Part shown: piece by piece, positions 1 to 64,000 of the stretch
How positions within the stretch are numbered: position 1 is the stretch's first letter
How the letters are laid out: each line of letters starts with the position of its first letter
From: Patescibacteria group bacterium
Lineage (GTDB): Bacteria; Patescibacteriota; Patescibacteriia; UBA10025; JAHIVO01
Direction of reading: 5' to 3'
Assembly (NCBI GenBank): GCA_041650915.1
Contig: JBAZKE010000001.1
Span: 611,097 to 675,096 of the forward strand
Length of the DNA: 64,000 nucleotides
Translations under genes and position numbers: made by a program
The notes under the pieces: model-generated
What the model saw: the letters and a program-made list of their open reading frames with translations, nothing else
What the model was told of the DNA's origin: nothing
The model's database searches: none

Positions 1-335
1 TCGGGAAAACGCTCGGCAATGTGCATTACCAGAATACGATGAATGAAGCCGCTGATAAGGTAAAAAAAGGCATCAGTATCGTAAAAACCCTTGAGGCACA
101 GCCAAAATTATTTCCACCTGTTGTCTCCCAAATGGTGCATATCGGCGAAGAGAGCGGAACGCTCGATACCATTTCCGAAGAAATCGCAAATTTTTATGAA
201 GAAGATGTGGACCAGACGATGCAGGGTCTTTCAACTATCATTGAACCAATCCTTATGCTCGTCATCGGCGGAGTAGTAGCTGTTATCGCACTCGCGGTAC
301 TGATGCCAATGTACGGACTTGTTGAAACAATTTAA
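1..335 (+). CDS. pilC: Type IV pilus assembly platform protein PilC/GspF family, C-terminal fragment (gene runs off the 5' edge)
   Basis: Open frame from the window edge (track ORF 21..335 begins at an internal GTG). C-terminal GspF-type sequence ...EEDVDQTMQGLSTIIEPILMLVIGGVVAVIALAVLMPMYGL with a terminal TM helix; immediately followed by pilM-pilN-pilO. Confidence 0.65.
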   Translation, partial: GKTLGNVHYQNTMNEAADKVKKGISIVKTLEAQPKLFPPVVSQMVHIGEESGTLDTISEEIANFYEEDVDQTMQGLSTIIEPILMLVIGGVVAVIALAVLMPMYGLVETI

Positions 336-380
336 TACTTAACCGCCTCGACAAATACATTTTATAGTACGCGGTAGTGT

Positions 381-1448
381 ATGCTAAATTTTCTACCATT
401 TAAAAATCATATTGGTCTCGATATTAGTGATTATAAAATCCGCTTTTTTCAGCTCCACCCAAGCCGGAGGCGTGCGTATAGGGTCCATTCATTCGGTGAA
501 ATCAATACGCAGCCAAATACGATCCAGGGGGGAATTATTCGCGATGAGGAGGCCATTACCTCACTGATAGGTGAACTGATTAAAAAACCCCATTATGGAA
601 AACTTGACACTACTTTTACCAACGCTTCGCTCCCTGAGCGTCAAATTTTTATCAAGACAGTCCTCATTCCTACAGTGCCTGCAAATGAATTGAAGGGGGC
701 AGTCACCTGGGCTATTGAACAAAATATTCCGATTCAACTTGAAACTGCAAATTTCGATTGGCAGGTCCTGGGCCCTGCATCTGAAGAACAGGAGGAAAAA
801 CTACGCGTGCTCGTTTCAGTTGCGCCTAAAAATCTTGTTGATTCCTATGCACGTGTTATTTCAGCAGCGGGACTTGAACTTATCAACCTTGAGAATGAAT
901 CAATCGCTATTGCCCGATGTTTAATTGACCAAAAATCGAGTAGTCAGAAACCACTCTTGGTTATTGATGTCGGTAAGAGCAGGACGAATCTTATGATTTC
1001 ATCAAGTTCCAAGATAGAATTCACTTTTACGGTTGACGTAAGCGGCCAGGAAATGACCGACGCAATCGCAAATGGCATTAAAGTTAATATTGATGATGCT
1101 GAAAAAGCAAAAATAATTTTTGGCCTCGATCAGCGCAAAGCCCACGGAAAAGTACGTCAAATAATTAAACCCATAATTGATAGGCTCGTGTTCCAAATCA
1201 AAGATTGCATTGAATACTATAATACTTACTCGGGGACGGATTCCGGCATTAATACGCTCTTGCTTACTGGCAGTGTCAGTAGGATGCTCGGGTTACCGGA
1301 ATATCTCCGGGAGGCCACCGGCCGTACAGTAATTATCGGCGACCCTTGGTGTAACGTTTCGAAGGCAAGGGATAAAAACGTTTCGGCCAACATTGATTAT
1401 CTTTCTTATACGACCGCGATTGGCCTCAGTTTAAAAAAGTTTTATTGA
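381..1448 (+). CDS. pilM: Type IV pilus assembly protein PilM (actin-like ATPase fold)
   Basis: 355 aa with ATG start. Actin/FtsA-like motifs (LLVIDVGKSRTNLMISS, LLLTGSVSRMLGLPEYL); sits between pilC and pilN/pilO-like genes. Confidence 0.8.
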   Translation: MLNFLPFKNHIGLDISDYKIRFFQLHPSRRRAYRVHSFGEINTQPNTIQGGIIRDEEAITSLIGELIKKPHYGKLDTTFTNASLPERQIFIKTVLIPTVPANELKGAVTWAIEQNIPIQLETANFDWQVLGPASEEQEEKLRVLVSVAPKNLVDSYARVISAAGLELINLENESIAIARCLIDQKSSSQKPLLVIDVGKSRTNLMISSSSKIEFTFTVDVSGQEMTDAIANGIKVNIDDAEKAKIIFGLDQRKAHGKVRQIIKPIIDRLVFQIKDCIEYYNTYSGTDSGINTLLLTGSVSRMLGLPEYLREATGRTVIIGDPWCNVSKARDKNVSANIDYLSYTTAIGLSLKKFY

Positions 1449-1462
1449 ACTGTTCTTCAGGC

Positions 1463-2020
1463 ATGATCACGCTTAACTTACTCAGTCCCGAAAGAAAAAA
1501 AACCGTCAAACGGTTGATGATATTTTTTCAATTAAAAAATACGTCATTTTTTATTATTAGCATCGCTCTAATCACGACCACGGTATTTGGTTTTTCTTAC
1601 TTACTACTAAATAATTTTTCCGAATCGCTCATTGATCAAATCAATAAAGAAATTGCTCAGCAAAAAGAGGAAAAACTTATTTCAATCGAGGAAGCAACGA
1701 AAGAACTCAATACCCAACTGAAGAGCGCTCAACAGATTCAAAACGATTATATACAATGGACTACGTTTTTATCAGATTTCAGCGGTAAAGTTATTGATGG
1801 CATTACGCTGACAAACGTTGAATTTATCACGTCAACTAAATCTTTTAAATTAATGGGAATGGCTGATACGCGGGCAACGCTGCTGGAATTTCAAGATGAA
1901 CTTGAAAAATTACCTACATTCAATGAGATTACTTCCCCTGTTTCAAATCTTTCGCAGCCGGAGAATATTCAATTTGAAATAACAGGATTGCTTACCGATG
2001 AAGTATACAAAAAAAATTAG
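1463..2020 (+). CDS. pilN: PilN-like pilus assembly protein (single N-terminal TM then coiled coil)
   Basis: Track ORF starts at TTG 1445, overlapping the pilM stop; the first ATG is at 1463 (MITLNLL...). Basic N-terminus, one TM (FFIISIALITTTVFGFSYLLL), coiled-coil-rich remainder; operon position after pilM. Confidence 0.5.
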   Translation: MITLNLLSPERKKTVKRLMIFFQLKNTSFFIISIALITTTVFGFSYLLLNNFSESLIDQINKEIAQQKEEKLISIEEATKELNTQLKSAQQIQNDYIQWTTFLSDFSGKVIDGITLTNVEFITSTKSFKLMGMADTRATLLEFQDELEKLPTFNEITSPVSNLSQPENIQFEITGLLTDEVYKKN

Positions 2021-2531
2021 CATTTCCTATAAAATTTATATACTGAGTATTATTACTGCAGCAGTAACCGTATGCTTACTATTTTTCATAACTATCCCGT
2101 TCTATACAAAAGTCAGTGAACTGACGGAAAGCATCAACGGAAAGCGCATTCAACTTGCAAGCTTTCAGCAGCAGCGTGAGAATATTGAACAAACACGCAC
2201 TGAATATAATACAATTAAAACAGATATTGAAAGTGTTTCAAAAATTTTTATTAAAGAAGACAATGTTCTCGAGATTATTTCAACGCTTGAAGAAATTGCA
2301 TTAACAAATAATATTATCCAATCCATTTCGATGGGCACGTTTTCAACTGAAGGCATTACACGGCGGCTTGATGTTACATTATCTTTACAAGGTACGTGGA
2401 ATCACATTATCCAATACTTATCATCGATCGAGCGGCTTGATTATTATATTTCCATGTCTGACTTGGCAATTAATACGAACACTGAAGGCACAACAGTCTC
2501 TATTAATGCAAGTTTTTACAGTATACCGTGA
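1998..2531 (+). CDS. pilO: PilO-like pilus assembly protein
   Basis: 177 aa, N-terminal TM (ILSIITAAVTVCLLFFITIPFY) then coiled coil (ELTESINGKRIQLASFQQQRENIEQ). ATG start, overlaps the pilN end. Position and architecture match PilO; the fold was not verified. Confidence 0.5.
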   Translation: MKYTKKISISYKIYILSIITAAVTVCLLFFITIPFYTKVSELTESINGKRIQLASFQQQRENIEQTRTEYNTIKTDIESVSKIFIKEDNVLEIISTLEEIALTNNIIQSISMGTFSTEGITRRLDVTLSLQGTWNHIIQYLSSIERLDYYISMSDLAINTNTEGTTVSINASFYSIP

Positions 2532-2815
2532 TGAAAATAAAATTTACTATTAGGTCACTTCCCCGCTTACTCAGTCGGCATATAAATTACGTTATGGTTG
2601 TCATTGTTGTTTTCATCGGGCTCTGGCTGGTTATCTTCAGCTACCGTAACGTTTACCAAACTGTCATTAATCCGCCGCCTATTGATGAGAATACTATTAT
2701 TGCGACACGTCAGAAAGTAGATCTGGTTCTTTTTGAAACTACTATTGATAATATCAATAAGAAAAAACAATCTGCGGAAAACGTCCTTAATTTTGAGGTG
2801 GATCTCTTCAAATAG
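2531..2815 (+). CDS. Small single-TM membrane protein at the end of the pilMNO operon (hypothetical; PilP-like position)
   Basis: Track ORF starts at GTG 2528. The ATG at 2531 overlaps the pilO stop as ATGA. One TM (YVMVVIVVFIGLWLVIF); no recognisable motif. Confidence 0.35.
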   Translation: MKIKFTIRSLPRLLSRHINYVMVVIVVFIGLWLVIFSYRNVYQTVINPPPIDENTIIATRQKVDLVLFETTIDNINKKKQSAENVLNFEVDLFK

Positions 2816-2816
2816 C

Positions 2817-2843
2817 TTGACAGACCGGCCGGGATGGTATAAT
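2817..2843 (+). promoter_or_regulatory. Near-consensus sigma-70-type promoter upstream of rpmA: TTGACA(2817-2822), 15-nt spacer, extended -10 TGgTATAAT(2835-2843)
   Basis: Hexamers read directly: ttgaca then gaccggccgggatgg then tataat, with TG two nt upstream of the -10. rpmA ATG at 2878 gives a leader of about 28 nt. Confidence 0.55.
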
Positions 2844-2877
2844 GTTTTCTTACATATCATTAATCCAATGCACATTC

Positions 2878-3153
2878 ATGGCACACGTTAAAGGTACAGG
2901 CACAACTTCACTCGGCCGTGACAGTAGAGGCCAGCGGCTCGGAGTAAAAATTTATTCAGGAGAAGCTGTAAAATCCGGCAATATCATTGTACGCCAGCGA
3001 GGAACAGGTTTTAGACCAGGGAAAAACGTCAAACTCGCCAATGATGATTCCATCTTTTCGACTGCAAACGGAACGGTTCATTTCGCGAAGCGCAAAGTTA
3101 CGGGATTTGATGGCAAAATGAAGAAGACAACATACGTTAACGTTGTACGATAA
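2878..3153 (+). CDS. rpmA: 50S ribosomal protein L27
   Basis: [51 protein letters not shown]... matches the conserved L27 N-terminus (MAHKKG.GS..NGRDS...G.K..G.....G.I..RQRGT). The track ORF starts 12 codons upstream at an ATG that lies inside the promoter -10, so the start was moved to 2878. Confidence 0.9.
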
Positions 3154-3172
3154 ACAGTCGGTTTTTTAAAAA

Positions 3173-3202
3173 AACGCCATACGCAAATCGTGGCGTTTTT
3201 TA
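3173..3202. terminator. Bidirectional rho-independent terminator between convergent rpmA (+) and pyrG (-)
   Basis: Stem AACGCCA(3173-3179), loop tacgcaaatcg, stem TGGCGTT(3191-3197), then TTTTT. On the opposite strand the same stem is followed by T7 (complement of aaaaaaa 3167-3173). The T-tract overlaps the pyrG stop codon (3200-3202). Confidence 0.7.
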
Positions 3203-4900
3203 TTGTGATGACTTTAATGACGCTCGAATAAATTCAATAAATAACGGGTGTGGGTGGAGTGGCTTTGATTTGTATTCAGGGTGACCTTGCGTTGCAATAA
3301 AAAAAGGATGCATCGACCGGGGCAATTCAATCGCCTCAACGAAAAAATTGTCACCAGAGGTTCCTGAAATGACCAAGCCTTTTTCTTCAAGAATCTCCCG
3401 ATATTTATTATTGAATTCAAAACGATGCCGATGGCGTTCAGAAACCTTGACAGTACCGGTGGCAGTAATTTTTTCCCTCATTTTACGGTTCTCACTCAAC
3501 TGCTCGCCAACACCGTACTTCATGTATATCATTGCCGCATTGGTCTTTTCCTTAAGGTAACAATCATATGCCCCAAGGCGCATTGACGTGCCTTTTCCCT
3601 TGATCGTCTGATATTTGCTCGACATTGGAATGCTATGGATGATAGGATCTTTTGTGTCAGGATCGATTTCTGCTGAGTTTGCACCTTTAATTCCCACAAC
3701 ATTTCGTGCAAACTCAACACACGCGAGCTGCATCCCATAACAAAGCCCGAGGTATGGGATCTTTTTTTCGCGTGCATACCGTATCGTCTGGATTTTACCC
3801 TCTGCCCCCCTGCGCCCCCAGCCGATTGGGACAATGATGCCATCAGGTTTTCCAATTATTTTTGCCCCGTTTTTTTCTATATCTTCAGTATTTTTAACCT
3901 GTAAATCCAATTCAAGGCTGTGGTACCAGCAAGCGTGTTTAATTGCTTCTATGAGCGCTGCATATGTATCTGTAAGGCCATAATCCCCTGTACTGTAGTA
4001 TTTGCCGGCGATCACAATACGAACTTTTTTCTTTTTCGTGGACTTAATTTTTTTTACCAGACGCATCCACTCCCCAAGGTGTGGACGTCGATAGTTGAGT
4101 TTGAAAAATTTTAGAATATTCTTATCAAAATTTTGCTTTGCAAAAAGGAGCGGCAGCTCATAGATTGTCTCCAGGTCACGGGCCATGATGACATTATCCC
4201 CGGTGACGTTACACTTGAGGCCGAGCAGATACCGCCTGCGTTTATCCAGTTCTGCCTCACTCCTTAATACTAAAAATTCAGGCATGATGCCCATGCTCAT
4301 CACCGTTTTAATTGAGAGCTGAGTCGGCATTGTTTTGGGTTCGCCGATATGCTTCGGCAATGGGACATAGCTAACGTGGATGTTAAGCACTTGCCCGGCT
4401 AATTGTGCTTTCATGATTCTACATGCCTCGTAGTAGAGCATATTTTGGTACTCCCCCGCCGTACCTCCAAGTTCGATGATTATAATATCGTTCCCTTCTC
4501 CTGCCTGTTTTATTCTCGTAATAATTTCATCTGATACATGGGGAATCGCTTCAACATCTTCACCGTTATAGCCGAAAGATCTCTCGCGGTCGATAACGGT
4601 CTTATAAATCTGCCCCATGGTAGTAAAGTTTTTATTTCCCATTTCCTGGTTGAGAAAACGTTCGTATGTTCCCAGATCCATATCAGCTTCCAGTCCATCT
4701 TCACATAAAAATGGGTCACCGTGCTCAATCGGATTGATGGTGCCTGAATCTATGTTCAAGTAATTTTCACACTTGATAACGCCAACTTTATACCCCCGAT
4801 TCTGCAGCAACTGCCCGATTGAAGCAGCGACAACCCCTTTACCGAGGCCCGATAGAACCCCTCCAGAGACAAATATGTACTTACATTGTTTTGGACTCAT
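3200..4900 (-). CDS. pyrG: CTP synthase
   Basis: 566 aa. N-terminal synthetase motif [25 protein letters not shown] and C-terminal glutamine amidotransferase motifs (GLCYGMQ, HPEY). ATG start overlaps the rplI stop. Confidence 0.95.
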
Positions 4901-5340
4901 AGTGCTTTAACGTCTAGAGTAACCAATTTTTTATTTTCTCCAACCATCACCTGAATCTCGTGCAATCCGACCTTTTTTATCGGATTTTTTATTATAATTG
5001 CATCATAGCTCAGCCCTACGCCACTCTGCTCTTTGATTTTTTTAATAATTTGATCATTGGAGAGGCCTGCGAAGAGTGTACCGCCGGTGCTGCATTTCAC
5101 TTTAATAACAACTGTAAGGTCGTCGAGTTTAGCTACTTGCTTTTCTTGTTTCGATTTCTGGGATTTTTTTGCTTCATTATCATGGTGGTGGACCCGTTCT
5201 GCCCGTGCCTTGAGGGCCGGGGTTGCTACGATGGCAAGTTTTCGCGGAAAAAGTAAATTTCGAGCATACCCGTCGGATACCTTCTTTACCTCCCCTCGTT
5301 TTCCAACATTATTAACGTCGGCAAGCAGTATTACTTCCAT
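4897..5340 (-). CDS. rplI: 50S ribosomal protein L9
   Basis: [41 protein letters not shown]... is the canonical L9 N-domain; 147 aa. Confidence 0.85.
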
Positions 5341-5349
5341 ACATACATC

Positions 5350-5619
5350 TTAATGGATAACCTCAAAAGAATCAAACCTTCTGCAGTGAACCAGTATTTT
5401 ATTTTCAACCAATTGTACTTTACTGGCTCCCGGACTTGATAAAATCCACCCGACGAACGTTTCGAGCTGCTTTTTTCCGCCAGATGCGATGATTTCAACG
5501 CTGCCATTGCTACAGTTTTGTACCGAGCCGGTCAATCCTAGGCTTTTTGCTTTTTTCTGCACTGTTGCCCTAAAAAAAACACCCTGAACCCTCCCGTAAA
5601 CGTGTATAAGACTGTTCAT
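5350..5619 (-). CDS. acyP: Acylphosphatase
   Basis: 89 aa. VYGRVQGVFFRATVQKKAKSLGLTGSVQNCSNGSVEI matches the acylphosphatase signature (V.G.VQGV.FR, G.V.N...G.V). Confidence 0.8.
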   Translation of the reverse strand: MNSLIHVYGRVQGVFFRATVQKKAKSLGLTGSVQNCSNGSVEIIASGGKKQLETFVGWILSSPGASKVQLVENKILVHCRRFDSFEVIH

Positions 5620-6869
5620 TATTGCGCGATTGCCGATTCTAATATAATCTCTTGAGCGGCAAGATACTGAGGATCATAGTCTGCATTATAATCTTCCGGC
5701 GTTAGTGCTACCTCAATATCAGGTAATATACCTGAATCATTAATTGATCTGCCGTTGGGTGTCAGCCAGTACGCTACCGTCAATTTGAGCGAGGAGCCAT
5801 CAGAATACTGCTCGTAATCCTGTACAGTGCCTTTTCCGTACGTTTGTTCACCAACGATGGTGGCCGCATCATAATCTTGCAGTGCCCCTGCAACAATTTC
5901 AGACGCAGATGCGCTCCCTTGATTTACGAGCACGACGGTTGGTATTCCGGCGAGCCGCCCATTAGAACTCGAAACATATTCATCCTTGTTTTCACCAAAT
6001 TGTTCGATCACTATCGTTTTGCCATCTACAAACTCACCCGCGACATCAACCGCACTCATGAGGTATCCTCCGGGATTGTTGCGTAAATCCAAGATAATGC
6101 CTTGAGGGCTCTCGAGCAAAATATCGGTGACCATTGACGAAAAAGTCGAATAAGTGTCTTCATTGAAATGAATAATCTCAATGTATGCGATATCATTTTC
6201 TTTCATCGACCATTGCACGCTTTCAACAGTGATGATATTTCTAATAACTGCAACTTCCCGAACATCAGAATCGCTTGGGCCTTGTATGGTCAGCACCACT
6301 TCAGTCCCTTTCTCGCCCCGGATGAGCGAAATTGCACGGTCAAGACTTAAATCAGCTGTAGAAGTTTCGTCAATTTTAAATATTTTATCTCCAGCACGCA
6401 AACCCGCCTCGAAAGCCGGAGAGCCAGGAAGCGGCGCAATAATGGTCAGCTGATCCTCTTTGATCCCGATCTCAGCGCCGATGCCTTCAAAACTGCCAGT
6501 GAGTTCTTTATTAAATTCTGTTGTTTGGCTCGGATCTAGAAATACCGAATACGGGTCTCCGAGACTTTCTACCATACCTTGAATGGCACCGTAGTAGAGC
6601 TGTTGTTCTGTTGCCGGTCCCCCGGCATATTGATCTTGAATCGCATTCCAAACATTCGTAAATAAATCAGTGTTGATGGCATCATCGGTAATTAAAGAAT
6701 TTGCATCTGAAATGATATCCGATACGTTCGAGCTGGTCTCGCTATGAATCGACTGCAAGATGCCGAGATAAAAACCGCTTACTAAACTAATAATGATAAA
6801 GAGAACGAAGGTGGCTGCAATCAAAAATTTTGTTGCTGAATTTGAAGATTTTATTTTATCGTTATGCAT
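5619..6869 (-). CDS. ctpA: Carboxyl-terminal processing protease (peptidase S41, PDZ domain), N-terminal membrane anchor
   Basis: 416 aa. N-terminal TM, PDZ region (GDKIFKIDETSTADLSLDRAISLIRG) and S41 catalytic region (VVLVNQGSASASEIVAGALQDY, TYGKGTVQ). Confidence 0.8.
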   Translation of the reverse strand: MHNDKIKSSNSATKFLIAATFVLFIIISLVSGFYLGILQSIHSETSSNVSDIISDANSLITDDAINTDLFTNVWNAIQDQYAGGPATEQQLYYGAIQGMVESLGDPYSVFLDPSQTTEFNKELTGSFEGIGAEIGIKEDQLTIIAPLPGSPAFEAGLRAGDKIFKIDETSTADLSLDRAISLIRGEKGTEVVLTIQGPSDSDVREVAVIRNIITVESVQWSMKENDIAYIEIIHFNEDTYSTFSSMVTDILLESPQGIILDLRNNPGGYLMSAVDVAGEFVDGKTIVIEQFGENKDEYVSSSNGRLAGIPTVVLVNQGSASASEIVAGALQDYDAATIVGEQTYGKGTVQDYEQYSDGSSLKLTVAYWLTPNGRSINDSGILPDIEVALTPEDYNADYDPQYLAAQEIILESAIAQ

Positions 6870-6879
6870 AAGGGCTCTA

Positions 6880-8133
6880 TTACTTTCGTGCTATAATAGC
6901 ACCGAGTTTTTTAAGCTGGGTTTCAATATGCTCATAACCTCGATCAACAATTTCCACTTTTTTAATTATACTCTCGCCTTCAGCCACAAGTGCAGCGATG
7001 ATCAGAGTTGCGCCGGCTCTGATATCGATTGAAGTAATTCTTTTCCCATAGAGCGGCGTTGGACCGTTTATAATTATCGTGTGAGGGTCGACAGGAGTGA
7101 TATCTGCCCCCATTTTTTTTAATTCATCAACATACCCGAGGCGGCCTTCATACATTGTTTCAAAAATTTTACTCGTGCCGCTTGCCTGCGTAAGCAGTAC
7201 AGAAAGAGGCGCTTGAAGATCGGTAGGATATCCAGGAAATGGCCTCGTATCTACACTAATAGGCGTAAACATGGTCGTTGGCTTGATATGGAGCGTAGAC
7301 GTGCCTTCTACTATGAACGAAACATTGGAGGCTTTCAATTTTTGTAGTATAGCGTCCAGGTGAGACGGTTCTACGCCTTTGATTCGGACGTCTCCGCGAC
7401 TTACTGCCGCTGCAATCGCAAATGTTCCAGCCTCAATTCTATCGGGAATAACCCGGTGTTCAGCCCCATGAAGTGAAGAAACTCCCTTGATTGTAAGAAC
7501 GGAGGTGCCCTCTCCCGAAATTTTTGCACCCATCTTCTTTAGTAAACAAGCTAAGTCGACCACCTCGGGTTCAGAAGCAGCCATATGTATCTCAGATGTT
7601 CCACTTGCGCAGACTGACGCCATAAGTATATTTTCCGTTGCCGTTACGCTCATTTCATCCAGAACGATTTTTGCACCATCCAGTTTTTCGGATTTGAAAT
7701 GATAGTAATCCTTCTCTTGATCGACTGTAACTCCAAGCTGACGAAATGCATTGATGTGCGTATCAATAGGACGTGCGCCAATGAGGCAGCCGCCAGGTTG
7801 AGGTATTTTCGCGTGGCCCAGTCGGGCAAGAAGCGGGCCGATGATGACAACTGAACCTCTGAGGTGTTTTACAAGCTGGTAGTCTGGATCGCCAAGAAGT
7901 ACACGAGGGGCTTGAAGCGTTAAACAATGGTTGGAAAATTCAGCCTGTACACCCAAGTGTTCAACAATTTTAATCATGTGCCGGATATCCAGTATGTCAG
8001 GTACATTGGTCAATGTTACACGTTCAGTAGTGAGAAGAGCCGCTGCAATCATCTTCAACGCGGCATTCTTAGCGCCACCGATCGTTATTTCACCTTCCAA
8101 TGATTTTCCTCCTTGAACAATAAGCTGGGACAT
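6880..8133 (-). CDS. murA: UDP-N-acetylglucosamine 1-carboxyvinyltransferase
   Basis: EPSP-synthase-fold MurA motifs (QGGKSLEGEITIGGAKNAALKMIAAALLT; catalytic Cys loop in PGGCLIGARPID). Track ORF starts at TTG 8145; the first ATG (MSQLIVQGG) at 8133 is preferred. Confidence 0.9.
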   Translation of the reverse strand: MSQLIVQGGKSLEGEITIGGAKNAALKMIAAALLTTERVTLTNVPDILDIRHMIKIVEHLGVQAEFSNHCLTLQAPRVLLGDPDYQLVKHLRGSVVIIGPLLARLGHAKIPQPGGCLIGARPIDTHINAFRQLGVTVDQEKDYYHFKSEKLDGAKIVLDEMSVTATENILMASVCASGTSEIHMAASEPEVVDLACLLKKMGAKISGEGTSVLTIKGVSSLHGAEHRVIPDRIEAGTFAIAAAVSRGDVRIKGVEPSHLDAILQKLKASNVSFIVEGTSTLHIKPTTMFTPISVDTRPFPGYPTDLQAPLSVLLTQASGTSKIFETMYEGRLGYVDELKKMGADITPVDPHTIIINGPTPLYGKRITSIDIRAGATLIIAALVAEGESIIKKVEIVDRGYEHIETQLKKLGAIIARK

Positions 8134-8209
8134 AAGGTAGTTCAAAAAATACCGGGCTTTGGGAAATCGAATTTAATTATACCAGACTCCCAATTATGAG
8201 CAAACTCAG

Positions 8210-8238
8210 TAGACAAATTCTTTGCAAATGCCTATAAT
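8210..8238 (+). promoter_or_regulatory. Sigma-70-like promoter TAGACA(8210-8215), 17-nt spacer, TATAAT(8233-8238); the transcript would be essentially leaderless for the PEGA gene (ATG 8248)
   Basis: Hexamers read directly. The -10 ends 9 nt before the ATG, so a transcription start about 7 nt after the -10 leaves a leader of 3 nt or less. Confidence 0.45.
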
Positions 8239-8247
8239 ACTTCGTAT

Positions 8248-9534
8248 ATGACTATTAGGCTGAGAAGAATTTTTTTTTCGTTACTGGGCATTTTCTTTGT
8301 TATAACGGCTACTGTATTGGTCTTGTATGCGGCGGGGTGGCGTTATAATTTTACTGAAAGGACAGTTGAACACGTTGGAGGTATCATTATCGATTCAAAT
8401 CCGCGCAAAGCTACTGTATTGATGGATGGCTTGCTGACCGATAATGAAACCCCAGCCACAATCCAAAATCTGCCTCCGGGAGATGTCATGATCAGCCTGC
8501 AAAAAGACGGTTTTTTCTCTTGGAATTTGCCGGTCACGGTCATTTCTTCCCATACTGTGCGTATTCCAACAGTTGAGCTCGTCCAGAACGATTTTCAGTC
8601 AGAGCCGATCATCCGGGAACGGTTTTCTGATGTCGCCCTTTCGGCTGATCGAGGGTTTTTTTCTGCATACAGAGACCGCTTGCTTACCGTGTACTCGCTC
8701 ACTTCAAATGAAGAGGCATATAATACGACCGTTGATCAGCCGATTGTTGGTCTGAGTTGGTCGGCGTACAATCCTGAACTTTTACTCGTACTCGAGAATG
8801 GCTTTACGTATTGGCTCGACCCTACCTCTCCTGACAATGCATTACAGCCGGTCAATGAACTGTTTGATGAAAATTTTTGGTGGATGTCGTGGAGTGTCGA
8901 TGAGAATAGCATCTTGTATGCAACATCAGAAAATGGTCTTTTTCGTCTCAATACATTTCAGCGCACAAAAACTTTAATCAGTGAAATTGATAATGTGATT
9001 GGCGTATCGAGTGAATATATTTTTACGTCAAATGAAAATTCACTTTCGGTTTATTCACTATCGGGAAAATTAATTGATACGCTCGGCATTAAATTAAGCC
9101 CCCAAATTAAACTTTTTTCAAAATACTCCTCATTTATACCGTTACTAGATGAGGCTGACGAAGTGCTCTTCCTTTTTGACACAGAGAATAATACAATGGA
9201 ACGAATGTCAGATAGCATGCGTGGAATACTGTGGGATGATGCATTGGAACACAATCTTTATTTCAATTCAAACGAAATAGTTGATTGGAATGCAAAAAAC
9301 TCCACGAGAGAAATTATCGTACGCTCATCCGAAAATCTTCAGCAGGCTTATTGGATAAAAAATCGGTATTACGTCGCCTATATTCAAGGTAATACTGCAT
9401 ACCTTACAGAAGTTCGTGGCCCAGAACGTAATACCTACAAACTGCCTTATACTAATGTTTCATCAGTAGATTTCGTTGATGACACGCACTTACTCTTACT
9501 TTCTGATGGCCAACCTTTCTTAATCCAGTTGTAG
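8248..9534 (+). CDS. PEGA-domain envelope protein with N-terminal TM anchor and a repeat-rich (possibly beta-propeller) C-terminal region
   Basis: N-terminal TM (IFFSLLGIFFVITATVLVLYAAGW); PEGA-like segment (IIIDSNPRKATVLMDGLLTDNETPATIQNLPPGDVMISLQKDGF); remainder has repeated aromatic/Ser-rich strands. Confidence 0.55.
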   Translation: MTIRLRRIFFSLLGIFFVITATVLVLYAAGWRYNFTERTVEHVGGIIIDSNPRKATVLMDGLLTDNETPATIQNLPPGDVMISLQKDGFFSWNLPVTVISSHTVRIPTVELVQNDFQSEPIIRERFSDVALSADRGFFSAYRDRLLTVYSLTSNEEAYNTTVDQPIVGLSWSAYNPELLLVLENGFTYWLDPTSPDNALQPVNELFDENFWWMSWSVDENSILYATSENGLFRLNTFQRTKTLISEIDNVIGVSSEYIFTSNENSLSVYSLSGKLIDTLGIKLSPQIKLFSKYSSFIPLLDEADEVLFLFDTENNTMERMSDSMRGILWDDALEHNLYFNSNEIVDWNAKNSTREIIVRSSENLQQAYWIKNRYYVAYIQGNTAYLTEVRGPERNTYKLPYTNVSSVDFVDDTHLLLLSDGQPFLIQL

Positions 9535-9573
9535 CGTAAAATCAGCCAACTATTCTTGGCACATTGGCAATAA

Positions 9574-10308
9574 TCAATGTAACTGTTGTTTTTTCTTTTG
9601 CTGTGCGACTAAATTTGATGCCGCGAGCAGTGAATCAAACGATTCCCCTCCATCACCCCACCATCCCTTGAGGATAGAAAATGTCATCGTTCCATCTTTA
9701 ACGTACTTGTTGTTTACGTCCGTAATTTCGAGCTCTCCGCGTTTCGATGGTTTGAGTGTTTTGATATACTTAAAAACTTGGTTGTCATACATGTAAATCC
9801 CAACAACAGCAAGGTTGCTTTCTGGTTTTTTGGGTTTTTCTACAATTTTTTCAATTGTTCGCTTTTTAATGTAAGCGACGCCGAATGAAGATGGATTGTG
9901 CACCTCTTTTAAAAATATTTTTGCCCCGCGTAGCTGTACATCGAAATCCTTGACTGCCTGGACGATATTATCCTGGATGATATTATCTCCCAGAATAACG
10001 ATAACCTTTTCGTTATCCGCAAAATCTTCAGCCAAACCCAGCGCCTGCGCGATACCGCCCGGTTCTTCTTGAACGGCATAGGACAATTTAACGCCCAGAC
10101 TCTTTCCATTTCCTAGCATTTCTAAAAAATGGCCTGCATGCCCCCTTCCGGAAATGAGCAAAATATTATCCACTCCGGCCCGTTTCATCGTTTCGAGCGG
10201 ATAGTAAATCATCGGTTTATCATAAACCGGAAGCAAATGCTTGTTGGTAACTTTAGTAAGCGGGAAGAGCCTTGATCCTGTTCCGCCTGCGAGCACGATG
10301 CCTTTCAT
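9574..10308 (-). CDS. rmlA: Glucose-1-phosphate thymidylyltransferase (short-form RmlA-type sugar nucleotidyltransferase)
   Basis: MKGIVLAGGTGSRLFPLTKVTNKHLLPVYDKPMIYYPLETM is the canonical G.G.R nucleotide-binding loop; 244 aa short form; sits in an operon with rmlC, rmlD and rmlB. Confidence 0.85.
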   Translation of the reverse strand: MKGIVLAGGTGSRLFPLTKVTNKHLLPVYDKPMIYYPLETMKRAGVDNILLISGRGHAGHFLEMLGNGKSLGVKLSYAVQEEPGGIAQALGLAEDFADNEKVIVILGDNIIQDNIVQAVKDFDVQLRGAKIFLKEVHNPSSFGVAYIKKRTIEKIVEKPKKPESNLAVVGIYMYDNQVFKYIKTLKPSKRGELEITDVNNKYVKDGTMTFSILKGWWGDGGESFDSLLAASNLVAQQKKKQQLH

Positions 10309-10331
10309 AGAGTGTGATGATTATGAGAAGG

Positions 10332-10877
10332 TTAAAATGGGGATGAAATATCTGAAAACGGTCCGAGCTGACTGTCTTTGACGGACAGAATTGGCTTATG
10401 GATGGGCCAGTCAATCGAAAGGGTGGGATCATCCCACATAATGCCAGAATCGTGATCCGGAGCATACACATTATCCACCTTATATTGAAATTCAGTATGT
10501 GGTTTAAGCGTACAAAAACCGTGTGCGAAACCGCGCGGGGCATAAATCATTTTAAAATTTTCTGCAGTCAATTCGAATGCTTGCCACTGCCCATAGGTTG
10601 GAGAAGTTTTTCTGAGGTCAACAATGACGTCAAATACTGCACCGCGTGTGACTCGGACTAGTTTCGCTTGTTCAAATGGCGGCAGCTGAAAGTGAATGCC
10701 GCGAAGTACTCCAATTTGCTCAGATCTCGAGTGGTTGTCTTGCACGAACTCTGACGTGATACCTTTATTAAAAAAAACATCTTTCGAGTATGATTCCAGA
10801 AAAAAACCACGTTCATCCTTAAATACTTCAGGTTGGATGAGCCAAGCAGTATCGAATTTGGTTGTGATAAATTTCAT
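10332..10877 (-). CDS. rmlC: dTDP-4-dehydrorhamnose 3,5-epimerase
   Basis: 181-aa cupin protein. FKDERGFFLESYSK, VRVTRGAVFDVIVDLRKTSPTYGQW and YAPDHDSGIMWDDP match RmlC motifs. Confidence 0.9.
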   Translation of the reverse strand: MKFITTKFDTAWLIQPEVFKDERGFFLESYSKDVFFNKGITSEFVQDNHSRSEQIGVLRGIHFQLPPFEQAKLVRVTRGAVFDVIVDLRKTSPTYGQWQAFELTAENFKMIYAPRGFAHGFCTLKPHTEFQYKVDNVYAPDHDSGIMWDDPTLSIDWPIHKPILSVKDSQLGPFSDISSPF

Positions 10878-10878
10878 A

Positions 10879-11718
10879 TTATGGTCGCAGTAAATACGAC
10901 TTGAGCGCTTCTTCCCATCTCCTCATATGTGGCAGCTTCGTATTGAGTAAAACTGAATAGGGAGGCCTTTTTGCAGCGCGTGGATAGAATGACCCAGCCA
11001 CAGGATTGAGCTTAACACTGATGCCCGATTGAGTAAATATTTCTTGTGCGAAACCAAACCAGGTACATGCACCCTGATTCGTAATATGGTACGTTCCGAA
11101 TGGCAGTTGATTATCAATTAAGTATTTTGTCCTATCGGCCAAATCTTTTGCGTACGTAGGAGAAGAGAGCTCCTCATCCACGATATCGAGTTCTTTTTTT
11201 GATTGTGCCAATGTGAGCATAAGCTCAACAAAACTTTTTTTGCCGGATCTGCCTCGTGAGTTCTTTCCAAAGAGCCGGGAGAGGCGGATAATATAGTGGC
11301 AGTGGCACTTTCGGCGTACTTCATTTTCTCCCAGTAGTTTTGATTTGCCATAAATTGAAATTGGATCAGGGATATCATCTTCACGGTATCCCTTAACGAT
11401 ATTGCCGTTGAATACATAATCAGTGCTGAAGTGGACTAAAATGCCTCCAGCTGCTTCAACGGCAGATGCAAGGTATCCGGGGCCGTACCCATTAATATTC
11501 ATGGCAATAGCTTCCTCCCCTTCTGCTTTATCTACATCATTGAAAGCTGATGCATTTATAACGAGACCCGGTTTTTGGTTTGAAACCAGCTGAACCGACT
11601 GTTTCCTGTCGGTTATATCAAAATCTGAGTGATTCCACTGGATTGGCTTATACTCATGAAACGTATTCATCAGTTCCTGGCCGAGCATGCCTTGTGCACC
11701 TATAATGGCTACTTTCAT
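10879..11718 (-). CDS. rmlD: dTDP-4-dehydrorhamnose reductase
   Basis: MKVAIIGAQGMLGQEL Rossmann loop; YGKSKLLGE (Y...K catalytic dyad); 279 aa; ATG overlaps the upstream HD gene. Confidence 0.85.
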   Translation of the reverse strand: MKVAIIGAQGMLGQELMNTFHEYKPIQWNHSDFDITDRKQSVQLVSNQKPGLVINASAFNDVDKAEGEEAIAMNINGYGPGYLASAVEAAGGILVHFSTDYVFNGNIVKGYREDDIPDPISIYGKSKLLGENEVRRKCHCHYIIRLSRLFGKNSRGRSGKKSFVELMLTLAQSKKELDIVDEELSSPTYAKDLADRTKYLIDNQLPFGTYHITNQGACTWFGFAQEIFTQSGISVKLNPVAGSFYPRAAKRPPYSVLLNTKLPHMRRWEEALKSYLLRP

Positions 11719-12308
11719 AGTGAACTATTGCCAGTCATTTTTTTAATTGAATTCTGGACTGTGAGTAAACGTTTTCCTGCTCCGGGGTATTTTCGAAAAC
11801 GGCCATAGGCTTTCTTGAATGTGCCAATATATGGACCTGTTTTTTTTGCATAGCTACAGCGCGCATCACTGTATGCAAGAATTTTTTCTTCAGCGGATTG
11901 AGGAAAAAAATTTTTAGGAAGAAAGCCATTTTTCTTGTTTGTCGCCCTATCGAGCCCGCTTCCGCCTGCATGAGATACGCACATTCGTGCCAGTTCCGGA
12001 TATCCCTTTTTCAACATTATCTCATAACCCGCGTAGCAGTGGATGATTGCAGGCTTTAAAAGTTTCGATCCTTGGCTTCCCGTAACCATCCTGCCGATAT
12101 CATGAATGTAGCATCCCGTCTTCAGCATAGTACTGTTTATTTTCTGCCCGTTATCACGGGCTTGTTTCATGATGCTCCGTGCGAATTTCCATACAGTTTT
12201 AGAATGATCGTTAGTATTGCTTGCCTGCTTAGGAATGCCATTCTCAATTGCGATTTTTCTCATCCATCTCTGTATGGTTGAAATGGTTGGATACCGGCTA
12301 TGTCCCAT
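11715..12308 (-). CDS. HD-domain phosphohydrolase-like protein inserted in the rml operon
   Basis: 197 aa. H...HD...H...D metal-binding arrangement is visible (HSKTVWKFA, CYIHDIGRMV, HCYAGYEIM, SHAGG, YSDARCS). Function not assignable from sequence. Confidence 0.55.
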   Translation of the reverse strand: MGHSRYPTISTIQRWMRKIAIENGIPKQASNTNDHSKTVWKFARSIMKQARDNGQKINSTMLKTGCYIHDIGRMVTGSQGSKLLKPAIIHCYAGYEIMLKKGYPELARMCVSHAGGSGLDRATNKKNGFLPKNFFPQSAEEKILAYSDARCSYAKKTGPYIGTFKKAYGRFRKYPGAGKRLLTVQNSIKKMTGNSSL

Positions 12309-13395
12309 ATTGCTTTTTTAGGTATTCTCGGTGTTCTTTTTTTTGAAGTATCTTTTTCCACCACCACTCATTATTTTGGTACCATGCGATTGTTTTTTTC
12401 AGGTACGTATCGAGGTCATGGAGCGGCCGGTAACCGATTTCTTTTTTTGCCTTTGACCAGTCTACCGCGTACCGTCTGTCATGGCCAGGCCGGTCTTTGA
12501 TAAACTCCACCATTTCATTTCCTTTGCCCATGATTGACAGAACTTTATTGATGAGCGCGAGATTGTCCACGTCCTCAGTCAAGCCGCCAATACAGTACGT
12601 TTGACCAATTTTGCCTTTTGAAAGAATCAGATCAATTGCCCTCGCATGATCGTCTACGTAGAGCCAGTCTCGTATGTATTTTCCGTCGCCGTAGATTGGC
12701 ACCTTCTTCCCCTGCATGACATTAAGGATCGCTACGGGAAGCAGCTTTTCCGGATACTGATATGGTCCGAAGTTATTGGACGTATTTGAAATAGTAATCG
12801 GCAACCCAAATGTCGCGTAGTACGAACGTACAAGATGGTCGGCGCCAGCTTTTGAAGCTGAATACGGGCTCCGTGGGTCGTAGAGCGTTTTTTCATTGAA
12901 CTTACGCGTATCTTCTAATTTGAGCGCACCAAAAACTTCATCAGTTGAAACGTGGTGAAACCGTTTTCCTTCAAAACTACCTTGCTCATTTTTCCATACC
13001 TGTACGGCAGACTCTAGCAAAATATGGGTTCCCCACACGTTATTTAAAATAAAATCATAATTTAAAGAATCGGTAAATAATTCTCCCAGTTCCAGATTGA
13101 GAGTTCCCTTTTCGCGCAGCATAACCGACCTGTCTACGTGGGTACTAGCCGCAAAATGAATTATAGTGTCAATGTTATGCAATTGCAGCGTCTTGATGAC
13201 TTGCTTGATTTCACAAATATCCGCACGAACAAACGTATAGTGCGGATTGTCTTTCAGATCTACCAAATTATCGAGGTTGCCTGCGTATGTCAACTTGTCG
13301 AAATTAACAATCGTATCGCCCGGATGTTCACGCAACCAATAGCGAATGAAGTTTGAGCCGATGAACCCAGCTCCGCCGGTAACGAGTAATTTCAT
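12298..13395 (-). CDS. rmlB: dTDP-glucose 4,6-dehydratase
   Basis: MKLLVTGGAGFIGSNFIRYWL NAD-binding loop; YSASKAGADHLV (Y..K); 365 aa extended SDR. Confidence 0.9.
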   Translation of the reverse strand: MKLLVTGGAGFIGSNFIRYWLREHPGDTIVNFDKLTYAGNLDNLVDLKDNPHYTFVRADICEIKQVIKTLQLHNIDTIIHFAASTHVDRSVMLREKGTLNLELGELFTDSLNYDFILNNVWGTHILLESAVQVWKNEQGSFEGKRFHHVSTDEVFGALKLEDTRKFNEKTLYDPRSPYSASKAGADHLVRSYYATFGLPITISNTSNNFGPYQYPEKLLPVAILNVMQGKKVPIYGDGKYIRDWLYVDDHARAIDLILSKGKIGQTYCIGGLTEDVDNLALINKVLSIMGKGNEMVEFIKDRPGHDRRYAVDWSKAKKEIGYRPLHDLDTYLKKTIAWYQNNEWWWKKILQKKEHREYLKKQYGT

Positions 13396-13931
13396 ATTTT
13401 TAATAGTTTTTTTACACGGACGATGCCTGCGATGGCAGTCGCATCGTTAATAGTACCGTCCGATGCCCACCGGTATGCTATTTGAATCGGTACCGTCAGT
13501 ATTTTTTCGTGCTGTTCTTCCATATCGAGCTTAAATGCATGGTGACGCAGTCCCGTTGCTAAGAATAATCGGGTATCTTCCTGCACCACTCCTGGGCATC
13601 CGTTAACGTATCCGATCGATTTCCAGCTTCGTGCGCTTAAGCCTGTTTCTTCTCGCAATTCACGTTTTGCCGCACTGAGGTGCGATTCCCGTTTTTGCTT
13701 CCCGCCCCAGGGAAGTTCGATTGTCTCATGTCGAAGCGGATAACGCCATTGCCGAATGAGTGCAATTTCCATATTATCATTCAAAGCTACTATTGCAGAA
13801 GATCCGATTGTTTTTACGACTCCGTACGTGCCATGTACTCCCGATTTACGGACGATTACATCTTCACGAACTGTAATCCAGTCATTGTTATATACGATTC
13901 TGGATTTTTTTGTTGTCCATTGATTTTTCAT
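13392..13931 (-). CDS. NUDIX hydrolase (possible nucleotide-sugar pyrophosphatase), co-operonic with rmlB
   Basis: Nudix box GGKQKRESHLSAAKRELREETGL (G.5E.7REUXEE.GU). Track ORF starts at GTG 13937; the first ATG is at 13931. Confidence 0.75.
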   Translation of the reverse strand: MKNQWTTKKSRIVYNNDWITVREDVIVRKSGVHGTYGVVKTIGSSAIVALNDNMEIALIRQWRYPLRHETIELPWGGKQKRESHLSAAKRELREETGLSARSWKSIGYVNGCPGVVQEDTRLFLATGLRHHAFKLDMEEQHEKILTVPIQIAYRWASDGTINDATAIAGIVRVKKLLKI

Positions 13932-13942
13932 TCCCACTTTTT

Positions 13943-15632
<1,690 letters not shown>

Positions 15633-15633
<1 letters not shown>

Positions 15634-17174
15634 CAATTGAAAAGCTTATTTTTTATCTTAGTAAAAAAATTCTGGAAAGTAATAGGCTCTTTTTCAAGCG
15701 ATACTGACACTTCCTGAACATGAAGCAGTCTGCCATTTTCGGGCAGTCCCGGAAGCGTAATGATGAATTGGACAGAATTATCGGAGTAGTAGAGCTCGGG
15801 CACTTCAACTGTCGCAGTGGCCGTATGCCATTGTCCGTTTATTTCCGGCCGCTTATACTCTGCAATAATGTAATCATATCCGTCCAATGATTCTACGTCA
15901 TTGATGTCTGGTATCAACCCAAAAGTCGTATCAAAAAATTGATCTTGGGAAAAAATAAAATAACCGGAGCCCTGGAGGTAAACGTCATTTTTAGGACTAA
16001 CGATTTTTGTCATGCCAGTTAAATCGGTTGCTTCATATTCCGAATGTAAGCCTGTCAGTGCTAATTCCTGGGCTCCCACGGCCAGCGTTTGTAGCCCGTC
16101 ATTATGAGAAGTACGTGCGGAAATTGAAGGTGCATCTGAAAACAATGTAGTTGGCGTGATTATTTTATCTCCGAGAATATCCTGGTACTCTGCGTTATCC
16201 GTCAGATAAATCGAATCATGGAACATGAGTAAATGCTGGTAGCTGGAAATACCCTTTATAAAAACGTCATCATTGGTTTCAATCGCAATCCGGCAGGTCC
16301 CGTGATTCTCCATGGCAAGGGCTACCCTCAGTACTTGTTCATTATGCACACGCCCTGATGCGAATGTTTCGCCGTCATCAGCGACGATATATGACGCGAT
16401 TTCATTACCGCGAAAATCAAAAACATGCACCTGGATTGAATCTTCACCTTCGTGCCTGTTAATATCCTGGAATGAAAAGGTTATATCGAGCTGCTCATCA
16501 ATGCCAACATACGTGAAAATTTCATGGCTACCGCGCAAACTTTTTGTAATAGTCAATGGAACACTTTGAGCACGGTACCCGGGCATGACTTCCGATTTCA
16601 GGACAGGATAGTTGTACTGCAAGATTTCATTATCAGCAGGCCGGTCGTTTAAAAATTCATCAATTGTCAGGTAATTCCGCTTGCCCCGCTGCAGTAGGAT
16701 CAAATCACCTTCTTGAATGCTTTTCCAATCGCTCGTTCCGACAGAATTAATGACGTCTTCGATCGTTGGACTATAGTGTGCCATGGTTTCAAAAGCGTAT
16801 TGGCCGTCTGATTGCAGCACACCGAGGTTAAGAACTGGTTGTGCGTCCGGATTTTGATACGTGATGGAAATCGTCGCCTTAGGAAAAGGCCGGGGAACAT
16901 TGAGTGTAAAATACAGTGGTGACGTTGTAATCAACTGAGTTACTGCTTGGCCCCCTGACTCATCTTCCGAGCTGAAGTATCGCACTGGCTCTTTGGATGC
17001 GAAATTGCTTATAGATTTTGATCCATGCTCCGCGGTATATTGGAGTTCAAGCATTCCACCCGGTGCATAGTTTTGTACGATGATCCAGCCAATGAGAACC
17101 ATCGGGAGCAGCCAGATAGCGGTGCGCCAGTTCCAAATATTTTTAAAAACTTTCTTAATTCTTTCCAGCTCCAT
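15633..17174 (-). CDS. N-terminally membrane-anchored large extracellular protein (P1, 513 aa), paralogous to the 38426..39994 product; function unknown
   Basis: One N-terminal TM (AIWLLPMVLIGWIIVQNYA) then a hydrophilic, beta-rich region. Shares blocks with the 38426 protein (ISITYQNPDAQPVLNLGV versus VITVQYNPQNESEALLGIK; FDFRGNEIASYIVADDGE versus YDATGNEKLHVSLKDDGN). Directly downstream of a GT-C-like membrane protein. Confidence 0.5.
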
Positions 17175-17189
17175 AGTTATAGTTGTGGT

Positions 17190-17205
17190 ATATAGTATAC
17201 TATAT
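17190..17205. repeat. Perfect 16-bp palindrome ATATAGTATACTATAT in the 44-bp gap between the GT-C-like gene and its extracellular partner gene
   Basis: Read directly from sequence; the reverse complement is identical. It lies 15 nt upstream of the P1 start codon (minus strand) and contains -10-like TATACT/TATAGT on both strands. Confidence 0.6.
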
Positions 17206-17218
17206 TTTTAATTCGTTC

Positions 17219-18886
17219 TCAACGAGTTTTTATTGAATACAGAATCTCGTTGGATGGTTGAAAAGAAACAGTCGATCGCAGCAAATAATCGTTAGCACTG
17301 AAAAATTCCATGACTGATCCACTCATACTGTCCAGAGGATTGAACAGGTAGTAGAGCGGGGCTTGATCGAGAATCGTCTGTACCGCATGCTGGGTATTTT
17401 TATCCGGTAGCTGAACAATCACCCTTCGTTCGGGGAAAAAAACTTTATCAGCATATCCTGCAATTAAGACGGCATTAGGTTCTGTTGCTCCGAGTACTGC
17501 ATGCAGCTTTGAAACCGATTCGCTGATGTTTTTTCTTACTGCGAATAAGCCTTGCAGCGGATCATTTAAAACGGTATTGACTGAAAAAATGACGAGTGCC
17601 ATAAAACTACCGACCATGACGGTACGTTTGATGCAATTGCTTCTAAATATGCTACCCGCCAACTGTATGCCCTGAGCGCAAAAAGGCAATCCAAATACGA
17701 AAATCGGGAGCCAGTATCGCAAGTATGACGATCCTAATAAAATTTCTGTACGGTCAATATACTCATAAAAAACGTAAGAGCCATAGTATAGGATAAGCCA
17801 CAGCACGACTGCCGCGTATACGTACGTATACGCATACTGCCAGTTAATCGCCTTCCTGGGACTCTGAGCGCTTGAATTTTTTTTCTTCACTAATGCCAGT
17901 ATGCTGCTTCTGATGGAAGCGGCGAGCCCGATCACGATAAAAAATGCATACAACGGAAAAAATAAAAGCAAATACTGTATTGTTGCTGCTTGGATTCTTT
18001 CAAAATTTAGCCCGAAGGGAAATAAAAGTTTTTCAAATTTCAATAGAATTGATTGGGATGCCGTTTTTATACTGGAAAGGTCTGTGGATTCTGCTGAGTA
18101 ACCGAAAGCTAACGGAGATCCATACAGGCTGTTGTTGAGAACCAGCAGAACAACGCATGCAATAAGCAGCGCCCCAACAAATCCGATTAACGGAAATTTT
18201 TGTACATGTCTTCGATTAATTATTAATATGAAGGCTACCACAGGAATAACCCAGGTGATTTCGGATGTCCTAGTAATGAGCGCTAACCCAATCGCGATGC
18301 CTGACCCAATATTGTAAAACCATGCTGCATGTAATGAAGTTTGCCTCGTAAGAGAATATATTAAAAGTAGCAAGCCAATGATCAGAAAAACCAAAAATAG
18401 GACATTGTGAAATAAGCCTCGTGAACTAAAGTACCAGAATGGCGGCAGTGCGAACATGAGCAGTGAAGCAATGAATGAAATGTTTTTTGGAAAAAACTCT
18501 TTGCATAACAGATAAAAGCATATTACTCCGACAACGGCGAAGAAAGGAGTAAATAAAAAAATATATCCACTCCCGGCTACTTTTGCTAAGAAACCATATA
18601 ACAACGGAAGGCCCAAAAAACTGGCAGGTACCGTGCCTGAAGGTGTCACAATCATACTTCGGGGCACTACAATTCCGCCTGCTGCGTCATTCAGCGGCTC
18701 GTCATAGCGGAGGGAATTGTTTTCTGAAAAAAGGGAGCTAAAAAAATAATTTGCAGTCTCATCTGGCGAGGTAAACGTATTCTCGGTTTGAAAGTGCAGC
18801 CATGAGTATACAAAAAAGAAAAAACAGGCTAGAATGGTTAAAATACAAACGTGCCAATTTCGCTTTACGTATGCAGAAAATTCCAT
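17219..18886 (-). CDS. Large polytopic membrane protein, GT-C-like glycosyltransferase candidate (M1, ArnT/PMT-like architecture)
   Basis: 555 aa with more than 10 predicted TM helices. First extracytoplasmic loop carries an acidic motif (LRYDEPLNDAAGG) reminiscent of the GT-C catalytic loop. Adjacent to a GtrA-like gene and a UbiA/DPPR-synthase-like gene. Confidence 0.45.
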   Translation of the reverse strand: MEFSAYVKRNWHVCILTILACFFFFVYSWLHFQTENTFTSPDETANYFFSSLFSENNSLRYDEPLNDAAGGIVVPRSMIVTPSGTVPASFLGLPLLYGFLAKVAGSGYIFLFTPFFAVVGVICFYLLCKEFFPKNISFIASLLMFALPPFWYFSSRGLFHNVLFLVFLIIGLLLLIYSLTRQTSLHAAWFYNIGSGIAIGLALITRTSEITWVIPVVAFILIINRRHVQKFPLIGFVGALLIACVVLLVLNNSLYGSPLAFGYSAESTDLSSIKTASQSILLKFEKLLFPFGLNFERIQAATIQYLLLFFPLYAFFIVIGLAASIRSSILALVKKKNSSAQSPRKAINWQYAYTYVYAAVVLWLILYYGSYVFYEYIDRTEILLGSSYLRYWLPIFVFGLPFCAQGIQLAGSIFRSNCIKRTVMVGSFMALVIFSVNTVLNDPLQGLFAVRKNISESVSKLHAVLGATEPNAVLIAGYADKVFFPERRVIVQLPDKNTQHAVQTILDQAPLYYLFNPLDSMSGSVMEFFSANDYLLRSTVSFQPSNEILYSIKTR

Positions 18887-18960
18887 ATTGCTTTCACCAG
18901 TATACCACCCTGAGCCGCCTTTTCAAAATGCTTTTTTGTTGATAGTATGATAGCTGGCAT

Positions 18961-19341
18961 ATGAAAAAAAATGAACTCATTATTAGCCTTGTTTCCTTCG
19001 GATTCCTCGTTCTGATCGCTTTCATTCTCAGCTTTTTTTTAACACTGTCGGAAGCCTTTCGCCTTGTGTTTGGGACGATGTTTATCCTTTTTATCCCCGG
19101 ATTCGCGTGGAGCTGGATTTTTTGGAAGCGCGGCAGTATCGATGCAATCGAACGCGGGACACTGTCGATAGCGCTCTCTATTGCTTTTGTACCGCTCACA
19201 ACGTACTTGCTCTTCAAAGCCGGAATCGCCATTTCTTTATTCAATGTTTTGATCGAAGTCGCTGGTCTTATTATCGCGGCAATCGTGATAAAGTATTATG
19301 CCGATAAAAAAGAGAAGCGCCTGGGTTTTAAAAAACCATAA
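18961..19341 (+). CDS. Small 4-TM membrane protein, GtrA-like (candidate polyprenyl-phosphate-sugar flippase)
   Basis: 126 aa with four hydrophobic helices and a basic C-terminal tail (KYYADKKEKRLGFKK). Size and topology typical of the GtrA family; located between a GT-C-like gene and a UbiA gene. Confidence 0.4.
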   Translation: MKKNELIISLVSFGFLVLIAFILSFFLTLSEAFRLVFGTMFILFIPGFAWSWIFWKRGSIDAIERGTLSIALSIAFVPLTTYLLFKAGIAISLFNVLIEVAGLIIAAIVIKYYADKKEKRLGFKKP

Positions 19342-19385
19342 ATTACTAAGTTTCGACCGTGCAGCTCCTGTATTTTATAAAATCA

Positions 19386-20234
19386 ATGCGCCCGCATCAG
19401 TGGATTAAAAACCTGTTGCTATTTGCAGCGGTAATTTTTTCTAATAATCTATTCCACGCCGATCTCTTACTTACGTCGGTTTTTGCATTTGTTCTTTTCT
19501 GCGGCCTATCCGGAAGTTCGTATATTATCAACGATTTTATTGATAGGGATAAAGACAAAGGCCACCCGGAAAAAATAAAGCGTCCCCTTGCCTCCGGAAA
19601 GCTTAATTTCACTCTCGCGCTCTTTGGATCAGCTGCCATACTCATCGCTTCCATTGGCATTTCATTTTTCATTAATTACCGGTTTGCAATTATTACTATC
19701 ATATACCTTGCGCTCAATCTCCTGTACTCGGTTTTTTTAAAAAATTTCGCGATCATAGATGTCCTTGTAATTGCGCTTCTCTACGTCCTGAGGGCGGTGG
19801 CTGGAGCCGAAGCGATCGGTGTCGCAATTTCTCCGTGGCTGCTGATTTGTACGCTCCTACTCTCCCTCTTTCTCGCCTTTGGGAAACGGCGCCATGAGCT
19901 GACATCACTTGCGGCCAATGCGTCTGACCACCGTATTATACTCCGTGATTATTCAGAAAAGCTTCTTGATCAAATGATCGCAATCGTCACTGCATCAACG
20001 GTCATTGTTTACATTCTTTACACTGTTTCAGATGATGTGATAGCCCACTTTGGCACTACGAATCTCGTGTATACGGTACCATTCGTACTCTATGGAATTT
20101 TCAGGTACCTCTTTCTTATTCATAAGAGAGACCTCGGAGGCAGCCCCTCTAAAATTTTTTTAAATGATAGGCCGCTCTTGATTACTATTATGCTGTGGTT
20201 TTTAACTGTTATAGCAATTATTTACCTCCGATAG
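19386..20234 (+). CDS. UbiA-family prenyltransferase resembling decaprenyl-phosphate 5-phosphoribosyltransferase (DPPR synthase, Rv3806c-like)
   Basis: MRPHQWIKNLLLF N-terminus; Asp-rich motif NDFIDRDKDKGHPEKIKRPLASGKL, resembling the DPPR-synthase block NDvrDveaDreHPtKrfRPiAaG; second Asp-rich region; 8-9 TM. Track ORF starts at GTG 19359; the ATG at 19386 is preferred. Confidence 0.65.
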   Translation: MRPHQWIKNLLLFAAVIFSNNLFHADLLLTSVFAFVLFCGLSGSSYIINDFIDRDKDKGHPEKIKRPLASGKLNFTLALFGSAAILIASIGISFFINYRFAIITIIYLALNLLYSVFLKNFAIIDVLVIALLYVLRAVAGAEAIGVAISPWLLICTLLLSLFLAFGKRRHELTSLAANASDHRIILRDYSEKLLDQMIAIVTASTVIVYILYTVSDDVIAHFGTTNLVYTVPFVLYGIFRYLFLIHKRDLGGSPSKIFLNDRPLLITIMLWFLTVIAIIYLR

Positions 20235-20308
20235 ACTCGATCCGTACAAAAAAATATTCCCACATGAACTTATTTTCACTACTCAACTAACTTTTTACGA
20301 CCTACTAC

Positions 20309-21364
20309 ATGGAACGCTCACATGGCAAAAAAATTCGTTTCGCGGTGATCGGATGCTCTCGCATCTCGAGCCAGCATTTTGGATCAATGCTGCTCTATAA
20401 AGAAGCGGTCGACATTGTCGCTCTCTGTGACATAGTGAAAGACCGAGCTGAAGAATTCGGAAAAAAATATAATGCAGAACCGTATACCGACTATAAAAAA
20501 ATGCTCAATCGTGACGATATTGATGTCGTTTCCATTTGCACACCAAATGGATTGCACGCAGAAATGGCAATCGCTACTGCAGAGGCAGGGAAAAATGCCC
20601 TCGTTGAAAAACCGATCGCACTCAATATCGCAGAAGCAGATACAATGATTAAGGCTTTTGAAAAAAACAAGAAAAAACTTTTTGTGGTGAAGCAAGTACG
20701 CTACAATCCCGCAGTTATCATCGCGAAAACAACAATCGATGACGGTAAGCTCGGAAAACTCTACTCAGGAAGCTTGACGGTCCGCTGGACGCGTCCGCAA
20801 GCATACTTCGATGAAGTAAATTGGCGTGGCACAAAAAAGCTCGACGGCGGGGCGCTCTTGAACCAAGGCGACCACTACGTTGATGTCCTCCAATGGCTCT
20901 TCGGGCCAGTCAGGAGCGTTTTTGCCAAAACGGATACCGTTGCGCATACGATTGAAACTGAAGATGAGGCGTTTGCCCTCCTTCAATTCCAGAACGGAGC
21001 GTATGTCACGCTGGAGTTCACCATTAATACGTACCCAAAAAACCTTGAATGCTCGCTCACGGTCCTCGGCAGTAAAGGAAGCATAAAAATCGGCGGAAAA
21101 GCTATTGATTCTTTTGATTTTTGGGAAGTTGAGGATTACCCGGAACCGTCCATCCAAGATAATATTCCAACTAAGGTCTATGAACTGGGATTGTTCCAGG
21201 GCGCATCGCCTCGGCATATTTTTGTGTACCAAAACATCATTGACCATTTTAATAATTTCAAAGATGTTGCCATGGACGGCAAGGAAGCCAGGAAATCAGT
21301 AGAAATCGTTGAAGCGATCTACCGTTCTGCCCGAACGAATAAGCAAGTAAATTTACCGCTGTAA
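20309..21364 (+). CDS. Gfo/Idh/MocA-family NAD(P)-dependent oxidoreductase (candidate UDP-GlcNAc 3-dehydrogenase, WbpB/WlbA-like)
   Basis: IRFAVIGCSRISSQHF Rossmann start, DIVALCDIVKDRAEEFGKKY, EKPIALNIAEADTMI; 351 aa. Context is with DegT aminotransferase, acetyltransferase and 2-epimerase genes. Confidence 0.75.
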   Translation: MERSHGKKIRFAVIGCSRISSQHFGSMLLYKEAVDIVALCDIVKDRAEEFGKKYNAEPYTDYKKMLNRDDIDVVSICTPNGLHAEMAIATAEAGKNALVEKPIALNIAEADTMIKAFEKNKKKLFVVKQVRYNPAVIIAKTTIDDGKLGKLYSGSLTVRWTRPQAYFDEVNWRGTKKLDGGALLNQGDHYVDVLQWLFGPVRSVFAKTDTVAHTIETEDEAFALLQFQNGAYVTLEFTINTYPKNLECSLTVLGSKGSIKIGGKAIDSFDFWEVEDYPEPSIQDNIPTKVYELGLFQGASPRHIFVYQNIIDHFNNFKDVAMDGKEARKSVEIVEAIYRSARTNKQVNLPL

Positions 21365-21374
21365 ATAGTAGCGT

Positions 21375-22631
21375 ATGCCCCTACTCATTTTTGAAAATAA
21401 AAATTACAAGCAGCTGTACCCGATCGCGTATACTCGGCCGACATTCGATACGATCCTCGGAATGTCATCACTGCTCGATAAAATACTTGGACGCTTCTCA
21501 ACGCAAAACGTTTCACTCTTTTGCAGAGATTTCCTGCGGCCGATGGTTAAACGCAATTATAAAAAGTATGGCGTTAATGTTTTTCCAAAAGGCGATGAAG
21601 TTATTCTCATTGATGGAACGGTAGTCATGGATGGAGTCCTGTCAAAAATGCTCCATCAGTTTACAAAAGATACTGTGGTAACAAATGGCAAACAGCTAGT
21701 AGCTGCCCGCATTTCCGGCAGCAATTTAAAAAAGCTCAAGGGTTCAAAACAAATTGATTTGTCACTCGTCAGAGCCCCGAAGAAAAAAGTACCCGTAAAA
21801 GTAGTCCAATATATCTGGGAAACTATATTGATCAATAGTGCACAGTTGAAAAAAGACTTTGCTCAAACGGGAAAGCTTGGGATTCAACAGTCAAAACCCT
21901 TAGGTGGAGAAAATTCCATATTTCTAGTCCAAAAAGAAAATATATACATTGCACCGCGCGTAGAACTTTTTCCGCTTGTTACCATAGATGCAAAAAGCGG
22001 CCCTGTTTACATCGAACGCGGAACAACCATTGCGCCGAATGTCATTATTCGCGGTCCTGTTTACATCGGGAAAAACTGCACTATTAACAGCGGTGCCAAG
22101 ATACTCCCCGGCACCACCATCGGTGAGAGCTCAAAAGTCGGCGGTGAGATCGCAGAGACTATCATCCACGGTTTTTCTAACAAGCAACACGACGGTTTTC
22201 TCGGGCATTCGTATATCGGTACATGGTGCAATTTGGGCGCGAATACCAACAACAGCGACCTTAAAAATAACTATAGTCCCGTTTCCATCCAGATTGGGTC
22301 CGATACGTACGACACGCAACAACTCTTTGCCGGAATTTTTATGGGGGACCACTCGAAAACCGGAATTAATACCATGCTCAACACTGGCACGGTAATTGGA
22401 GCCGGCTGCAATATTATCGGTACCGGTTATCCGAGGAAATTCGTTCCGTCGTTTACCTGGGATAACCAGCAGCACAAGCCGGTCACACACGCTTTTGATA
22501 AGTTTATTGCGACTGCAAAAGTTGTATGCAAGCGCAGAAACGTAATGCTGACAGCTGCAGATAAAAAACTCTATGCTGCTGCTTTTACCAACACGAGCAT
22601 CGATCGAACCCACTTTAATTCAAAACGGTAA
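21375..22631 (+). CDS. Nucleotidyltransferase-like plus left-handed beta-helix (hexapeptide) protein with a degenerate nucleotide-binding loop
   Basis: N-terminal approximately 200 aa align to the sugar-phosphate nucleotidyltransferase fold, but the G.G.R loop is replaced (LIFENKNYKQLYPIAYTRPTFD). C-terminal half has hexapeptide repeats (IAPNVIIRGPVYIGKNCTINSGAKILPGTTIGESSKVGGE...). Confidence 0.5.
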   Translation: MPLLIFENKNYKQLYPIAYTRPTFDTILGMSSLLDKILGRFSTQNVSLFCRDFLRPMVKRNYKKYGVNVFPKGDEVILIDGTVVMDGVLSKMLHQFTKDTVVTNGKQLVAARISGSNLKKLKGSKQIDLSLVRAPKKKVPVKVVQYIWETILINSAQLKKDFAQTGKLGIQQSKPLGGENSIFLVQKENIYIAPRVELFPLVTIDAKSGPVYIERGTTIAPNVIIRGPVYIGKNCTINSGAKILPGTTIGESSKVGGEIAETIIHGFSNKQHDGFLGHSYIGTWCNLGANTNNSDLKNNYSPVSIQIGSDTYDTQQLFAGIFMGDHSKTGINTMLNTGTVIGAGCNIIGTGYPRKFVPSFTWDNQQHKPVTHAFDKFIATAKVVCKRRNVMLTAADKKLYAAAFTNTSIDRTHFNSKR

Positions 22632-22633
22632 CT

Positions 22634-23650
22634 ATGAAAATAGGCATCTACGGGATAGGAAGCTTCGGTTTCGCGATCCTGCAGCACATCAGTACAAACC
22701 AATTAATCAAATCCTCCGTTGAAGTTATCGCGTACGACCGGGACAAGGAACTTATAAACCATTTGCAGAAAAAAAGGAGGCATCTTCACCACCACAAAAA
22801 AATCCTTATCCAAGAAAACGTATTGTTCACGAACAACGAGAAGGATGTTTTTTCAGGCAATGACGTAGTTATTATTTCCATTACTTCATCGGCAATAGCA
22901 CACGTACTTAAAAAAAACACCAAGTTCATTAATAAAAAAATGATTCTGCTGAATACCACGAAGGCGCTCGATAAAAAAACTGCTCGATGCTTTTCAGAAA
23001 TTGTCGGTGGTATGCCGGTCATTCGCCGGCACGCTTGCCCCCTGGCAGTCATAGCAGGCGGCACGATCGCATCCGACCTTTTTCACCATGAGCCCCTTGG
23101 CGTAGACATCGGTTGTGGCGATCCTGGCGCCCTTAAGGTGTTAAAAAAATTATTTCTCTCTGACAACCTTAACGTGTACACTACTTCAGACGTACGCGGT
23201 ATCGAGTATGCGGGTGCTTTTAAAAACGTAATTTCGATCCTCGCTGGAATCGTTAACGGCTGCGGATTTTCTTACGGATCGGAGACGCACCTTATAACCC
23301 GTGCGGCTTTTGAGACTACGAGGTTATTGAAGAAAAAAATCTCCATTGATCCATACACTTTCTCAATGTACAGCCAGTGCTGGGGAAATGATCTTTGGCT
23401 CAGTTGCACTGGAAATACGAGAAACCGTGAATTTGGCATGCTCATCGGAAAAGGGTTTTCTCCAAAAAATGCTTTACATACAATGAGTTCTCAGCGTAAA
23501 ACTGTCGAAGGCGTCAATACGGTCCAGGCTCTGAAAAAATTCAATCTCTCGCCTGCATTTCCGATTTTTAATGGAATATATCGTATCGTAGTAAAAAATC
23601 AAAAACCTAAAAAAGTCATTCTTGAACTCATGGCATCAAACCAAATATAG
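22634..23650 (+). CDS. NAD(P)H-dependent glycerol-3-phosphate dehydrogenase (GpsA)-like protein
   Basis: MKIGIYGIGSFGFAIL dinucleotide loop; core block DVRGIEYAGAFKNVISILAGIVNGCGFSYGSETHLITRAAFETTRL resembles GpsA DViGvElgGAlKNViAIaAGi...ALitRgl.EmtRL; 338 aa. Confidence 0.65.
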   Translation: MKIGIYGIGSFGFAILQHISTNQLIKSSVEVIAYDRDKELINHLQKKRRHLHHHKKILIQENVLFTNNEKDVFSGNDVVIISITSSAIAHVLKKNTKFINKKMILLNTTKALDKKTARCFSEIVGGMPVIRRHACPLAVIAGGTIASDLFHHEPLGVDIGCGDPGALKVLKKLFLSDNLNVYTTSDVRGIEYAGAFKNVISILAGIVNGCGFSYGSETHLITRAAFETTRLLKKKISIDPYTFSMYSQCWGNDLWLSCTGNTRNREFGMLIGKGFSPKNALHTMSSQRKTVEGVNTVQALKKFNLSPAFPIFNGIYRIVVKNQKPKKVILELMASNQI

Positions 23651-23673
23651 TGCTTTACAGTACCGGCGTATTA

Positions 23674-23702
23674 TTGCATAAAATAAAGCTTGTTGGTATA
23701 CT
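23674..23702 (+). promoter_or_regulatory. Sigma-70-like promoter TTGCAT(23674-23679), 17-nt spacer, TATACT(23697-23702), upstream of the acetyltransferase/aminotransferase/epimerase genes
   Basis: Hexamers and spacing read directly; gene ATG at 23739. Confidence 0.45.
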
Positions 23703-23738
23703 CTCATTCATTCATTTCTAAACTATTTTTTTAACAAA

Positions 23739-24335
23739 ATGACGATGCAAAAAGAATCCAAAAAACCATATTTTGCACATGAGACCAGCCTGGTGGACGA
23801 GCCAGCCACTATCGGCAGCGGAACAAAAATTTGGCATTTTGCGCATATCATGAAAGGCGCAAAAATTGGAAAAAATTGTTCATTTGGGCAAAATGTATAC
23901 GTTGGAAGCGGCGCTATTGTTGGCGATAACGTTAAGGTGCAAAACAATGTCTCTATTTACGATGGCGTAACTCTCGAGGATTATGTTTTTTGCGGGCCTT
24001 CGATGGTTTTTACCAATGACCTGAATCCGCGCTGCAAGTACCCCAAGCATGGGCACTACGTTAATACAACAATTCGCTACGGTGCGAGCATTGGGGCGAA
24101 CGTAACCGTCGTCTGCGGCCATACGATCGGCAGGCACGCATTCATCGGTTCCGGATCGGTTGTAACAAAAGATATTCCGGATTATGCGCTTGCGTTTGGC
24201 AATCCTGCTAAAATTCAAGGTTGGATGTGCGAATGTGGCACAAAACTGAGCTTTGCGGGCGGTGATGCGCAATGCGCTACGTGCAAGCGAAAATTTACCA
24301 AAAAAGATACTATTATTAAAGAAATACTAAAATGA
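23739..24335 (+). CDS. Hexapeptide-repeat sugar N-acetyltransferase (WbpD/WlbB-like) with a C-terminal Cys4 zinc-ribbon tail
   Basis: Left-handed beta-helix repeats (IGKNCSFGQNVYVGSGAIVGDNVKVQNNVSIYDGVTLED; IGRHAFIGSGSVVTKDIPDYALAFGNPAKIQG), then WMCECGTKLSFAGGDAQCATCKRKF (C.C...C..C). Confidence 0.75.
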   Translation: MTMQKESKKPYFAHETSLVDEPATIGSGTKIWHFAHIMKGAKIGKNCSFGQNVYVGSGAIVGDNVKVQNNVSIYDGVTLEDYVFCGPSMVFTNDLNPRCKYPKHGHYVNTTIRYGASIGANVTVVCGHTIGRHAFIGSGSVVTKDIPDYALAFGNPAKIQGWMCECGTKLSFAGGDAQCATCKRKFTKKDTIIKEILK

Positions 24336-25438
24336 AATTGCTCGATTTAAACGCCCAGTACGAACCTATTAAGGAAGAGATAAACGCTGCCATTCAGGAT
24401 GTCCTCAACCGGACCGCATTTATGCTCGGTGAGGATTTAAAAAATCTCGAATCAGAAATCGCTGCATATTGCGGATCGAAGTATGCGGTCGGCCTCAATT
24501 CTGGCACCGACGCCCTCCTATTCGCCATCCGTGCGTATGATATCGGGCCGGGTGATGAAGTTATTACAACGCCATTCACTTTCATTTCAACCGCCGAAGT
24601 AGTGGCGGTTCGCGGAGCGAAGCCTGTTTTTGTTGATATTATTCCTGATACTTTTAATATCGATCCTGAGCTCATCGAAGAAAAAATTACACCACGGACA
24701 AAAGCGATTATCCCTGTGCATTTATACGGCCAGACTGCTGATATGGAACCCATCATGGAGCTCGCAAAAAAACATAACCTCAAAGTCATCGAAGATGCAG
24801 CCCAGTCGATAGGCGCTGAATACAATGGCAAAAAGGCATGCTCCATCGGGGATATCGGATGTATTTCTTTTTTCCCGGCGAAAAATCTCGGCGCATACGG
24901 CGACGCCGGAATGATTACGACTGATGATGAGGCGATCGCCGAACATATTCGCATGGCACGTAATCATGGTTCGAGAAAAAAATACTACCATGAATTTTTA
25001 GGTGATTCTTCACGCCTCGATAACCTTCAAGCCGCAATTCTTCGCGTTAAATTGAAATATATTGACCAATGGAATAATAAGCGCATAGAAAACGCTGAAT
25101 ACTATAATGCATTATTTTCAAAAGTGAAAGGGGTCGTCACACCAAAAACACTTGCCAATACAAAAACGGTATACCAGCAGTATACGATACGAATTCAGAA
25201 TAGGGATAAAGTTCAGGCTTACCTAAAGGAAAATGGAATACCGACCGCCGTCCACTACCCCACGCCCCTGCACCTCCAGCCGGTATTTCTGAACATGAAT
25301 TTAGGTTTTTCAGAAGGTGATTTTCCTGAATCTGAAAAAGCGGCTCGTGAGGTATTGTCACTGCCAATGTACCCGGAGATAAGCCGATCAGACGAAGAAG
25401 AAATCGTCGCCCAGATCGAGCACGCGTTAAAAATCTAG
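24332..25438 (+). CDS. DegT/DnrJ/EryC1/StrS-family PLP-dependent sugar aminotransferase (WbpE-like)
   Basis: 368 aa. Motifs DEVITTPFTFISTAEVV, AIIPVHLYGQTADME and ISFFPAKNLGAYGDAGMITTDD (the Lys-containing PLP region). ATGA overlap with the upstream acetyltransferase gene. Confidence 0.85.
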   Translation: MKLLDLNAQYEPIKEEINAAIQDVLNRTAFMLGEDLKNLESEIAAYCGSKYAVGLNSGTDALLFAIRAYDIGPGDEVITTPFTFISTAEVVAVRGAKPVFVDIIPDTFNIDPELIEEKITPRTKAIIPVHLYGQTADMEPIMELAKKHNLKVIEDAAQSIGAEYNGKKACSIGDIGCISFFPAKNLGAYGDAGMITTDDEAIAEHIRMARNHGSRKKYYHEFLGDSSRLDNLQAAILRVKLKYIDQWNNKRIENAEYYNALFSKVKGVVTPKTLANTKTVYQQYTIRIQNRDKVQAYLKENGIPTAVHYPTPLHLQPVFLNMNLGFSEGDFPESEKAAREVLSLPMYPEISRSDEEEIVAQIEHALKI

Positions 25439-25445
25439 AGTACAA

Positions 25446-26528
25446 ATGAATAAAAAAATTATTTGCTCAGTTGTTGGCGCAAGGCCGCAATTCATTAAAC
25501 TTGCTCCCTTATCGAAACAACTCCAGCAATCCTACAATGAAGTCATCATTCACACTGGACAGCATTACGATAAAGAATTATCGAAGATTTTTTTTGATAC
25601 GCTCAATATCCCGAAACCGGACTATAATTTAAATGTCCGGTCAGGAACTCACGGAGCCCAAACCGGCATCATGCTTGCCGGCCTCGAAAAACTCTTTACG
25701 AAACTGAAGCCAAAACTCGTGCTTGTTTTTGGCGATACGAATTCCACTCTCGCCGGTGCACTCGCAGCGGCAAAAATGCATATTCCTGTCGCACATGTCG
25801 AATCGGGCATGAGAAGTTTCAATAAAAAAATGCCAGAGGAACGAAACCGAATCATTACGGATCATATCTCCGACATCCTTTTTTGTTCTACACAACAATC
25901 AAAACGGTGGCTCGAGCAAGAAAATATTACTCGAAATGTGCACGTCGTCGGCGATCTTATGATTGATGCGCTGATGGACCATGCAAAAATTGCAATGGCT
26001 GACTCCCACGTTATCCACGATCTGAATATTAAACCAAAGAGTTATTACCTCTCGACAATACATAGGGCTGAAAACACAGACAGTAAATTTCGGCTGGAGA
26101 ACATCTTAGCGGCCTTAGCAAAATCAAATAAAAGAGTTATTTTGCCGCTCCACCCTCGGACAAAAAAAATGATAAAAAAGCATGGCTTATCCAGTTACCT
26201 CCATTCAAAACAGCTACTCGTCATACCTCCTGTAAGCTACCTCGATATGCTCCAGCTTGAAATGAATGCATTAAAAATTGCAACCGATTCCGGCGGCATA
26301 CAGAAGGAGGCATACTTTTTTAAAGTCCCCTGCGTTACGCTCAGAGATGAAACTGAGTGGCTCGAGACCGTCAAAGGCGGGTGGAATGTCGTTACCGGCG
26401 TCGAGAAAAAAAAGATCCTCAATGCTCTACGAAAATCTTCTACTCCTCGCAAACATACTGCGAGTTACGGCAGCGGGAATGCAGCAAAAAAAATCGTAGT
26501 ATGGCTCAATGCATTCTTGTCCAAGTAA
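25446..26528 (+). CDS. wecB: UDP-N-acetylglucosamine 2-epimerase (non-hydrolysing; WecB/WbpI-like)
   Basis: VVGARPQFIKLAPL, HTGQHYD, VFGDTNSTLAGALAAAKMHIPVAHVESGMRSF, MPEERNRIITDHISD are canonical Epimerase_2 motifs. Confidence 0.85.
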   Translation: MNKKIICSVVGARPQFIKLAPLSKQLQQSYNEVIIHTGQHYDKELSKIFFDTLNIPKPDYNLNVRSGTHGAQTGIMLAGLEKLFTKLKPKLVLVFGDTNSTLAGALAAAKMHIPVAHVESGMRSFNKKMPEERNRIITDHISDILFCSTQQSKRWLEQENITRNVHVVGDLMIDALMDHAKIAMADSHVIHDLNIKPKSYYLSTIHRAENTDSKFRLENILAALAKSNKRVILPLHPRTKKMIKKHGLSSYLHSKQLLVIPPVSYLDMLQLEMNALKIATDSGGIQKEAYFFKVPCVTLRDETEWLETVKGGWNVVTGVEKKKILNALRKSSTPRKHTASYGSGNAAKKIVVWLNAFLSK

Positions 26529-26600
26529 TTGAGCTTATCTAAAATTCATGGCACGATTGGGTCAATCACACTCGAAACCTAACAGGACGTATCGACATTC

Positions 26601-27749
26601 ATGAATGCCCCCAAGGATCCTTTGAAAGTGCTCTGCATTGCAGGCTGGTATCCGAATCGTAAAAATCCTTACGAGGGTATTTTTATTCGTGAACACGTTT
26701 ATGCCATCGCTAAACAGCATGATGTCGTTGTTTTGTATAGAGATTTTAATTCTTCCGATTCTCCACTATCTGATTCGGTAGAAAATGGAATTCGAACAAT
26801 TCGATTTTTTGCTCCTGCCTGGATGCCAAAAAAACTTTCCTACTTTCTCTTTACATTCAAAATCGCATCAATTGTTCAGAATAAATTGATAAGCCAAGGC
26901 TGGCACCCAGATCTTATACATGCTCATGAGTATATCGCGATGCTGCCAGCACTCCGATTGCAGAAAAAACTACGTATCCCGGCCGTTTCAACCGAACATT
27001 CATCTACGTTTCCGCGGCACGAACTTAGTTTTTTCGAGCAGCTTATAGCGCGTTATGGGCTCCGCCGCGCTGCAATGATTCTTCCAGTGAGTTCGGTGGT
27101 TGAGCAAGGATTGCGTGATTATGGGATTAAAACTGGGTGTACAATAATCCCAAACGTAGTTGATACGGCAATTTTTAATCCATCGCGACAACCGCAAAAA
27201 AATATTAAAAAAAAAATTTTAGTAGTCGCATCCTTGATTCCAGTCAAAGGAATCGATTATCTGATCAATGCAGTTGCCCAGCTTGTTAAAAAACGCCAAG
27301 ATTTTGTATTAGAAATTGTCGGTGATGGTACTTGCGCCAAGGCATATAAGCAATTAACAGAACAGCTGAAACTTAATAATTTTATACGGTTCCATGGGCG
27401 CCAAAATAAAACTATAGTTTCGGGTTTCATGAAAGGGTGCGATTTTTTTGTTCAGCCAAGTCTTTTCGAAACCTTTGGCGTAACGCTTATCGAAGCAATG
27501 GCATGCGGCAAACCGATTGTCGCATCAAACGCTGGCGGTATATCTTGCCTCATTACTGAAGATATCGGATTACTGGTCACTCCTAAAAACAGCATTGCAT
27601 TACAGCACGCGATCAATACCATGCTTGATTCTTTTCACCATTACTCAGCACTAGATATTGCACGGCATGCTCGAGAAAACTTCAGCTATGAAGTAGTCGG
27701 GAAAAAAATAAGTGAGCTTTATAAAAAAGTTTTAGCAATACACACTTAA
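26601..27749 (+). CDS. Glycosyltransferase family 4 (GT-B fold)
   Basis: 382 aa. C-terminal GT4 motif (FVQPSLFETFGVTLIEAMACGKPIVASNAGGISCLITEDIGLLV; E.7E). Contains an A10 homopolymer at 27207-27216. Confidence 0.8.
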   Translation: MNAPKDPLKVLCIAGWYPNRKNPYEGIFIREHVYAIAKQHDVVVLYRDFNSSDSPLSDSVENGIRTIRFFAPAWMPKKLSYFLFTFKIASIVQNKLISQGWHPDLIHAHEYIAMLPALRLQKKLRIPAVSTEHSSTFPRHELSFFEQLIARYGLRRAAMILPVSSVVEQGLRDYGIKTGCTIIPNVVDTAIFNPSRQPQKNIKKKILVVASLIPVKGIDYLINAVAQLVKKRQDFVLEIVGDGTCAKAYKQLTEQLKLNNFIRFHGRQNKTIVSGFMKGCDFFVQPSLFETFGVTLIEAMACGKPIVASNAGGISCLITEDIGLLVTPKNSIALQHAINTMLDSFHHYSALDIARHARENFSYEVVGKKISELYKKVLAIHT

Positions 27750-27750
27750 C

Positions 27751-28971
27751 ATGAAAATAGTCCACATTATTGGTTTTTACCAGCCTGAATTCGGCTATCA
27801 AGAATACTACCTCTCGAAACGCCAAAAAGAAAATGGGCACGATGTCTACCTACTTACGTCTGACTATCTATACCCTTTTAAAGACATTGGCAGGATGCTC
27901 AAAGACATTGGCAGTACAGAAACCGGACGTAAACGAAAACCCGGATCTTACGACATTGATGGGGTAAAAGTATTCCGATTTAAAAGTTTTTTTCGGTATG
28001 GCGACTTTATTTTGGCAAGAGGGATAAAGAAAAAACTTGGAGAGATTAGGCCTGATATCGTCTATGCCCATGAAGCAAAACAAGGATTGCCCCTTTTCGC
28101 AGCAAAGTATAAAAAAACTTTCGGATATAAGCTCATTTACAACCACCATGATTTTTACCATACAATCAGGAATCACGCGCTGTGGAAAAAATTATTACGA
28201 TATGTTGACTATTTCTGGTTTCGAATTTTTCTCGTCCGCTGGGCTCTGTCTAAAGCTGATGCTATAATCTCACCGGTTGATGAAATTACTTCTTTTTTAA
28301 TCAACAGGCACCATATTGAGCCGAGTAAAATAAAATCATTCCCCCTCGGAGTAGAAACTCAGCTCTTTATGCGATCTGGTAAGGATCGAAATGCACTCAG
28401 AAAAAAATATAGCATTGCCGAAGATGAAACAGTATTGCTGTTTTCGGGTAGAATCGAGAGTCGTAAAAACATCGAGCTTCTTATCGAAACTTTCAGTCAA
28501 TTGCGAAAGCAATTTCCATTAAAGCTTTTTATAATCGGTAGCGGCGATAAGGCCTACTTTGAAAAACTTAACCAGATGGTTTTGCAAAAAGGACTGAAAA
28601 AAGATATTTTCTTTACAGGGTTTACAAAAAAAGCAGACCTAACCAAGTTTTTCTCTGCCGCGGATATTGCCGTATGGCCGGGTAATAATTCGATTTCTAT
28701 CATGGAAGCAATGTCGTGTAGCCTGCCAATCGTTATTGTCGATCTTCAACTCGGCTACCTCGCTTCCCACAATAATGGATTCACATTTAAAGATGGTGAT
28801 GCTGAGGGATTTGCCGAAATCATCAAAAAAATTATCATTGATAAAAATCTGCGAAAAAGAATGTCAGAAAATTCCAGGAAGGCGGCTATTGAAAACTATA
28901 GTGAGCAAAAACGTTCACATGATATAACACAGTTTTGCTGTGACCTAGTGCAAAACAACGTCTTACATTAA
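27751..28971 (+). CDS. Glycosyltransferase family 4 (GT-B fold)
   Basis: 406 aa. FSGRIESRKNIELLIETF...GFTKKADLTKFFSAADIAVWPGNNSISIMEAMSCSLPIVI is a typical GT4 C-domain. Confidence 0.75.
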   Translation: MKIVHIIGFYQPEFGYQEYYLSKRQKENGHDVYLLTSDYLYPFKDIGRMLKDIGSTETGRKRKPGSYDIDGVKVFRFKSFFRYGDFILARGIKKKLGEIRPDIVYAHEAKQGLPLFAAKYKKTFGYKLIYNHHDFYHTIRNHALWKKLLRYVDYFWFRIFLVRWALSKADAIISPVDEITSFLINRHHIEPSKIKSFPLGVETQLFMRSGKDRNALRKKYSIAEDETVLLFSGRIESRKNIELLIETFSQLRKQFPLKLFIIGSGDKAYFEKLNQMVLQKGLKKDIFFTGFTKKADLTKFFSAADIAVWPGNNSISIMEAMSCSLPIVIVDLQLGYLASHNNGFTFKDGDAEGFAEIIKKIIIDKNLRKRMSENSRKAAIENYSEQKRSHDITQFCCDLVQNNVLH

Positions 28972-28974
28972 TAC

Positions 28975-30591
28975 ATGGTAAAAAATTTTATAAATAAAAA
29001 TATACTTTGGCTGATAGTACTATTGTTAGCTATCATCTATTCGAGTTGCTTGATAAAAACTCCACTTTTATCGGCCGGCGATGTGCTGCACCAATCGTGG
29101 ATTGCAGGAGAAATCGCCGATACCGGGACCATACCGATTCAGAATCCCATGACCGGTAATTTTGACATCTTATCACTTTCACCGCTCTTCCAAATTCTCG
29201 GGGCACAATTAAGCTTGCTGACCGGCATTCATGAAATATATATATACGTTGCCCTTAACTTTTTATTAATTCCCATGCTCTGCCTCGGATTTTACCTCGT
29301 TACCAGAAAACTGTTTTTAAACGAAACTATTGCCTTGCTGGCAGTGCTGATATTCTTTTCACTGAACAGTGCAACGTATATCAGCCGCCATATCTCATTC
29401 TTTGTTATTAAAGAGGCTACGATTGCGATTTTTTTAGTCTTTTGCATTCTCTACCTGACAATTACACTGCTGAAACATCAAGGCCGGTATCAAGTACGCT
29501 TACTTGCATTGTATGGGACGCTTGTTGCAGTCACCGCCCTCACGCACCAATTTACCACCTTTTCAATTGTAAGCATTCTGGTTTCCCTTTACGTGCTCCT
29601 CTTTGTACTTTATCCGCAGCTTCGAAAAAAAATTCTATTGCTGGGATCTATCGTTTTCGTTGCAATCATAATAGTGTTTTTATTAAACGCGAACTTACTT
29701 TTTTATCCTGAAACAGGGTATCTCACGACACAACAGCACACCTTTACGAAAGATTTTACCGAGTCTTCTGCGGTTTCTTCAAATGACCTCCGTTCATCAT
29801 ATCTTTCTAGCGTGTTCGACGATGCGTACCATCCGCTTCTCCTGCTATGTGCAGTATTTGGAGGAATCTTTTTTATCATAGTACAAAAAAAATCAGCGCG
29901 TGAAATGCCTGCTCACCTGTTTATACCTGCAGTATGGATCATCACTTTCTTTATACTGGCGCTGCAGCCGATTGGCAACTTCCAGCTCCTTCCTACCCGT
30001 TTTTTGCACTGGACAATTATTCCGCTAGCTATTATCGCCGGGTATGGGTTGTACTTTTTGCTGCTTTCATTCAAGCGTTCATCCATCCAGCTTTCTCTTC
30101 TCGCTGCGCTTGTTATAATTCCCTTAACGATGTCGATAACGCTGAATGCTGATTCTTTCGATAGTACAGAAAATATCAGCTTTAAGGAACTTGAGAGTTA
30201 TGTGCGCATCCATACGATACTTGCTGACTCAGATAATAAAACGGTTGTCAGCGACCCATTTTTCGGCTATAAGCTTATCACGATTTCAGGGGCTCAGTTG
30301 ACCTACCGCTACGAGCGTACAGGAATGTACCGTGACGACAGCCTGGAGTTTGATGCTGTCAAAAAATTCATCTATAGTGACCCTGAATCCGCCTATGACT
30401 ATGCATCATCGAGCGGAGCAAAGTATATTGCCATAAACTACGACGATAAACACCGATACTACGAAGAAGCCGACTATGCAAAATTAGATGATGCTGACCG
30501 CTACAGGCGCATCGTGCATGAATACCCGGGTTCTATGGATGAAATCTCTATTTACGAGATCGTACCGCGTAATAAAGACAGCCTCCGATAG
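28975..30591 (+). CDS. Polytopic membrane protein (M3; about 12 TM plus a C-terminal soluble domain), GT-C-like or glycan polymerase candidate
   Basis: 538 aa. Many TM helices in the first roughly 400 aa; first loop with acidic residues (AGDVLHQSWIAGEIADTG); hydrophilic Tyr/Asp-rich C-terminal domain. Confidence 0.4.
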   Translation: MVKNFINKNILWLIVLLLAIIYSSCLIKTPLLSAGDVLHQSWIAGEIADTGTIPIQNPMTGNFDILSLSPLFQILGAQLSLLTGIHEIYIYVALNFLLIPMLCLGFYLVTRKLFLNETIALLAVLIFFSLNSATYISRHISFFVIKEATIAIFLVFCILYLTITLLKHQGRYQVRLLALYGTLVAVTALTHQFTTFSIVSILVSLYVLLFVLYPQLRKKILLLGSIVFVAIIIVFLLNANLLFYPETGYLTTQQHTFTKDFTESSAVSSNDLRSSYLSSVFDDAYHPLLLLCAVFGGIFFIIVQKKSAREMPAHLFIPAVWIITFFILALQPIGNFQLLPTRFLHWTIIPLAIIAGYGLYFLLLSFKRSSIQLSLLAALVIIPLTMSITLNADSFDSTENISFKELESYVRIHTILADSDNKTVVSDPFFGYKLITISGAQLTYRYERTGMYRDDSLEFDAVKKFIYSDPESAYDYASSSGAKYIAINYDDKHRYYEEADYAKLDDADRYRRIVHEYPGSMDEISIYEIVPRNKDSLR

Positions 30592-30744
30592 CGATATTGG
30601 CACATACAACGATAACGAGCAGCCCGACAAAACCGCTGACGGAATTCAATATGCTGATCCGGCTGTTTTGAAGCAAAACGTCAATGCCAGAAGCAATGGC
30701 ATACAATCCTTTAAGTATATAAAAAATTGTCTCGGTGATCATAT

Positions 30745-31944
30745 TTATTCGCGATAGAGCTTGAGTAACTCACTGACATGATTTACAAATGAATACTGGC
30801 GTAATGATGCAGAAGCGTTTGCACTGAGCTTAATACGCAATACCGGATCGTCGTGCAGCTTGCGGAGTGCACGCTCTAAATCATCCGTATCGCCCGGATT
30901 CACCGTCAGTCCGTTGACGTTGTCAACAATGAGCTCAGGTATCCCGCCAATATCACTCCCTACGACAGGCACCCCATACCCAAAGCTCTCATAGATGGCA
31001 ACGGGAGAATTATCATACCATACCGATGGTACTACCGCCACGGATGCTGCCTTAAACAGCTCTGCTTTTTGCACCCCTGATATGAAACCGGTTAAGGAAA
31101 TCCTGCTGTCCCCCAGCGCGAGCCGCCTTAGGTATGATTCCGTCGGCCCGGTTCCAGCGATAACGAGACGGCAATCATCCCCTTTAATATTTTTGAATGC
31201 GCGCACGAGAACATCAACCCCCTTATGTTCAACGAGCTGACCGATATAAAGTACTGTGAATTCAGATCTACGTTCTCGCTTTTCAGGAGCACCCGCAAAC
31301 CCGACGCCGAGCCGAACGGTTAGCAGTTTGCTCCCATGAAAATATCCGAGTTGGGAGTGGCATTTAAGAACGAACTCTGATGGAGCCGTCACTACATCAA
31401 TACGCCGTGATGTTGAGCGCTTGATGGATTGGAATATTTTTTCAAAAAAATTAAAATGTTTGATTATCTTGCCGCCCCTGAATAGTATTGCCCACGGGCT
31501 GATGAGCTGGTAGTCATGCAGGGTATGGACACTTTTCATGCTGCAGCTGCGGGCAGCTTTAAAAATTGACGTAGAAAAACCCGCAATGTTATGTGAGTGT
31601 ACCACGTCTGGTTTTTCTTTTTTTAAAATTGATTTCACCATGCAGTACGCGTGAATATTCCAGAGATCAATGATGTGCCAAACCGGCTTTAAAAATGCGG
31701 GGAGCTTACGCAGCGTATGAGGGGAGCAAATATTGATAGGATAAAAACGATATACGCGAACGTTGTCCGTAGTCTCTACGGTAGGCCTCAAGACATTGCG
31801 AAAACGGAACTTCGTAGTAGTTATGATAAAAGGATCGACCTCAGCACGAATTTGCCCGATGAGCTTCCGGACATACATCTCTGCTCCTCCAATTTCGTAT
31901 GGCCAGTATAGATTCGTAATGTATGCTACTTTCAGCTTTGCCAT
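30745..31944 (-). CDS. Glycosyltransferase family 4
   Basis: 399 aa. GT4 C-domain (FTVLYIGQLVEHKGVDVLVRAF...AASVAVVPSVWYDNSPVAIYESFGYGVPVVGSDIGGIPELI). Confidence 0.8.
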   Translation of the reverse strand: MAKLKVAYITNLYWPYEIGGAEMYVRKLIGQIRAEVDPFIITTTKFRFRNVLRPTVETTDNVRVYRFYPINICSPHTLRKLPAFLKPVWHIIDLWNIHAYCMVKSILKKEKPDVVHSHNIAGFSTSIFKAARSCSMKSVHTLHDYQLISPWAILFRGGKIIKHFNFFEKIFQSIKRSTSRRIDVVTAPSEFVLKCHSQLGYFHGSKLLTVRLGVGFAGAPEKRERRSEFTVLYIGQLVEHKGVDVLVRAFKNIKGDDCRLVIAGTGPTESYLRRLALGDSRISLTGFISGVQKAELFKAASVAVVPSVWYDNSPVAIYESFGYGVPVVGSDIGGIPELIVDNVNGLTVNPGDTDDLERALRKLHDDPVLRIKLSANASASLRQYSFVNHVSELLKLYRE

Positions 31945-31949
31945 GGTTG

Positions 31950-32966
31950 TTATTTTTTCCCTAATTTTTCTATCAGAGCATTAGCAAACTCATTGATACT
32001 GCCCGGTTCAACGAGCACGTCACCCGGCTGGCTTACCTCAGGATGAGCGCACAGGTTAAAAACTACCGCCGATTTTCCGCATGCGTGGGCTTCCGCCAAT
32101 GGCAAATTATATCCCTCCCATTGACTGGCGGAAACGTATACATCACTTGCCGCATAATACTCCGGCAGCTCATTATCAGGCACAAACCCTGCAAAGATGA
32201 CCGCATTGGTCGCGAGGCTCAATAATTGGCGTTTGTACGCCTCGAATGTGGGCTCCCCTACGATGAGTAGTTTGGCCTGTGGAACCGCCTTAGAAACGCG
32301 TTTAAATGCGTGTAGGAGGGTATGTAATCCTTTGTGGGGTGAAATACGCCCAATATACAACGCCAGGGGTACGTTGCCAATACCTAGGTTTTTTCGGATT
32401 CGTTCTCCTGAAATGCCTGGGTGAAAACGTACCGTATCAATGGTATTGTATTTGACCTCACTTATAACGCCCGTTTCTTCACGTAAAACATCCGCCAAAT
32501 ACTTGCTGATCGAAATAACGCGATCCGCTCTTTTTATCGTTAGGTTTGTCAGCATCCGAAAAATCCGGATATACAGCTGTTCGAAAAAATTTTGAAATGT
32601 TTCCGGCGGGGCGATGCCGTGATTATAATACACATATTCGGTATTAAAAGATTTCTTTGCTTTGAGTGCAATGATATTCATCGGATATTGGTGGCTGTAT
32701 ATGGCGTCAAATCCATTTAATTGCAGGCTCGTATCCATTACTTTTTTAAAATCCAAAAAAAACAAGAGGCGGTAAATTCGCTGCCATCTCAGCGAATAAG
32801 GCATGCCAATCGTTTCTACCTTATAGCCGTGCGGTTCAATATCGGATGAGAGCGTAAAAACAGTTACTTCGTTTCCCTTCCGTACAAGTGATGCTGCCTG
32901 CTGTTCTGCAACGCGATCAATGCCGCTGAACTTGGAAAATGTGGCTGCTAGAATTGCAACTTTCAT
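31950..32966 (-). CDS. Glycosyltransferase family 4 (short form)
   Basis: 338 aa. LALYIGRISPHKGLHTLLHAF...ASDVYVSASQWEGYNLPLAEAHACGKSAVV. SD-like AAGAGG lies 6 nt upstream of the ATG (read from the reverse complement of 32967..32985). Confidence 0.7.
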   Translation of the reverse strand: MKVAILAATFSKFSGIDRVAEQQAASLVRKGNEVTVFTLSSDIEPHGYKVETIGMPYSLRWQRIYRLLFFLDFKKVMDTSLQLNGFDAIYSHQYPMNIIALKAKKSFNTEYVYYNHGIAPPETFQNFFEQLYIRIFRMLTNLTIKRADRVISISKYLADVLREETGVISEVKYNTIDTVRFHPGISGERIRKNLGIGNVPLALYIGRISPHKGLHTLLHAFKRVSKAVPQAKLLIVGEPTFEAYKRQLLSLATNAVIFAGFVPDNELPEYYAASDVYVSASQWEGYNLPLAEAHACGKSAVVFNLCAHPEVSQPGDVLVEPGSINEFANALIEKLGKK

Positions 32967-33076
32967 AGGTACCTCTTTTTCTGAACTATATAATTCTCAA
33001 ACCGTATGTATTTGCCAATTGGTATAGTTTAAAAATTTTAACTAAAAATATACCAAGTATAAAACAATTAAATTGG

Positions 33077-33559
33077 TTAGCATCCTCGAGGGATTTTTCT
33101 AATTGTATCGATAATCTTAGTGGTGGATTGCAAGTTTCTTTTTCGATGAATCAGAACGAGCTTTCCTCCATGTCGTTTTACAGCAGGCGCCTCAACACAC
33201 TTTTTGCCGTACTCCGAGCTGTTAACGTGCACATCTGGACGTACAATATTGATAAATGCAATCGGATTTAGCTCGCCGAAAACATACAGGTAATCGACGT
33301 ATTGAATCGCTTCCAATACCGCAAGCCTGTTGTTCAGCGTCATCACTGGACGGTACTTGCCCTTATATCTTTTAACCGATGCGTCGCTATTGACGCCGAC
33401 GATGAGCACATCACCGTACGTTTTCGCTTTGCGCAGCAAAAAGACATGCCCGGCGTGAAAAATATCAAACGAACCGTTTGTTGTTACGATTTTTTTTCGG
33501 TGTGTCCGCAGTTTTGTAACAAGAGTAACGAGCTCCTGTTTACTGAGCCTTTTATTCAT
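33077..33559 (-). CDS. hldC: D-glycero-beta-D-manno-heptose 1-phosphate adenylyltransferase (RfaE/HldE domain II type, cytidylyltransferase fold)
   Basis: IVTTNGSFDIFHAGHVFLLRKAKTYGDVLIVGVNSDASVKRYKG...LAVLEAIQYVDYL matches the HldE C-terminal domain (GcFDilHaGHv.yL..Ar.lGD.LiVaVNSDaS.krlKG; vL.aLeaVDwV). The track ORF (to 33658) overlaps gmhB by 107 nt, so the start was moved to the in-frame ATG at 33559 (8-nt overlap). Confidence 0.75.
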   Translation of the reverse strand: MNKRLSKQELVTLVTKLRTHRKKIVTTNGSFDIFHAGHVFLLRKAKTYGDVLIVGVNSDASVKRYKGKYRPVMTLNNRLAVLEAIQYVDYLYVFGELNPIAFINIVRPDVHVNSSEYGKKCVEAPAVKRHGGKLVLIHRKRNLQSTTKIIDTIRKIPRGC

Positions 33560-34085
33560 GATGCTGTATCCATTTACCGGCAGCGAGCAAATTATCCGCC
33601 GTATAAGTTGGTTGCCCATCTGCTCGGTTATATGACATTCCGCTGCCTGTTCGAACAAGGATTGTCTTCGTATTCAATGCAATCCCCGCTTGAATATCAT
33701 TAACGCTGTCACCGATTACATAAGATTGTGAAAAGTCAATGTCATATCTTTCAGCGGCCGCTCTATAATTACCGAGCTGGGGCTTGCGGCAATTACATGA
33801 TTCTTCTGGTGTATGCGGGCATAGATATATTGCACAAATGGTAATGCCTTGCTCATCAAGCTGCTTCAGCATGTTTTTCATAAATGCATGGCATTCTTCT
33901 TGGGTGAAATATTTACGTCCGATACCGGATTGGTTTGTAATAATGATGAGGATAAATCCCAGTTGTTGCAGGAGACGAAGCCCTTCAATGACCCCTGGAA
34001 AAAATTCCAAATCTTCGATCTTGTAAGTATACCCATGATCTACGGTGATTGTTCCGTCCCGATCTAAAAAAACTGCTTTGTGCAT
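33552..34085 (-). CDS. gmhB: D-glycero-D-manno-heptose 1,7-bisphosphate phosphatase (HAD family)
   Basis: VFLDRDGTI (HAD motif I), IITNQSG, Zn-binding insertion CPHTPEESCNCRKP typical of GmhB, GDSVNDIQAG (motif IV). Confidence 0.85.
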   Translation of the reverse strand: MHKAVFLDRDGTITVDHGYTYKIEDLEFFPGVIEGLRLLQQLGFILIIITNQSGIGRKYFTQEECHAFMKNMLKQLDEQGITICAIYLCPHTPEESCNCRKPQLGNYRAAAERYDIDFSQSYVIGDSVNDIQAGIALNTKTILVRTGSGMSYNRADGQPTYTADNLLAAGKWIQHHE

Positions 34086-34088
34086 ACT

Positions 34089-35090
34089 TCAGACCGTAAG
34101 CTGCCGCATCAATTCTTGTTTCGTAACAGTTGACGTGCCGCGTTTGCCAATGCTAATTTTTGCGGCGTATGCGGCAAGCGTCGTAGCTTCTATCGGTTGC
34201 AGGGTGCCTGCGGTGAGTGCAATAACGGCGGCGACAGTATCGCCGGCGCCAGAAACATCAAGTACCGTATCTGCAAATGATGGGATTGTCTTGCACAATC
34301 CGTTTCCGGTGACCAGATACATACCTTTACTTCCCCGGGTGAGAAGTACGTTCTTGATTTTTAAATCTCTTTGCAACTGCCGCGCCAATTCGGTAAGTTT
34401 TGCCTCCGATTCATCATAGGTACTGTACATTTTTAAAAGCTCAATTTCATTCGGCGTAATGTAATCAGCGCCGCTATAATATGATTTATTCTTTGGCTTT
34501 GGATCGATGATGACGTACTTCCTGGCAGCTTGAGCGCGTTTAATGATAGTTGACGTTAATCGCTTGGTGAGTACTCCTTTCTGATAATCTGAAAAAAGGA
34601 CGCAATCGACCTGTTTTAAAGCCGAAGTGGCATAGCGAATAATTTTATTTTCCAGCTGCAAACTTATTTTTTTCACATGTTCTTCGTCAACCCGGAGCAA
34701 CTGTTGTCCATGCGATACGATCCTCATCTTGACAATTGTCGGCCGATGATGATCCACAAATATCCCCGCTTCATCCATCTTGCTTTTCTTGAGCGTATGG
34801 AGAAAACTGCCTGCAAGATCCTGATGATTCCCCTGATCGCCGATAACTCCGGCCAAGAGAACCTTTCCCCCTAATGCACGAATATTTTCCGCTGCATTGG
34901 CCGCACCGCCGAGCTTGTAATATTTTTTTTCTGTAGTCACAACCAGCACAGGGGCTTCTTGTGAAATAGAGCGCGGCGACCCCTCAATATACAAATCGAG
35001 CATGAGATCTCCAATGACTAGGATTCTTTTTTTTGAAAAAGTTTTTACGGCTGAAATATACTTGGAATTAGATTTCATTTTCATATACAA
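34089..35090 (-). CDS. hldA: D-glycero-beta-D-manno-heptose 7-phosphate kinase (pfkB/ribokinase family; RfaE/HldE domain I type)
   Basis: KRILVIGDLMLDLYIEG, PVLVV, GGAANAAENI, C-terminal DVSGAGDTVAAVIALT (pfkB signature 2); 333 aa. Confidence 0.8.
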   Translation of the reverse strand: MYMKMKSNSKYISAVKTFSKKRILVIGDLMLDLYIEGSPRSISQEAPVLVVTTEKKYYKLGGAANAAENIRALGGKVLLAGVIGDQGNHQDLAGSFLHTLKKSKMDEAGIFVDHHRPTIVKMRIVSHGQQLLRVDEEHVKKISLQLENKIIRYATSALKQVDCVLFSDYQKGVLTKRLTSTIIKRAQAARKYVIIDPKPKNKSYYSGADYITPNEIELLKMYSTYDESEAKLTELARQLQRDLKIKNVLLTRGSKGMYLVTGNGLCKTIPSFADTVLDVSGAGDTVAAVIALTAGTLQPIEATTLAAYAAKISIGKRGTSTVTKQELMRQLTV

Positions 35091-35103
35091 ATAACTTTAC
35101 CTG

Positions 35104-35706
35104 TTACGTGAAGAGTCCTTGCTCGACGAGGTCGCAGATAACGTGCAGGACAGTTATGTGCCCTTCCTGAATCCGCGGGGTGTCAGTATGCGGTATGACG
35201 ATGGGGATATCAAGATGTTTGAGAATTTCCTTGCCGTTCAATGATGCCAGTCCAATGATCCGCATTCCTGCGGTTTTTGCCGCAAGAATCGCCTGCCCAA
35301 TATTTGCCGAGTGGCCGTGTTTTTGGAATGAAACATCACTCGTTGTCATCACAATTAAAATATCCTCTTCTTTCCCGAGTGCCTGGACTTGCTTTTTAAA
35401 AATTTCTTCAAACCCAGAATCATTGCCAATAGACGTTAACGCTGAGCTATCAGTTGTTAGTGCTATGGCAGGAAGCGGCTTCCGGTCTATGTTAAACCGA
35501 TTTATGAATTCTGCCGCAAAGTGCTGTGCATCAGCGGCCGACCCTCCATTGCCGCACACTAAAACCTTGCCGCCACCTTTAAGGCAGCTGAGAATGGCTT
35601 CCGTTGCCTGTAGTACGCTCTGTGGCAATGTTTTAGCCATTTCATATTTCAGTGCAGCGCTCTGCTCAAATTGCTGTTGTACCTGCATTGTGGAAATTTT
35701 TGCCAT
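35104..35706 (-). CDS. gmhA: Phosphoheptose isomerase (sedoheptulose-7-phosphate isomerase, SIS domain)
   Basis: KVLVCGNGGSAADAQHFAAEF (GmhA signature), ALTTDSSALTSIGNDSGFEEIF; 200 aa. Confidence 0.85.
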   Translation of the reverse strand: MAKISTMQVQQQFEQSAALKYEMAKTLPQSVLQATEAILSCLKGGGKVLVCGNGGSAADAQHFAAEFINRFNIDRKPLPAIALTTDSSALTSIGNDSGFEEIFKKQVQALGKEEDILIVMTTSDVSFQKHGHSANIGQAILAAKTAGMRIIGLASLNGKEILKHLDIPIVIPHTDTPRIQEGHITVLHVICDLVEQGLFT

Positions 35707-35721
35707 ACAATTTAATATTTT

Positions 35722-36891
35722 TTACGTCACGGTATGACCTGAAAATGCCACTTTAGTATACACGTTTGCTGTTAGTTGTGCCATTCTATCCCATGTGTAA
35801 TTTTGCACTATATCCGTTGCTGCCTTTACGTAACGGCCATACTGCTGATCGTTTTTTAAAAAAGCAGTAAGAGCGCGCGCTAAAGCTTCTCGATCACCTG
35901 CCTCGACCAGTTGAGCGCCCAAACCACGACGAGTGACCTCGGCAATCGGCTCAATATTTGTTGCTACTACCGGTATCCCGCACGCCATTGCTTCCGCGAT
36001 TACGATGCCAAATCCTTCTACGGCGGATGGCAAGCAAAAAACGTGGGACTGTTTCAGAACACGGATGACTTCGAGATATGCATTGATGAAACCCAGCAAC
36101 CGTATATTGTTCTGCAACCCGAGGCGGATAACCTCGGCTTCCAGTTTTTTCCGTTCGGGGCCAGTTCCAATAATGAGACACTGCACTGACGGGATATCCC
36201 TCTTGACCTGCGCAATGGCAGCTACCAAATCACCAACGCGCTTGTACGGCACGAGACGCGTGATGGAGCATACAGTCGGTTTAGAAAACTTTTCGACATG
36301 GAGTTGCCGCAGTGTATCCAAATCAACGCCGTTGTATACGACTGAAATATCACTATTAACAATTCCGGCTTTTATCAAATTGTTCTTGGTATAATTGCTG
36401 TTTGCGATAAAGTGGGTCCAGCGGCGATGCAGGTAAAACCGTTCGTAGAGTTCGCCAATATACCCCATGATGCCGAATATCTGTATCCATCGGCCTTTCC
36501 AAACGTCATGGCACGTCGCGATACGCGGCACTTTCAGTTTTCGGGCGGCGAACACTGCTGGAATGTAAGCAATAAAGCTCTGCGCGTCGATAATATCAGG
36601 CTTGAGATGGATTGCCTCACGGTACAGCTGGAGCATGAGCAGAAAGCGTTTCCAGAGCGAACCTCGGAACGTATAGCGAAACGCCGGCCCGCAATGAATA
36701 ACCCGAACGCCAGAAAAATGCTGCTCATGAGGAAGCGAGTCCTCATGGGCGGTCAGCACGGTTACTTCAAATGTTTTTTGGAGCCGTTTCGCTATCTGCC
36801 ACGAACGCATTTCAACACCGCCTCGCGTTTCGCCGTGTTCACTTCTTGGAAAAAATTCGCTAACGATTAATACTTTTTTTCTTGCGTTCAT
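35722..36891 (-). CDS. Glycosyltransferase family 4
   Basis: GT4 C-domain (HVFCLPSAVEGFGIVIAEAMACGIPVVATNIEPIAEV). Track ORF begins at TTG 36942; the GT4-typical N-terminus MNARKKVLIVSEFFP starts at ATG 36891, a 32-nt overlap with the upstream small membrane gene. Confidence 0.7.
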   Translation of the reverse strand: MNARKKVLIVSEFFPRSEHGETRGGVEMRSWQIAKRLQKTFEVTVLTAHEDSLPHEQHFSGVRVIHCGPAFRYTFRGSLWKRFLLMLQLYREAIHLKPDIIDAQSFIAYIPAVFAARKLKVPRIATCHDVWKGRWIQIFGIMGYIGELYERFYLHRRWTHFIANSNYTKNNLIKAGIVNSDISVVYNGVDLDTLRQLHVEKFSKPTVCSITRLVPYKRVGDLVAAIAQVKRDIPSVQCLIIGTGPERKKLEAEVIRLGLQNNIRLLGFINAYLEVIRVLKQSHVFCLPSAVEGFGIVIAEAMACGIPVVATNIEPIAEVTRRGLGAQLVEAGDREALARALTAFLKNDQQYGRYVKAATDIVQNYTWDRMAQLTANVYTKVAFSGHTVT

Positions 36892-37231
36892 CAGTCGCTT
36901 CGCTAATTTCAACATCCCCCCGCAGCGCCACCCGACGGACAATCTGGGTAATCTCCCGCTCGATATGTTCCATTTTCACATACAATCGGAACATTCCATA
37001 AAACAAGACAAGCAGTGCGAGGTAAATCACTGCGTCGACGCCACGTCCAACGCCGAGCATGTCAGCAATGATTGTGGTGGTTTGCGGAAGAACTGCCGCT
37101 ACGGCGATCCCAATCCACAGTACGCTCCAGAGTAAAAATTCAATAAGCGTTACGTGCTTTTCACGGAATCTTAAAAAAACGCGTGACAGTGCAAAAACGG
37201 TAAAAAGTATTATCAGGATTTTAATTGCCAT
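36860..37231 (-). CDS. Small 3-4 TM membrane protein (DUF2304/GtrA-like), partner of the adjacent DPM1-like GT2
   Basis: 123 aa with hydrophobic helices (ILIILFTVFALSRVFL, LLWSVLWIGIAVAAVL, VIYLALLVLFYGMF). Starts 1 nt after the GT2 stop. Confidence 0.45.
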   Translation of the reverse strand: MAIKILIILFTVFALSRVFLRFREKHVTLIEFLLWSVLWIGIAVAAVLPQTTTIIADMLGVGRGVDAVIYLALLVLFYGMFRLYVKMEHIEREITQIVRRVALRGDVEISEATDERKKKSINR

Positions 37232-37232
37232 A

Positions 37233-37907
37233 CTACTTGGTAATCCTTAAAACGATAAGTTTGATGAACGTCTTGACTCCGACGAAAAAACTCTGCCCTT
37301 TTGACAGCGAGTAATCGGAATAAATAGCCTTGATGGGAATTTCTTCATATTTAAAATTGTGAACTTTGATTTCTCGAATGATTTCCGACGAAACTTCCAT
37401 TCTGTTTGCTTTCAAGTCAAGGGAACGTGCGGCTTCATTGCTCAGTGCGCGCAATCCCGATTGGCTGTCTGTAACCATCATGCCGAACAAAAGGTACGTA
37501 ATGATATTGCCGATTCTGTTATATGCTCGGCGTATCAGCGGCATGCCACCCTTGGTCAATAACCGTGATCCGATGACAACATCAGCTTTACCGGATTTGA
37601 TGGGTTCAACAACGCGCTCAATGTCTTCTACGAGATGTTGGCCGTCCGAATCAAACGTAACGACAATATCGGCGCCCATGTGAATTGCTTTTGCTATGCC
37701 CGTACCCAGTGCACCGCCCAATCCCCTATTGAGCACATGAGAAACGACCACAACGCTTTCGGCATGTGCAATCGTTCCAGTCTGGTCTGTAGAACAATCG
37801 TTCACAACAATTATATTATCCGGGCTATACGTATGCTTCAGATTCCTCAGTACTGAACCGATCATCTGTTCCTCATTGTACGCCGGTACTACGATGCAAA
37901 CTTTCAT
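37233..37907 (-). CDS. GT2 polyprenyl-phosphate glycosyltransferase (DPM1/GtrB-like catalytic domain without C-terminal TM helices)
   Basis: VCIVVPAYNEEQMIGSVL...IIVVNDCSTDQTGTIA...RGLGGALGTG...VVTFDSDGQHLVEDI is the canonical dolichol-phosphate mannosyltransferase-type GT-A domain; only 224 aa. Confidence 0.8.
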   Translation of the reverse strand: MKVCIVVPAYNEEQMIGSVLRNLKHTYSPDNIIVVNDCSTDQTGTIAHAESVVVVSHVLNRGLGGALGTGIAKAIHMGADIVVTFDSDGQHLVEDIERVVEPIKSGKADVVIGSRLLTKGGMPLIRRAYNRIGNIITYLLFGMMVTDSQSGLRALSNEAARSLDLKANRMEVSSEIIREIKVHNFKYEEIPIKAIYSDYSLSKGQSFFVGVKTFIKLIVLRITK

Positions 37908-38383
37908 ATCGTGTCGTCGATATTACGTGGAAGATCATCATCGGGCTGTGACAAAACGAATCCGATTACGAGGGTGATAATACCTGCGACTGAAGATAAT
38001 AACCACGATTGGGGCCCGACGCTGCGTGTAGAATACCATGTTACGATAAAGCCAATAATGGCTAAAGAAAAAATGTAAATGTAATCAATTGCTCCAGGTT
38101 TTTTTTGTTCTGCGTGACTGTCATCGTCTGTTTTCAAAAAAAAGTTCAAAAATCCTGAACCCACTATCAAAACAAGAATATAGTGAGGATTAAACGTTCC
38201 GGTTACGAAACTAGTAAACAAATTTTCAATTATCAATAATACTAAATAAAAAATTAAAGAGCCAACAAAGACTATTACATTAATCTCAGCAGCTACTTGT
38301 TTTTTAACCGTATTGGTGTCACTTTTTTTCATTGATGCGGATTTTAACGTTTTAAAACCAATACTTGCGGTAATAAAACGCAT
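37904..38383 (-). CDS. Polytopic membrane protein, hypothetical (about 4 TM)
   Basis: 159 aa with hydrophobic helices (VIVFVGSLIFYLVLLIIENLF, ILVLIVGSGFLNFFL, IYIFSLAIIGFIVTWY, LLSSVAGIITLVIGFVL); stop overlaps the GT2 start. Confidence 0.35.
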   Translation of the reverse strand: MRFITASIGFKTLKSASMKKSDTNTVKKQVAAEINVIVFVGSLIFYLVLLIIENLFTSFVTGTFNPHYILVLIVGSGFLNFFLKTDDDSHAEQKKPGAIDYIYIFSLAIIGFIVTWYSTRSVGPQSWLLSSVAGIITLVIGFVLSQPDDDLPRNIDDTI

Positions 38384-38425
38384 TTGATATGATGCTACTA
38401 TAACAGAAAAGTTACTCTATTTCAA

Positions 38426-39994
38426 GTGTTCAATTTCATCAAAAAACGGAGAGAAAAAATCACCATCAATCACACAAAACGGATCGTCATCGAGGTATTT
38501 GTAATTGCGTGTTTTTTTGTCATACTCGGCCTAATCAATAAAAATTTCCTCCTCTTTTCTAGCAGCGTTCATTTTACTTATTCGTATCCGGAAAATCAGC
38601 TGATCATTACACCTCTCACCCCAGTGAATAATGAAGGTTTGATTGGCCAATCGGATGCACTGCAATACCAAGTTAACAAACAAATGCTTGCGAGTGAGAC
38701 TACAAATTTCAGTGTGCAATTGCCGGAACCAATGGGCAATAATTTTTCAGAAGCGGTCATTACTGTGCAGTATAATCCACAGAATGAATCCGAAGCGCTC
38801 CTTGGAATTAAAAATGCGTCGACTGGAGATTTTGATTATAAGCCGATTTATAATCGGATACTCGAAGAACTCTCGTGGAATTCAGTCACAAACGGCACGA
38901 CCACACTTTTCCAAAAAAACCAATCTATTGCCACTTATGAAAACTTTATTGATAACCCGCCGCAAGTTTTGAAGAATGAAATCAATAATGGCGACCAGAC
39001 AACAACATCATTTCAGGCATCAGGAGCACAGTACTACTCTATTTTTGATCAATCACAGATTGTTGACAAACAATTGCAGAATTATTACTCACGAGCGACA
39101 ACTACTTCCACTCCTTTCATCGAAGGCGGCATGCGTGCCTACACTTATGTCCAATCTGAATCAACGCTGGAAATCACTGTAGATAAAATCGATAATAATT
39201 ATTATGACGGCGCTGACCCATTAGAAATCATTGTTTATGACGCCACAGGGAATGAAAAACTGCACGTGAGTTTGAAAGATGATGGTAATATCACAAATAA
39301 TACCCAGAATGGCTTGTTGCAATCGCGCTTGATTCCAATCAACGGCGCGCACGGATTGTATACTATCGTGCTGATCGGAATGGACACCTACAGCAGGCTC
39401 GCGACGAATCAGCCATTGTTGGTAGTCGAAGATAGCCTGATGATTGATGAATCTTTTTTAGAAATACAAAATGATCCGTTTACGCTTTTTACCGAAGCAT
39501 ACAACGTCATATTTCCTACCTGGCATTTCCCCGCAACTAACCAAACAGTAATCATTAATGGTTCGCGGGAGTTTATCCTCGATGACACACGTTCAGAAGT
39601 CAAATCGGTTTCACTGCATCTTGGGCAGCCGGAACATACGTTAAACTCTATTACGCTCAATAAAAACCATGTGAGCATAAAAACCGCGGATACTCCCGTA
39701 AAACGATTTTTCTCTTTTTCAAAAGATTCATACTTTAATCCCTCCCCGGTTACACTGACGGCTTTTAATGCTGAGAGTGACCTTGCTGACGACTCACCGA
39801 TTGAATATATTCTCACTGACTATCAGCTGACCCAGATGAAAAACGGCTCCATGGTCACTACGCTTACGTTCGATTTGGATAGCAATTCCTACTTTGATGA
39901 TCGCACAATTCAATTTGCGCTCAAAATTCCAGATTTTCATAAAACAAAAAATAATTTTGAGATTCACTCAATTGATATTGAACTGCAGCGGTAA
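38426..39994 (+). CDS. N-terminally membrane-anchored large extracellular protein (P2, 522 aa), paralog of the 15633..17174 product
   Basis: GTG start (no in-frame ATG before the TM); TM IVIEVFVIACFFVILGLI; shared blocks with P1 (see that feature). Convergent with and adjacent to the GT-C-like gene 39997..41538. Confidence 0.5.
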   Translation: MFNFIKKRREKITINHTKRIVIEVFVIACFFVILGLINKNFLLFSSSVHFTYSYPENQLIITPLTPVNNEGLIGQSDALQYQVNKQMLASETTNFSVQLPEPMGNNFSEAVITVQYNPQNESEALLGIKNASTGDFDYKPIYNRILEELSWNSVTNGTTTLFQKNQSIATYENFIDNPPQVLKNEINNGDQTTTSFQASGAQYYSIFDQSQIVDKQLQNYYSRATTTSTPFIEGGMRAYTYVQSESTLEITVDKIDNNYYDGADPLEIIVYDATGNEKLHVSLKDDGNITNNTQNGLLQSRLIPINGAHGLYTIVLIGMDTYSRLATNQPLLVVEDSLMIDESFLEIQNDPFTLFTEAYNVIFPTWHFPATNQTVIINGSREFILDDTRSEVKSVSLHLGQPEHTLNSITLNKNHVSIKTADTPVKRFFSFSKDSYFNPSPVTLTAFNAESDLADDSPIEYILTDYQLTQMKNGSMVTTLTFDLDSNSYFDDRTIQFALKIPDFHKTKNNFEIHSIDIELQR

Positions 39995-39996
39995 TC

Positions 39997-41538
39997 TTAC
40001 TGCGTGCTGAGCAGAATAAATCGATTATCCTGGTTCAGCTTCCGAAAATGTGAAATCAAATACTCGGTCAAATCCCCATCCCCCTCTTCCGGGGGATTTT
40101 TCAGTAAAAAATGCGTAATGCCATATTGCTCAATAGTACTGTAAATGGTTTCCGGGTTTGTATAAGCTAATTTAATATCGTAATAACCTTGGGCCTGAAC
40201 AGCAGTTTGTGTAAAACTTGCATGTTGTGGCCTGACGCCGACGACATTGAGGCCGGTAAGGCCGGAAAAAATGTGGGACTCAATTGCATCGGTAAACACC
40301 ACACTTCGTGCTGGCAAGTTTTTTACTATCCCAAAATCAATAGCGGAACCCCCGTAGTAAGACTGATCATATGTATACGGCTCCCAATCATGGAACACCA
40401 TCATTTTTTCCGAAGTATAAGCCGAGCCGATCGTTAATAAACTTACAATGATTACCGAAACGGTGCGCCAGTGCAGCCGCTGTAAAAAGACAGCCCACCC
40501 CACTGCACCTGAGAAAACAAGCAACGGGAAAAACCTCCAATAAAACCGGACGCTATTGGGATTGAGGCCTGATAAAATAATTACAGTTGCGACAATAAAG
40601 AGGATGAAAAAAAATAAATACCTTTTTTTACGGATCAGCATAAAGAACCCGAGTAAACTAAAGCCCGCTAATGATATCCACGCTCTTAGCAATGTTCCGC
40701 GATCAATATCGGAAATATTTTCTATAGTCGGATTTGTTTGTGTAATAGCCGCGCCCTGTTTTTCAAAAAAACTTACTTGGCTATAGAGCGGCCAAATAAA
40801 ATTAATGACGACAACAATGATTGGAACAAGGGCAAGCGTAATTGCCTTCCTTCGTGGATACCGCTTCTGAAAAAAAGAAACTAGCACGTATGTAGCTATA
40901 GCAACGAAAAGGAAAACACCCGATAAAATGTGAGAGTTCCAAACGATATAGCTCAAGAACAGAACGGAAATGTAATTGCTGCGGGTATATTTTTCTATTC
41001 TTAAATATCGGTTCATAAACGCCAGTACAAGTAAAGTGCATCCTAATGCAAAAAAATGAACAAACGGGCCCATCCATAGTATCTCGTTCAAGGAAAACAT
41101 GCCTGCCGCTACATTTTTACTCGCACCCCACAAAAAAATTAATAGTATAGGGAAAATAAAAGCGGTACGGCGCGAATAAAAAAATTCACGTGCAAAAATG
41201 GTCGCAGCAAATAAAAAAAATACGACATTAACAATTCCAAAAAAAAGATACGTATTAATGGTCGAGATGTTTAAAATTTTTGATACAATCGCGACTGCTG
41301 CAAGATATGACCCACCTCTTGGATCCCTGATTCCATCGGGGTAAAAAGGCGCATTGATATCGGAAAAAGTATCTGCCTTTAATTCATTCACGATCGCTAA
41401 ATGGGTCCACAGATCGGTATTGCTCTTCTGGGGGTACAGATCGATATAAAATGAATAAACACATACAACAATGGCAAGTAGGATTAAAGCCACGTATCCA
41501 ATTTGCCTCGGTTTTAGCACAATGCTAATCACATTCAA
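39997..41538 (-). CDS. Large polytopic membrane protein, GT-C-like glycosyltransferase candidate (M2)
   Basis: 513 aa, at least 11 TM. First loop motif FYPDGIRDPRGGSY parallels the M1 loop YDEPLNDAAGG. TTG start at 41538 (an in-frame GTG lies 6 nt downstream); N-terminus uncertain. Confidence 0.45.
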   Translation of the reverse strand: MNVISIVLKPRQIGYVALILLAIVVCVYSFYIDLYPQKSNTDLWTHLAIVNELKADTFSDINAPFYPDGIRDPRGGSYLAAVAIVSKILNISTINTYLFFGIVNVVFFLFAATIFAREFFYSRRTAFIFPILLIFLWGASKNVAAGMFSLNEILWMGPFVHFFALGCTLLVLAFMNRYLRIEKYTRSNYISVLFLSYIVWNSHILSGVFLFVAIATYVLVSFFQKRYPRRKAITLALVPIIVVVINFIWPLYSQVSFFEKQGAAITQTNPTIENISDIDRGTLLRAWISLAGFSLLGFFMLIRKKRYLFFFILFIVATVIILSGLNPNSVRFYWRFFPLLVFSGAVGWAVFLQRLHWRTVSVIIVSLLTIGSAYTSEKMMVFHDWEPYTYDQSYYGGSAIDFGIVKNLPARSVVFTDAIESHIFSGLTGLNVVGVRPQHASFTQTAVQAQGYYDIKLAYTNPETIYSTIEQYGITHFLLKNPPEEGDGDLTEYLISHFRKLNQDNRFILLSTQ

Positions 41539-41763
41539 ACATCCGGTAATCTTTAATAATACGATAATTATACACTAATTTTATTGGCATATCTATGCTT
41601 GAAAATAATCGAGGAAATAGGTACAATTGCAACCACCTATTGCATCTGCTGGAACAGACCTATACGACAAAAAATAATCGGCTTCTAAGTATTTAAAACT
41701 TCTGGAATGCCTTTCATTCGTAAATCGACTAAATTTTCGATTTTGTAAAAAATACTATTCACA

Positions 41764-43113
41764 ATGGACCCAGAAAATAATCAAAATATTCAAGCATCTT
41801 TTTTACAGGATTTTAGTTTTCAAAATTTGAAAAATACTTTTTTCTCGAAAACAGGAAAAGATGCCAGCAAACTGTTCATATCAAATATTGTCGCAACGGG
41901 CATTGGACTCGCTGCAAGCTTGATAACCCTGAAAATTTTCAATGTCAATGAAATCGGCATCCTTGCATCAACCAATAATTTAGTCGGCATCGTAGCCGGA
42001 ATAATACTATCCGGCATTAATATAAGTTTTGTGAGGTATTTGAGCGATTATCTGAAAAAGGATAAGGCTATCGCCAGCGCGCTTACAAAACAAATTCTCA
42101 AAATCGAATTTATTTTTGCCATCTCGGCTTTCATTGTTATTTTTTTCTCTTCATCATTTTTAGCCAACGAAGTTTTTCATAAGAGTGACTTAGATTTTTT
42201 CATCAAATTAGCTGCGATCAATATCTTTCTGAGCATTGCTATTTCTTTTTATAAAACATATTTCCAGGCCTTAGAAAAATTTTCATTTATTTCATTATCA
42301 ATCATCATTCCGGCAATACTCAACATATCGTGTATTGGATTTTTGGCGTATTTGAATGCACTGACGCCAGAAAGTGTCCTCTACATTTCCATAGGGATCA
42401 CCGGTCTTTTTCTGTTCATATCACTATGGTATTACCAAAAAAATAAAATCCAAACTGAAACCGAAAAAAAATTGCCAAATGAATTTTTAAAAAAGTTTTT
42501 GCACTATAGCAAATGGGTAGTTTTAATGGCAGTAACCTCATTGATTTTTTCAAGAATTGATATATTTATGCTCACCTCCATGGTGGATTTAGGGCAAGTC
42601 GCGCTCTACTCTTTTGCATTCACCATATACAGCACGTATCTCATCGTATTAAATACTATTAATACGGTATTGTTGCCAAAAATTTCTTCTTTCCAAACTT
42701 ACCTGGAATTGCGAATAGCAGCCAAAAAAATATTCAAATTTTCAATATTGATCGCAATCATCATTCTCCCCACAATATTTTTTATCAGGCCATTAACCCA
42801 GTTTATTTTCCAAAATAAATTTGACGGGTCCATGCCGGTTATATACGTTTTTTTCTTAAGCCTGCTTATAAGTATCATAGTAAACCCAATTGTCAACATT
42901 CTGTTAGTCATTAAGCGGCAAAAATTTTTAAGCCTATTGACGTTCGCCATACTCATCTTGAATGTCATTGGCAACCTAATCTTTATACCCCGGTATGGAA
43001 TCATAGGAGCCGTCTGGGTAACGGCTTGTACCCATATTTTTTCAAATGTCATTGCAGGAATTAAGGTAATGCTAGAACTAAAAAATAAATATAAAACGTC
43101 AGATACCATTTAA
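41764..43113 (+). CDS. wzx: Wzx-type polysaccharide flippase (MOP superfamily, Polysacc_synt family)
   Basis: 449 aa, about 12-14 TM; N-terminal conserved region (LFISNIVATGIGLAASLITLKIFNVNEIGILASTNNLVGIVAGIILSGIN). Confidence 0.7.
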   Translation: MDPENNQNIQASFLQDFSFQNLKNTFFSKTGKDASKLFISNIVATGIGLAASLITLKIFNVNEIGILASTNNLVGIVAGIILSGINISFVRYLSDYLKKDKAIASALTKQILKIEFIFAISAFIVIFFSSSFLANEVFHKSDLDFFIKLAAINIFLSIAISFYKTYFQALEKFSFISLSIIIPAILNISCIGFLAYLNALTPESVLYISIGITGLFLFISLWYYQKNKIQTETEKKLPNEFLKKFLHYSKWVVLMAVTSLIFSRIDIFMLTSMVDLGQVALYSFAFTIYSTYLIVLNTINTVLLPKISSFQTYLELRIAAKKIFKFSILIAIIILPTIFFIRPLTQFIFQNKFDGSMPVIYVFFLSLLISIIVNPIVNILLVIKRQKFLSLLTFAILILNVIGNLIFIPRYGIIGAVWVTACTHIFSNVIAGIKVMLELKNKYKTSDTI

Positions 43114-43123
43114 TCATAAATCG

Positions 43124-43990
43124 ATGATGCCGGACGTTAGCATAGTAATTCCCACATTCAACAGGCCTGGTGCATTGCAATCAGCCGTCAAGAGCGTTTT
43201 GGATCAAACGTACCAGGATTTCGAAATAATCGTCATTGATGATGGGTCTTCATGTGATACCTCGTTTATCGCAAAGTTAGACCACAGAATTGCATTATTG
43301 AAACAACGCCATCAAGGTGCCGGCAGTGCAAAAAATGCCGGGATTAAACTTTCACAAGGAAAATACATTGCTTTTCTTGACGATGATGATACTTTTTTAA
43401 AAAATAAACTTGAATTTCAAATCAGTATCATGGAAAGCAATCCTGGCATGATGATGTCTCATACCTCGTATATAAAAAATGATGAGCGGCAACATAAAAC
43501 GATTGTCAATTCTGGATATTTTTCGGGAAAAGTATACCCAAAAATTTTACTCAATTGTCCGATTGCGACTCCCACGGTTATGGTGAATAGCAAAATTTTT
43601 CAAAATTTCACTTTAAAATTTCCAGAACAATCCATTGCTGAAGACCTGCTTTTGTGGACTAAAATTTCCAGATACCATGATATATTCGGCATTGATAAAG
43701 CGTTATCGGTTGTCAACGTATCGAGCCAGAGCGCATCAGAAAACCTAAAGAAAAAAATCATTGCGTGCGATTTGAAACTGGATTACATTAAGAATGAAGA
43801 TCCTTCATTATTGAAAATGAACCGAAAAATCAATTCAAGTAAAAAATCGCTCATGGGTTTGTTGCATTCGCAAAAACATTTAACCATGAAAGGATTGAAG
43901 GAATTCTCCATCGCGTTTCTTCTGGATCCGGCAAATATCGGCAATTACTACGCAATTAATTCAGTATTAAAAAAGCGTCCACCGCGATGA
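43124..43990 (+). CDS. Glycosyltransferase family 2
   Basis: VSIVIPTFNRPGALQSAVKSVLDQTYQDFEIIVIDDGSS...AFLDDDD (GT-A D.D). Confidence 0.8.
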   Translation: MMPDVSIVIPTFNRPGALQSAVKSVLDQTYQDFEIIVIDDGSSCDTSFIAKLDHRIALLKQRHQGAGSAKNAGIKLSQGKYIAFLDDDDTFLKNKLEFQISIMESNPGMMMSHTSYIKNDERQHKTIVNSGYFSGKVYPKILLNCPIATPTVMVNSKIFQNFTLKFPEQSIAEDLLLWTKISRYHDIFGIDKALSVVNVSSQSASENLKKKIIACDLKLDYIKNEDPSLLKMNRKINSSKKSLMGLLHSQKHLTMKGLKEFSIAFLLDPANIGNYYAINSVLKKRPPR

Positions 43991-45270
43991 TTGAAACAAA
44001 AAACAAAGCTCTCATACTATCTACCTACGCCCCACCGATGATGGGCGGCCCTATGATTTTATATAACCTCTTTTCCCAATTTTCTGGGAATTCGTATTCC
44101 ATTTTGACCGGATATTCAGCAATCAAATCCCAGCCTCACGACAATAAGTATTGGCTCAATTGTGATTACTATTTTTATGATGCTCCAGATAAAACAAAAT
44201 TGGACATGATTAATGGTGATAACGCACACAAAAAAGCAGGAGTGAACACACAAAAAGTAAATGCCCAGTGGTGGAAGCGCATTACATATTTTATTACGAA
44301 AATACTATATTTCAAGCGAATTGATATGCTCGTCAACATGCTGATGCAGTTGGTGATAATCGTACGGCGAGGAATTACCATTGTCAAAAAAAATGGTATT
44401 GAAGTGCTGATCGGGATTTCCGGTGATGGGCTTGCACTCATAGCGGCTTACGTGATCCATAAAATTACCAAAAAAAAATATATTTTATACTTGTTTGATC
44501 TCTATAGGGGAAATAACTTCTCCCCTTCAATAAAATGGTTGGCAAGAATAGTTGAACCGACGCTGGTACGAAGCGCTTCAAAAATAATTGTGACAAACTC
44601 CGGCACAAAAGATCTGTACAATAAAAGGTACGGCAACGTGCCCATTGAAATAATATACAACGCAATTTTTTCAGAGAAGTATGCAAATCTGAATAATGAT
44701 TACTCCCCGAGCGAACCGTATACTATTATATTCACTGGAAATATTTATTGGGCGCAGGAACAAAGCATCGTTAATCTCATCAAGGCGATTGGGCAAATTA
44801 ATCAGATAAAGGTGAACCTACAGTTATATTTGCCAAAGTGCCCCGATAGCATAAAAAACTTGGTAGAAAATAACGAGCGCGTATCCATATCGAAAGCATC
44901 ACCGGAAGAAATACCTGCCATACAAAACAAGGCTGACCTACTTTTCCTTCCCTTAGCATGGGACACGAAGGCGCCTGAGATAATTCAAACGGCGACACCT
45001 GGTAAATTCACCGATTACTTAATCGCAGGTCGGCCGATGCTGGTTCATGCGCCTGAGTACGCATATGTTTCGCAATATGCAAAGAAATTTAAATTAGGGC
45101 TTGTTGTTGACCACAATGACATCTCCATCCTGGCGCAAGCAATTACAGATTTTTTCATGCATCCCCATGGCGGCACCGAGTATATAACTAATGCAAAAAA
45201 AATATTTTTCAAAAATCATGATGTTTATAAAAATGCCCAAAACCTGGCTAGTATTATAAATAAATCATGA
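43987..45270 (+). CDS. Divergent GT-B-fold glycosyltransferase (GT4-like)
   Basis: 427 aa. N-terminal LILSTYAPPMMGGPMILYNL and C-terminal FTGNIYWAQE...DLLFLPLAW...KFTDYLIAGRPMLVHAPE resemble a GT-B topology. Contains an A9 tract (44470-44478). Confidence 0.5.
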   Translation: MIETKNKALILSTYAPPMMGGPMILYNLFSQFSGNSYSILTGYSAIKSQPHDNKYWLNCDYYFYDAPDKTKLDMINGDNAHKKAGVNTQKVNAQWWKRITYFITKILYFKRIDMLVNMLMQLVIIVRRGITIVKKNGIEVLIGISGDGLALIAAYVIHKITKKKYILYLFDLYRGNNFSPSIKWLARIVEPTLVRSASKIIVTNSGTKDLYNKRYGNVPIEIIYNAIFSEKYANLNNDYSPSEPYTIIFTGNIYWAQEQSIVNLIKAIGQINQIKVNLQLYLPKCPDSIKNLVENNERVSISKASPEEIPAIQNKADLLFLPLAWDTKAPEIIQTATPGKFTDYLIAGRPMLVHAPEYAYVSQYAKKFKLGLVVDHNDISILAQAITDFFMHPHGGTEYITNAKKIFFKNHDVYKNAQNLASIINKS

Positions 45271-45290
45271 AAAAATACACCACCGAGTCC

Positions 45291-45332
45291 ATGCCTACAG
45301 GCTATTGATTGCAGGCATCAATATGCTATAAT
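45291..45332 (+). promoter_or_regulatory. Imperfect hairpin ATGCCTACA(45291-45299)/TGCAGGCAT(45310-45318) followed by extended -10 TGcTATAAT (45324-45332) upstream of the epimerase/dehydratase/reductase operon
   Basis: Read directly. 9-bp stem with one A.C mismatch and a 10-nt loop, no T-tract; TGnTATAAT lies 38 nt upstream of ATG 45370. Confidence 0.4.
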
Positions 45333-45369
45333 GCAGCACATACTGATACTAATTGCATAAGTCTTTTTT

Positions 45370-46461
45370 ATGAAAATTGTAACAATTTTAGGCACTCGAC
45401 CGGAAATCATCAGGCTCAGTTTGATCATCAAAAAGCTTGATTCAATATGCGACCATACGGTCATCCATACCGGGCAAAACTATTCGGTGGACCTGAAGGA
45501 CATTTTTTTTGAAGAACTAGCACTTCGCCAGCCCGACTACTACCTGTCGGCCGATAGCTCTTCAATCGGGCTCCAGCTCGCGACGATATTTGAAAAAACA
45601 TACGAAATTTTAAAAAAAATCAGACCTGATAAAGTTCTCATACTCGGGGATACCAACAGCGGCTTGGCCGCAGTCATCGCAGAAAAAATGCTCATACCTG
45701 TGTACCATATGGAGGCGGGAAACAGGTGCTACGACCCGCTCGTGCCTGAAGAAAAAAACAGGAGGGTCATTGATGCGGTTTCAACATTCAATCTCCCCTA
45801 CACCCCGCGGAGCCGAGAAAATTTGCTGCGCGAAGGTTTTCCTGCCCAGCGCATCATGGCGTCTGGAAACCCGATTAATGAAGTGTTGCTCCACTATAAA
45901 AATCCGATTGAAAAAAGCAGTATTTTGAAAAAGCTTCATCTCGCAAAGAATAAATACTTCATCGTAACGGCGCACCGCGCAGAAAATGTCGACAATAAGA
46001 CGAGGCTCACTCATATTTTTTCAGGATTGGATTTAGTCGCAAAAAACTTCAAACTACCGGTCATCTGCAGCATCCATCCGCGCACGAACGAAAAAATGAA
46101 GAAATTTAAAATCAGGCCAAAGTCAAAGCTCGTCAGCATACATAAACCGTTTGGCTTTTTCGATTTCGTTAAACTGGAAAAAAACGCCCTGTGCGCAATA
46201 TCCGATAGCGGTACGGTACAGGAAGAATGCTGCATTTTTAAAGTACCAACGGTTACCATACGCAGGACGACTGAACGCCCAGAGACGGTTGAGTGCGGCA
46301 GTAATATTCTCGCGGGATTGGATAAAACACAGATTCTTGCAAAGGCAAAATATATTCTCGGGAAGCGCAATGATTGGGCCTGCCCCATCGGATATCTCGA
46401 TACTGACGTTTCCGGCAGAGTCATTAACTTTTTACTGACACACAAAGAAAATTTACTGTAG
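45370..46461 (+). CDS. UDP-N-acetylglucosamine 2-epimerase family (FnlC/WbjD/Cap5G-like)
   Basis: ILGTRPEIIRLSLII, HTGQNY, ILGDTNSGLAAVIAEKMLIPVYHMEAGNRCYD, EEKNRRVIDAVS are Epimerase_2 motifs. Confidence 0.85.
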   Translation: MKIVTILGTRPEIIRLSLIIKKLDSICDHTVIHTGQNYSVDLKDIFFEELALRQPDYYLSADSSSIGLQLATIFEKTYEILKKIRPDKVLILGDTNSGLAAVIAEKMLIPVYHMEAGNRCYDPLVPEEKNRRVIDAVSTFNLPYTPRSRENLLREGFPAQRIMASGNPINEVLLHYKNPIEKSSILKKLHLAKNKYFIVTAHRAENVDNKTRLTHIFSGLDLVAKNFKLPVICSIHPRTNEKMKKFKIRPKSKLVSIHKPFGFFDFVKLEKNALCAISDSGTVQEECCIFKVPTVTIRRTTERPETVECGSNILAGLDKTQILAKAKYILGKRNDWACPIGYLDTDVSGRVINFLLTHKENLL

Positions 46462-46468
46462 TTATTTT

Positions 46469-47452
46469 ATGTTTAAAAACAGAAAAATATTCATCAGTGG
46501 CGGAACGGGCTCGTGGGGAAATGAATTGGTAGCGCAGTTGCTGCAAAAAGGGCCACAACAGATTATCATCTACTCCCGGAGCGAATTGCACCAGGTGAAC
46601 ATGCAGAGGAAATTCAGCAATCCCAAGCTCCGTTTTATCATCGGTGATGTCCGTGATCGGGACCGGCTCATTGAGGCGACGAAAGGCGTCGATTATATCT
46701 TTCACCTTGCTGCCCTCAAGCACGTTCCTGTTTGCGAAGAACAGCCCTACGAAGCCATCAAGACAAACATTGTGGGCACAAAAAACATCATCGAAGCAGC
46801 AAAAATAAATAACGTCAAAAAGGTAATCGACGTATCGTCTGATAAAGCCGTTGACCCTCTGAACCTTTACGGCATGACCAAGGCAATCGGAGAACGCCTG
46901 ATGATACAGGCGAACCTCGAGCCAAGCAATACCGTTTTTGTTTGTATCCGCGGCGGAAATGTCCTCGGTACGAATGGAAGCGTCGTGCCATATTTCATCA
47001 GCCAGATCAAAAATAACGGTGTTATCAACCTGACCGACAAGCGCATGACCCGGTATTTTTTGACACTGCAGCAAGCAATCGGCTTACTGTTCAAAGTAAG
47101 CGAGGCCAGTTTTGGCGGTGAAACGTTCGTTATGAAAATGCCAGGTTGTAAAATCGAAGAGCTCGCCATGGTCATCGCTGATGCTATTTCAGACAAGGAG
47201 ATACCGATCAAAGAAATCGGGGCACGCCCAGGAGAAAAAATCGATGAAGTTCTCGTTTCTCGTTATGAAGCTCCGCGGACCCACCAGTTCGATGATAATT
47301 ATTTCGTTATTCTGCCGGAATTGAAATTGGACAATTTGGACGAAAAATACCACCATTTGCCAAAAGTTGAATTTTCCGAGTACTCCTCGAAGGATAGCCT
47401 CATGGACAAAAAACAAATCAAAAAAATGCTTGAGGACGGTAAATTTATCTAA
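46469..47452 (+). CDS. Polysaccharide biosynthesis protein CapD-type extended SDR: UDP-GlcNAc 4,6-dehydratase(/5-epimerase), FnlA/WbjB/Cap5E/PseB-like
   Basis: IFISGGTGSWGNELVAQLL, YIFHLAALKHVPVCEEQPYEAIKTNIVGTKNIIEAA, YGMTKAIGERL (Y...K). Confidence 0.8.
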   Translation: MFKNRKIFISGGTGSWGNELVAQLLQKGPQQIIIYSRSELHQVNMQRKFSNPKLRFIIGDVRDRDRLIEATKGVDYIFHLAALKHVPVCEEQPYEAIKTNIVGTKNIIEAAKINNVKKVIDVSSDKAVDPLNLYGMTKAIGERLMIQANLEPSNTVFVCIRGGNVLGTNGSVVPYFISQIKNNGVINLTDKRMTRYFLTLQQAIGLLFKVSEASFGGETFVMKMPGCKIEELAMVIADAISDKEIPIKEIGARPGEKIDEVLVSRYEAPRTHQFDDNYFVILPELKLDNLDEKYHHLPKVEFSEYSSKDSLMDKKQIKKMLEDGKFI

Positions 47453-47455
47453 TGT

Positions 47456-48343
47456 ATGAAAACAGTCGCAATCCTCGGGCCGACAGGAATGCTTGGAAAC
47501 GGTGTTTTTTGCCAATTGAGGAATAAATATAAACTCATCTTAGCGCTTCGAGACCAAAAAAAAATTACGCTTCTCGAAAATCGATACGGCCCATGCGAAA
47601 ACTGTAAACTGATTCCGTTCGACTCGCAAGCTCTCTATAGTGACTATGCACAAGGATTTCATGACCACCATGCTTCGCCGAGCCTATCAAAATTCATCAA
47701 CGATATAGGTGACGTAAATGCGGTCATAAACTGCATAGGAATCACCAACCGATACAGCAACGACCATCCACTGGACGCTTTTTTTATCAATAGCGCATTT
47801 CCGCATATACTGAGCAATGTCTATGGCAGAAAATTAATACACATCACTACCGATTGCGTCTTTAGCGGCAAACAGGGAGCTCCCTATGACGAAAATGCCG
47901 TTCCCTCGCCAAATGACCTCTATGGCCTGTCTAAGAGCCTCGGTGAGCCTTCCCAGCGCTCACTCGTGCTCAGAACTTCGATTATCGGCCATGAAGTAAG
48001 CGGATTCGTTTCTCTCATCGAATGGTTCAAAAAACAGGAAGGAAAAACTGTCCAAGGATATACAACGCATTTATGGAACGGGATCACGACGATAGAATTC
48101 GGAAATATTTGCGATAAAATTATCAGCAACAGAGACGAATATCCGAGCAATGGGTTATTCCATATTTTTTCCACCGACGTAACGAAGTATGAAATGCTGC
48201 AAGCTTTCAAGAAAAAATATAGTGTTAACGTTACCATCCAGCCTGAGGAACCAGACGTTGTCGACAGAAGGCTGAGTACCGTTTTTGAACTATGCGGCAA
48301 ACTTAAAATCCCTTCATTCCAAAAAATGCTGGATGCACTTTAA
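47456..48343 (+). CDS. RmlD-like NAD(P)-dependent sugar-nucleotide reductase (FnlB/WbjC/Cap5F-like candidate)
   Basis: VAILGPTGMLGNGVF Rossmann loop, YGLSKSLGE (Y...K); 295 aa. Confidence 0.6.
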   Translation: MKTVAILGPTGMLGNGVFCQLRNKYKLILALRDQKKITLLENRYGPCENCKLIPFDSQALYSDYAQGFHDHHASPSLSKFINDIGDVNAVINCIGITNRYSNDHPLDAFFINSAFPHILSNVYGRKLIHITTDCVFSGKQGAPYDENAVPSPNDLYGLSKSLGEPSQRSLVLRTSIIGHEVSGFVSLIEWFKKQEGKTVQGYTTHLWNGITTIEFGNICDKIISNRDEYPSNGLFHIFSTDVTKYEMLQAFKKKYSVNVTIQPEEPDVVDRRLSTVFELCGKLKIPSFQKMLDAL

Positions 48344-48560
48344 TTCTATTATAAAAGTAAAGAAGCCTTGCTGATCCAAGATTGATGGTGGAGTAACAAC
48401 TTATTAACAGTATCCAGATAAATTTCAGTGCCGGATTAATAACTTAGATTGTCTCAATATATCACCTAACAACTTGCTAGCTTAAAACTATACTTATAGT
48501 TACAGGCAAACTCTTGCTTGTTTTTTAATCATTAAAATACTAGCCGTACCCCTTGCAAAA

Positions 48561-49499
48561 TTACTCATATTTGGAATTTTGAAATAATTGCTTAATTCTT
48601 TTTTTCATAGTAGTCGCTGAATCACGCAAAGCCACCTGTTCATCGTCAGATAACTGCATTTCTACAATTTTTTCAATACCAGTACTCCCGAGCTGCACGG
48701 GAACACCAAGAAATAAATTGGTAAATCCATACTCACCATCGAGGAATGCGCTACATGGCAAAATTACCTTACTATCAGTTAAAATCGCGTCAACCATTTC
48801 CGTAATTGAATAAGCTGCTGCAAAGTACGCGCTTCCGGTGCGCAACAGATTTACCAACTCCTGTCCACTCCCTTTTACCCTATCAATCAGTTTCTTTATT
48901 CGATCTGCAGCCATTAATTCTGCCAGAGGCTCTCCGTCAACTTTTGTCTGGCTGATCAATGGGACCATCGTGTCACCATGACTTCCTAAAATGATTGTTT
49001 CAACATGATCTGCCGGAATCTGAAGTAATTCAGCAATATGAGCTTTCAGGCGAATCGTATCAAGAATACCCGACATCCCAATTACTTTTTGCTTGGATAA
49101 CTTACTCAGACGGTAGGCAAGATATGACATAAGATCGACGGGATTGGAAACTACAACTAAAATTGCTTTTGGTGAATAGCGCAAAATGCGTGGAAGAACC
49201 GTACGCATAATCCGTTGATTGCATTCAAATAGGTCATCTCTGGTCATGCCAGGTGTCCGTGGTTTACCAGCCGTAATGATCACAATATCAGAATTGGAGG
49301 TCATCGCGTAATTAGATGTGCCCACTATAGAAATCTGCGAATGCATCAATGAAAGTGCATGTCGAATATCAAGCGCTTGCCCTTTGGCGTGATCCTCTTT
49401 AATATCTAATAACACGATTTCAGCAAGCTTTTTCTCTGCAAGTATAAGAGCAACATGACTTCCCACTCTACCGGCGCCAATAATTGATATTTTAGGCAT
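48561..49499 (-). CDS. mdh: Malate dehydrogenase (LDH-like MDH family)
   Basis: KISIIGAGRVGSHVA, substrate loop ITAGKPRTPGMTRDDL (Arg at the specificity position fits MDH rather than LDH), catalytic His in ILGSHGDTMVP. Track ORF extends 25 codons upstream to ATG 49574; the internal ATG at 49499 gives the canonical N-terminus. Confidence 0.75.
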   Translation of the reverse strand: MPKISIIGAGRVGSHVALILAEKKLAEIVLLDIKEDHAKGQALDIRHALSLMHSQISIVGTSNYAMTSNSDIVIITAGKPRTPGMTRDDLFECNQRIMRTVLPRILRYSPKAILVVVSNPVDLMSYLAYRLSKLSKQKVIGMSGILDTIRLKAHIAELLQIPADHVETIILGSHGDTMVPLISQTKVDGEPLAELMAADRIKKLIDRVKGSGQELVNLLRTGSAYFAAAYSITEMVDAILTDSKVILPCSAFLDGEYGFTNLFLGVPVQLGSTGIEKIVEMQLSDDEQVALRDSATTMKKRIKQLFQNSKYE

Positions 49500-49592
49500 A
49501 GTGGAATAGACCAAATCTTGTAATCGGATAAAACTCCTCTCTATAGTATACACTAGGTTGGCATACTGCGTCATTAGACGATCAATTAAATA

Positions 49593-49621
49593 TAGACAAA
49601 TCTCAATCTTTATATTATAAT
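49593..49621 (+). promoter_or_regulatory. Sigma-70-like promoter TAGACA(49593-49598), 17-nt spacer, TATAAT(49616-49621) upstream of the second flippase gene
   Basis: Read directly; same TAGACA -35 variant as at 8210; gene ATG at 49691. Confidence 0.45.
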
Positions 49622-49690
49622 ATATGCAAACTTTAAGAATTTCTTTTTATCGTAAATGATCCCAGTTAGATATTTTTGATTGAATAAAAA

Positions 49691-51175
49691 ATGGCAGAAA
49701 CAGCTAACACAAAAAAATTTACTGCAGATGTTGGAATTCGCTTCATTGCGCAGATTTTGTTAAAACTGCGAGCACTGGTATTTCTACCAATCATTTCAAA
49801 AAAATTAGGAGCGGAAGAATATGGCATTTGGACACAAATTACTCTGACCATATCACTTTTGGTCCCGATTTTTATGCTTCGTCTAGAAACTGCATGCATC
49901 CGGTTTTTAAATTCACAAAAGGATAAAGCGAACATTAAGAATATTTTCTTTTCGTCTTTGTTTTTGATTTGGCTCCTCTCTGCAGTTATTTCAATTATTG
50001 TAATTCTTTTTAAAAACACAGTATCCTTTGTTCTATTTGGTGAGGATAAAAGTTCCAATTTAATATTACTATTCGTTATACTAGTTTTGGCTCAAGTTAC
50101 TTTTCAATTTGTTTTAAATTATTACAGAGCATTTAATAAAATTAAACAATATTCCTCAATTGAAGTAATTACTTCTTTTTTTGAATTGTTTGGTATTATT
50201 ATTCTTATTGTATTTTTTAATACGGGAATTCGGAGCGCTTTAATTGTTATGATTACAGTTGAACTTATAACATCATTCTTTATAATCGTAAATATATTTA
50301 AAGAACTGGGCTTCACTTTTGAAATTAACGTTCGTAAATACGTAATACCACTTTTTAAATTCAGTTACCCTCTTATTCTCACCGGTTTAACGTTTTGGAT
50401 AATTAATATGAGCGATAGATTCATGATTGTGCATCTTATTGATGTTCAAAATGCTGGATTCTATACTGCTTCTTATAATCTTGCCGGACTAATTATGTTT
50501 TTCCTCACGCCAATTTCATTTACTTTATTCCCGGTCATTTCTCAATTATGGGAAGAAAAACGCATTGCATCGGTTACATTGTATATGGAAAAATCTTTAA
50601 AATTTTTTTTACTAATAAGCATTCCACTCGTTGTTATTATTTCCTATTACTCTCAAAAATTATTGGTGGTTCTCGCAACTGAGGAATTTATTACGTCAAG
50701 ATTACTCATTTTTCTTATAGCAGCGGGTTATCTTTCAATCGGTGTATATCAAATTTTTGCATATATTTTTCATCTTAAAAATAAAACAAATAAAGCCATC
50801 CCTCTCTTTATCTTTGTTTCAATACTGAATATTGTATTAAACTTTATATTAATCCCAAAACTTGAGATACTAGGAGCAGCATTGTCGACTTTTATCTCAT
50901 ATCTTATTTTAATGCTATTGGTTATTATTATTACCAAAAAATGGCTTATCATTAGAATTCCGTATATTGAAATTTTAAAATATATAGTTTCCGCATTAGT
51001 ATTGCTTGGTCTATTAATGTTTTTTAAATCTACACATCTTGGTACGATCATTCTGGCTTCCACTATCGGCCTTATTGTATATAGTTTACTAGTTTATATT
51101 TTAAAGGGAGTCGACAAAAAAGAAATCGAATTCCTTAAAACCTTTTTTAATAAATCCAATACAAGCAATATTTAA
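49691..51175 (+). CDS. wzx: Wzx-type polysaccharide flippase (MOP superfamily), second copy, very AT-rich
   Basis: 494 aa, about 14 TM; N-terminal conserved block (DVGIRFIAQILLKLRALVFLPIISKKLGAEEYGIW). Confidence 0.7.
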   Translation: MAETANTKKFTADVGIRFIAQILLKLRALVFLPIISKKLGAEEYGIWTQITLTISLLVPIFMLRLETACIRFLNSQKDKANIKNIFFSSLFLIWLLSAVISIIVILFKNTVSFVLFGEDKSSNLILLFVILVLAQVTFQFVLNYYRAFNKIKQYSSIEVITSFFELFGIIILIVFFNTGIRSALIVMITVELITSFFIIVNIFKELGFTFEINVRKYVIPLFKFSYPLILTGLTFWIINMSDRFMIVHLIDVQNAGFYTASYNLAGLIMFFLTPISFTLFPVISQLWEEKRIASVTLYMEKSLKFFLLISIPLVVIISYYSQKLLVVLATEEFITSRLLIFLIAAGYLSIGVYQIFAYIFHLKNKTNKAIPLFIFVSILNIVLNFILIPKLEILGAALSTFISYLILMLLVIIITKKWLIIRIPYIEILKYIVSALVLLGLLMFFKSTHLGTIILASTIGLIVYSLLVYILKGVDKKEIEFLKTFFNKSNTSNI

Positions 51176-51193
51176 CATTAAACGATTTAAACC

Positions 51194-51898
51194 ATGATAA
51201 CAAAAATCAGCGATAAGTATTTTGAAACGCTGGGCGAACCAAAACCAATTGCAGGTTTTCCAAGTGCAATTGATAAATATCGATTTTACTTCATTGCAAA
51301 ACTTGTCATTGGTAACAGCGTACTTGATATAGGTGCCTATTTTGGTGATTTTCTCAAAGTATATGCATTAATTAACCCACATGCTGAGTTATTAGCAACC
51401 GATATCAATGAAAAACGGGTTGCTATCATCGACAGATCACTTAATAGGAACGTCGCGCGAGTTGATTTTAAAAATGGAGAATTAAAAACATTCCAGAACA
51501 AATGCGTCGATACGATTGTATGCACCGAAGTTCTAGAACATGTGTACGATAATGAATTTGCGATGACGGAATTGATGAGAGTCGCACGAAAAAGAATAAT
51601 AATTACTGTCCCGTTTAATGAAAAAATTCAGCAACATCTGTGTCTGCACTGTAATCAATACACCCCACCATCAGGACATCTTCATGAATATCAACTGAAT
51701 TCTTTTGACAAATACCAAAACGATAGATGGAAAATATCTTGCGTAAACACTTTTGGCAATCGGGTTTTTAATAATATGATAAATAAAACTGGTCATCGTT
51801 ATATCGCATTGAGCGTCGATGCCGTATTAAAACGAATATTACCATCAAAAAATAGATGGCTATTAATCATACTAGACAATGCTGAATCAATACGATAA
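51194..51898 (+). CDS. Class I SAM-dependent methyltransferase
   Basis: VLDIGAYFGDF (motif I), ATDINEKRV, DTIVCTEVLEHV (motif post-II/III); 234 aa. Confidence 0.7.
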   Translation: MITKISDKYFETLGEPKPIAGFPSAIDKYRFYFIAKLVIGNSVLDIGAYFGDFLKVYALINPHAELLATDINEKRVAIIDRSLNRNVARVDFKNGELKTFQNKCVDTIVCTEVLEHVYDNEFAMTELMRVARKRIIITVPFNEKIQQHLCLHCNQYTPPSGHLHEYQLNSFDKYQNDRWKISCVNTFGNRVFNNMINKTGHRYIALSVDAVLKRILPSKNRWLLIILDNAESIR

Positions 51899-53084
51899 AG
51901 AACAGAAGGTATGTTGTTTGGTTATTGGTGGCCATGTTAATGGCTATTCAATTATCCAAGATTTGTACGATAGGGGGGTTCATCGCATTTTATTACTTGA
52001 TTTTATAAAACCGATTGCCTCCTACAGTAATAAAATTAAGCAATTTATTCAAATTCCTGAAACTTCTATTGCTTTGCATGAAAAGCTAGTTCAATTAAAT
52101 AAAAAATTTGCGTATATTATTCTTTTTCCTACAGCAGACAATCATATTGAACTTTTACACACATTGCATGAAAAAATTAAGCAATTTTGCTTTATACCAT
52201 TTAATAATGATACGATAGAATCGTATTTGAATAAATCGGTCCAATATGACTATTGTAAAAAACTTGGGATCCCCTACCCAAAGACATTAGTCATTAACTA
52301 CGCATCGGATTTTAATGCTATTGCAACATTGATGTTTCCAGTTTTAATAAAACCTGACAAACGTGATGATATTACAACGAATATCTTTCGTAACCGACTG
52401 ATTAAAAATGCTGATGAATTCAAAAAAGTTACCCCGGAACTAAATACCTTTTTAAGAAAAGGCCATCATTTCATCGCTTCGGAGATGGTGCCCGGTAGCG
52501 GTGATATGGTTTTCGCCTATGTCGGCTATCGTAATAAAAACGGAGAGATTATCAACGAATGGACTGGGAAAAAACTTTCACAGTATCCGAATGATTTTGG
52601 TGTTTTTGCAAGTGCCTCAAACCAATCCCCCGCGATAATCAAAGAACAAGGTCGCCGATTATTGCACGGCATGAATATTTTCGGCATTGCCGAACCTGAG
52701 TTTAAATATGATTACCGCGACCAACACTATAAATTAATGGAAATCAACTTTCGATCAATGATGTGGCACAGAGTGGGTAATCTTTCAGGAATCAATCTTC
52801 AATATACTCAATACTGTGATGCGCTTGGGCGTAAGGTAGAAAAACAAACTCAAAATCAAAACCAACGTATTCATTATATTTTTCTGAATCACGAAATCGA
52901 AAATCTATTTCGACGAAAAGGATATTGCAAAATTTTCAAGACTAACTTATTCGGAGGAGAAAAGACATTTTTAGCGATACATGATTGGCATGATCCAAAA
53001 CCACTCTTGATAAACTATATAAAAATAATTAAATTTATTTTTTTTAATTTTATAAGCTTTTTTTTCCATGCCAAAAACAATTAA
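51879..53084 (+). CDS. ATP-grasp-fold enzyme (candidate sugar-carboxylate/amino-acid ligase)
   Basis: 401 aa. Pre-ATP-grasp Rossmann-like N-domain (CCLVIGGHVNGYSIIQDL), central region (FPVLIKPDKRDD...FIASEMVPGSGDMVFAYVGY) and C-terminal (LMEINFRS) pattern typical of ATP-grasp; assigned from motifs only. Confidence 0.5.
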   Translation: MLNQYDKEQKVCCLVIGGHVNGYSIIQDLYDRGVHRILLLDFIKPIASYSNKIKQFIQIPETSIALHEKLVQLNKKFAYIILFPTADNHIELLHTLHEKIKQFCFIPFNNDTIESYLNKSVQYDYCKKLGIPYPKTLVINYASDFNAIATLMFPVLIKPDKRDDITTNIFRNRLIKNADEFKKVTPELNTFLRKGHHFIASEMVPGSGDMVFAYVGYRNKNGEIINEWTGKKLSQYPNDFGVFASASNQSPAIIKEQGRRLLHGMNIFGIAEPEFKYDYRDQHYKLMEINFRSMMWHRVGNLSGINLQYTQYCDALGRKVEKQTQNQNQRIHYIFLNHEIENLFRRKGYCKIFKTNLFGGEKTFLAIHDWHDPKPLLINYIKIIKFIFFNFISFFFHAKNN

Positions 53085-53559
53085 AAACCGAATCCAAATG
53101 ATTGTGAAAAAAAGTTTACTAAAGAAAAAAGGAGTGATTATTCACCATAATTGTTTTTTCACGAAGATTAAATTTCAAGGTTCTGCCATGATTGAACCAT
53201 ATTGTCGATTTATTGGTGATCCAATAATTATTATTGGCAAGCATTTTTACTGCAATGCATTCTGCCATTTTTTGGGAAATATTACTATTGGAAATGACGT
53301 AAATATTGGTCCACAAACAGTAATATGGGGAAGAGACCACGGCATCGCAAAAAACCAATTAATGCGTACACAACCCCATAGTAAACAAAAAATTACAATT
53401 GGCGATGATGTTTGGATTGGAGCCCACGTCACGATACTAAAAGGCGTTACAATTAGCACTGGCGCTGTGATAGGAGCCGGAAGCGTCGTTACTAAAGATA
53501 TCCCTCCTTTTGGGATTGCCATCGGTAATCCTGCGCATGTCATTAAATTTCGGTCATAA
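53068..53559 (+). CDS. Hexapeptide-repeat acetyltransferase (maltose/galactoside O-acetyltransferase or WbbJ-like)
   Basis: IGDDVWIGAHVTILKGVTISTGAVIGAGSVVTKDIPPFGIAIGNPAHVIKFR; 163 aa; 17-nt overlap with the ATP-grasp gene. Confidence 0.75.
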   Translation: MPKTIKNRIQMIVKKSLLKKKGVIIHHNCFFTKIKFQGSAMIEPYCRFIGDPIIIIGKHFYCNAFCHFLGNITIGNDVNIGPQTVIWGRDHGIAKNQLMRTQPHSKQKITIGDDVWIGAHVTILKGVTISTGAVIGAGSVVTKDIPPFGIAIGNPAHVIKFRS

Positions 53560-53569
53560 CTGACAAGTC

Positions 53570-55009
53570 ATGCCCCTTCTTCTAACTTATCAAAATTCCA
53601 ATTTTCGACACCACATTGAGTATTCATTGACTGCTTTATTCCGCTTGATATTCCAGGATTTTTTAGTGATTCCTTATGAACAACTCAAATCAACAGCATT
53701 GTCGACCGATACGCTGATCATTTCCTATGGTAAAAATAAACCAACATGCATAAGTAAATTCAATATTCATATTTATGAATCGATTTTATTTTCAGAGCAA
53801 TACCTCCACCTGACTTCACTGCCACAAAAACCACTAACACTTAATACTGGTATTCCAATCCTCTACCATGCTTCCCAACAAATCACTGGCAATATTAAAA
53901 AAGATAAGCATTCATTAGAGACATCATTCGACCTTGTCGCGTCAGTTTTTTTCATGCTATCACAGTACGAAGAAGTTATTAGTCCCCATTTCGATCAACA
54001 CGGAAGAATTTCTGCACATAGCAGCCTTGCCTATCGAGAACATTTCTTAGCTCGTCCGATTGTAAATGAATATGCACTGCTTATAAAACAGTGGATAATT
54101 GACATTGGATTCCCCATTTCTAGTCTGCTCCAACCAAATAATCGTTTTAACGTATGTCTGACGCATGATATAGACCAGTTGAGTAAATATCCTCTTATCC
54201 GTTCTGTCACGAAGGCTGCATCATTGCTCGTTCGTGGACAGAAAAACCAATTTACTGAATACAGCACACAACTTTGGAATGTGCTTGCTAAAAAGAAATT
54301 GGACCCATATAAAAATATTAAAACAATTCTATCGCTGGAAAAAGAGTACGGCGTGAGATCGACGTTTCTTTTCTTAGTTAACAATGAATACAATAACAAG
54401 TTCAACTACGATATTTCTTCACCGTACGTGCGGCAACAAATAAGCTCCCTACTTTCCACAAATAATGAAATTGCCCTGCATGGAAGCCCGAAAGCATCAA
54501 GGGAATCAAGCGTGCTTCTTCATCAAAAAATAAAGCTTGAACAAATTGTTGGCCGGAAAACTACTTCGAACAGATACCATTTTTTACAATTTAATCCAAC
54601 AATCACGCCTGGCATACTTGAAAAAGCAAAAATAGAGATTGATTCAACCGTTGGCTATTTTGACCACGAGGGTTTTCGTGCAGGAATTTGTACTCCGTAC
54701 TACCTATTCGACCTCGGCCGAGGACAAGCCACAAGCGTGCTCGAGGTCCCACTCATCATCATGGATTGCACCCTTGAACGGCCTCAATACCGCGGCTTGT
54801 CTTTACAAGATAGCAAAACAATCAGCCAGCAATATATAAAAACGGTCAGTTCGTATAATGGTTGCTGTTCTATACTCTGGCACAATACATATTTTGTAGA
54901 AGGCGATTTTACTGGGTATACCGACCTCTATCGTGATATCATTTGTATGATTAAAAATCAGCGAGGCAGCACCATAACGTTACGTGAAGCGCACCAGCAA
55001 TATTCATAA
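53570..55009 (+). CDS. Two-domain protein; C-terminal region polysaccharide-deacetylase (NodB/CE4)-like, tentative
   Basis: 479 aa. Central VCLTHDIDQL (compare NodB motif TFDDG) and EIALHGS (compare H-S/T-..H); the N-terminal approximately 180 aa are unassigned. Weak motif-level call. Confidence 0.3.
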   Translation: MPLLLTYQNSNFRHHIEYSLTALFRLIFQDFLVIPYEQLKSTALSTDTLIISYGKNKPTCISKFNIHIYESILFSEQYLHLTSLPQKPLTLNTGIPILYHASQQITGNIKKDKHSLETSFDLVASVFFMLSQYEEVISPHFDQHGRISAHSSLAYREHFLARPIVNEYALLIKQWIIDIGFPISSLLQPNNRFNVCLTHDIDQLSKYPLIRSVTKAASLLVRGQKNQFTEYSTQLWNVLAKKKLDPYKNIKTILSLEKEYGVRSTFLFLVNNEYNNKFNYDISSPYVRQQISSLLSTNNEIALHGSPKASRESSVLLHQKIKLEQIVGRKTTSNRYHFLQFNPTITPGILEKAKIEIDSTVGYFDHEGFRAGICTPYYLFDLGRGQATSVLEVPLIIMDCTLERPQYRGLSLQDSKTISQQYIKTVSSYNGCCSILWHNTYFVEGDFTGYTDLYRDIICMIKNQRGSTITLREAHQQYS

Positions 55010-55020
55010 ACGACATTACA

Positions 55021-56310
55021 ATGCATCGTAAAAAAATCCTCATTATAACTCATTCGTACCCCCCTGCAGATGGCGGCGCCGTAATGCGAATGGCAAAACT
55101 TGCCAAGTATTTATCACGGGCTCATTGGCAGCCGATCGTCGTTACGCGAACACCAGGAGCGCCAATACGCGACCATGAAGCGTTCAAGGAAGCAACTGCA
55201 GGAATAAAAGTTTATCGAATCCCTACCGGCATCACGGGTAAAATCAGCTCAGCGATCCAAAAGTCAGCGCACAAACATGACACAGCGCTTAGTCAAGTCG
55301 CCAAATATATTGTGCATCAAATTCGTAAACTGCTCATATCAACGCTCTTATTTCCGGATGAATTTACTGTTTGGAATAAAAGGGTATTTAATGAAATACT
55401 AGCCATTGCACAAACCGAAAAGCCGGATATCGTTCTTTCGAGCGGACCGCCATTTAGCATCCATCTGCTCGGCTTACAATTGCAAATGAAAACAGGCATA
55501 CCGCTCATCGCCGATTTTCGAGATGGCTGGCTTGACAATCCGATATTTGATACTAATTTTTTATTACATATTCGAACGAAATATGCCCAACGCAGCATTA
55601 TCAAGAACGCGCGACTTGTCATATGTGCGACGCAGCACATCCAGCAACAATTACTGCAAAGGAATCCTGGTGAAAAACAAAAAATTTTTTTAGCGACGAA
55701 TGGCTTTGACCCAGAAGATTTTCCTGACGCGGAGAAATCGTATCAAAAAGGTACAGTTCTCCATATCGTATATGCAGGGCATATTGGCACGGCGCGGTAT
55801 CCGGCACCTTTTTTCCGGGCTTTCGCTCATTTTCTCCGCGAGACACCAGAAGCCCACAATACAGTATTCATCGATATTTACGGAACGGTATGCAGCCAGC
55901 GGAACACCATAAAAAAAATCTTGCCCCGAAACGTTGTTGAACATGGATATTTGCCGCACAGGGAAATGATTCAAACAGCATGCAAGAGCGACGTGCTTTT
56001 GGTGCTCTTTTATAAGAATGAGGATCCTCGAGCCGCATTTACCGGGAAGCTAACTGAATGTTTCGCGGCGGTGAGGCCCATTCTTGCACTGATCGATTCC
56101 GGCCCGGTAGCTGATATTATCAACCAATACCAGATTGGCTACGTAGTCGATCAAAACGACGAAAATGCACTCCGAGACGTTCTCCATAAATTATACGGCA
56201 GATGGCGTTCAGATGATTTGCATATACAAAAACATCCCGATCTTATTGACCGTTTCAACAGAAAAAAAATATTCGAACAATTAGAAAAAAAACTTCAAGC
56301 AATAGTATAG
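55021..56310 (+). CDS. GT-B glycosyltransferase (GT4-like)
   Basis: ILIITHSYPPADGGAVMRMAKLAKYL N-domain; C-terminal FTGKLTECFAAVRPILAL...QIGYVV. Confidence 0.6.
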   Translation: MHRKKILIITHSYPPADGGAVMRMAKLAKYLSRAHWQPIVVTRTPGAPIRDHEAFKEATAGIKVYRIPTGITGKISSAIQKSAHKHDTALSQVAKYIVHQIRKLLISTLLFPDEFTVWNKRVFNEILAIAQTEKPDIVLSSGPPFSIHLLGLQLQMKTGIPLIADFRDGWLDNPIFDTNFLLHIRTKYAQRSIIKNARLVICATQHIQQQLLQRNPGEKQKIFLATNGFDPEDFPDAEKSYQKGTVLHIVYAGHIGTARYPAPFFRAFAHFLRETPEAHNTVFIDIYGTVCSQRNTIKKILPRNVVEHGYLPHREMIQTACKSDVLLVLFYKNEDPRAAFTGKLTECFAAVRPILALIDSGPVADIINQYQIGYVVDQNDENALRDVLHKLYGRWRSDDLHIQKHPDLIDRFNRKKIFEQLEKKLQAIV

Positions 56311-56321
56311 AAAGAGAGCAT

Positions 56322-57233
56322 ATGCGCTTTGATACCGCACCAGCGAGAGTTTCAATCATAATACTCAATTGGAATGGCCTTGATGATACCATAGAATGCT
56401 TGGAGTCCCTGAAAAAAATTGATTACCCGAACTACAGCATCAGTGTAGCAGACAACGGTTCAGAACACGGAGATGCCGATCTGCTTAAAAAAAAATATGG
56501 CAATTTCATTCGAGTTATTGAGTATAAAACAAACCTCGGTTTTGCTGAAGGTAATAATAGAGCTATAACAATACTGCTCGGCGAGGGCCAAAGTGATTTT
56601 ATACTTCTCCTGAACAACGATACAGTCGTCAGAGGTGATTTTCTTTCGAAACTGGTTGACGTAGCTCTTCGTAATGAAACGATAGGAATTATCGGCTCAA
56701 AAAATTACTTCTACACACCCGAAAGGAAAACTAACCGAATTTGGTGTAACGGGGCAAAAATCGCTTGGTGGCAAGGAAGCATTAAGCATTTTCAAAAAGA
56801 AAGGCACGTGCCTGCTGATATGCCTTACTTTGACTCAGAATTTGTTGTCGGCAGTGCTATGCTCATTAGGACTTCAGTTTTTAAAACAGTTGGGTTGCTT
56901 GATCCTTCGTATTTTTGCTACGGTGAAGATGGCGACTTTTGTTTACGTGCTAAAAAACACGGATACCAATCAGTGTATGCGCCAGCGTCCGTTATTTGGC
57001 ACAAAATTAACCAATCATTAACATCTTTTTCCCCAAACTATACGTACCTTGTCACGCGCAATAAATTTTGGCTTATAAAAAGAAACTTTATTTGGTTTAA
57101 ATATGGCGTCTTTGTCATTGTTTTTCTTGCGGTCAAGCAGCCTCTCTGGGTGGCACGCTTTCTCTGGCGGGGAAATTTCCTTCAAATCTTTTATTTTTAC
57201 CGCGGTATTATCGATGGCCTCATGAAAAACTAG
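56322..57233 (+). CDS. Glycosyltransferase family 2 (WbbL/rhamnosyltransferase-like)
   Basis: VSIIILNWNGLDDTIECLESL, SISVADNGSEHGD, NLGFAEGNNRAI, LLNNDTVV. Confidence 0.8.
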   Translation: MRFDTAPARVSIIILNWNGLDDTIECLESLKKIDYPNYSISVADNGSEHGDADLLKKKYGNFIRVIEYKTNLGFAEGNNRAITILLGEGQSDFILLLNNDTVVRGDFLSKLVDVALRNETIGIIGSKNYFYTPERKTNRIWCNGAKIAWWQGSIKHFQKERHVPADMPYFDSEFVVGSAMLIRTSVFKTVGLLDPSYFCYGEDGDFCLRAKKHGYQSVYAPASVIWHKINQSLTSFSPNYTYLVTRNKFWLIKRNFIWFKYGVFVIVFLAVKQPLWVARFLWRGNFLQIFYFYRGIIDGLMKN

Positions 57234-59162
57234 CTAGTGCCAAATATTTTTTGTTTTGCTATCCACCGTCAAGTTTTCATCATAGTATTGCGAAATAAAC
57301 TCCTGAACGAACTGACCTTCAACTCTATACAAATTAAGGCTGATTTGGGCTGTTGATGACGGAAGAGGAGGGTTGTTCTTGGTGCAGTCTCCCTCAAACT
57401 GAGCGTAGCTGCGAAAAAGGCTTGGGGTAGTGAGATACTTGCGGAGATCGCATGTCGATCCGGCAATTTTCATTATTGACGACGTCATCTTCTCAACAAA
57501 CTCGAGATGACCGTCAAAGTACGGATGTATCGAGTCGCCGGTTAACTCCTTGGTCGATGCCAAATAGACATTGTCGTATTCTTTCATGATGGAAGCGTAT
57601 ATTTCTTTTCCAAAAGCAGGAATCCTGTCGAATGCAACGTTCGTATCGTAGAGAAAAAAGAGCGGCGGCCCAAAATTTTCATACCGGTACCGGTCCCAAA
57701 AAAATACAACATCATTCTCAGTGAAATGTGATGCAATTTTTTCTTCATACTCGAGCATCCCACCACCGTTGGCGGACAGCAGCATTGTTATGCCCGGCAA
57801 CGAAATGATGATAAAGAGAAGCACCGTAATCGTGATAAAGATTTTCCTGGATGCACGGTGCAAGAGGCCGCTTTTGTTCACCAAAAAACATGCGAATAAG
57901 ATAAATGCAAACGTGAAAAATACTGCCCAGTAGCGGCGTACAAACCAGGGAAGATAAAAAGCGATACCCGGGCGCAGTAAAAATGCGAACTGCGGAAGTA
58001 TGAGAAAAAAGACGAGCATGAGTTTCTGCTTCACCACCCTCTCTTCTTGGAAAAAATTGACCACCCCAAGAAAAAATATCATCACAAAAACAGGAGTAAA
58101 CATGTAAAACATGCTGGCAAAAATAAAGACCTGCTGATTGTACGGGACATACTCAGCAGGGCCCCATGCGAGCGACGCTTCGACTTGGTTATCTTTGATG
58201 AAACTGAGCGCAGGATCAAGAAAAGACGGATCAAACTCAAGCAGGCTCAGTAATACCGCCACGCCGAAGAGGACTGGCAAAAGATACTTCCACCAATGCC
58301 GGAAGTTTATTTTTACCGTTTTTCTGAACAAAAAAACAATAACGATCAAACAGTACACGATAATGTATAAAAACGCTTCGAGCCGGACTGTCATGAGCAG
58401 AACAAGCGGTACGAGAGAAAAAACTATCCACCCAAATTGCTTTTTTTGGAAGCCCCGGACAAACGAATAAACGTAAAACCATGTGAATAAAAGCTGGAGG
58501 TTTTCAACAAACGTCGATCGCGAAAAATATAATGTATAGTAATTTAGCAGAAAAAAGATGACCCACAGCACGCCAATTTTCCAGTTCTTGACACGCTTGA
58601 GCAAAAAGTAAATCAGCGAAGTAGAAAAGAAAAGAATAAAGCAATTGGCGACTTTTATGCCACTGATGCCAAAGAGCGAATAGAAGATTGATAAAAATAC
58701 GGCATTCCCGGGAACAAAGTGGTGCCGCAATAAGCCGTTTTCATACGGGAAAAAACCGGGAACCGCATACGCAAAAGGCGTTTCCGCTGGATCAAGCCAC
58801 AGCGAACCGGTCTTGGCAAGCAGTATCCCAGATTCAAGGTACCCCCCTTGATCATGGCCGCCTTCGATGAGATACTCCGAAAAGTAGAATGAGCTGATGG
58901 TACATATCAATAATATAAAACAAATCGTCAAATAGTCTATTCGGTAATTTTTAAATTGGATGGCTTTACGGTTGACTACGATTACAGCGATACTATAGAC
59001 GGCAGCGAGCAGGCAGAGGGCAGGCAGAGCTGCTTGAAAAAACGTGTACGCATCCAAAACGGCGCAGCAGAGTGCAATACTAAAAATTCCGAGGATTATG
59101 ACAATGGACCGGATGAATAAATTTTCTAAAAAATTTTTATTGATATGGAATAACGCACCCAT
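57234..59162 (-). CDS. Large polytopic membrane protein (M4, 642 aa, more than 14 TM), GT-C-like or YfhO-like glycosyl-modification candidate
   Basis: Hydrophobic throughout. First loop EGGHDQGGYLESGILLAKTGSL with acidic residues. Stop abuts the GT2 gene on the opposite strand. Confidence 0.4.
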   Translation of the reverse strand: MGALFHINKNFLENLFIRSIVIILGIFSIALCCAVLDAYTFFQAALPALCLLAAVYSIAVIVVNRKAIQFKNYRIDYLTICFILLICTISSFYFSEYLIEGGHDQGGYLESGILLAKTGSLWLDPAETPFAYAVPGFFPYENGLLRHHFVPGNAVFLSIFYSLFGISGIKVANCFILFFSTSLIYFLLKRVKNWKIGVLWVIFFLLNYYTLYFSRSTFVENLQLLFTWFYVYSFVRGFQKKQFGWIVFSLVPLVLLMTVRLEAFLYIIVYCLIVIVFLFRKTVKINFRHWWKYLLPVLFGVAVLLSLLEFDPSFLDPALSFIKDNQVEASLAWGPAEYVPYNQQVFIFASMFYMFTPVFVMIFFLGVVNFFQEERVVKQKLMLVFFLILPQFAFLLRPGIAFYLPWFVRRYWAVFFTFAFILFACFLVNKSGLLHRASRKIFITITVLLFIIISLPGITMLLSANGGGMLEYEEKIASHFTENDVVFFWDRYRYENFGPPLFFLYDTNVAFDRIPAFGKEIYASIMKEYDNVYLASTKELTGDSIHPYFDGHLEFVEKMTSSIMKIAGSTCDLRKYLTTPSLFRSYAQFEGDCTKNNPPLPSSTAQISLNLYRVEGQFVQEFISQYYDENLTVDSKTKNIWH

Positions 59163-59167
59163 GATAA

Positions 59168-60094
59168 CTACTTTTTAACTCTTGCTACAGCAATGAGTTC
59201 TGGTCCACGTTTAAATATATTCAGAAGGTATTCTATAGGAATCAGCAACATGCCTGCCGCATTAACGAACCTGTAGAGCACGTAGTTTCTCTTTCGGATC
59301 GATTGTTCCTGGCCATGTGCCGCGGAACTGCGTTTCCCTTTAATAATACCTGCCCTGCAGAGAACTGCAAAGAGCAGTGTGAGCAATAGCGAATGCGCAT
59401 CTCCCCTTCTCGTCTTGATACTGACTACGCCAAAACCGTTTTTTTCAAGTAATAAGCGCAATGTTGCTGGAGAAAAGAAAAAAAGGTGCGCCGGAGGCGA
59501 CATCCACTCCCATACGCCGCGAGAAAATCGTGCCGCGAAACTCGCGATATTTGGCGTCTTAATATACAGTACGCCATTTGCTTCCAACAGCTGCGCAGCG
59601 CGCTGAATGTAACTCGCTGGGTCAACCGTGTGTTCTATGATATGGCGCATCGCCATCACGTCGAATTTCCTTTCAGGCAAGTAGGTGAGCAAATCTGCGC
59701 ATTCGATTTCAACGCCCAGCTTTTGCTGCCCATGGCGGACCGCTTTTTTCGAAAAATCAATTCCTCGAACATGCCACCCTTCTTTTTTTGCAGCAAGGAC
59801 GAAAAGCCCGGAGCCGCAGCCTACGTCCAACATCGCACCTTTTCGAGATGCTGCTTTATCAACTATCCTAATATCACGCCGTTCACTTCTTCCTGTGCGC
59901 ATGCGGTACATGTACGAATAGTCATATGCCGTAGCGTAGTACTCGCCGATTGAATGCTGGTCGGGTTGTGGATTTATTAATACCATTCCACAAGAGCCGC
60001 ACTGAACGACATTATAAACATTTCCAGACCTTGCTGCAAGGTACAGGAAAGCATATTGGTTACTGCCGCATACGGTACACGTAATGTGCTTCAT
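59168..60094 (-). CDS. Class I SAM-dependent methyltransferase with an N-terminal double C..C zinc-ribbon
   Basis: MLDVGCGSGLFVLAAKKEGWHVRGIDFS, FDVMAMRHIIEHT. N-terminal CTVCGSN...CGSCGM. Start moved from the track's 60160 to ATG 60094, which makes an ATGA overlap with the GT9 stop. Confidence 0.65.
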   Translation of the reverse strand: MKHITCTVCGSNQYAFLYLAARSGNVYNVVQCGSCGMVLINPQPDQHSIGEYYATAYDYSYMYRMRTGRSERRDIRIVDKAASRKGAMLDVGCGSGLFVLAAKKEGWHVRGIDFSKKAVRHGQQKLGVEIECADLLTYLPERKFDVMAMRHIIEHTVDPASYIQRAAQLLEANGVLYIKTPNIASFAARFSRGVWEWMSPPAHLFFFSPATLRLLLEKNGFGVVSIKTRRGDAHSLLLTLLFAVLCRAGIIKGKRSSAAHGQEQSIRKRNYVLYRFVNAAGMLLIPIEYLLNIFKRGPELIAVARVKK

Positions 60095-61104
60095 ATAGGT
60101 TGTGCCATAAGCGTATCGATTGCAGCTATAACATCTGATACACTGATTGATTCCATGCAAAGCCGGTCAGCGTAAGCGCATTTTTTTGCATCGCAAGGGG
60201 GATTGCATTTTTTTCGATTTATAATATTTCTGACAATTTTTGCATTGCTATTGTACGGATCCCACTGGAATGAAGAAGGGCCGCAAATTGCGATTTGGCG
60301 CTTTTTTAACGCAGCGCCAATCCACATTGGCCCTGAATTGTGGGTAATCAATAAAAATGCCTGATTGATAAACGCTGCTAATTCTTTAATGTTAAACTGA
60401 TCTATGAGATTGATTACCGCAGTGCTCTTTCGAATGCGTGAGAATACTTCATTTGCAATAATGCCATCGCTGCCTGCACCAATAAAAAAAATTTTATTGC
60501 TGGCATGGCGAGTGAGGTGATCAATGACTTGCGCCCATTTTACGCTTCCCCAGGAACGATTCAGATAACCCTGTTTATACCCGCAGTGGATAATAATTAT
60601 TCTATCTCCCGAGTTAATCTGGTGTCTGTATAAAATTGTATTGACTGTTTCATCCACGTTGCGCAGATCGAACGGCCATATCGGTTTCGCAGGGTCAATA
60701 CTATCGGCAATTCCGTCTTGACGGAGCGTTGAAAAGCCCTTTTCAATAATATTTTTATTACTGAAAATTTTTTCTTTAGAAACGAACTTTTTTTTAGCTT
60801 TGATGAAGCGTAGCAGCATTCTTGACTTATATGCCTGCGGAAACGGAGAAAAGAGGATGTCAAATCTCATCCTGCGTAACTGAATCATGCTTTTCCACAA
60901 TAATAAATTTTTTTTTCGTTTAATTTCAAAGAATGTATCAATTGACGGGTGAGACAAAAACAACTCCTGATGCGGAGTATCGGCCGCAATGTACTTTATT
61001 TCAGAATTGGGATACCGTTTTTTGATTGATTGTAATATCGGCGAAGCGACAATAAAATCACCTAAGCTATGAGACCAAACAAATGCGATTTTAATTTTTT
61101 GCAT
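60091..61104 (-). CDS. Glycosyltransferase family 9 (ADP-heptose-dependent heptosyltransferase-like)
   Basis: KIAFVWSHSLGDFIVASPILQSIKKRYPNSEIKYIA (GT9 N-terminal signature) and ITHNSGPMWIGAALKKRQIAICGPS (compare DsGpMHlAaAlg.P.valFGPt). Track start is TTG 61110; the ATG at 61104 is preferred. Confidence 0.75.
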   Translation of the reverse strand: MQKIKIAFVWSHSLGDFIVASPILQSIKKRYPNSEIKYIAADTPHQELFLSHPSIDTFFEIKRKKNLLLWKSMIQLRRMRFDILFSPFPQAYKSRMLLRFIKAKKKFVSKEKIFSNKNIIEKGFSTLRQDGIADSIDPAKPIWPFDLRNVDETVNTILYRHQINSGDRIIIIHCGYKQGYLNRSWGSVKWAQVIDHLTRHASNKIFFIGAGSDGIIANEVFSRIRKSTAVINLIDQFNIKELAAFINQAFLLITHNSGPMWIGAALKKRQIAICGPSSFQWDPYNSNAKIVRNIINRKKCNPPCDAKKCAYADRLCMESISVSDVIAAIDTLMAQPI

Positions 61105-61111
61105 ATTCAAA

Positions 61112-61870
61112 TTAAGAACCCTGCTTTTTCAAAATGAAAATAAATCCAGGAGACAATGGCTTCAAGCATGCGTATACTCTTCGAGGAATTTTTGTCAGCA
61201 AGGAATTTGATTTAACAACATCCGTATTAAAAAATCTTTCCGGTTCAGAAAGCACCCGATAAGTGTAATCAATAACCGTGAACGGTGCAATAATTTTTTT
61301 TAAATTAAAGTATGATAAATGATTTTCATAATATTTTTCTCCTTTTTTTACACTTTTCATATAAAAATTCGCCAATGATTTTGGGAGCCATGACAAAAAA
61401 GGAAGGTGATAGTGGGGCTCCATTACTTTGAATCGGTTACCGGCTCCAAAATAGCAGATTCCATTCTCTTTTAATATCCGATAAATCTCACGCATTAATA
61501 TTTCAGATGACGGCACGTGCTCGTAAACTTGATTGCAGATGACAACTGAAATGGAATCATTTCGAAAGGGCAATCGCATCGCATCGCCGACTTGGTAATG
61601 AATATTTTTAGCACAGTTATGTTTCTTGCCATACTCCAGTGCTTGTTCATCAATGTCCACAACATAGACTTCTTTTGCCCGTTTGCTCAGCTCAACCGCT
61701 GTGAATCCCGCTGATCCACCGATGTCAACGCAGATTGAATTGGCCAGGCTGCCGCCCGTGCTATTAAAAAAATGTTCAATAATCGTAACAATTTTTTTTG
61801 CCTTATTGATGCGTACGTCTGGGTCAAGGACAGAGGAATTTACCGATGAAAATCGCTGCTGATATTTCAT
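61112..61870 (-). CDS. Class I SAM-dependent methyltransferase
   Basis: CVDIGGSAGFTAVEL (motif I), VYVVDIDEQALEYG, ISVVICNQVYEHV. Confidence 0.7.
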   Translation of the reverse strand: MKYQQRFSSVNSSVLDPDVRINKAKKIVTIIEHFFNSTGGSLANSICVDIGGSAGFTAVELSKRAKEVYVVDIDEQALEYGKKHNCAKNIHYQVGDAMRLPFRNDSISVVICNQVYEHVPSSEILMREIYRILKENGICYFGAGNRFKVMEPHYHLPFLSWLPKSLANFYMKSVKKGEKYYENHLSYFNLKKIIAPFTVIDYTYRVLSEPERFFNTDVVKSNSLLTKIPRRVYACLKPLSPGFIFILKKQGS

Positions 61871-61914
61871 ACCTGCGCCAACCTAAACATTAAATCGCAC
61901 TGTAATAAGCCTAT

Positions 61915-63120
61915 TTATATGTATTTTTGAAAAACTTCAATAAAACGACTTGTCACTGAATCCCAGCTAAACTGGCGATACACGCGCTCTAAGCCATTTT
62001 GTTTTAGCGTATGCCTGAGCGGTGCATTATTCAAGAGCTCTATTACCGCATCGGCGATTGCCCGTGGCTGCTTTTCTGGAACGAGCATGCCTGTCATGCC
62101 GTTGGTAATGATATCCGAGATGCCGCCAACATCAGAAGCTACAACATTGACCCCTGAGGCGAGTGCTTCTAAGAAGACGACGCCGAGCCCTTCTAAGCCA
62201 TCTGATGTCGAAGGGCCGATAAATACGTCTGCCGTGGCAAAGTACGGCGGTAACTGACTATTGGGTAAGCTGCCAATAAACTTTACACTTTTTTTTATAT
62301 GGAGTGCATTAACAGCATCGTACAGCTGATCCTTGAGCACCCCATCTCCAATAACAACGAGTACCGCATCCGAATATTTTTCTAATATGCGCGGCATGGC
62401 TTCGATGAGGTATCTTACTCCTTTTTTTTCAGCAAGCCGCCCAACAAAGAGAAGCCAGGGTCCGGTAATATGAAGAGAAGCCCTCAAGCTCATCGACCGT
62501 TTCAAAGGGTTGAACGTCTCTACTGAAACGCCCATTGGTATGGTGGAAATCAATGCCCGCGTACTGGCATGCCCAGTCAGCTGACCGGTGGCCGTACTGT
62601 TGACCGTACATTCGCTGCAACGCGAAAGACAATATTGTATGAGGGAACGGCCGATAATTGAACGTGCTTGCAAAATATCATCACCATGGATAGTAACTAC
62701 AAAAGGAATGTCGGTGATTTTACTAGCCAACGCCGCTAAAAATCCTTGGGGGACGATCCAGTGGGCGTGGATGAGGTGTATACGCTCTCTGCGCACCAGC
62801 CGAACCGTGGCAAGGAGCTGAAATAAAAAAAGAAGCGGAACTTGGATATACAGCAGCTTATTTCTTTTTAAATTCGGCTGAATGCCTCCCCTATAGCACA
62901 GCTTCTGCAGCGATGCCGGCCAAAAATACTGGTACCGCACAACGGTTACCTCGCCCATCCGTTCTCTTTTCTTAGCCCCGTCATAGTGAGGTGCCATAAC
63001 CGTCACATCGTAGGTACTGGCCAGCCGGCGTGCGAGTTCAAAAACAAAGAGAGGCGTGCTATCTGATTCCCAGCGAGGAAATGTCGTTGTTGTAACTAAA
63101 ATCTTCCGTTTGTCCATCAT
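61915..63120 (-). CDS. Glycosyltransferase family 4
   Basis: FVGRLAEKKGVRYLIEAM...ATADVFIGPSTSDGLEGLGVVFLEALASGVNVVASDVGGISDII; 401 aa. Confidence 0.8.
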   Translation of the reverse strand: MMDKRKILVTTTTFPRWESDSTPLFVFELARRLASTYDVTVMAPHYDGAKKRERMGEVTVVRYQYFWPASLQKLCYRGGIQPNLKRNKLLYIQVPLLFLFQLLATVRLVRRERIHLIHAHWIVPQGFLAALASKITDIPFVVTIHGDDILQARSIIGRSLIQYCLSRCSECTVNSTATGQLTGHASTRALISTIPMGVSVETFNPLKRSMSLRASLHITGPWLLFVGRLAEKKGVRYLIEAMPRILEKYSDAVLVVIGDGVLKDQLYDAVNALHIKKSVKFIGSLPNSQLPPYFATADVFIGPSTSDGLEGLGVVFLEALASGVNVVASDVGGISDIITNGMTGMLVPEKQPRAIADAVIELLNNAPLRHTLKQNGLERVYRQFSWDSVTSRFIEVFQKYI

Positions 63121-63135
63121 GATAGTACTTGTACG

Positions 63136-64000
63136 TCAACGAAGCGATCTATGATTGTAGTGCTGTTTCTTATTAAAGTACAGATTTTCTTCCTCAATCC
63201 TCCGTATTCTCCCCATCATATCCGCTATGAGAGCGAGAATAATGAGTAGAAAACCAAGTATCACAAAAACACCGCCAACGATGATTAATGATTGGAACGG
63301 TGCTGTATTGCCGGTTGCAGCCCAGTGAATAAATACAAATAACTCCACAACAAAACCGATGCCGATTAAGGCCAGCCCGATAATCCCAAAAAATTTCAGC
63401 GGTTTAAAATCTCTCATGGCGCGCAGCATGATGATCAGCGACCGAATACCGTACCGAATTACATTTTTTGCTACACGGGAATCACCATGTTCCCGCTGGC
63501 CGCGAATTTTCAGCGGTATTTCAATGACCGGGACTTTTTTCTGCACTAAATCGATAAACGTCTCTTGGGTATAGGTAAAATCACCAAAAAGATTTATTCG
63601 GAGTGCGGTATCATGGTTCATCGCACGAAAACCGCACGAAACGTCGGTAAAATGCTGCTTTGTGATGAAATTAATAATCCCGGCAACAAAATGATTACCA
63701 AATTTCTTGAAAAACGGCATTTTCGGCGTTAAACTTTTATCTTTAAACCGAGAAGCGGTAACAAAGCCGGCGATGCCATTGAGGATTGGCTGGATCAAGG
63801 CAGGTATGTCGAATGGATCAAACTGCAAGTCGGCATCCATATTGACGATAACGTCACCGCCATGCTTGAGCGCAGTCAAAACACCGGTTGAAAAAGCCGC
63901 GCCGACTCCCATATTAGTCGCATGGCTTACTACCGTAGCCCCCTTCTCACGCGCTAAAAACGCTGTTTTGTCCGTTGATCCGTCATCAATAACGATGACT
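63136..64000 (-). CDS. GtrB/DPM1-like GT2 polyprenyl-phosphate glycosyltransferase with two C-terminal TM helices (N-terminus beyond the 3' edge)
   Basis: The frame continues past the track's ATG at 63912 to the window edge (reverse-complement translation of 63913-64000 gives ...VIVIDDGSTDKTAFLAREKGATVVSHATN). GT-A motifs (DADLQFDP) and C-terminal TMs (FFGIIGLALIGIGFVVELFVFI, LIIVGGVFVILGFLLIILALIADMMG). Confidence 0.75.
   Translation of the reverse strand, partial: VIVIDDGSTDKTAFLAREKGATVVSHATNMGVGAAFSTGVLTALKHGGDVIVNMDADLQFDPFDIPALIQPILNGIAGFVTASRFKDKSLTPKMPFFKKFGNHFVAGIINFITKQHFTDVSCGFRAMNHDTALRINLFGDFTYTQETFIDLVQKKVPVIEIPLKIRGQREHGDSRVAKNVIRYGIRSLIIMLRAMRDFKPLKFFGIIGLALIGIGFVVELFVFIHWAATGNTAPFQSLIIVGGVFVILGFLLIILALIADMMGRIRRIEEENLYFNKKQHYNHRSLR

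Follow-up and report, generated by a model that had tools for sequence, protein, structure and literature searches.

The envelope-glycan locus of this Patescibacteria (CPR) bacterium is genuine, extends over ~59 kb and is of a size unusual for an organism with a tiny genome. Judged by gene order in relatives, it reads as a composite of a lineage-conserved core and swappable cassettes, not as the single island of the preliminary description, and we put at roughly 60% the probability that a composite envelope-glycan locus with the two-part assembly scheme set out below is the best explanation. Its least known element is a triad that occurs twice, made up of a GT-C transferase, a beta-sandwich ectoprotein that crosses the membrane once, and a small membrane protein.

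Extent, gene content and assembly

Within the window, i.e., the whole 64,000-nucleotide stretch of DNA analysed, the cluster occupies 54.4 kb, and it overruns the window end by ~4.7 kb, to window-equivalent position 68,656, with the last GT2 gene being split by the edge. The total corresponds to close to 9% of the largest assembled contig (680 kb). The ENA, NCBI and Logan assemblies (540-kb, 679,916-bp and 58.5-kb contigs, respectively) encode identical proteins in the same order, and because the three agree, chimeric assembly, a concern raised in the preliminary description, is excluded. The host is a member of the Patescibacteria (CPR), Parcubacteria/Komeilibacteria-like, and the CTP synthase flanking the locus displays 78-85% identity to Patescibacteria MAGs.

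Scanning every ORF with Pfam and NCBIfam reproduced nearly all of the gene content previously described, and HMM and fold evidence together assigned 43 of the 53 genes at 9574-64000 to glycan biosynthesis. Five others are housekeeping or ambiguous (HD, NUDIX, AdoHcy hydrolase, GpsA and LDH), and five are without family (the mini-TM proteins and the beta-sandwich ectoproteins, two of each, together with a DUF1616-like protein). All enzymes belong to known families, with the exception of one uncharacterised accessory module; the 3-dehydrogenase, HldA/HldC, the PpgS-like GT2, the VimE-like protein and the GT9 score under their equivalog cutoffs and are named at family level only. The HMM and fold matches bear out eight GT4 or GT4-like transferases (seven firm, one weak), one GT9, two Wzx, three methyltransferases, two hexapeptide acetyltransferases and a deacetylase-like gene, alongside four GT-C-type proteins and four nucleotide-sugar routes. 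The five GT2 counted earlier (three plus two DPM1/GtrB-like) are four in the window, two of them soluble and two, as proposed, resembling polyprenyl-phosphate-sugar synthases, which brings the glycosyltransferases to 17. The genes fall into nine co-directional strand blocks, in keeping with the suggested minimum of six transcription units; the window GC content of 41.8% is not markedly low, contrary to what had been stated.

The lineage-conserved core

The core comprises the left ~32 kb (9.6-41.5 kb), which is syntenic in related Patescibacteria and anchored to CTP synthase, L9, S41, MurA and PEGA. It includes the rml operon, co-oriented with the AdoHcy hydrolase gene and triad A, an alternative GlmU with a UDP-2,3-diacetamido-sugar set, a GT4 array around the second and third GT-C, and a GacI/GacJ-type pair. 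Relatives (L002-L009 and L027) retain the order CTPsyn-L9-S41-MurA-PEGA-rmlA/C/D-(HD)-rmlB-(NUDIX)-AdoHcyase, and L169 (Kerfeldbacteria) retains a PEGA-rml-NUDIX-AdoHcyase-triad block adjoining a Wzm/Wzt ABC exporter. Three further relatives (L085, L086 and L167) keep the series GT-C/ectoprotein/mini-TM/GT2/DUF2304/GT4x3/GT-C/GT4x2 at 35-83% identity.

The dTDP-rhamnose route (9574-13395, minus strand) was placed by HMM as proposed. It consists of RmlA, a short-form glucose-1-phosphate thymidylyltransferase syntenic in relatives (9574-10308; PF00483, 205 bits; TIGR01207, 251 bits, below the cutoff of 360), the 3,5-epimerase RmlC acting on dTDP-4-dehydrorhamnose (10332-10877; PF00908, 233 bits), the dTDP-4-dehydrorhamnose reductase RmlD (10879-11718; PF04321, 262 bits) and the dTDP-glucose 4,6-dehydratase RmlB (12298-13395; TIGR01181, 424.7 bits, above 365.1). 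Inside the operon lies an HD-domain phosphohydrolase gene (11715-12308; PF01966; TIGR00295-like, 57 bits) with a same-position ortholog in L004. On the same strand follow a NudE/ADP-sugar pyrophosphatase-like NUDIX hydrolase (13392-13937; PF00293; NF008736, 52.9 bits), its position kept in L004, L005 and L169, and an S-adenosylhomocysteine hydrolase (13943-15199; PF05221 and PF00670), syntenic at 66-76% identity in L003, L007-L009 and L027 and found by Pfam at the same position in L169. The latter enzyme would either recycle what the three methyltransferases produce or serve housekeeping.

The diacetamido-sugar set (20309-26528, plus strand) was likewise located by HMM. A GFO/IDH/MocA oxidoreductase identified by Pfam (20309-21364) is a candidate UDP-HexNAc(A) 3-dehydrogenase of WbpB/GnnA-like type (NF040723 UDP-GlcNAc 3-dehydrogenase, 140.6 bits, below 450), and it is accompanied by a hexapeptide N-acetyltransferase with a WbpD-like role (23739-24335; PF00132, 71.9 bits; NeuD/PglB/VioB subfamily, 84 bits), a DegT/DnrJ/EryC1 sugar aminotransferase with a WbpE-like role (24332-25438; PF01041, 422.5 bits) and a non-hydrolysing UDP-HexNAc 2-epimerase of WecB/WbpI type (25446-26528; TIGR00236, 310.4 bits, above 210). 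With a UDP-HexNAc 6-dehydrogenase-type gene that lies immediately beyond the window, the set could amount to a full WbpA/B/E/D/I-type route. Between these genes lie the alternative bifunctional GlmU for UDP-GlcNAc synthesis (21375-22631; TIGR03991, 364.6 bits, above 225.3) and a Pfam-assigned GpsA-type NAD-dependent glycerol-3-phosphate dehydrogenase (22634-23650), whose counterpart in L168 adjoins NTP_transf_3 and a TagF-like glycerophosphotransferase.

The GT4 array starts with two plus-strand genes, 26601-27749 (PF00534, 128 bits) and 27751-28971 (116 bits; 36% identical orthologs in L085, L086 and L167), and continues on the minus strand with 30745-31944 (111 bits; 63% identical in L167), 31950-32966 (109 bits; 52-67% identical in the same three relatives) and 35722-36942 (135 bits; 43-57% identical in relatives), all matched by PF00534. 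The GacI/GacJ-type pair, also on the minus strand, is formed by a DUF2304 small membrane protein of the GacJ/Rv3632 activator type (36860-37231; PF10066, 83.7 bits, above 25.5; 78% identical in L167) and a 224-aa GT2 without TM segments, a polyprenyl-phosphate HexNAc/hexose synthase of GacI/PpgS/DPMS type (37233-37907; NF058614 PpgS, 160.6 bits, below 370), which matches DPMS (PDB 5MLZ, E 1.4e-11) and also ArnC and is 83% identical in L167.

Triad A is encoded on the minus strand. Its mini-TM protein (15217-15636; 139 aa, 2-4 TM) matched no Pfam or NCBIfam family, is a paralog of its triad B counterpart (E 2e-8) and was rejected on comparison as GtrA- or DUF2304-like. The ectoprotein (15633-17174; 513 aa, N-terminal TM anchor) has an all-beta ectodomain in its AF2 model (pLDDT 90.2); it matched no Pfam family, and comparison with the PDB gave no convincing match (TM 0.14). 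Its family comprises 1,743 50%-identity clusters, and ectoprotein genes invariably have a GT-C gene and a mini-TM gene as neighbours. GT-C A (17219-18886; 555 aa) belongs to the PMT_2 family (PF13231, 32.8 bits, above 26.1); the L168 and L169 orthologs are 40-41% identical to it and the L170 ortholog 26%. Its conserved divergent partner in L168 is a gene for a 126-aa DUF1616-like small membrane protein, located here at 18961-19341 on the plus strand (PF07760, 46.9 bits, above 31.6).

In triad B, the mini-TM protein (37904-38383, minus strand) has orthologs 35-41% identical in L086 and L167 and a same-position mini-TM ORF in L084/L085, and the 522-aa ectoprotein (38426-39994, plus strand) is a paralog of ectoprotein A (E 5e-16; A1 profile match, E 1e-85). 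GT-C B (39997-41538, minus strand; 513 aa), the final gene of the core, is assigned by predicted fold (AF2 pLDDT 70.7, pTM 0.73): its top seven Foldseek matches in the PDB are all GT-C, including DPY19 (TM 0.58), AftA (0.56), ArnT (0.54), PglB and AftD. It carries an invariant Asp42, and a WaaL-like identity was rejected (Foldseek TM only 0.10). A distant paralog at 28975-30591 (plus strand; 538 aa, 11 TM; 69% identical in L167) aligns with the GT-C B family in hhalign at 98.8% probability (E 8e-17 over 446 columns), and the 3' end of its gene is overlapped by a conserved 64-aa hydrophobic ORF (30548-30742, minus strand), called at the same position in L082, L084 and L167. Of the four GT-C-like proteins proposed earlier, three are thus placed by PMT_2 match, fold and hhalign, respectively; the fourth, a 642-aa polytopic protein with 12 TM (57234-59162, minus strand), is GT-C-like on weak matches (PMT_2, E 0.0017; LA_3751; Agl23; 68-73% hhalign probability against GT-C A and B).

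Accessory parts and exchangeable cassettes

Among relatives, the ADP-heptose operon, the decaprenyl-phosphate phosphoribosyltransferase homolog and everything past 41.6 kb are variable; the accessory parts comprise the heptose insert, the phosphoribosyltransferase, two Wzx-led cassettes and a distal block with the GT9, methyltransferases and an AglJ/ArnC-like synthase. The variability that had been suspected is apparent past the conserved GT-C, where no two of four related genomes share the same Wzx cassette. The four heptose genes (33077-35706, minus strand), confirmed by HMM as an ADP-heptose route, are missing from this site, flanked by the same pair of GT4 genes, in 3/3 relatives (L085, L086 and L167). 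They encode the 160-aa heptose-1-phosphate adenylyltransferase HldC (33077-33559; TIGR02199, 151 bits, cutoff 181.5), a GmhB-like HAD phosphatase matched by HAD-family Pfam models (33552-34085), the heptose-7-phosphate kinase HldA (34089-35090; TIGR02198, 317.8 bits, cutoff 345) and the sedoheptulose-7-phosphate isomerase GmhA of SIS type (35104-35706; PF13580, 92 bits). The phosphoribosyltransferase, a UbiA-family DPPR synthase homolog (19359-20234, plus strand; NF008977, 287.6 bits, above 234), matches PDB 8J8J over its full length (E 1.5e-34) with a conserved NDxxDxxxD motif, and it is missing at the equivalent position in L168. Neither DprE1/DprE2 nor a phosphatase dedicated to phosphoribose turned up, so either Ribf or Araf may be the pentose that is delivered.

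Cassette 1 (plus strand) is opened by Wzx flippase 1 (41764-43113; GC 34%; PF01943, 61 bits), where relatives have other genes, followed by a soluble-type GT2 (43124-43990; PF00535, 102 bits) and the weak GT4-like transferase (43987-45270; PF13692, 27.7 bits, E 3.6e-6). A third HexNAc route (45370-48343) then comprises a second WecB-type UDP-HexNAc 2-epimerase (45370-46461; TIGR00236, 269 bits, above 210), an inverting UDP-GlcNAc 4,6-dehydratase of the PseB/FnlA/CapE class (46469-47452; PF02719, 310 bits; PseB, 323, cutoff 407; FnlA, 264, cutoff 730) and a 295-aa RmlD-like 4-reductase (47456-48343; PF04321, 53.9 bits; TIGR01214, 51.6 bits). The name L-FucNAc-like given to these genes is not borne out at equivalog level: the FnlA score lies below its cutoff, a CapF/FnlB-type reductase is absent, and the HMM scan gave the RmlD-like protein no CapF/WbjC-type match, so that the profiles allow only a 6-deoxy-L-HexNAc route to be named.

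Between the two cassettes lies a housekeeping lactate/malate dehydrogenase gene (48561-49574, minus strand; PF00056 and PF02866). Cassette 2 (plus strand) has a GC content of 29-39%, compared with 41.8% over the whole window, and opens with Wzx/MOP flippase 2 (49691-51175; GC 29%, GC3 25%; PF01943, 87 bits; MatE, 38 bits). It further encodes a SAM-dependent methyltransferase (51194-51898; Methyltransf_11 and related Pfam families), the previously listed ATP-grasp ligase, which is probable on weak matches (51879-53084; PRK06849, E 1e-4; PurK, E 1.5e-3; ATPgrasp_Ter, E 0.035; PylC, E 0.064), a LacA/WbbJ-like hexapeptide O/N-acetyltransferase (53068-53559; PF00132, 56 bits) and a VimE-like deacetylase (DUF7033; 53570-55009; PF23019, 84.5 bits; NF053580 UDP-2,3-diacetamido-2,3-dideoxy-glucuronate deacetylase, 211 bits, below 440). 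On the same strand follow a GT4 (55021-56310; PF13439, 46.8 bits; PF00534, 26.1 bits) and a weakly rhamnosyltransferase-like GT2 (56322-57233; PF13641, 73 bits; TIGR01556, 67 bits, below 200).

The distal block (minus strand) contains two SAM-dependent methyltransferases (59168-60160, PF13489, 88 bits; 61112-61870, PF08241, 74.8 bits), the GT9 heptosyltransferase (60091-61110; PF01075, 60 bits; heptosyltransferase II, 74.6 bits, below 134.6), a GT4 (61915-63120; PF00534, 149 bits) and a GT2 polyprenyl-phosphate sugar synthase of AglJ/ArnC/GtrB type with two C-terminal TMs (63136-64000), whose frame leaves the window (321 aa in full). The L083 copy, which is full-length, reaches 142.9 bits against AglJ and 67 bits against ArnC. 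One more GT2, accompanied by GtrA, lies just beyond the window.

Proposed assembly scheme and product

In the proposed scheme, soluble GT4, GT2 and GT9 enzymes would build one or more oligosaccharides in the cytoplasm on a polyprenyl-diphosphate carrier, primed by an enzyme encoded elsewhere, from the predicted donors dTDP-Rha, a UDP-diNAc sugar, ADP-D,D-heptose and UDP-6-deoxy-L-HexNAc; the VimE-like deacetylase would remodel the diacetamido sugar, and the two Wzx proteins would flip the lipid-linked oligosaccharides across the membrane. Within the window we found neither an initiating phosphoglycosyltransferase nor Wzy, Wzz/PCP, an ABC exporter or an LCP ligase, a point on which the earlier inventory was silent, and assembly on the diphosphate carrier and polymerisation are therefore assumptions.

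Alongside this, the PpgS/GacI-like GT2 with DUF2304, the AglJ/ArnC-like GT2, the phosphoribosyltransferase and the extra GT2 with GtrA outside the window may produce three or four polyprenyl-monophosphate sugars, with which the four GT-C enzymes would lengthen or decorate the glycan on the outer side of the membrane. The arrangement resembles the three-component logic of GtrABC, GacIJKL and PPPRS-type systems, with GacI/GacJ/GacL and PpgS/Rv3632 (10.1101/180810) and the combination of PPPRS, flippase and GT-C (PMC11194591) as precedents. The mechanistically most informative genes, i.e., the phosphoribosyltransferase, the GacI/GacJ-type (PpgS/DUF2304) pair and the repeated triads, were lacking from the otherwise largely reproduced earlier inventory.

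The gene content gives no evidence for a single product, as assumed previously, and it is more likely that the locus makes several separate products than one glycan. The PMT_2-family GT-Cs and the AglJ-like GT2 would suit protein glycosylation just as well as a wall polymer. We judge that the genes most likely yield a wall-associated glycopolymer that contains rhamnose and bears side chains differing among strains.

Gene content and extent of the glycan locus

The locus comprises 53 genes and a conserved 64-amino acid (aa) open reading frame (ORF) between position 9574 and the window end. All window ORFs were listed and each plausible gene was run against Pfam and NCBIfam, which placed 43 of the 53 genes in glycan-biosynthesis families, in line with the preliminary description of most of these ORFs as glycan genes. 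The same searches recovered the four nucleotide-sugar routes proposed there, namely dTDP-rhamnose, a diacetamido sugar, ADP-heptose and a third HexNAc. All four enzymes of the dTDP-L-rhamnose pathway (RmlA, RmlC, RmlD and RmlB) are encoded at 9574-13395; RmlB exceeds its equivalog cutoff, RmlC and RmlD give strong Pfam matches, and the short-form RmlA, whose 251 bits fall under the equivalog threshold, is assigned at family level. An HD-domain gene (11715-12308) and a NudE-like NUDIX gene (13392-13937) sit inside the rml operon, as they do in several relatives, and this pair might hydrolyse nucleotide sugars or serve as phosphoribose phosphatase.

The diacetamido set (20309-26528) encodes a GFO-type 3-dehydrogenase, an alternative GlmU, a hexapeptide N-acetyltransferase, a DegT aminotransferase and a WecB-type 2-epimerase. 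The GlmU (TIGR03991) and the 2-epimerase score above cutoff, the aminotransferase reaches 422 bits, and with respect to UDP-ManNAc3NAcA the acetyltransferase and 3-dehydrogenase are assigned at family level only. The adjacent 3-dehydrogenase, aminotransferase, N-acetyltransferase and 2-epimerase resemble the WbpA/B/E/D/I pathway for UDP-ManNAc3NAcA of P. aeruginosa, and a VimE-like deacetylase recalls VimE of P. gingivalis. However, all but the 2-epimerase fall below the Wbp equivalog cutoffs, and the UDP-HexNAc 6-dehydrogenase-type enzyme lies 40 kb away, just outside the window.

The ADP-heptose set is a contiguous operon (33077-35706) of GmhA, HldA, GmhB and HldC, its four enzymes assigned at family level (SIS_2, 92 bits; HAD for GmhB; rfaE domain I at 317.8 bits against a cutoff of 345 for HldA; rfaE domain II at 151 bits against 181.5 for HldC). 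As no HldD 6-epimerase for the L,D-heptose step was found in the window, D,D-heptose is the expected product; an SDR protein outside the window scores higher as GalE (194 bits) than as heptose epimerase (130 bits). The third HexNAc route (45370-48343) consists of a WecB-type epimerase, a PseB/FnlA-class dehydratase and a 295-aa RmlD-like reductase. It had been described as an L-FucNAc-like triad, of which only the inverting-dehydratase class stands, with scores below cutoff for both FnlA (264 bits, cutoff 730) and PseB (323 bits, cutoff 407). The 295-aa protein matches RmlD models alone (51.6 bits), with no WbcJ/CapF-type match that would indicate an FnlB/CapF-type bifunctional 3-epimerase/4-reductase, and presumably resembles the WbvR reductase of the L-RhaNAc/L-QuiNAc route.

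Among the remaining genes, the counts of one GT9, two Wzx flippases, three methyltransferases, two hexapeptide acetyltransferases and one deacetylase (VimE-like) agree with the preliminary description, while its eight GT4 or GT4-like genes become seven firm and one weak, its five GT2 genes become four in the window, and its ATP-grasp gene is probable, with several weak matches only. Its gene list had missed a phosphoribosyltransferase, a GT2/DUF2304 pair and the lack of Wzy, Wzz, primer, exporter and LCP genes, and "low-GC" was an overstatement for a window of 41.8% GC. The genes of the locus form nine co-directional blocks. One gene call, 18894-19244 (-), was dropped in favor of 18961-19341 (+), which matches DUF1616.

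The locus continues past the window end. On L083, a contig reaching outside the window, the last GT2 is followed by a UDP-HexNAc 6-dehydrogenase-type enzyme, two SDR epimerases, a GT2, a GtrA and then a subtilisin. This brings the locus to ~59 kb, or about 8.7% of the 680-kb contig. The best equivalogs of the dehydrogenase are UDP-ManNAc dehydrogenase and TviB, and it could supply a WbpA-type step; such a step would agree with the VimE-like deacetylase, since the name of that family refers to a diacetamido-glucuronate substrate. The GT2 frame at 63136-63912 was rejected as a truncated gene or pseudogene, as it runs off the window edge and its L083 copy is a 321-aa AglJ/ArnC-like protein.

GT-C proteins, predicted lipid-linked donors and ectoproteins

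The two flippases are Polysacc_synt proteins (61 and 87 bits). Among window ORFs, no Wzy_C or EpsG match indicated a Wzy polymerase, and no PF00953, PF02397 or Wzz match indicated an initiating phosphoglycosyltransferase or chain-length regulator; neither an ABC exporter nor an LCP ligase was found in the window. The initiating transferase and the regulator could lie in another part of the genome. The four GT-C-like membrane proteins previously described are correctly named, and none is a Wzy. The protein at 17219-18886 (GT-C A) is a PMT_2 member above threshold. The protein at 39997-41538 (GT-C B) has no assigned family and only eight homologs; its AlphaFold model, built from 12 sequences (pLDDT 70.7, pTM 0.73), gave in a Foldseek search of the PDB seven top matches that were all GT-C enzymes (DPY19, ArnT, PglB, AftA and AftD among them; TM 0.45-0.58), after which scores fell sharply (WaaL, TM 0.10). 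The protein at 28975-30591 is homologous to GT-C B (hhalign 98.8%), and that at 57234-59162 gives weak PMT_2, Agl23 and LA_3751 signals only. The GT-C fold, the hhalign result and the low WaaL score rule out these unannotated polytopic proteins as Wzy. The 64-aa hydrophobic ORF, 30548-30742 (-), overlaps the 3' end of the gene at 28975-30591 and is also called at the equivalent position in two related loci, L084 and L167, the L167 copy being clearly similar.

Several genes may supply polyprenyl-monophosphate donors. The protein at 19359-20234 is not a generic UbiA member; it scores 287.6 bits against NF008977 (decaprenyl-phosphate phosphoribosyltransferase), above the equivalog cutoff of 234, and aligns end to end with M. 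tuberculosis structure 8J8J (E 1.5e-34) with the Asp-rich motif intact. It is a single-domain protein of 291 aa, covering only residues 194-478 of the two-domain model NF006088, and its gene is divergently paired with GT-C A. A metagenome scan with this UbiA homolog returned distant homologs only (≤53% identity) in unrelated contexts. No PAP2 phosphatase is present in the locus, where HD and HAD proteins do occur. As no FAD_binding_4/ALO-type protein indicative of a DprE1/DprE2 2'-epimerase, which carries out the arabinofuranose step, was found in the window, the delivered sugar is more likely ribofuranose than arabinofuranose.

A second donor system may be formed by a GT2 (37233-37907; PpgS at 160.6 bits, family level; DPMS structure 5MLZ, E 1.4e-11; a match to ArnC) and a DUF2304 protein (36860-37231; PF10066 at 83.7 bits, cutoff 25.5) encoded next to it, with overlapping gene ends. 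This soluble-type GT2 plus DUF2304 is the arrangement of GacI/GacJ and PpgS/Rv3632, where a synthase makes polyprenyl-phosphate-HexNAc under stimulation by its small partner and a GT-C enzyme draws on this product (10.1101/180810). A third synthase may be the AglJ/ArnC-like GT2 with two transmembrane (TM) helices at 63136-64000. Wzx proteins are present but not adjacent to the lipid-monophosphate synthases, and GtrA is found only outside the window.

Two of the GT-C genes belong to a repeated three-gene unit. Triad A (15217-18886) and triad B (37904-41538) each combine a GT-C protein, an ectoprotein and a small TM protein. The ectoproteins (15633-17174 and 38426-39994) are paralogs (E 5e-16), as are the adjoining small proteins. 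Structure prediction of the 513-aa ectoprotein (pLDDT 90) gave an N-terminal TM helix and an all-beta ectodomain of several sandwiches, for which Foldseek against the PDB returned only low-scoring jelly-roll or beta-sandwich matches (TM ~0.14) and a profile search of PDB sequences found nothing. No Pfam model covers this family, whose 1,743 clusters at 50% identity include 898 at E 1e-30 or better and whose named members are all from Patescibacteria. Gene context was compared for eight instances from six genomes (two in the window, the others in homologous loci L168, L169, L170, L084/L085, L086 and L167). The ectoprotein gene adjoins that of a polytopic GT-C-type protein of 500-556 aa in all eight, with a protein of 122-159 aa and 3-5 TM helices on its other side in six; in L170 the small TM protein lies two genes away, and in L168 the sequence is cut at the contig end. 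The triad A GT-C partners are orthologs of the PMT_2 protein (26-41% identity) and link to the triad B GT-C family with an hhalign probability of 95.5%. The small TM proteins were rejected as GtrA or DUF2304 relatives (hhalign probability <1%). Triad A runs in the same direction as the rml genes and keeps its place beside the PEGA, MurA and S41 genes across classes. Tentatively, it could be speculated that this twice-repeated unit, which joins a GT-C protein to an N-terminally anchored all-beta ectoprotein of ~500 aa and a 3-TM protein of ~140 aa, is a hitherto undescribed machine for extracytoplasmic glycosylation that is widespread in Patescibacteria. The ectoprotein may act as a separate lectin-like subunit for acceptor recognition or chain-length control in trans, unlike Emb/AftD-type enzymes, in which carbohydrate-binding domains are fused.

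Conserved core and exchangeable cassettes

Comparison with relatives divides the locus into a conserved core, insertions and cassettes. On the left, the order CTP synthase, L9, S41, MurA, PEGA, rmlA/C/D, (HD), rmlB, (NUDIX), AdoHcyase is retained in nine relatives, and in the Kerfeldbacteria locus L169 the block of PEGA, rml, NUDIX, AdoHcyase and triad is retained and abuts a Wzm/Wzt ABC exporter. Further right, the order GT-C, ectoprotein, small TM protein, GT2, DUF2304, three GT4, 64-aa ORF, GT-C, two GT4 is retained in three relatives at 35-83% identity. According to contig ranges, CTP synthase and the conserved GT-C gene are 36.9 kb apart in JAHIVO01 and 36.8 kb apart here. The PEGA-domain protein, 8248-9534 (+), borders the locus in every relative examined and is only 21-29% identical, less conserved than neighboring MurA (31-68%) and CTP synthase (67-85%); this surface protein evolves fast and could serve as a glycan acceptor. 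CTP synthase homologs in six loci (L014-L017, L022 and L025; 61-65% identity) lie on contigs labelled Woesearchaeota, Nanoarchaeia, Micrarchaeota or Methanosarcinales, and several close CPR matches are labelled 'uncultured Gammaproteobacteria', reflecting either mislabelled bins or CPR-DPANN gene sharing.

The ADP-heptose genes are absent from all three relatives at exactly that point, which makes the four genes an insertion. The operon (32967-35722 with its margins) is a clean 2.7-kb insert between GT4 genes that are adjacent in these relatives, and its cognate GT9 lies 25 kb away. The phosphoribosyltransferase is absent in L168, where NTP_transf_3, GpsA and a TagF-like glycerophosphotransferase are found instead, which explains the odd GpsA in the window locus. 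In this ~46%-identity relative, positions 1-3118 carry NTP_transf_3, GpsA, then a GT4 and the TagF-like CDP-glycerol glycerophosphotransferase, a teichoic-acid-like module absent from the window genome.

The suggestion that the glycan is possibly variable is borne out beyond the GT-C gene at 41.5 kb, where four genomes bear four different cassettes, each with a Wzx. In the window genome the cassette encodes a GT2, a GT4-like protein and the 6-deoxy-HexNAc route; in L085 and L086 it provides for CysD/CysN-like sulfate activation and phosphodiesterase-family proteins; and in L167 it consists of CapK-, DUF362- and GH88-like genes. In L085 (6726-8808) and L086 (6668-8715), the CysD-like PAPS_reduct, CysN-like GTP_EFTU and Phosphodiest genes sit beside the conserved GT-C gene and hint at sulfated or phospho-decorated glycans there. 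A second cassette in the window (49691-55009), beginning with the second flippase gene, wzx2, has a GC content of 29-39% and a GC3 of 25-37%, against 41.8% GC for the window, the clearest compositional sign of recent acquisition. Promoter and terminator scans did not rise above shuffled background; the best sigma-70-like site in 38-52 kb (11/12) lies at 49593-49621, just upstream of wzx2.

These comparisons also bear on whether the locus is an artefact of chimeric contigs or one horizontally acquired block. The strongly deviant GC of the second cassette and a break of the Logan assembly within rmlA would fit such an origin, which is nevertheless very improbable and is refuted for the locus as a whole. 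Chimerism is excluded, as contigs from ENA (540 kb), NCBI (680 kb) and Logan (58.5 kb) agree exactly in their proteins and gene order over the full window. By coordinate arithmetic, the two Logan contigs overlap by about the k-mer length inside rmlA, indicating a graph branch rather than a join. Relatives share the gene order of the left 32 kb, at 35-85% protein identity and with housekeeping genes as its anchor, and the window contains no Rfam match, no tRNA or mobile-element gene and no repeat of ≥40 bp. Two window proteins are recorded as WC505_02995 and WC505_03055 of 'Patescibacteria group bacterium' on a 679,916-bp contig, and the left-flank CTP synthase is 78-85% identical to those of Patescibacteria/Parcubacteria MAGs.

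Predicted product and its place among known systems

Starting from the enzyme families, the GT-C fold and the architecture of core, insertion and cassettes, all directly demonstrated here, a mechanism can be proposed. Cytoplasmic GT4, GT2 and GT9 enzymes would build lipid-linked oligosaccharides from four activated sugars, and the two Wzx proteins would export them. Three or four polyprenyl-monophosphate sugars would be made separately, by the PpgS/GacI-like GT2 with DUF2304, the AglJ/ArnC-like GT2, the phosphoribosyltransferase, and the GT2 with GtrA outside the window. The GT-C enzymes would then spend these donors outside the membrane, following the three-component logic of GtrABC, GacIJKL and polyprenyl phosphoribose synthase (PPPRS) systems (10.1101/180810; PMC11194591). 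Overall, we put at roughly 0.6 the probability that the locus makes a wall-associated polymer that contains rhamnose and bears variable decorations, and that there is more than one product.

The streptococcal group A carbohydrate cluster (gacA-L) is similar in its dTDP-rhamnose genes, a 224-aa soluble-type GT2 beside DUF2304 as in GacI/GacJ, a Wzx-type flippase with a GT-C enzyme, and the logic of a conserved backbone with variable decorations (10.1101/180810). In contrast to gacA-L, the locus has no recognisable GacB/C/F/G-type rhamnan GT2 set; the window has no GacO/TagO primer, GacH or LCP ligase, and no ABC exporter, which is found in Kerfeldbacteria L169; four GT-C proteins replace one, beside four nucleotide-sugar routes; and the GT2 is nearer mycobacterial PpgS (160 bits, below cutoff). 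Three-component pentofuranose glycosylation, which combines a polyprenyl phosphoribose synthase, a MATE flippase and a GT-C (Kelly et al. 2024; PMC11194591), and the mycobacterial DPPR/DPA pathway are approached by the phosphoribosyltransferase, which exceeds its NCBIfam cutoff and matches the solved Rv3806c, by its divergently transcribed GT-C neighbor and by the MOP/MATE-like flippase elsewhere in the locus. However, here the enzyme lacks the fused HAD phosphatase, DprE1/DprE2 are missing, the flippase is not adjacent, and the gene is missing in at least one relative (L168). Wzx/Wzy O-antigen and capsule clusters likewise carry sugar-nucleotide genes, glycosyltransferases and Wzx in low-GC cassettes varying at a fixed junction, but the window lacks Wzy, Wzz/PCP and an initiating transferase, its polytopic candidates for Wzy are GT-C by fold, and the host lineage is reported to lack lipid A/LPS genes (PMC5220378). 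Metagenomics has also yielded glycosyltransferase-rich Parcubacteria genomes. One of them, 'Ca. Parcunitrobacter nitroensis', a CPR genome without LPS genes, has ~20 glycosyltransferases and four rml genes, read as polysaccharide, glycoprotein or S-layer glycan genes (PMC5220378); that count is genome-wide, whereas here one contiguous locus combines core, insertions and swappable cassettes.

The main rival, considered unlikely, is protein glycosylation, with the GT-C proteins acting as oligosaccharyl- or O-glycosyltransferases that would attach oligosaccharides or single sugars to Ser/Thr/Asn of an S-layer/PEGA protein or a type IV pilin. Without a polymer, Wzy, Wzz and LCP proteins would be unneeded, and these, like an ABC exporter, are missing from the window. 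GT-C A belongs to the PMT_2 (protein O-mannosyltransferase-type) family, although PMT_2/GT-C folds also serve lipid and polysaccharide acceptors, as in ArnT, AftA and GacL, which are among the fold matches. The terminal GT2 is nearest to AglJ of archaeal S-layer N-glycosylation, and a PEGA-domain surface protein always flanks the locus; yet the window holds no pilin or recognisable S-layer gene, and a scan of it for prepilin signal motifs found none. Pilin glycosylation has a precedent in TfpW and D-Araf, which uses a DPPR-synthase homolog (10.1101/2020.04.19.049825; PMC11194591), and a PMT-family GT-C heads a PilB-PilC-PilM-PilN-PilO operon ~10 kb upstream of the window start. On L001, a contig of the same genome, this 648-aa PMT/PMT_2 protein (12906-14852) is the first of a co-directional block continuing with PilB (T2SSE), PilC (T2SSF), PilM, PilN and PilO; it may glycosylate pilin and would add a fifth GT-C to the surroundings of the locus. 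Against protein glycosylation, the Kerfeldbacteria rml/triad block adjoins a Wzm/Wzt exporter that bears a Wzt_C domain, as is usual where polysaccharides are exported, and seventeen transferases are many for a protein glycan.

The wall polymer reading also includes more than one product, whereas the preliminary description implied a single glycoconjugate, a very complex heteropolymer made by the whole 54-kb region. The contiguous, almost uninterrupted genes agree with the latter, as does the placement of the GT9, 25 kb from the heptose operon, and of the putative 6-dehydrogenase, 40 kb from the diacetamido set, which makes distant parts of the locus depend on each other. Nevertheless, two separate Wzx proteins, three to four separate lipid-monophosphate donor systems, modules with independent histories (a conserved core against cassettes swapped among relatives), the nine strand blocks and the distinct GC of the second cassette make a single product improbable.

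All catalytic families encoded here are known, and core-plus-cassette glycan loci are classical and well known from other bacteria, with the triad as a possible exception; its ectoprotein represents a large unannotated protein family and a target for structural and biochemical work. The surface chemistry of CPR/Patescibacteria, ultrasmall episymbionts that are for the most part uncultured, is essentially uncharacterised. The locus, nearly a tenth of the assembled contig, provides a parts list of sugars, lipid-linked donors and GT-C enzymes, and maps which parts are conserved in the lineage and which are swapped among relatives, giving candidates both for a conserved glycopolymer of the wall and for the determinants by which individual strains are recognised by phages or recognise hosts. 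If these readings are true, the triad would make a CPR counterpart of teichoic acids or rhamnose wall polysaccharides, and the swappable cassettes would give each strain a surface identity of its own, which would matter for attachment to hosts and recognition by phages.

Follow-up and report, generated by a model that had tools for sequence, protein, structure and literature searches.

A phosphoribosyltransferase gene beside a conserved GT-C operon in a Patescibacterium: probably a composite locus rather than a single pentose-transfer module

The genes for a GT-C glycosyltransferase (M1), a small DUF1616 membrane protein and a UbiA-superfamily phosphoribosyltransferase lie side by side in a 64,000-nucleotide stretch of DNA (the window). 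The locus is probably not a single module but is put together from three units, namely the M1 operon, a nucleotide-sugar operon and an inserted UbiA gene; we give this explanation as a whole a probability of about 0.6. UbiA and M1 do not appear to have been inherited together, and the UbiA gene looks like a recent arrival in an older sugar-coat gene cluster. An earlier note on this DNA had proposed a polyprenyl-phospho-pentose donor/transfer module made of a UbiA-type synthase, a GtrA-like protein and a GT-C transferase, followed by a Gfo/Idh/MocA oxidoreductase (Gfo). Its four open reading frames were confirmed in position and strand, and its description of the host as non-actinobacterial and low-GC was borne out (Patescibacteria, ~42% GC).

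Table 1. Features of the window, which is part of a 680-kb contig
Feature	Coordinates	Strand	Size or basis
m139, small membrane protein, third gene of conserved M1 operon	15217..15636	-	synteny
p513, N-terminally anchored, all-beta ectodomain, CBM-like jelly-roll domains	15633..17174	-	immediately downstream of M1
M1, GT-C fold glycosyltransferase, PMT_2/GT39-like	17219..18886	-	555 aa
Divergent intergenic region, promoter-like hexamers both ways	18887..18960	.	74 bp; consensus matches only
Small 4-TM membrane protein, DUF1616 N-terminal type	18961..19341	+	126 aa; PF07760 match
UbiA-superfamily polyprenyl-phosphate 5-phosphoribosyltransferase, DPPRS/PPPRS type	19359..20234	+	291 aa; NF008977 and Rv3806c alignment
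Gfo/Idh/MocA oxidoreductase, WlbA/WbpB type, UDP-GlcNAc(A) 3-dehydrogenase	20309..21364	+	351 aa; PDB matches
Alternative GlmU	21375-22631	+	sugar-nucleotide operon (21375..26528)
GpsA-like	22634-23650	+	same operon
WlbB-like N-acetyltransferase (LbH)	23739-24335	+	3mqg E 2e-60
WbpE-like DegT aminotransferase	24332-25438	+	WbpE E 1e-101
WecB-type 2-epimerase	25446-26528	+	same operon
Paralogous second set, alternative lipid-sugar donor	36860..41538	.	five genes
DUF2304 membrane protein	36860-37231	-	second set
GT2a, PpgS-like GT2	37233-37907	-	NF058614 match
p159, m139 paralogue	37904-38383	-	second set
p522, p513 paralogue	38426-39994	+	second set
p513b, ~11 TM	39997-41538	-	second set
p642, second candidate GT-C, ~13 hydrophobic segments	57234..59162	-	weak profile matches, hydropathy

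In profile searches, UbiA (for which an alternative start at ATG 19386 is possible) scored 287.6 bits against the decaprenyl-phosphate phosphoribosyltransferase model NF008977, exceeding the equivalog cutoff of 234, whereas MenA/UbiA/CyoE/ChlG-type models reached only 20–48 bits. Residues 6–287 aligned end to end with Mycobacterium tuberculosis Rv3806c (PDB 8j8j/8j8k; E 1.5e-34 for 8j8j), the second-best PDB relative being DGGGP synthase (E 5.7e-5). The expected NDxxDxxxD...HP.K...RP arrangement is present as N58-D59-F-I-D62-R-D-K-D66-K-G-H69-P70-E-K72-I-K-R75-P76. These matches place the protein in the Rv3806c-type phosphoribosyltransferase subfamily, as had been claimed. All 17 catalytic or ligand positions that were checked are kept, among them (Rv3806c numbering in brackets) R11 (R22), K17 (K28), Y55 (Y70), N58 (N73), D59 (D74), D62 (D77), D66 (D81), K72 (K87), R75 (R90), Y123 (Y138), K128 (K143) and Y142 (Y157). 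They cover the ligands of Mg2+ (N73, D77), the 5-phosphate and ribose (K28, Y70, Y157) and pyrophosphate (R22, K87, R90, K143), with Q135 replaced by N120. Its most likely activity is still the condensation of PRPP and polyprenyl phosphate, with polyprenyl-P-5-phosphoribose as the product; since no epimerase is nearby, the sugar delivered from this product is predicted to be ribofuranose.

M1 is a bona fide GT-C enzyme, as the earlier note had held, with an invariant S40-P-D42-E43 in its first extracytoplasmic loop, a small alpha/beta domain in its C-terminal part, and no closer relationship to Aft/Emb enzymes than to OST/ALG/ArnT/PMT; in structure, STT3/ALG12/ArnT resemble it more than AftA/B/D or Emb do. 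It heads a conserved minus-strand unit, M1 to p513 to m139, that is found Patescibacteria-wide: a p513-like gene lies directly downstream of M1 in 42 of 68 loci, and an m139-like gene follows M1/p513 in 45 of 68. The m139 protein matched no Pfam family and is a paralogue of p159 (E 5e-12). We infer that M1 takes a sugar from a polyprenyl-phosphate donor and attaches it to a glycan outside the cytoplasm, with D42/E43 as the probable catalytic residues, and p513 may hold the acceptor glycan.

A 4-TM protein does lie between the GT-C and UbiA genes, but it is not of GtrA type, and the described adjacency of three component types therefore applies only loosely. It matched DUF1616 (PF07760, E 2.8e-12) and gave no GtrA match even at E<=5, and the GtrA identity was rejected. 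Its homologues (595 representatives) are mostly stand-alone proteins of 120–140 aa, and their fusions gave no functional clue. The gene is the first of the plus-strand operon. A DUF1616-type gene is likewise transcribed divergently from the M1 operon in nearer relatives, and stands divergently upstream of M1 in 11 of 70 loci, including one without UbiA (L002). The intergenic region carries promoter-like hexamers towards M1 (TTGAAA-16-TATACT with TG, 18926-18899) and towards DUF1616 (TTCAAA-18-TATGAT, 18922-18951); total hexamer counts there were not above shuffled expectation, and the promoter calls are consensus matches only.

The proposal of a conserved module did not survive comparison of neighbourhoods within 10 kb on either side of M1 homologues. 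Of 81 M1-family loci in other Patescibacteria, not one has a UbiA within 10 kb of M1, and the count is likewise zero for the 46 loci with at least 5 kb on both sides. Conversely, among 86 loci of the UbiA subfamily, the M1 family flanks UbiA only in the window's clade. Together, these counts argue that UbiA and M1 are not co-inherited; as they cover ±10 kb, a distant UbiA in the genomes of M1 homologues is conceivable. DUF362 lies immediately downstream of UbiA in 30–37 of the 86 loci, and the order STAS-UbiA-304 aa-GT4 occurs in 17–21. One locus (L086) reads SDR-UbiA-DUF362-799 aa-AftB-like GT-C (NF041481, E 7e-37) and another (L088) UbiA-DUF362-flippase-like (TIGR00374)-PHP phosphoesterase; the dedicated partners in these two complete modules have no homologue in the window. 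Within the clade, the two closest relatives (L083 and L001) keep the M1-UbiA adjacency and run DUF1616-UbiA-DUF362-Gfo. In L002, whose M1 is 44% identical, M1/p519/p138 are accompanied by a divergent DUF1616 gene that overlaps Gfo directly, from which UbiA looks like a clade-specific insertion between DUF1616 and Gfo. UbiA would have entered as a UbiA-DUF362 pair in the clade's other members, while the window has UbiA only.

A reduced form of the original proposal deserves weighing here, in which UbiA as donor synthase, DUF1616 as a flippase-like handler and M1 constitute the clade's ribofuranosylation system, of the type described by Kelly et al., with the 5-phosphate removed by an unlinked phosphatase and Gfo uninvolved. 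In its favour, the three genes adjoin one another on either side of a single divergent promoter region, in an order kept in L083 and L001, UbiA has all its catalytic residues and is under constraint, M1 has its outer-loop D-E pair, and published systems differ in flippase type and phosphatase location (Kelly et al., PMC11127046). However, M1, p513, m139 and DUF1616 are conserved together without UbiA within 10 kb, which suggests that they are older than UbiA and can do without it. DUF1616 is also neither GtrA/SMR nor MATE, the UbiA subfamily normally accompanies DUF362, flippase-like, PHP or AftB-like proteins and not M1, and the UbiA operon has no phosphatase candidate. We regard this alternative as unlikely, though worth keeping in sight: the adjacency and the shared 74-bp divergent region, kept in all three clade members, mean that UbiA in this clade may have been recruited to supply M1.

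A different possibility is that a UbiA-DUF362 cassette has decayed and left UbiA behind as an orphan, with its glycan role gone or being lost. DUF362, the usual neighbour, present in L083, L001 and L088, has left no trace in the window, and UbiA is without a phosphatase, flippase or dedicated GT-C companion: no 5-phosphatase, DprE1/E2 or AftB-like GT-C gene was found in the window, and no SMR or MATE flippase gene next to UbiA. Genes for a phosphatase, flippase or epimerase could lie elsewhere in the genome. Yet the UbiA reading frame is full length and, relative to L083, shows a dN of 0.14 with dS saturated; its amino acid identity to L083 (80%) exceeds that of p513 (68%), M1 (64%) and DUF1616 (63%). 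Judged by its sequence, UbiA is intact and under constraint, which makes decay an improbable account, and we favour the composite locus with a probably working UbiA.

The earlier note had also speculated that Gfo replaces DprE1/DprE2, converting polyprenyl-P-ribose to arabinose or another pentose for transfer by M1 in an arabinan-like system. Gfo does follow UbiA in the same orientation after a gap of 74 bp, and sugar oxidoreductions are a general activity of Gfo/Idh/MocA enzymes. However, Gfo matched PDB 3q2i (E 7e-79) and 3q2k (E 2e-78) over its full length, both of which we take to be WlbA UDP-GlcNAcA 3-dehydrogenases, while most other Gfo/Idh/MocA structures gave E 1e-13 or weaker; its top NCBIfam match was the archaeal UDP-GlcNAc 3-dehydrogenase, under that model's cutoff. 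In L002 and other loci Gfo neighbours DUF1616 and UbiA is missing; in L083 and L001 DUF362 separates it from UbiA, and despite that change the Gfo proteins of the window and L083 share 91% identity. It is grouped with WlbB-, WbpE- and WecB-like genes in an operon with TIGR03991 (364.6 bits) and TIGR00236 (310.4 bits) matches, both over cutoff. This company, and its separation from UbiA in relatives, point to a UDP-2,3-diacetamido-sugar pathway and not to DprE-like epimerisation; given also that M1 is no nearer to Aft/Emb than to OST/ArnT/PMT enzymes, we consider the arabinan-like scheme highly improbable. Gfo, alternative GlmU, the WlbB- and WbpE-like enzymes and WecB would make a UDP-2,3-diacetamido-2,3-dideoxy sugar that feeds cytoplasmic GT4 enzymes. 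The window ORFs that were scanned include no WbpA-type UDP-GlcNAc 6-dehydrogenase, and the sugar made may therefore be the non-uronic form. The arrangement resembles the UDP-ManNAc3NAcA pathway (Pseudomonas WbpB-WbpE-WbpD-WbpI; Bordetella/Chromobacterium WlbA; PMC10622841) in uniting Gfo, LbH acetyltransferase, DegT aminotransferase and WecB-type 2-epimerase genes, and differs from it in the interleaved alternative GlmU and GpsA-like genes.

The usual donor of M1 is more likely a polyprenyl-P-hexose or -HexNAc from a PpgS-like GT2/DUF2304 pair, such as that of the second set. Against the PpgS model NF058614, GT2a aligned along its whole length and scored 160.6 bits, short of the equivalog cutoff of 370. 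In M. tuberculosis, PpgS (Rv3631) and a small membrane partner feed the GT-C Rv3779; Rv3632 we take to be a DUF2304 protein that stimulates PpgS, and in the window, too, a DUF2304 protein comes directly after GT2a. By this analogy, GT2a/DUF2304 is a plausible alternative donor source for M1-type GT-Cs. Such pairs occur in many Patescibacteria, and in M1 loci with at least 8 kb upstream, GT2a-like genes were present in 28 of 52 and DUF2304 genes in 20 of 52; the link to M1 is one of co-occurrence only (~54%, 5–7 kb apart). The product of UbiA has M1 as one candidate user, by adjacency only, and p513b and p642 as others. The latter matched PMT_2 weakly (E 0.0017, under cutoff) and an LA_3751/3752 putative glycosyltransferase (E 3e-4).

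The M. tuberculosis arabinan locus comprises the Rv3807c phosphatase, DprE1/DprE2, the GtrA-type Rv3789 and the AftA/AftB/Emb GT-Cs. The window shares with it the Rv3806c-like enzyme and an adjoining GT-C gene and differs in having no PAP2 phosphatase, DprE1 (FAD), DprE2, GtrA/SMR or Aft/Emb-type GT-C, in a Patescibacterium with no mycolyl-arabinogalactan wall. DPPRS-type UbiA enzymes outside Actinobacteria are also found in the pilin arabinosylation genes of Pseudomonas aeruginosa PA7 type and as Azorhizobium NoeC (NoeC/NoeHOP); unlike the window, those loci carry DprE1/DprE2 homologues and yield arabinofuranose. Lipid-linked pentofuranose systems outside the mycolata, of the kind proposed in the earlier note, are not new: PPPRS, flippase and GT-C systems were characterised in Citrobacter (Kelly et al., PNAS 2024, PMC11127046), and the same study named candidates in Stenotrophomonas, Burkholderia, Escherichia coli, Rhizobium, Xanthomonas, Rathayibacter, Bacillus and a phage. 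In Citrobacter youngae O1 these are ORF15 (PPPRS-PRP), ORF14 (MATE flippase) and ORF12 (GT136 GT-C), and a GT-C can take more than one pentofuranose donor (PMC11127046). Window UbiA shares the N-D-x-x-D-x-x-x-D motif and R..E pair of the Citrobacter systems, and its predicted sugar, Ribf, is that of the O1 serotype; were the ribofuranosylation alternative to hold, the route from PRPP and polyprenyl-P to lipid-linked Ribf, flipping and GT-C transfer outside the cytoplasm would be alike. Window UbiA differs in having no fused HAD phosphoribose-phosphatase domain (291 aa only) and no adjoining MATE or SMR transporter. M1 is PMT_2/GT39-like, where the Citrobacter GT-C is classed as GT136; the CBM-like module is the separate protein p513 and is not fused to M1, whose operon is conserved whether or not the synthase is nearby.

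The four open reading frames described in the earlier note were all present in the window, and their coordinates match exactly (see the table). A 74-bp spacer separates M1, a GT-C-type protein, from the divergent DUF1616, UbiA and Gfo genes; it carries promoter-like hexamers in both directions, which are consensus matches only. Because a promoter and terminator scan returned no more hits than expected from shuffled sequence, we drew operon boundaries from spacing only. The window has a GC content of ~42%, and by Pfam scans it holds almost wholly envelope-glycan genes, including rml and FnlA-like genes, many GT4 and GT2 glycosyltransferases, a heptose pathway and two Wzx-like flippases. We read the locus as a composite: a PPPRS-type UbiA that is intact and was inserted recently lies between a conserved GT-C operon of the candidate phyla radiation (CPR) and a diacetamido-sugar operon, and we put the probability of this reading at about 0.6.

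Features of the locus and its surroundings (window coordinates, except where a comparison locus is named)
Feature	Position	Strand	Remark
m139, small membrane protein	15217-15636	-	
p513, anchored protein	15633-17174	-	
M1, GT-C-type protein	17219-18886	-	555 aa
M1-p513-m139 operon	15217-18886	-	
Small membrane protein (DUF1616)	18961-19341	+	126 aa
UbiA-family protein	19359-20234	+	291 aa
Gfo/Idh/MocA oxidoreductase (Gfo)	20309-21364	+	351 aa
Alternative GlmU	downstream of Gfo	+	TIGR03991, above cutoff
WlbB-like N-acetyltransferase	downstream of Gfo	+	3mqg, E 2e-60
WbpE-like aminotransferase	downstream of Gfo	+	E 1e-101
WecB-type 2-epimerase	downstream of Gfo	+	
DUF362	L083:8983-10071; L001:1628-2716; L086:8888-9970; L088:1167-2258		window lacks DUF362 between 20234 and 20309
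STAS-UbiA-304 aa-GT4-GT4	L084:9558-13213; L095; L136		
HD-domain gene and RmlB (rml operon)	11715-12308 and 12298-13395	-	
Heptose-nucleotide pathway	33077-35706		
HAD hydrolase	33552-34085		
Paralogous set	36860-41538		
GT2a, PpgS-like GT2	37233-37907	-	224 aa
Wzx/MATE-like genes	41764-43113; 49691-51175		22-30 kb from the synthase
p642, polytopic protein	57234-59162	-	642 aa
GT9 heptosyltransferase-like gene	60091-61110		

Among the other envelope genes of the window, the rml operon contains an HD-domain gene (order RmlB-HD-RmlD-RmlC-RmlA). Pfam models match its RmlB in two stretches, suggesting a predicted insertion of ~25 residues near residue 90-113, and the HD/Nudix/AdoHcyase/RmlB neighbourhood recurs in two relatives, L002 and L083. 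The heptose-nucleotide pathway looks complete (SIS/GmhA-like protein, PfkB kinase, HAD phosphatase and cytidylyltransferase-like protein) and is accompanied by the GT9 heptosyltransferase-like gene. To our knowledge, Patescibacteria are not known to make LPS, and a heptose pathway is unexpected there.

Profile comparison placed UbiA with the DPPR synthases. It scored 287.6 bits against NCBIfam NF008977 ('decaprenyl-phosphate phosphoribosyltransferase', cutoff 234) and 212.9 bits against NF008978 (cutoff 207), versus 20-48 bits against the quinone, haem, chlorophyll and archaeal-lipid prenyltransferase models (MenA/UbiA/CyoE/ChlG/GGGP). Residues 6-287 aligned with M. tuberculosis Rv3806c (8j8j) at E 1.5e-34, the second-best structure reaching E 5.7e-5. 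Across 120 homologues, the N-D-x-x-D-x-x-x-D motif of cytoplasmic loop 1 (N58, D59, D62, D66) and the K-R-x-x-E motif (K176, R177, E180) were invariant or near-invariant. In Rv3806c, N73 and D77 are Mg2+ ligands, K28, Y70, Q135 and Y157 bind the ribose and 5-phosphate, and R22, K87, R90, K143 and Y138 form the pyrophosphate cluster; its phosphoribose-binding sites are absent from prenyltransferases (PMC10994848). Equivalents of these ligands are kept in UbiA as R11, K17, Y55, N58, D62, K72, R75, Y123, K128 and Y142. The one exception is Q135, which is replaced by N120, the same state as in 27 of the 120 homologues; K208 is not conserved in an alignment judged by eye. Relative to its closest relative, in L083, UbiA showed a dN of 0.14 at 80% amino acid identity and was better conserved than its neighbours; dS was saturated for UbiA, M1, DUF1616 and p513, so dN/dS is given for none of them. 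Together, the profile score, the Rv3806c alignment, the retained ligands and this constraint make PRPP:polyprenyl-phosphate phosphoribosyl transfer the well-supported predicted activity of UbiA, in agreement with its earlier description as an Rv3806c-type DPPR synthase. Outside Actinobacteria the family is very large, with at least 7,900 homologues at E<=1e-10, and some from MAGs of Deltaproteobacteria and Aminicenantes already carry the name decaprenyl-phosphate phosphoribosyltransferase.

The proposal that UbiA, a GtrA-like protein and the GT-C protein form one module is not supported by a comparison of synteny. M1 relatives occurred in 417 species-level genomes, from which the best 80 loci were fetched with 10-kb flanks, almost all of them from Patescibacteria; with L002, an M1-bearing relative, this gave 81 loci. 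None of the 81 had a UbiA homologue within 10 kb of M1, nor did any of the 46 with at least 5 kb on both sides. M1's downstream neighbours recurred, with a p513 homologue immediately downstream in 42 and an m139-like gene in 45 of the 68 loci with at least 2.5 kb of downstream sequence. A divergent DUF1616 gene lay upstream of M1 in 11 of the 70 loci with at least 1 kb there, and in nearer relatives Gfo and the alternative GlmU often come straight after it; in L002 (M1 44% identical) the DUF1616 and Gfo genes overlap by 4 bp, with no UbiA. UbiA stands beside M1 only in the window's own clade, namely in the window, L083 (M1 64% and UbiA 80% identical) and L001, and M1 relatives were absent from the other 83 of 86 UbiA loci surveyed. 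L083 and L001 share the order DUF1616-UbiA-DUF362-Gfo, and no DUF362 trace was found in the window by tblastn (E<=10), where UbiA ends at 20234 and Gfo starts at 20309. This is explained most parsimoniously if UbiA and DUF362 entered one lineage as a pair, between DUF1616 and Gfo, and DUF362 later disappeared from the window. Next to this loss stand the intact ligands and constraint of UbiA, and we give little credence to the reading that UbiA is an orphan remnant.

The assignments proposed for the genes on either side of UbiA did not hold. The 126-aa protein resembles the GtrA family (PF04138; Rv3789-like) in size and in its four hydrophobic, transmembrane segments, a likeness that is not diagnostic; it matched the N-terminal part of DUF1616 (E 2.8e-12), and neither it nor m139 nor its paralogue p159 matched GtrA at E<=5. 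Its family comprises ~600 representative sequences, mostly stand-alone and 120-140 aa long. A Rosetta-stone fusion search yielded no functional clue from longer homologues, in which DUF1616 is usually C-terminal and the remainder matches no Pfam family that is informative; only P0331 departs from this, joining an N-terminal DUF1616 to a polysaccharide-deacetylase domain. Gfo residues 7-351 matched PDB 3q2i and 3q2k (E 7e-79 and 2e-78), which we take to be the WlbA UDP-GlcNAcA 3-dehydrogenases of Chromobacterium and Bordetella. This full-length WlbA similarity, with a 3-aminotransferase, a 3-N-acetyltransferase and a 2-epimerase co-located, assigns Gfo to the WlbA/WbpB type, a predicted UDP-GlcNAc(A) 3-dehydrogenase. 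The WbpB/E/D/I logic leads to a UDP-2,3-diacetamido sugar (PMC10622841), and the Gfo operon is, as predicted from its gene content, a pathway of this type and not one of DprE-like epimerisation. The full scheme, in which Gfo substitutes for DprE1/DprE2 beside an authentic synthase and GT-C protein, is accordingly scarcely credible to us.

M1 scored above the Pfam PMT_2 threshold and has a multi-TM GT-C fold whose first extracytoplasmic loop bears an acidic motif; S-P-D42-E43 is invariant just after TM1 in a 39-sequence family alignment. These are features of a PMT_2/GT39-like GT-C enzyme, and the database entry for a protein identical to M1 reads 'glycosyltransferase family 39 protein [Patescibacteria group bacterium]'. 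Arabinofuranosyltransferases scored lower (AftD 15.3, AftA 14.3, AftB 13.7, EmbA 8.9), and neither sequence nor structure linked M1 specifically to AftA, AftB, AftD or Emb: M1 shows no special relationship to the enzymes of arabinan synthesis. The earlier note's observation was thus confirmed in part and its interpretation supported in part, in that the synthase and the GT-C fold stood and the GtrA and Gfo roles fell. M1 heads a conserved three-gene operon, followed by p513, an anchored protein with a CBM-like ectodomain, and m139; found in L002-L082, it is spread across Patescibacteria (Uhr-, Kerfeld-, Falkow-, Kuenen-, Komeili-bacteria and others), and no Pfam or NCBIfam family was found for p513 or m139. 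Emb proteins and the Citrobacter GT136 enzyme have CBMs fused to the GT-C (PMC11127046); in the window the CBM-like portion is encoded by its own, co-transcribed gene, which suggests that the target of M1 may be a glycan and not a protein. The same Patescibacteria-type operon also occurs in many MAGs labelled 'uncultured Gammaproteobacteria bacterium isolate binchicken_...' or 'SRP..._co...' (L003, L008-L010, L016, L021, L022, L025, L036 and others), on small-genome-scale contigs such as OZ246416.1, an 886-kb chromosome; the label looks like a placeholder or error.

The donor used by M1 may come from another source in the window. A paralogous set comprises DUF2304, the PpgS-like GT2a and p159 on the (-) strand, p522 on the (+) strand, and p513b, an 11-TM polytopic protein with no family match; p522 is a paralogue of p513 (E 8e-16) and p159 of m139 (E 5e-12). 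GT2a lies next to p159, p522 and p513b and is followed by the DUF2304 membrane protein; along its full length it aligns with the model for PpgS, the polyprenyl-phospho-GalNAc synthase, at a sub-cutoff 160.6 bits. The set looks like a second lipid-linked-sugar glycosylation unit. Among the 52 loci with at least 8 kb upstream, homologues of GT2a lay within 10 kb of M1 in 28 and of DUF2304 in 20, and many relatives have a pair of the two at 5-7 kb upstream of M1. From this co-occurrence only, a GT2-made polyprenyl-P-hexose or -HexNAc is better supported as the M1-family donor than one derived from phosphoribose. A reduced module, in which UbiA supplies M1 and Gfo is uninvolved, agrees with their adjacency in the window's clade; given the 81 M1 loci that have no UbiA within 10 kb, we regard it as possible but unlikely. 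The product of UbiA could possibly be used by p642, a second candidate GT-C with a sub-threshold PMT_2 match (E 0.0017) and a weak match to the Leptospira LA_3751/3752 putative glycosyltransferase family.

To our survey of UbiA-subfamily loci, 80 from metagenomes and six others, we owe the most interesting by-product, one that lies outside the original finding: the tight linkage of UbiA to DUF362. DUF362 (PF04015) was the commonest gene immediately downstream, in 30-37 of the 86 loci, on the same strand and at a median offset of -3 bp. A second context, STAS-UbiA-304 aa-GT4-GT4, occurred in 17-21 of the 86; its 304-aa protein belongs to no family and no GT-C gene is adjacent, hinting at a separate pathway on the cytoplasmic face for some 'DPPRS' homologues. 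Fuller modules were found in L086 (SDR-UbiA-DUF362-799 aa-AftB-like GT-C; NF041481, E 7e-37) and L088 (UbiA-DUF362-flippase-like (TIGR00374)-PHP phosphoesterase), and in L085 an SMR/EamA protein lies upstream of UbiA. The window held no homologue (E<0.01) of the DUF362, SDR, AftB-like, 799-aa, flippase-like, PHP, SMR or 307-aa partners. DUF362 found no relative in the PDB at E<=1; it belongs to Pfam clan CL0471, as does the LarA racemase N-domain (PMC11770544). By this analogy DUF362 may act on polyprenyl-P-ribose as an uncharacterised epimerase or redox partner, and this real, recurrent partner of the UbiA subfamily across environmental bacteria merits testing as a candidate for a new lipid-linked pentose epimerase. 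On a bolder reading, UbiA-DUF362 would be a mobile donor cassette, with DUF362 replacing DprE1/DprE2, that landed in a Patescibacterial envelope locus where UbiA, its DUF362 since lost in the window, feeds ribofuranose to the CPR-specific M1, p513 and m139. We judge this cassette reading decidedly doubtful; if true, lipid-linked pentofuranose glycosylation would thereby be described in the CPR for the first time. The corrections are the more useful results: a Patescibacteria-wide GT-C operon with a CBM-like partner that is independent of the synthase, an oxidoreductase in a diacetamido-sugar pathway, and DUF362 as the recurrent partner of the synthase subfamily.

Pentofuranose glycosylation systems that combine a DPPRS-type enzyme, a flippase and a GT-C outside the mycolata are already published. 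Kelly et al. 2024 (PMC11127046) gave biochemical proof for the O antigens of Citrobacter youngae, described such systems as widespread, with candidates from Proteobacteria, Actinobacteria, Bacillus and a phage, and also cited a Pseudomonas pilin Araf system. Compared with that three-component system, the window has a clear synthase. We found no phosphoribose 5-phosphatase (fused HAD PRP, PAP2 or other) in the locus, UbiA being a 291-aa single domain, and no homologue of the L088 PHP enzyme in the window. The window's only HAD hydrolase was rejected as the missing 5-phosphatase because it lies inside the GmhA/kinase/nucleotidyltransferase heptose set, with SIS, PfkB and cytidylyltransferase neighbours. 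No dedicated MATE or SMR/GtrA-type flippase accompanies the synthase, whose adjoining 4-TM protein is DUF1616; the Wzx/MATE-like genes lie at a distance. Nor did we find a DprE1/DprE2-type 2'-epimerase: no DprE1-type FAD_binding_4/ALO protein was seen among the scanned window ORFs, and the window has no homologue of the L086 SDR or DUF362. The supplement of Kelly et al. 2024 includes no Candidatus or Patescibacteria taxa and no DUF362, and we found no paper linking DPPRS to Patescibacteria; what is new is thus the phylum, the kind of enzyme being already known. If UbiA is active, an ultra-small CPR bacterium would spend PRPP on a lipid-linked ribofuranose donor for surface glycans, and the 2024 'three-component pentofuranose' concept would reach a phylum with almost unknown envelope chemistry.

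Follow-up and report, generated by a model that had tools for sequence, protein, structure and literature searches.

In Burkholderia, ADP-heptose is made by four separate enzymes (GmhA, HldA, GmhB, and HldC) that work through beta-heptose 1,7-bisphosphate, and the product is epimerized by HldD and bound for the core of lipopolysaccharide (LPS). In E. coli, the kinase and the nucleotidyltransferase are fused in HldE, which is accompanied by GmhA, GmhB, and HldD and by the transferases WaaC and WaaF. Another route, which proceeds through GDP-alpha-heptose, also uses GmhA and GmhB, but its kinase is of the GHMP type (HddA) and its nucleotidyltransferase is HddC; its product is D,D-heptose, destined in a monoderm for a surface glycan other than LPS. 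In mycobacteria, PpgS is paired with a DUF2304 protein. As relayed in PMC11573728 and PMC11461863, Tang et al. (Science 2024) describe NDP-heptose biosynthetic enzymes across kingdoms, and the physiological role is given there as unknown. ADP-heptose biosynthesis was also noted, by metabolic reconstruction, in Paceibacteria genomes from the candidate phyla radiation (CPR), where it is listed as the L,D form (PMC9166423). That ADP-heptose genes occur in CPR and across kingdoms is already published.

Here we describe a heptose locus on a 679,916-bp contig that is assigned to a Patescibacteria (CPR) metagenome-assembled genome. By "the window" we mean the whole stretch of DNA that was analyzed (64,000 nucleotides); together with 10 kb to the right of it, the inspection covered ~74 kb. 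The best explanation of the locus as a whole, to which we assign a probability of roughly 65%, is a standard ADP-heptose cassette that feeds a non-LPS surface glycan in a monoderm CPR host. The pathway is orthodox and the host is unusual; this is not a new kind of system.

A predicted four-gene pathway to ADP-heptose

Four packed heptose-pathway genes lie on the minus strand at 33077-35706, in the order gmhA, HldA-type pfkB kinase, gmhB, and HldC-type nucleotidyltransferase (NTase) (Table 1). gmhA and the kinase gene are separated by 19 nt and the kinase gene and gmhB by 3 nt, and gmhB overlaps the NTase gene by 8 nt. The enzyme assignments are predictions from homology and conserved motifs. 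By these comparisons, each of the four enzymes was confirmed to be far closer to its heptose-pathway family than to any paralogue, and gmhB scored above its NCBIfam equivalog cutoffs while the other three enzymes scored below theirs.

Table 1. Predicted features of the window, with the basis for each prediction.
Feature	Position in window	Strand	Basis
Polytopic membrane protein, conserved, possibly GT-C-like	28975-30591	+	faint profile matches, synteny
Two GT4 glycosyltransferases downstream of NTase gene	30745-32966	-	Pfam, synteny
Presence/absence cassette, four genes plus 110-nt spacer (2.75 kb)	32967-35721	.	comparison with L013
HldC-type heptose-1-phosphate nucleotidyltransferase (adenylyltransferase)	33077-33559	-	public gene call, 160 aa; long ORF to 33658
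gmhB (heptose-1,7-bisphosphate 7-phosphatase, HAD-IIIA)	33552-34085	-	public gene call, 177 aa
HldA-type pfkB kinase	34089-35084	-	public gene call, 331 aa
gmhA (sedoheptulose-7-phosphate isomerase, SIS domain)	35104-35688	-	public gene call, 194 aa; long ORF starts 35706
GT4 directly upstream of gmhA	35722-36891	-	Pfam Glycos_transf_1 + Glyco_transf_4
PpgS-like GT2 + DUF2304 membrane partner, putative polyprenyl-phosphate sugar synthase pair	36860-37907 (GT2 37233-37907; DUF2304 36860-37231)	-	PF00535, PF10066
Wzx-type flippase	41764-43113	+	PF01943, PF13440
Second Wzx-type flippase copy	49691-51175		
GT4-methyltransferase-GT9(N/W)-methyltransferase module	59168-63120	-	Pfam; conserved
GT9-family GT-B glycosyltransferase, Asn/Trp variant subfamily	60091-61104	-	PF01075, 60.1 bits vs 22-bit cutoff

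The best HMM match of gmhA is the phosphoheptose isomerase model NF010546 (219.9 bits, E 2.6e-65), yet this is below the 276-bit cutoff; TIGR00441 gives 176.6 bits (cutoff 209.45), and the model for the paralogue DiaA is weaker than either (145.1 bits, E 2.1e-42). All of the best 10 matches in a PDB search are phosphoheptose isomerases, led by GmhA 5i01 (4.7e-49). The protein keeps the motifs GNGGSAADAQHFAAE and IQEGH..H, and an alignment to 5i01, 2xbl, and the relatives places the active-site motifs QHFAAE, TTS..S.N, and IQE.H...H, with a 7-residue insertion after TTS in the CPR clade. The kinase matches TIGR02198 (rfaE_dom_I) at 317.8 bits (E 7e-95), short of the cutoff of 345, versus 85.4 bits (E 4e-24) for the ribokinase model. 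It carries a GAGD motif, and its best solved relative is HldA 4e84 (4.4e-49), versus 8.6e-11 for the best ribokinase in the PDB. For gmhB, the beta-type model NF006506 (183.8 bits, cutoff 178) and TIGR00213 (155.7 bits, cutoff 149.6) are both exceeded, and the alpha-type model NF050049 is not (141.2 bits, cutoff 250). Its best solved relative is E. coli GmhB 3l8e (3.5e-37), and in alignment it shares with this structure the DxDGT and CxH..CxC (zinc) motifs. The NTase is of the cytidylyltransferase fold class, with HAGH and QSTT motifs, and is nearer to rfaE domain II than to TagD or CoaD: it matches TIGR02199 (rfaE_dom_II) at 151.1 bits (E 1.7e-44; cutoff 181.5 not reached) versus 46.6 bits (E 3e-12) for TagD, and its best solved relative is HldC 5x9q from Burkholderia (1.2e-23). 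The PRK11316 profile matches both the kinase and the NTase.

Because the kinase is of the pfkB/HldA type, the NTase has the HldC fold, and GmhB lies above the beta and below the alpha cutoff, we infer that the donor is ADP-beta-heptose rather than GDP-alpha-heptose. GmhA would convert sedoheptulose 7-phosphate to heptose 7-phosphate; the HldA-type kinase would then make the beta-1,7-bisphosphate, GmhB would remove the 7-phosphate, and the HldC-type enzyme would adenylylate the 1-phosphate. These results agree with an initial annotation of this DNA, which had recognized the four genes as separate steps of the beta route and not of the HddA/HddC route, had typed the kinase as pfkB and the NTase as cytidylyltransferase/HldE-C in fold, and had seen no HldD-like protein alongside.

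A variable cassette in a conserved locus

We compared the block with loci from relatives. Those with the kinase (49-54% identical) order their genes as GT2-DUF2304-GT-gmhA-kinase-(gmhB-NTase)-GT9. The run gmhA-kinase-gmhB-NTase is kept in L002, L003/L004, and L005, and gmhA-kinase alone in L011 and L012. Directly downstream there is a Pfam-annotated GT9 in L002, L004, L005, L011, and L012 (the L003 copy has no recorded Pfam match). This canonical GT9, adjoining the pathway genes, is almost certainly the transferase in the relatives, and the L002 copy is closest to heptosyltransferase II (123 bits, cutoff 134.6). No such GT9 is found beside the NTase gene in this window.

The closest relative, L013, aligns with the window at 29035-32967, and the alignment picks up again inside the GT4 gene that ends at 35722. 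In L013, the two GT4 genes that border the cassette abut directly and the four heptose genes are absent. Because L013 stays colinear to the left and right of the missing genes, we consider the block to be a presence/absence cassette, and on this comparison it behaves as a strain-variable insert in an otherwise conserved glycan locus. All four of its genes are intact in the alignments, with their catalytic motifs conserved.

The flanking genes are shared more widely. The GT4 upstream of gmhA keeps this position in L005, L011, and L012, and L013 has a copy as well (52% identity to the L005 neighbor, 57% to the L013 copy). The two downstream GT4 genes take the place of the GT9 and GT4 of L005 and share 63-67% identity with the corresponding L013 genes. 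Since L013 has these genes and lacks heptose genes at that site, the flanking GT4 genes are probably not heptose-specific. The membrane protein on the far side has faint matches to the LA_3751 family (E 0.0056) and DUF6541 (E 0.11), and a PDB profile search with it gave no match. Its homologues are near the heptose genes in L002, L005, L011, and L012, and in L013 the homologue adjoins the same flanking GT4 genes. Finally, a GT2/DUF2304 pair is upstream of the heptose genes in L002, L005, L011, and L012. In this window, the best NCBIfam match of the GT2 is PpgS (NF058614, 160.6 bits, cutoff 370), and the adjacent DUF2304 protein scores 83.7 bits against a cutoff of 25.5.

The glycan island and the likely use of heptose

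Around the cassette, the island contains two Wzx flippases, a PMT_2-type GT-C enzyme, the PpgS-like GT2 with its DUF2304 partner, RmlABCD (dTDP-rhamnose), and many GT4 and GT2 genes. It looks like the surface-glycan machinery of Gram-positive bacteria, and CPR has been placed within a monoderm clade (bioRxiv 10.1101/2021.05.31.446380). Among the annotated ORFs of the 64-kb window and the 10-kb right flank, there were no lipid A or Kdo genes (lpxA-D, kdsA/B, or waaA), and no initiating phosphoglycosyltransferase was recognized in the window. Because of the monoderm lineage, the glycan-island context, and the lack of lipid A/Kdo genes in the DNA inspected, heptosylation of a non-LPS surface glycan is the best reading. 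The initial annotation had also favored a non-LPS glycoconjugate, and the host lineage and the island content support it in this; the pili that it included in the picture have no demonstrated connection to the pathway.

Given a monoderm CPR host, the heptose most likely goes to an oligosaccharide of a surface glycan. From the gene context, it would be joined, at the cytoplasmic side of the membrane, to an oligosaccharide carried on polyprenyl phosphate, and the glycan could be a cell-wall polysaccharide or could decorate an S-layer or pilins. The glycan would be flipped by Wzx and completed outside the membrane by GT-C-type enzymes, with the PpgS-like GT2/DUF2304 pair perhaps providing a lipid-linked monosaccharide for the outside step.

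Candidates for the heptosyltransferase

The window contains only one GT9, which lies 25 kb from the pathway genes. It falls below the cutoff of every model for LPS heptosyltransferases I, II, and III: it matches TIGR02195 over its full length at 74.6 bits (cutoff 134.6) and the other two models at 70.8 bits (cutoff 170.2) and 47.2 bits (cutoff 185.3). An AF2 model, built from a shallow alignment (3 sequences) and with a mean pLDDT of 73.9, has its best Foldseek matches in the PDB to the GT9 structure 3tov (TM 0.77), WaaF (0.72), and WaaC (0.64-0.66). At the canonical GT9 NDSGxMH site, the motif is THNSGPMWIGAAL, with THNSGPMWIG aligned opposite NDSGLMH of WaaF. Asn256 and Trp261 thereby occupy the positions of the heptose-contacting Asp261/His266 of HepI, which are Asp269/His274 of HepII (bioRxiv 10.1101/2021.06.16.448588 and 10.1101/2022.06.13.495986), and the protein is without two of HepI's three heptose-hydroxyl contacts. 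The Asn/Trp replacement is seen in 18 of the 31 closest 50%-identity clusters. Across this subfamily, Asp16 (SLGDF; catalytic Asp13 in HepI) and Arg183 (NRSW; Lys192 in HepI) are kept.

The gene is part of a conserved GT4-methyltransferase-GT9-methyltransferase module whose order is identical in L014, and in other organisms the subfamily includes proteins in which GT9 is fused to GT4 (P0128) or to a methyltransferase (P0131). The one short contig that bears a homologue from the Asn/Trp subfamily has no heptose genes. The initial annotation had offered this protein as the heptosyltransferase of the pathway. It is a genuine GT9, but because it is an Asn/Trp variant inside a GT4-methyltransferase-GT9 module, its use of a heptose donor is conjectural. 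The candidates for the heptosyltransferase in this genome are this GT9, a GT9 outside the window, or a neighboring GT4.

Alternative explanations

A serious competitor, at somewhat less than even odds, is that the Asn/Trp GT9 transfers another sugar within the GT4-methyltransferase module, and that the heptose is used by a GT4 or by a GT9 outside the window, or else that the cassette is a remnant left after an adjacent GT9 was lost. The conserved replacement of Asp/His, the 25-kb distance, and the short contig without heptose genes all point this way, as do the two GT4 genes that stand where L005 has GT9 and GT4 and the loss of the whole cassette from L013. But the protein retains the catalytic Asp and the Arg that stands opposite Lys192 of HepI, its Asn could still hydrogen-bond sugar hydroxyls, and it has a predicted GT9 fold and is the sole GT9 of an island whose genes supply the kind of donor that GT9 enzymes use; the four genes of the cassette are also intact, with conserved motifs. 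A different acceptor seems far less probable. In direct protein heptosylation, as reportedly performed with ADP-heptose by autotransporter heptosyltransferases such as TibC and Aah, the targets might be CPR pili or S-layers; we consider this very improbable because Wzx, the many GT4 and GT2 enzymes, and the GT-C-type membrane proteins are typical of lipid-linked assembly, and because the top folds for the GT9 are of the LPS type, with no TibC among the 50 fold matches listed. We give the least credence to ordinary synthesis of the LPS inner core, in which a diderm host with lipid A/Kdo genes elsewhere would pass ADP-heptose to WaaC/WaaF-type enzymes. ADP-heptose with a GT9 is the classical signature of LPS, the GT9s of relatives are nearest to heptosyltransferase II, and the inspection covered ~74 kb of the contig. 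Still, the contig is labeled Patescibacteria and CPR has been placed in a monoderm clade, the inspected DNA has no lpx, kds, or waaA, none of the GT9s examined reaches any LPS heptosyltransferase cutoff, and the neighborhood is one of Wzx, GT-C, PpgS-like GT2, and rhamnose genes.

Two other alternatives concern the sugar nucleotide. That the NTase yields CDP- or UDP-heptose, instead of or besides ADP-heptose, is improbable. Promiscuity towards CTP and UTP has been linked to the STTR5 arginine of heptose NTases, the fifth residue of the motif (F/L)XXGXSTT (PMC11573728, PMC11461863); this NTase has Gln there (KRNLQSTT) and its CPR relatives have Leu or Ser. Some HldC/HldE-type enzymes do accept CTP or UTP, and STTR5 is not strictly needed (PMC11461863), but the best family and the best solved relative of this NTase (TIGR02199 and Burkholderia HldC) are heptose-1-phosphate adenylyltransferases. 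It is also unlikely, though less so, that HldD is encoded elsewhere in the genome and that the glycan bears L-glycero-D-manno-heptose. Only part of the genome was inspected, but no HldD was found among the SDRs of the window (the top score for TIGR02197 is 57.5 bits, cutoff 274.6), in the 10-kb right flank (where two SDRs are UDP-glucuronate decarboxylase-like and GalE-like), or next to the heptose block in the relatives' loci. Given that no HldD is nearby in the ~74 kb inspected, the donor most likely remains the D,D epimer, as had been proposed from the outset, although the coverage of the contig means that this proposal is not fully supported.

Within the favored reading of a cassette for a non-LPS glycan, we tentatively suggest something more specific, which we consider possible but rather doubtful. 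ADP-D,D-heptose may be a strain-variable unit of the glycan in one lineage of Patescibacteria, with the cassette gained and lost, and an unrecognized Asn/Trp GT9 subfamily, acting jointly with a SAM methyltransferase and a GT4, may install a methylated D,D-heptose or another sugar. If so, such differences in the glycan could adjust how these episymbionts attach to their hosts or how phages recognize them.

Comparison with known systems

The closest counterpart is the split pathway of Burkholderia, which shares the four separate enzymes and the bisphosphate chemistry and supplies the best solved matches for two of them (HldA 4e84 and HldC 5x9q). It differs in its HldD step, in its LPS destination, and in the STTR5 arginine of its HldC; the present genes lie in a surface-glycan island of a monoderm CPR bacterium, with no HldD close by. 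The E. coli enzymes have homologous domains (PRK11316), include the best solved match for GmhB, and share the GT-B fold of the GT9, but the kinase and NTase are separate here, no HldD or genes for a lipid A or Kdo acceptor were seen in ~74 kb, and the heptose-binding Asp and His of HepI/HepII are missing from the GT9 of the window. The GDP-alpha route resembles this locus in its monoderm, non-LPS setting, its D,D-heptose, and its use of GmhA and GmhB, and is set apart by its GHMP/HddA-type kinase and HddC-type NTase, where this locus has pfkB/HldA-type and cytidylyltransferase-fold HldC enzymes. The GT2 and adjacent DUF2304 membrane protein recall mycobacterial PpgS/Rv3632, although the GT2 is far under the PpgS cutoff.

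The enzymes of Tang et al., in the account relayed by the two later papers, likewise occur outside the classical Gram-negatives and combine a monodomain heptose NTase with isomerase, kinase, and phosphatase; unlike them, this NTase is without STTR5, and its neighborhood suggests a particular role, namely in a surface glycan that involves GT9 enzymes. The survey in PMC9166423 reports the same pathway in the same radiation but lists the module only, whereas the gene order, the linkage to GT9, the missing HldD, and the variability of the cassette are described here.

A split ADP-heptose pathway encoded by four adjacent genes

The interval 33077-35706 contains four ORFs, all on the minus strand, which we name gmhA, kinase (pfkB family, HldA-type), gmhB, and nucleotidyltransferase (HldC-type). 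We took their boundaries from public gene calls on identical DNA (a Logan contig); the called start of gmhA is a later methionine than that of the 200-aa long ORF. Because the genes are separated by just 19 nt and 3 nt and then overlap by 8 nt, they are most likely co-transcribed. Scans of 30-42 kb for promoters (28 versus 27.7 in shuffled controls, or no excess) and terminators (15 versus 11.9, not above control) stayed at the shuffled level and so gave no reliable operon boundaries. Rfam and tRNA scans of the whole window gave no match. Upstream of gmhA, on the same strand and with small gaps or overlaps, are a GT4 gene, a DUF2304 gene, and a GT2 gene; downstream of the nucleotidyltransferase, a 110-nt spacer is followed by two further GT4 genes.

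Coordinates and annotation of features in the window and its right flank (scores are NCBIfam bits/cutoff)
Feature	Position	Strand	Length	Details
Type IV pilus genes	21-2531			At the left edge: end of a PilC-like gene, PilM, PilO; housekeeping genes next
rmlA, rmlC, rmlD, rmlB (dTDP-rhamnose), with HD and NUDIX genes	9574-13937			Split by HD-domain gene (11715-12308); NUDIX hydrolase (13392-13937) after them
PMT_2-type GT-C	17219-18886			Beside a DUF1616 protein and the UbiA-family gene
UbiA-family prenyltransferase	19359-20234
Conserved membrane protein	28975-30591		538 aa
Nucleotidyltransferase	33077-33559	-	160 aa	rfaE domain II TIGR02199 151.1/181.5; nearest paralogue TagD 46.6
gmhB	33552-34085	-	177 aa	Beta-type GmhB NF006506 183.8/178; alpha-type GmhB NF050049 141.2/250
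Kinase	34089-35084	-	331 aa	rfaE domain I TIGR02198 317.8/345; nearest paralogue ribokinase 85.4
gmhA	35104-35688	-	194 aa	Phosphoheptose isomerase NF010546 219.9/276; nearest paralogue DiaA 145.1
GT4	35722-36891	-
GT2	37233-37907	-		Best match PpgS, 160.6 bits, below cutoff; DUF2304 protein comes next
Two large proteins	38426-41538		522, 513 aa	No family match; position next to GT2/DUF2304 kept in relatives L005 and L013
GT9	60091-61104
Right flank (L015)	1-9985 of L015			Island continues: GT2, UDP-glucose dehydrogenase, GalE-like epimerase, UDP-glucuronate decarboxylase, GT2 with GtrA, S8 peptidase, PDZ protease

The four proteins have the Pfam domains SIS_2 (gmhA), PfkB (kinase), HAD (gmhB), and CTP_transf_like (nucleotidyltransferase). 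Their best solved relatives are GmhA 5i01 (4.7e-49), Burkholderia HldA 4e84 (4.4e-49, versus 8.6e-11 for the best ribokinase), E. coli GmhB 3l8e (3.5e-37), and Burkholderia HldC 5x9q (1.2e-23). Expected motifs are visible in the alignments: GmhA has GNGGSAADAQHFAAE and IQEGH..H, the kinase has GAGD, GmhB has DRDGT and CPH..CNC, and the nucleotidyltransferase has HAGH, VNSDAS, and STT. Three of the four enzymes score somewhat under the curated NCBIfam equivalog cutoffs (only gmhB is above), which fits a divergent lineage and gives no hint of a different function. The initial annotation had allowed that the kinase and nucleotidyltransferase might profile as ribokinase and TagD instead; these identities are ruled out, as the heptose models lead by more than 200 bits and more than 100 bits, respectively. 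Its reading of a pfkB/HldC pathway of the beta-anomer, ADP type agrees with the family scores, solved relatives, and motifs, and by homology the proteins are predicted to be typical components of the split GmhA/HldA/GmhB/HldC pathway.

GmhA proteins from the CPR clade share a 7-residue insertion, D(V/I)SFxK(N/H), directly after the TTS phosphate-binding motif (residues ~118-124 of the window's GmhA). It is not in one DPANN homologue, nor in the solved GmhAs 5i01 and 2xbl.

Relatives of the pathway and its neighboring GT9

Among 5.8 billion clustered proteins, the kinase has a nearest group of 13 proteins at 49-55% identity. Below these are two longer proteins (39-40%) and then a tier at ~40-45%, in which the source-named proteins are all from DPANN archaea or Fusobacteria; a search of GTDB genome contigs found matches only in DPANN archaea and one Mailhella. 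The DPANN homologues in that scan are 39-42% identical. In three of the DPANN loci (L007, L009, and L010) the kinase ORF is longer, at 463-476 aa, which suggests a fusion to another domain, and in another (L006) gmhA, kinase, and gmhB are separate genes.

We recovered gene contexts for five of the close group, with loci L003 and L004 given as one context. The order is GT2-DUF2304-GT9-gmhA-kinase-gmhB-nucleotidyltransferase-GT9 in L002, GT2-DUF2304-GT4-gmhA-kinase-gmhB-nucleotidyltransferase-GT9 in L005, and gmhA-kinase-gmhB-nucleotidyltransferase-GT9, with no GT2/DUF2304 pair upstream, in L003/L004. L011 and L012 have GT2-DUF2304-GT4-gmhA-kinase-GT9, with gmhB and the nucleotidyltransferase not in the block (L011:7405-10204 and L012:7405-10145 are gmhA and kinase, then GT9 directly); either these genes lie elsewhere or the organisms would stop at heptose 1,7-bisphosphate. 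A Pfam-annotated GT9 lies immediately downstream of the pathway genes in L002, L004, L005, L011, and L012, and its L003 counterpart lacks a Pfam match on record but is near-identical in sequence to the L004 GT9. These downstream GT9s retain the canonical (D/E)SGP(M/I)H motif. That a GT9 so regularly adjoins the pathway genes is the strongest evidence for the pathway feeding a GT9 heptosyltransferase in this lineage.

The window differs: L005 is syntenic with it across 25.4-41.5 kb and has a GT9 and GT4 pair after the nucleotidyltransferase, where the window has two unrelated GT4 genes instead. Searches with an HMM built from CPR GT9s and with tblastn found a single GT9 in the window, the gene that the initial annotation had called the heptosyltransferase. 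It is a real GT9, with a full-length match and a GT9 fold in the predicted structure (AF2 model from a 3-sequence alignment, mean pLDDT 73.9), and it retains the catalytic Asp (D16) and, where HepI has Lys192, an Arg. Its assigned role is less secure, however. At the positions of Asp261/His266 of HepI and Asp269/His274 of HepII (the LPS heptosyltransferases WaaC and WaaF), it has Asn256 and Trp261; the canonical residues form hydrogen bonds to the hydroxyls of heptose, and their conservation among HepII homologues is at least 90% (bioRxiv 10.1101/2021.06.16.448588, 10.1101/2022.06.13.495986). The Asn/Trp pair is a subfamily trait and not decay: in a search of cluster representatives (1.84 billion clusters), STNSGPMW occurs in 18 of the 31 closest (E up to 1e-30), and the canonical Asp/His in 98 of the best 150. 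The gene belongs to a GT4-methyltransferase-GT9-methyltransferase module that is also found on an unrelated short contig (L014), and the subfamily includes natural fusions of GT4 to GT9 (protein P0128) and of a SAM methyltransferase to GT9 (P0131). A related Asn/His member (P0134) carries a fused radical SAM domain. The donor is perhaps ADP-heptose, perhaps the D,D form specifically, or another sugar; that this enzyme is not the heptosyltransferase is a serious possibility, at somewhat less than even odds.

Presence or absence of the heptose genes

In L013, the closest relative that we found, the syntenic membrane protein is 67% identical (BLASTP) and the flanking genes are 57-83% identical. 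L013 is colinear with the window at 29035-32967 and again from the GT4 at 35722 to ~41.5 kb, and the GT4 genes on either side of the window's heptose genes are immediate neighbors in L013. The four genes and the 110-nt spacer (32967-35721) thus form a presence/absence polymorphism. Since these GT4s are kept in L013 without the cassette, they are probably not heptose-specific. The cassette proteins are 48-60% identical to those of L002, L003, and L005, flanking genes show about the same divergence (43-52% between the window and L005), and the GC and GC3 of the cassette resemble those of its flanks. We slightly favor loss in the L013 lineage over recent gain in the window genome. An imperfect 22-nt inverted repeat (77% complementary) lies exactly at the cassette ends (33061-33082 and 35701-35722), but we rejected it as a mobility signal: by our estimate, chance alone would produce about 10 such pairs in 3.3 kb of DNA this AT-rich.

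The stretch from the PDZ protease to the two SDRs, found in the window's right flank, is instead located immediately upstream of the heptose module in L002, L011, and L012 (in L002 together with the UDP-glucose dehydrogenase), which implies that the island has been rearranged in the window genome.

Which heptose, and for what?

Work covered in PMC11573728 and PMC11461863 connects an Arg at position 5 of (F/L)XXGXSTT with heptose nucleotidyltransferases that use CTP or UTP; both sources describe this Arg as not an absolute requirement. Burkholderia HldC carries it (FEHDRSTT). In the window's enzyme this residue is Gln (KRNLQSTT), and in its CPR relatives it is Leu, Ser, and Leu, so ADP-heptose is the likeliest product and CDP- or UDP-heptose quite improbable. 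The absence of an adjacent HldD (the 6-epimerase), noted initially, holds over a wider span. The SDR-family proteins of the window are RmlD and RmlB (both above cutoff), a PseB/FnlA-like dehydratase, and a weak RmlD-like reductase, and the best HldD score among them is 57.5 bits (cutoff 274.6). Starting from the GT4 at 61915-63120, we recovered 10 kb beyond the right edge; the two SDRs in this flank are UDP-glucuronate decarboxylase-like (1.3e-76 to 4gll) and GalE-like (4e-97 to 4zrm), and they lie next to the UDP-glucose dehydrogenase gene. As there is no HldD within these ~74 kb, the inference of a D,D-heptose stands locally, and an L,D-heptose made via a distant HldD is unlikely.

ADP-heptose is usually taken to mark Gram-negative LPS and is also seen as an innate-immune agonist. 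Ordinary LPS synthesis is nevertheless highly implausible here: we annotated essentially all sizeable ORFs in the window and saw no genes for lipid A, Kdo, or outer-membrane biogenesis, and CPR bacteria and Chloroflexi fall together in a monoderm clade (bioRxiv 10.1101/2021.05.31.446380). The kinase shows 100% identity to an NCBI protein annotated 'Patescibacteria group bacterium', encoded on a 679,916-bp contig. The absence of a secretin gene from the window is expected for a monoderm; the pili are secretin-less to that extent, as first described, but we found no link between them and the heptose genes. The island looks like Gram-positive-style surface-glycan machinery, with two Wzx-type flippases, about 12 GT4/GT2 enzymes, several SAM methyltransferases, amino-sugar genes (DegT, acetyltransferases, two UDP-GlcNAc 2-epimerases, and a PseB/FnlA-like gene), and several large membrane proteins that match no known family. 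(The 538-aa membrane protein has no notable Pfam or NCBIfam match, four homologues in all from a word-index search, and no PDB match with a five-sequence profile.) Uses of ADP-heptose outside LPS include autotransporter heptosylation and septacidin (PMC11461863). The conserved gene module points to use of the donor in a surface glycan; we consider direct heptosylation of proteins very unlikely. Overall, we put the probability that this ADP-heptose pathway serves a non-LPS surface glycan at roughly 65%.

Proposed route and comparison with known systems

By homology, GmhA would isomerise sedoheptulose 7-phosphate, the kinase would phosphorylate the product at O1, and GmhB would remove the 7-phosphate. 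After the nucleotidyltransferase step, with HldD locally absent, the sugar would be left un-epimerised. The gene context suggests that an inverting GT-B enzyme then moves the heptose onto a lipid-linked oligosaccharide, and that Wzx flips the product for membrane-embedded GT-C-type enzymes to complete the glycan.

Because the pathway is textbook and its occurrence in CPR is already known (an ADP-heptose module in Paceibacteria genomes has been published; PMC9166423), the advance is incremental. New here are the conserved gene module in CPR, the lack of an adjacent GT9 in the window, the Asn/Trp subfamily of GT9s that is partnered by a methyltransferase and a GT4, and the cassette polymorphism. 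This subfamily and the polymorphism are small, testable leads on glycosyltransferase specificity and on CPR surface variation, respectively. According to Tang et al. 2024 (as cited in PMC11573728 and PMC11461863), heptose enzymes are known far beyond Gram-negative bacteria. The locus is a clear genomic case of an ADP-heptose donor that would be made by a bacterium without an outer membrane, and a concrete starting point for the question, raised by such cross-kingdom finds, about the role of heptose nucleotides outside LPS. The pairing of GT2 and DUF2304 is known from polyprenyl-phosphate sugar synthases whose products supply GT-C enzymes in the extracytoplasmic space (mycobacterial PpgS/Rv3632), and the GT-C, DUF1616, and UbiA genes at 17219-20234 recall the polyprenyl-phosphate pentose donor systems of actinobacterial cell walls.
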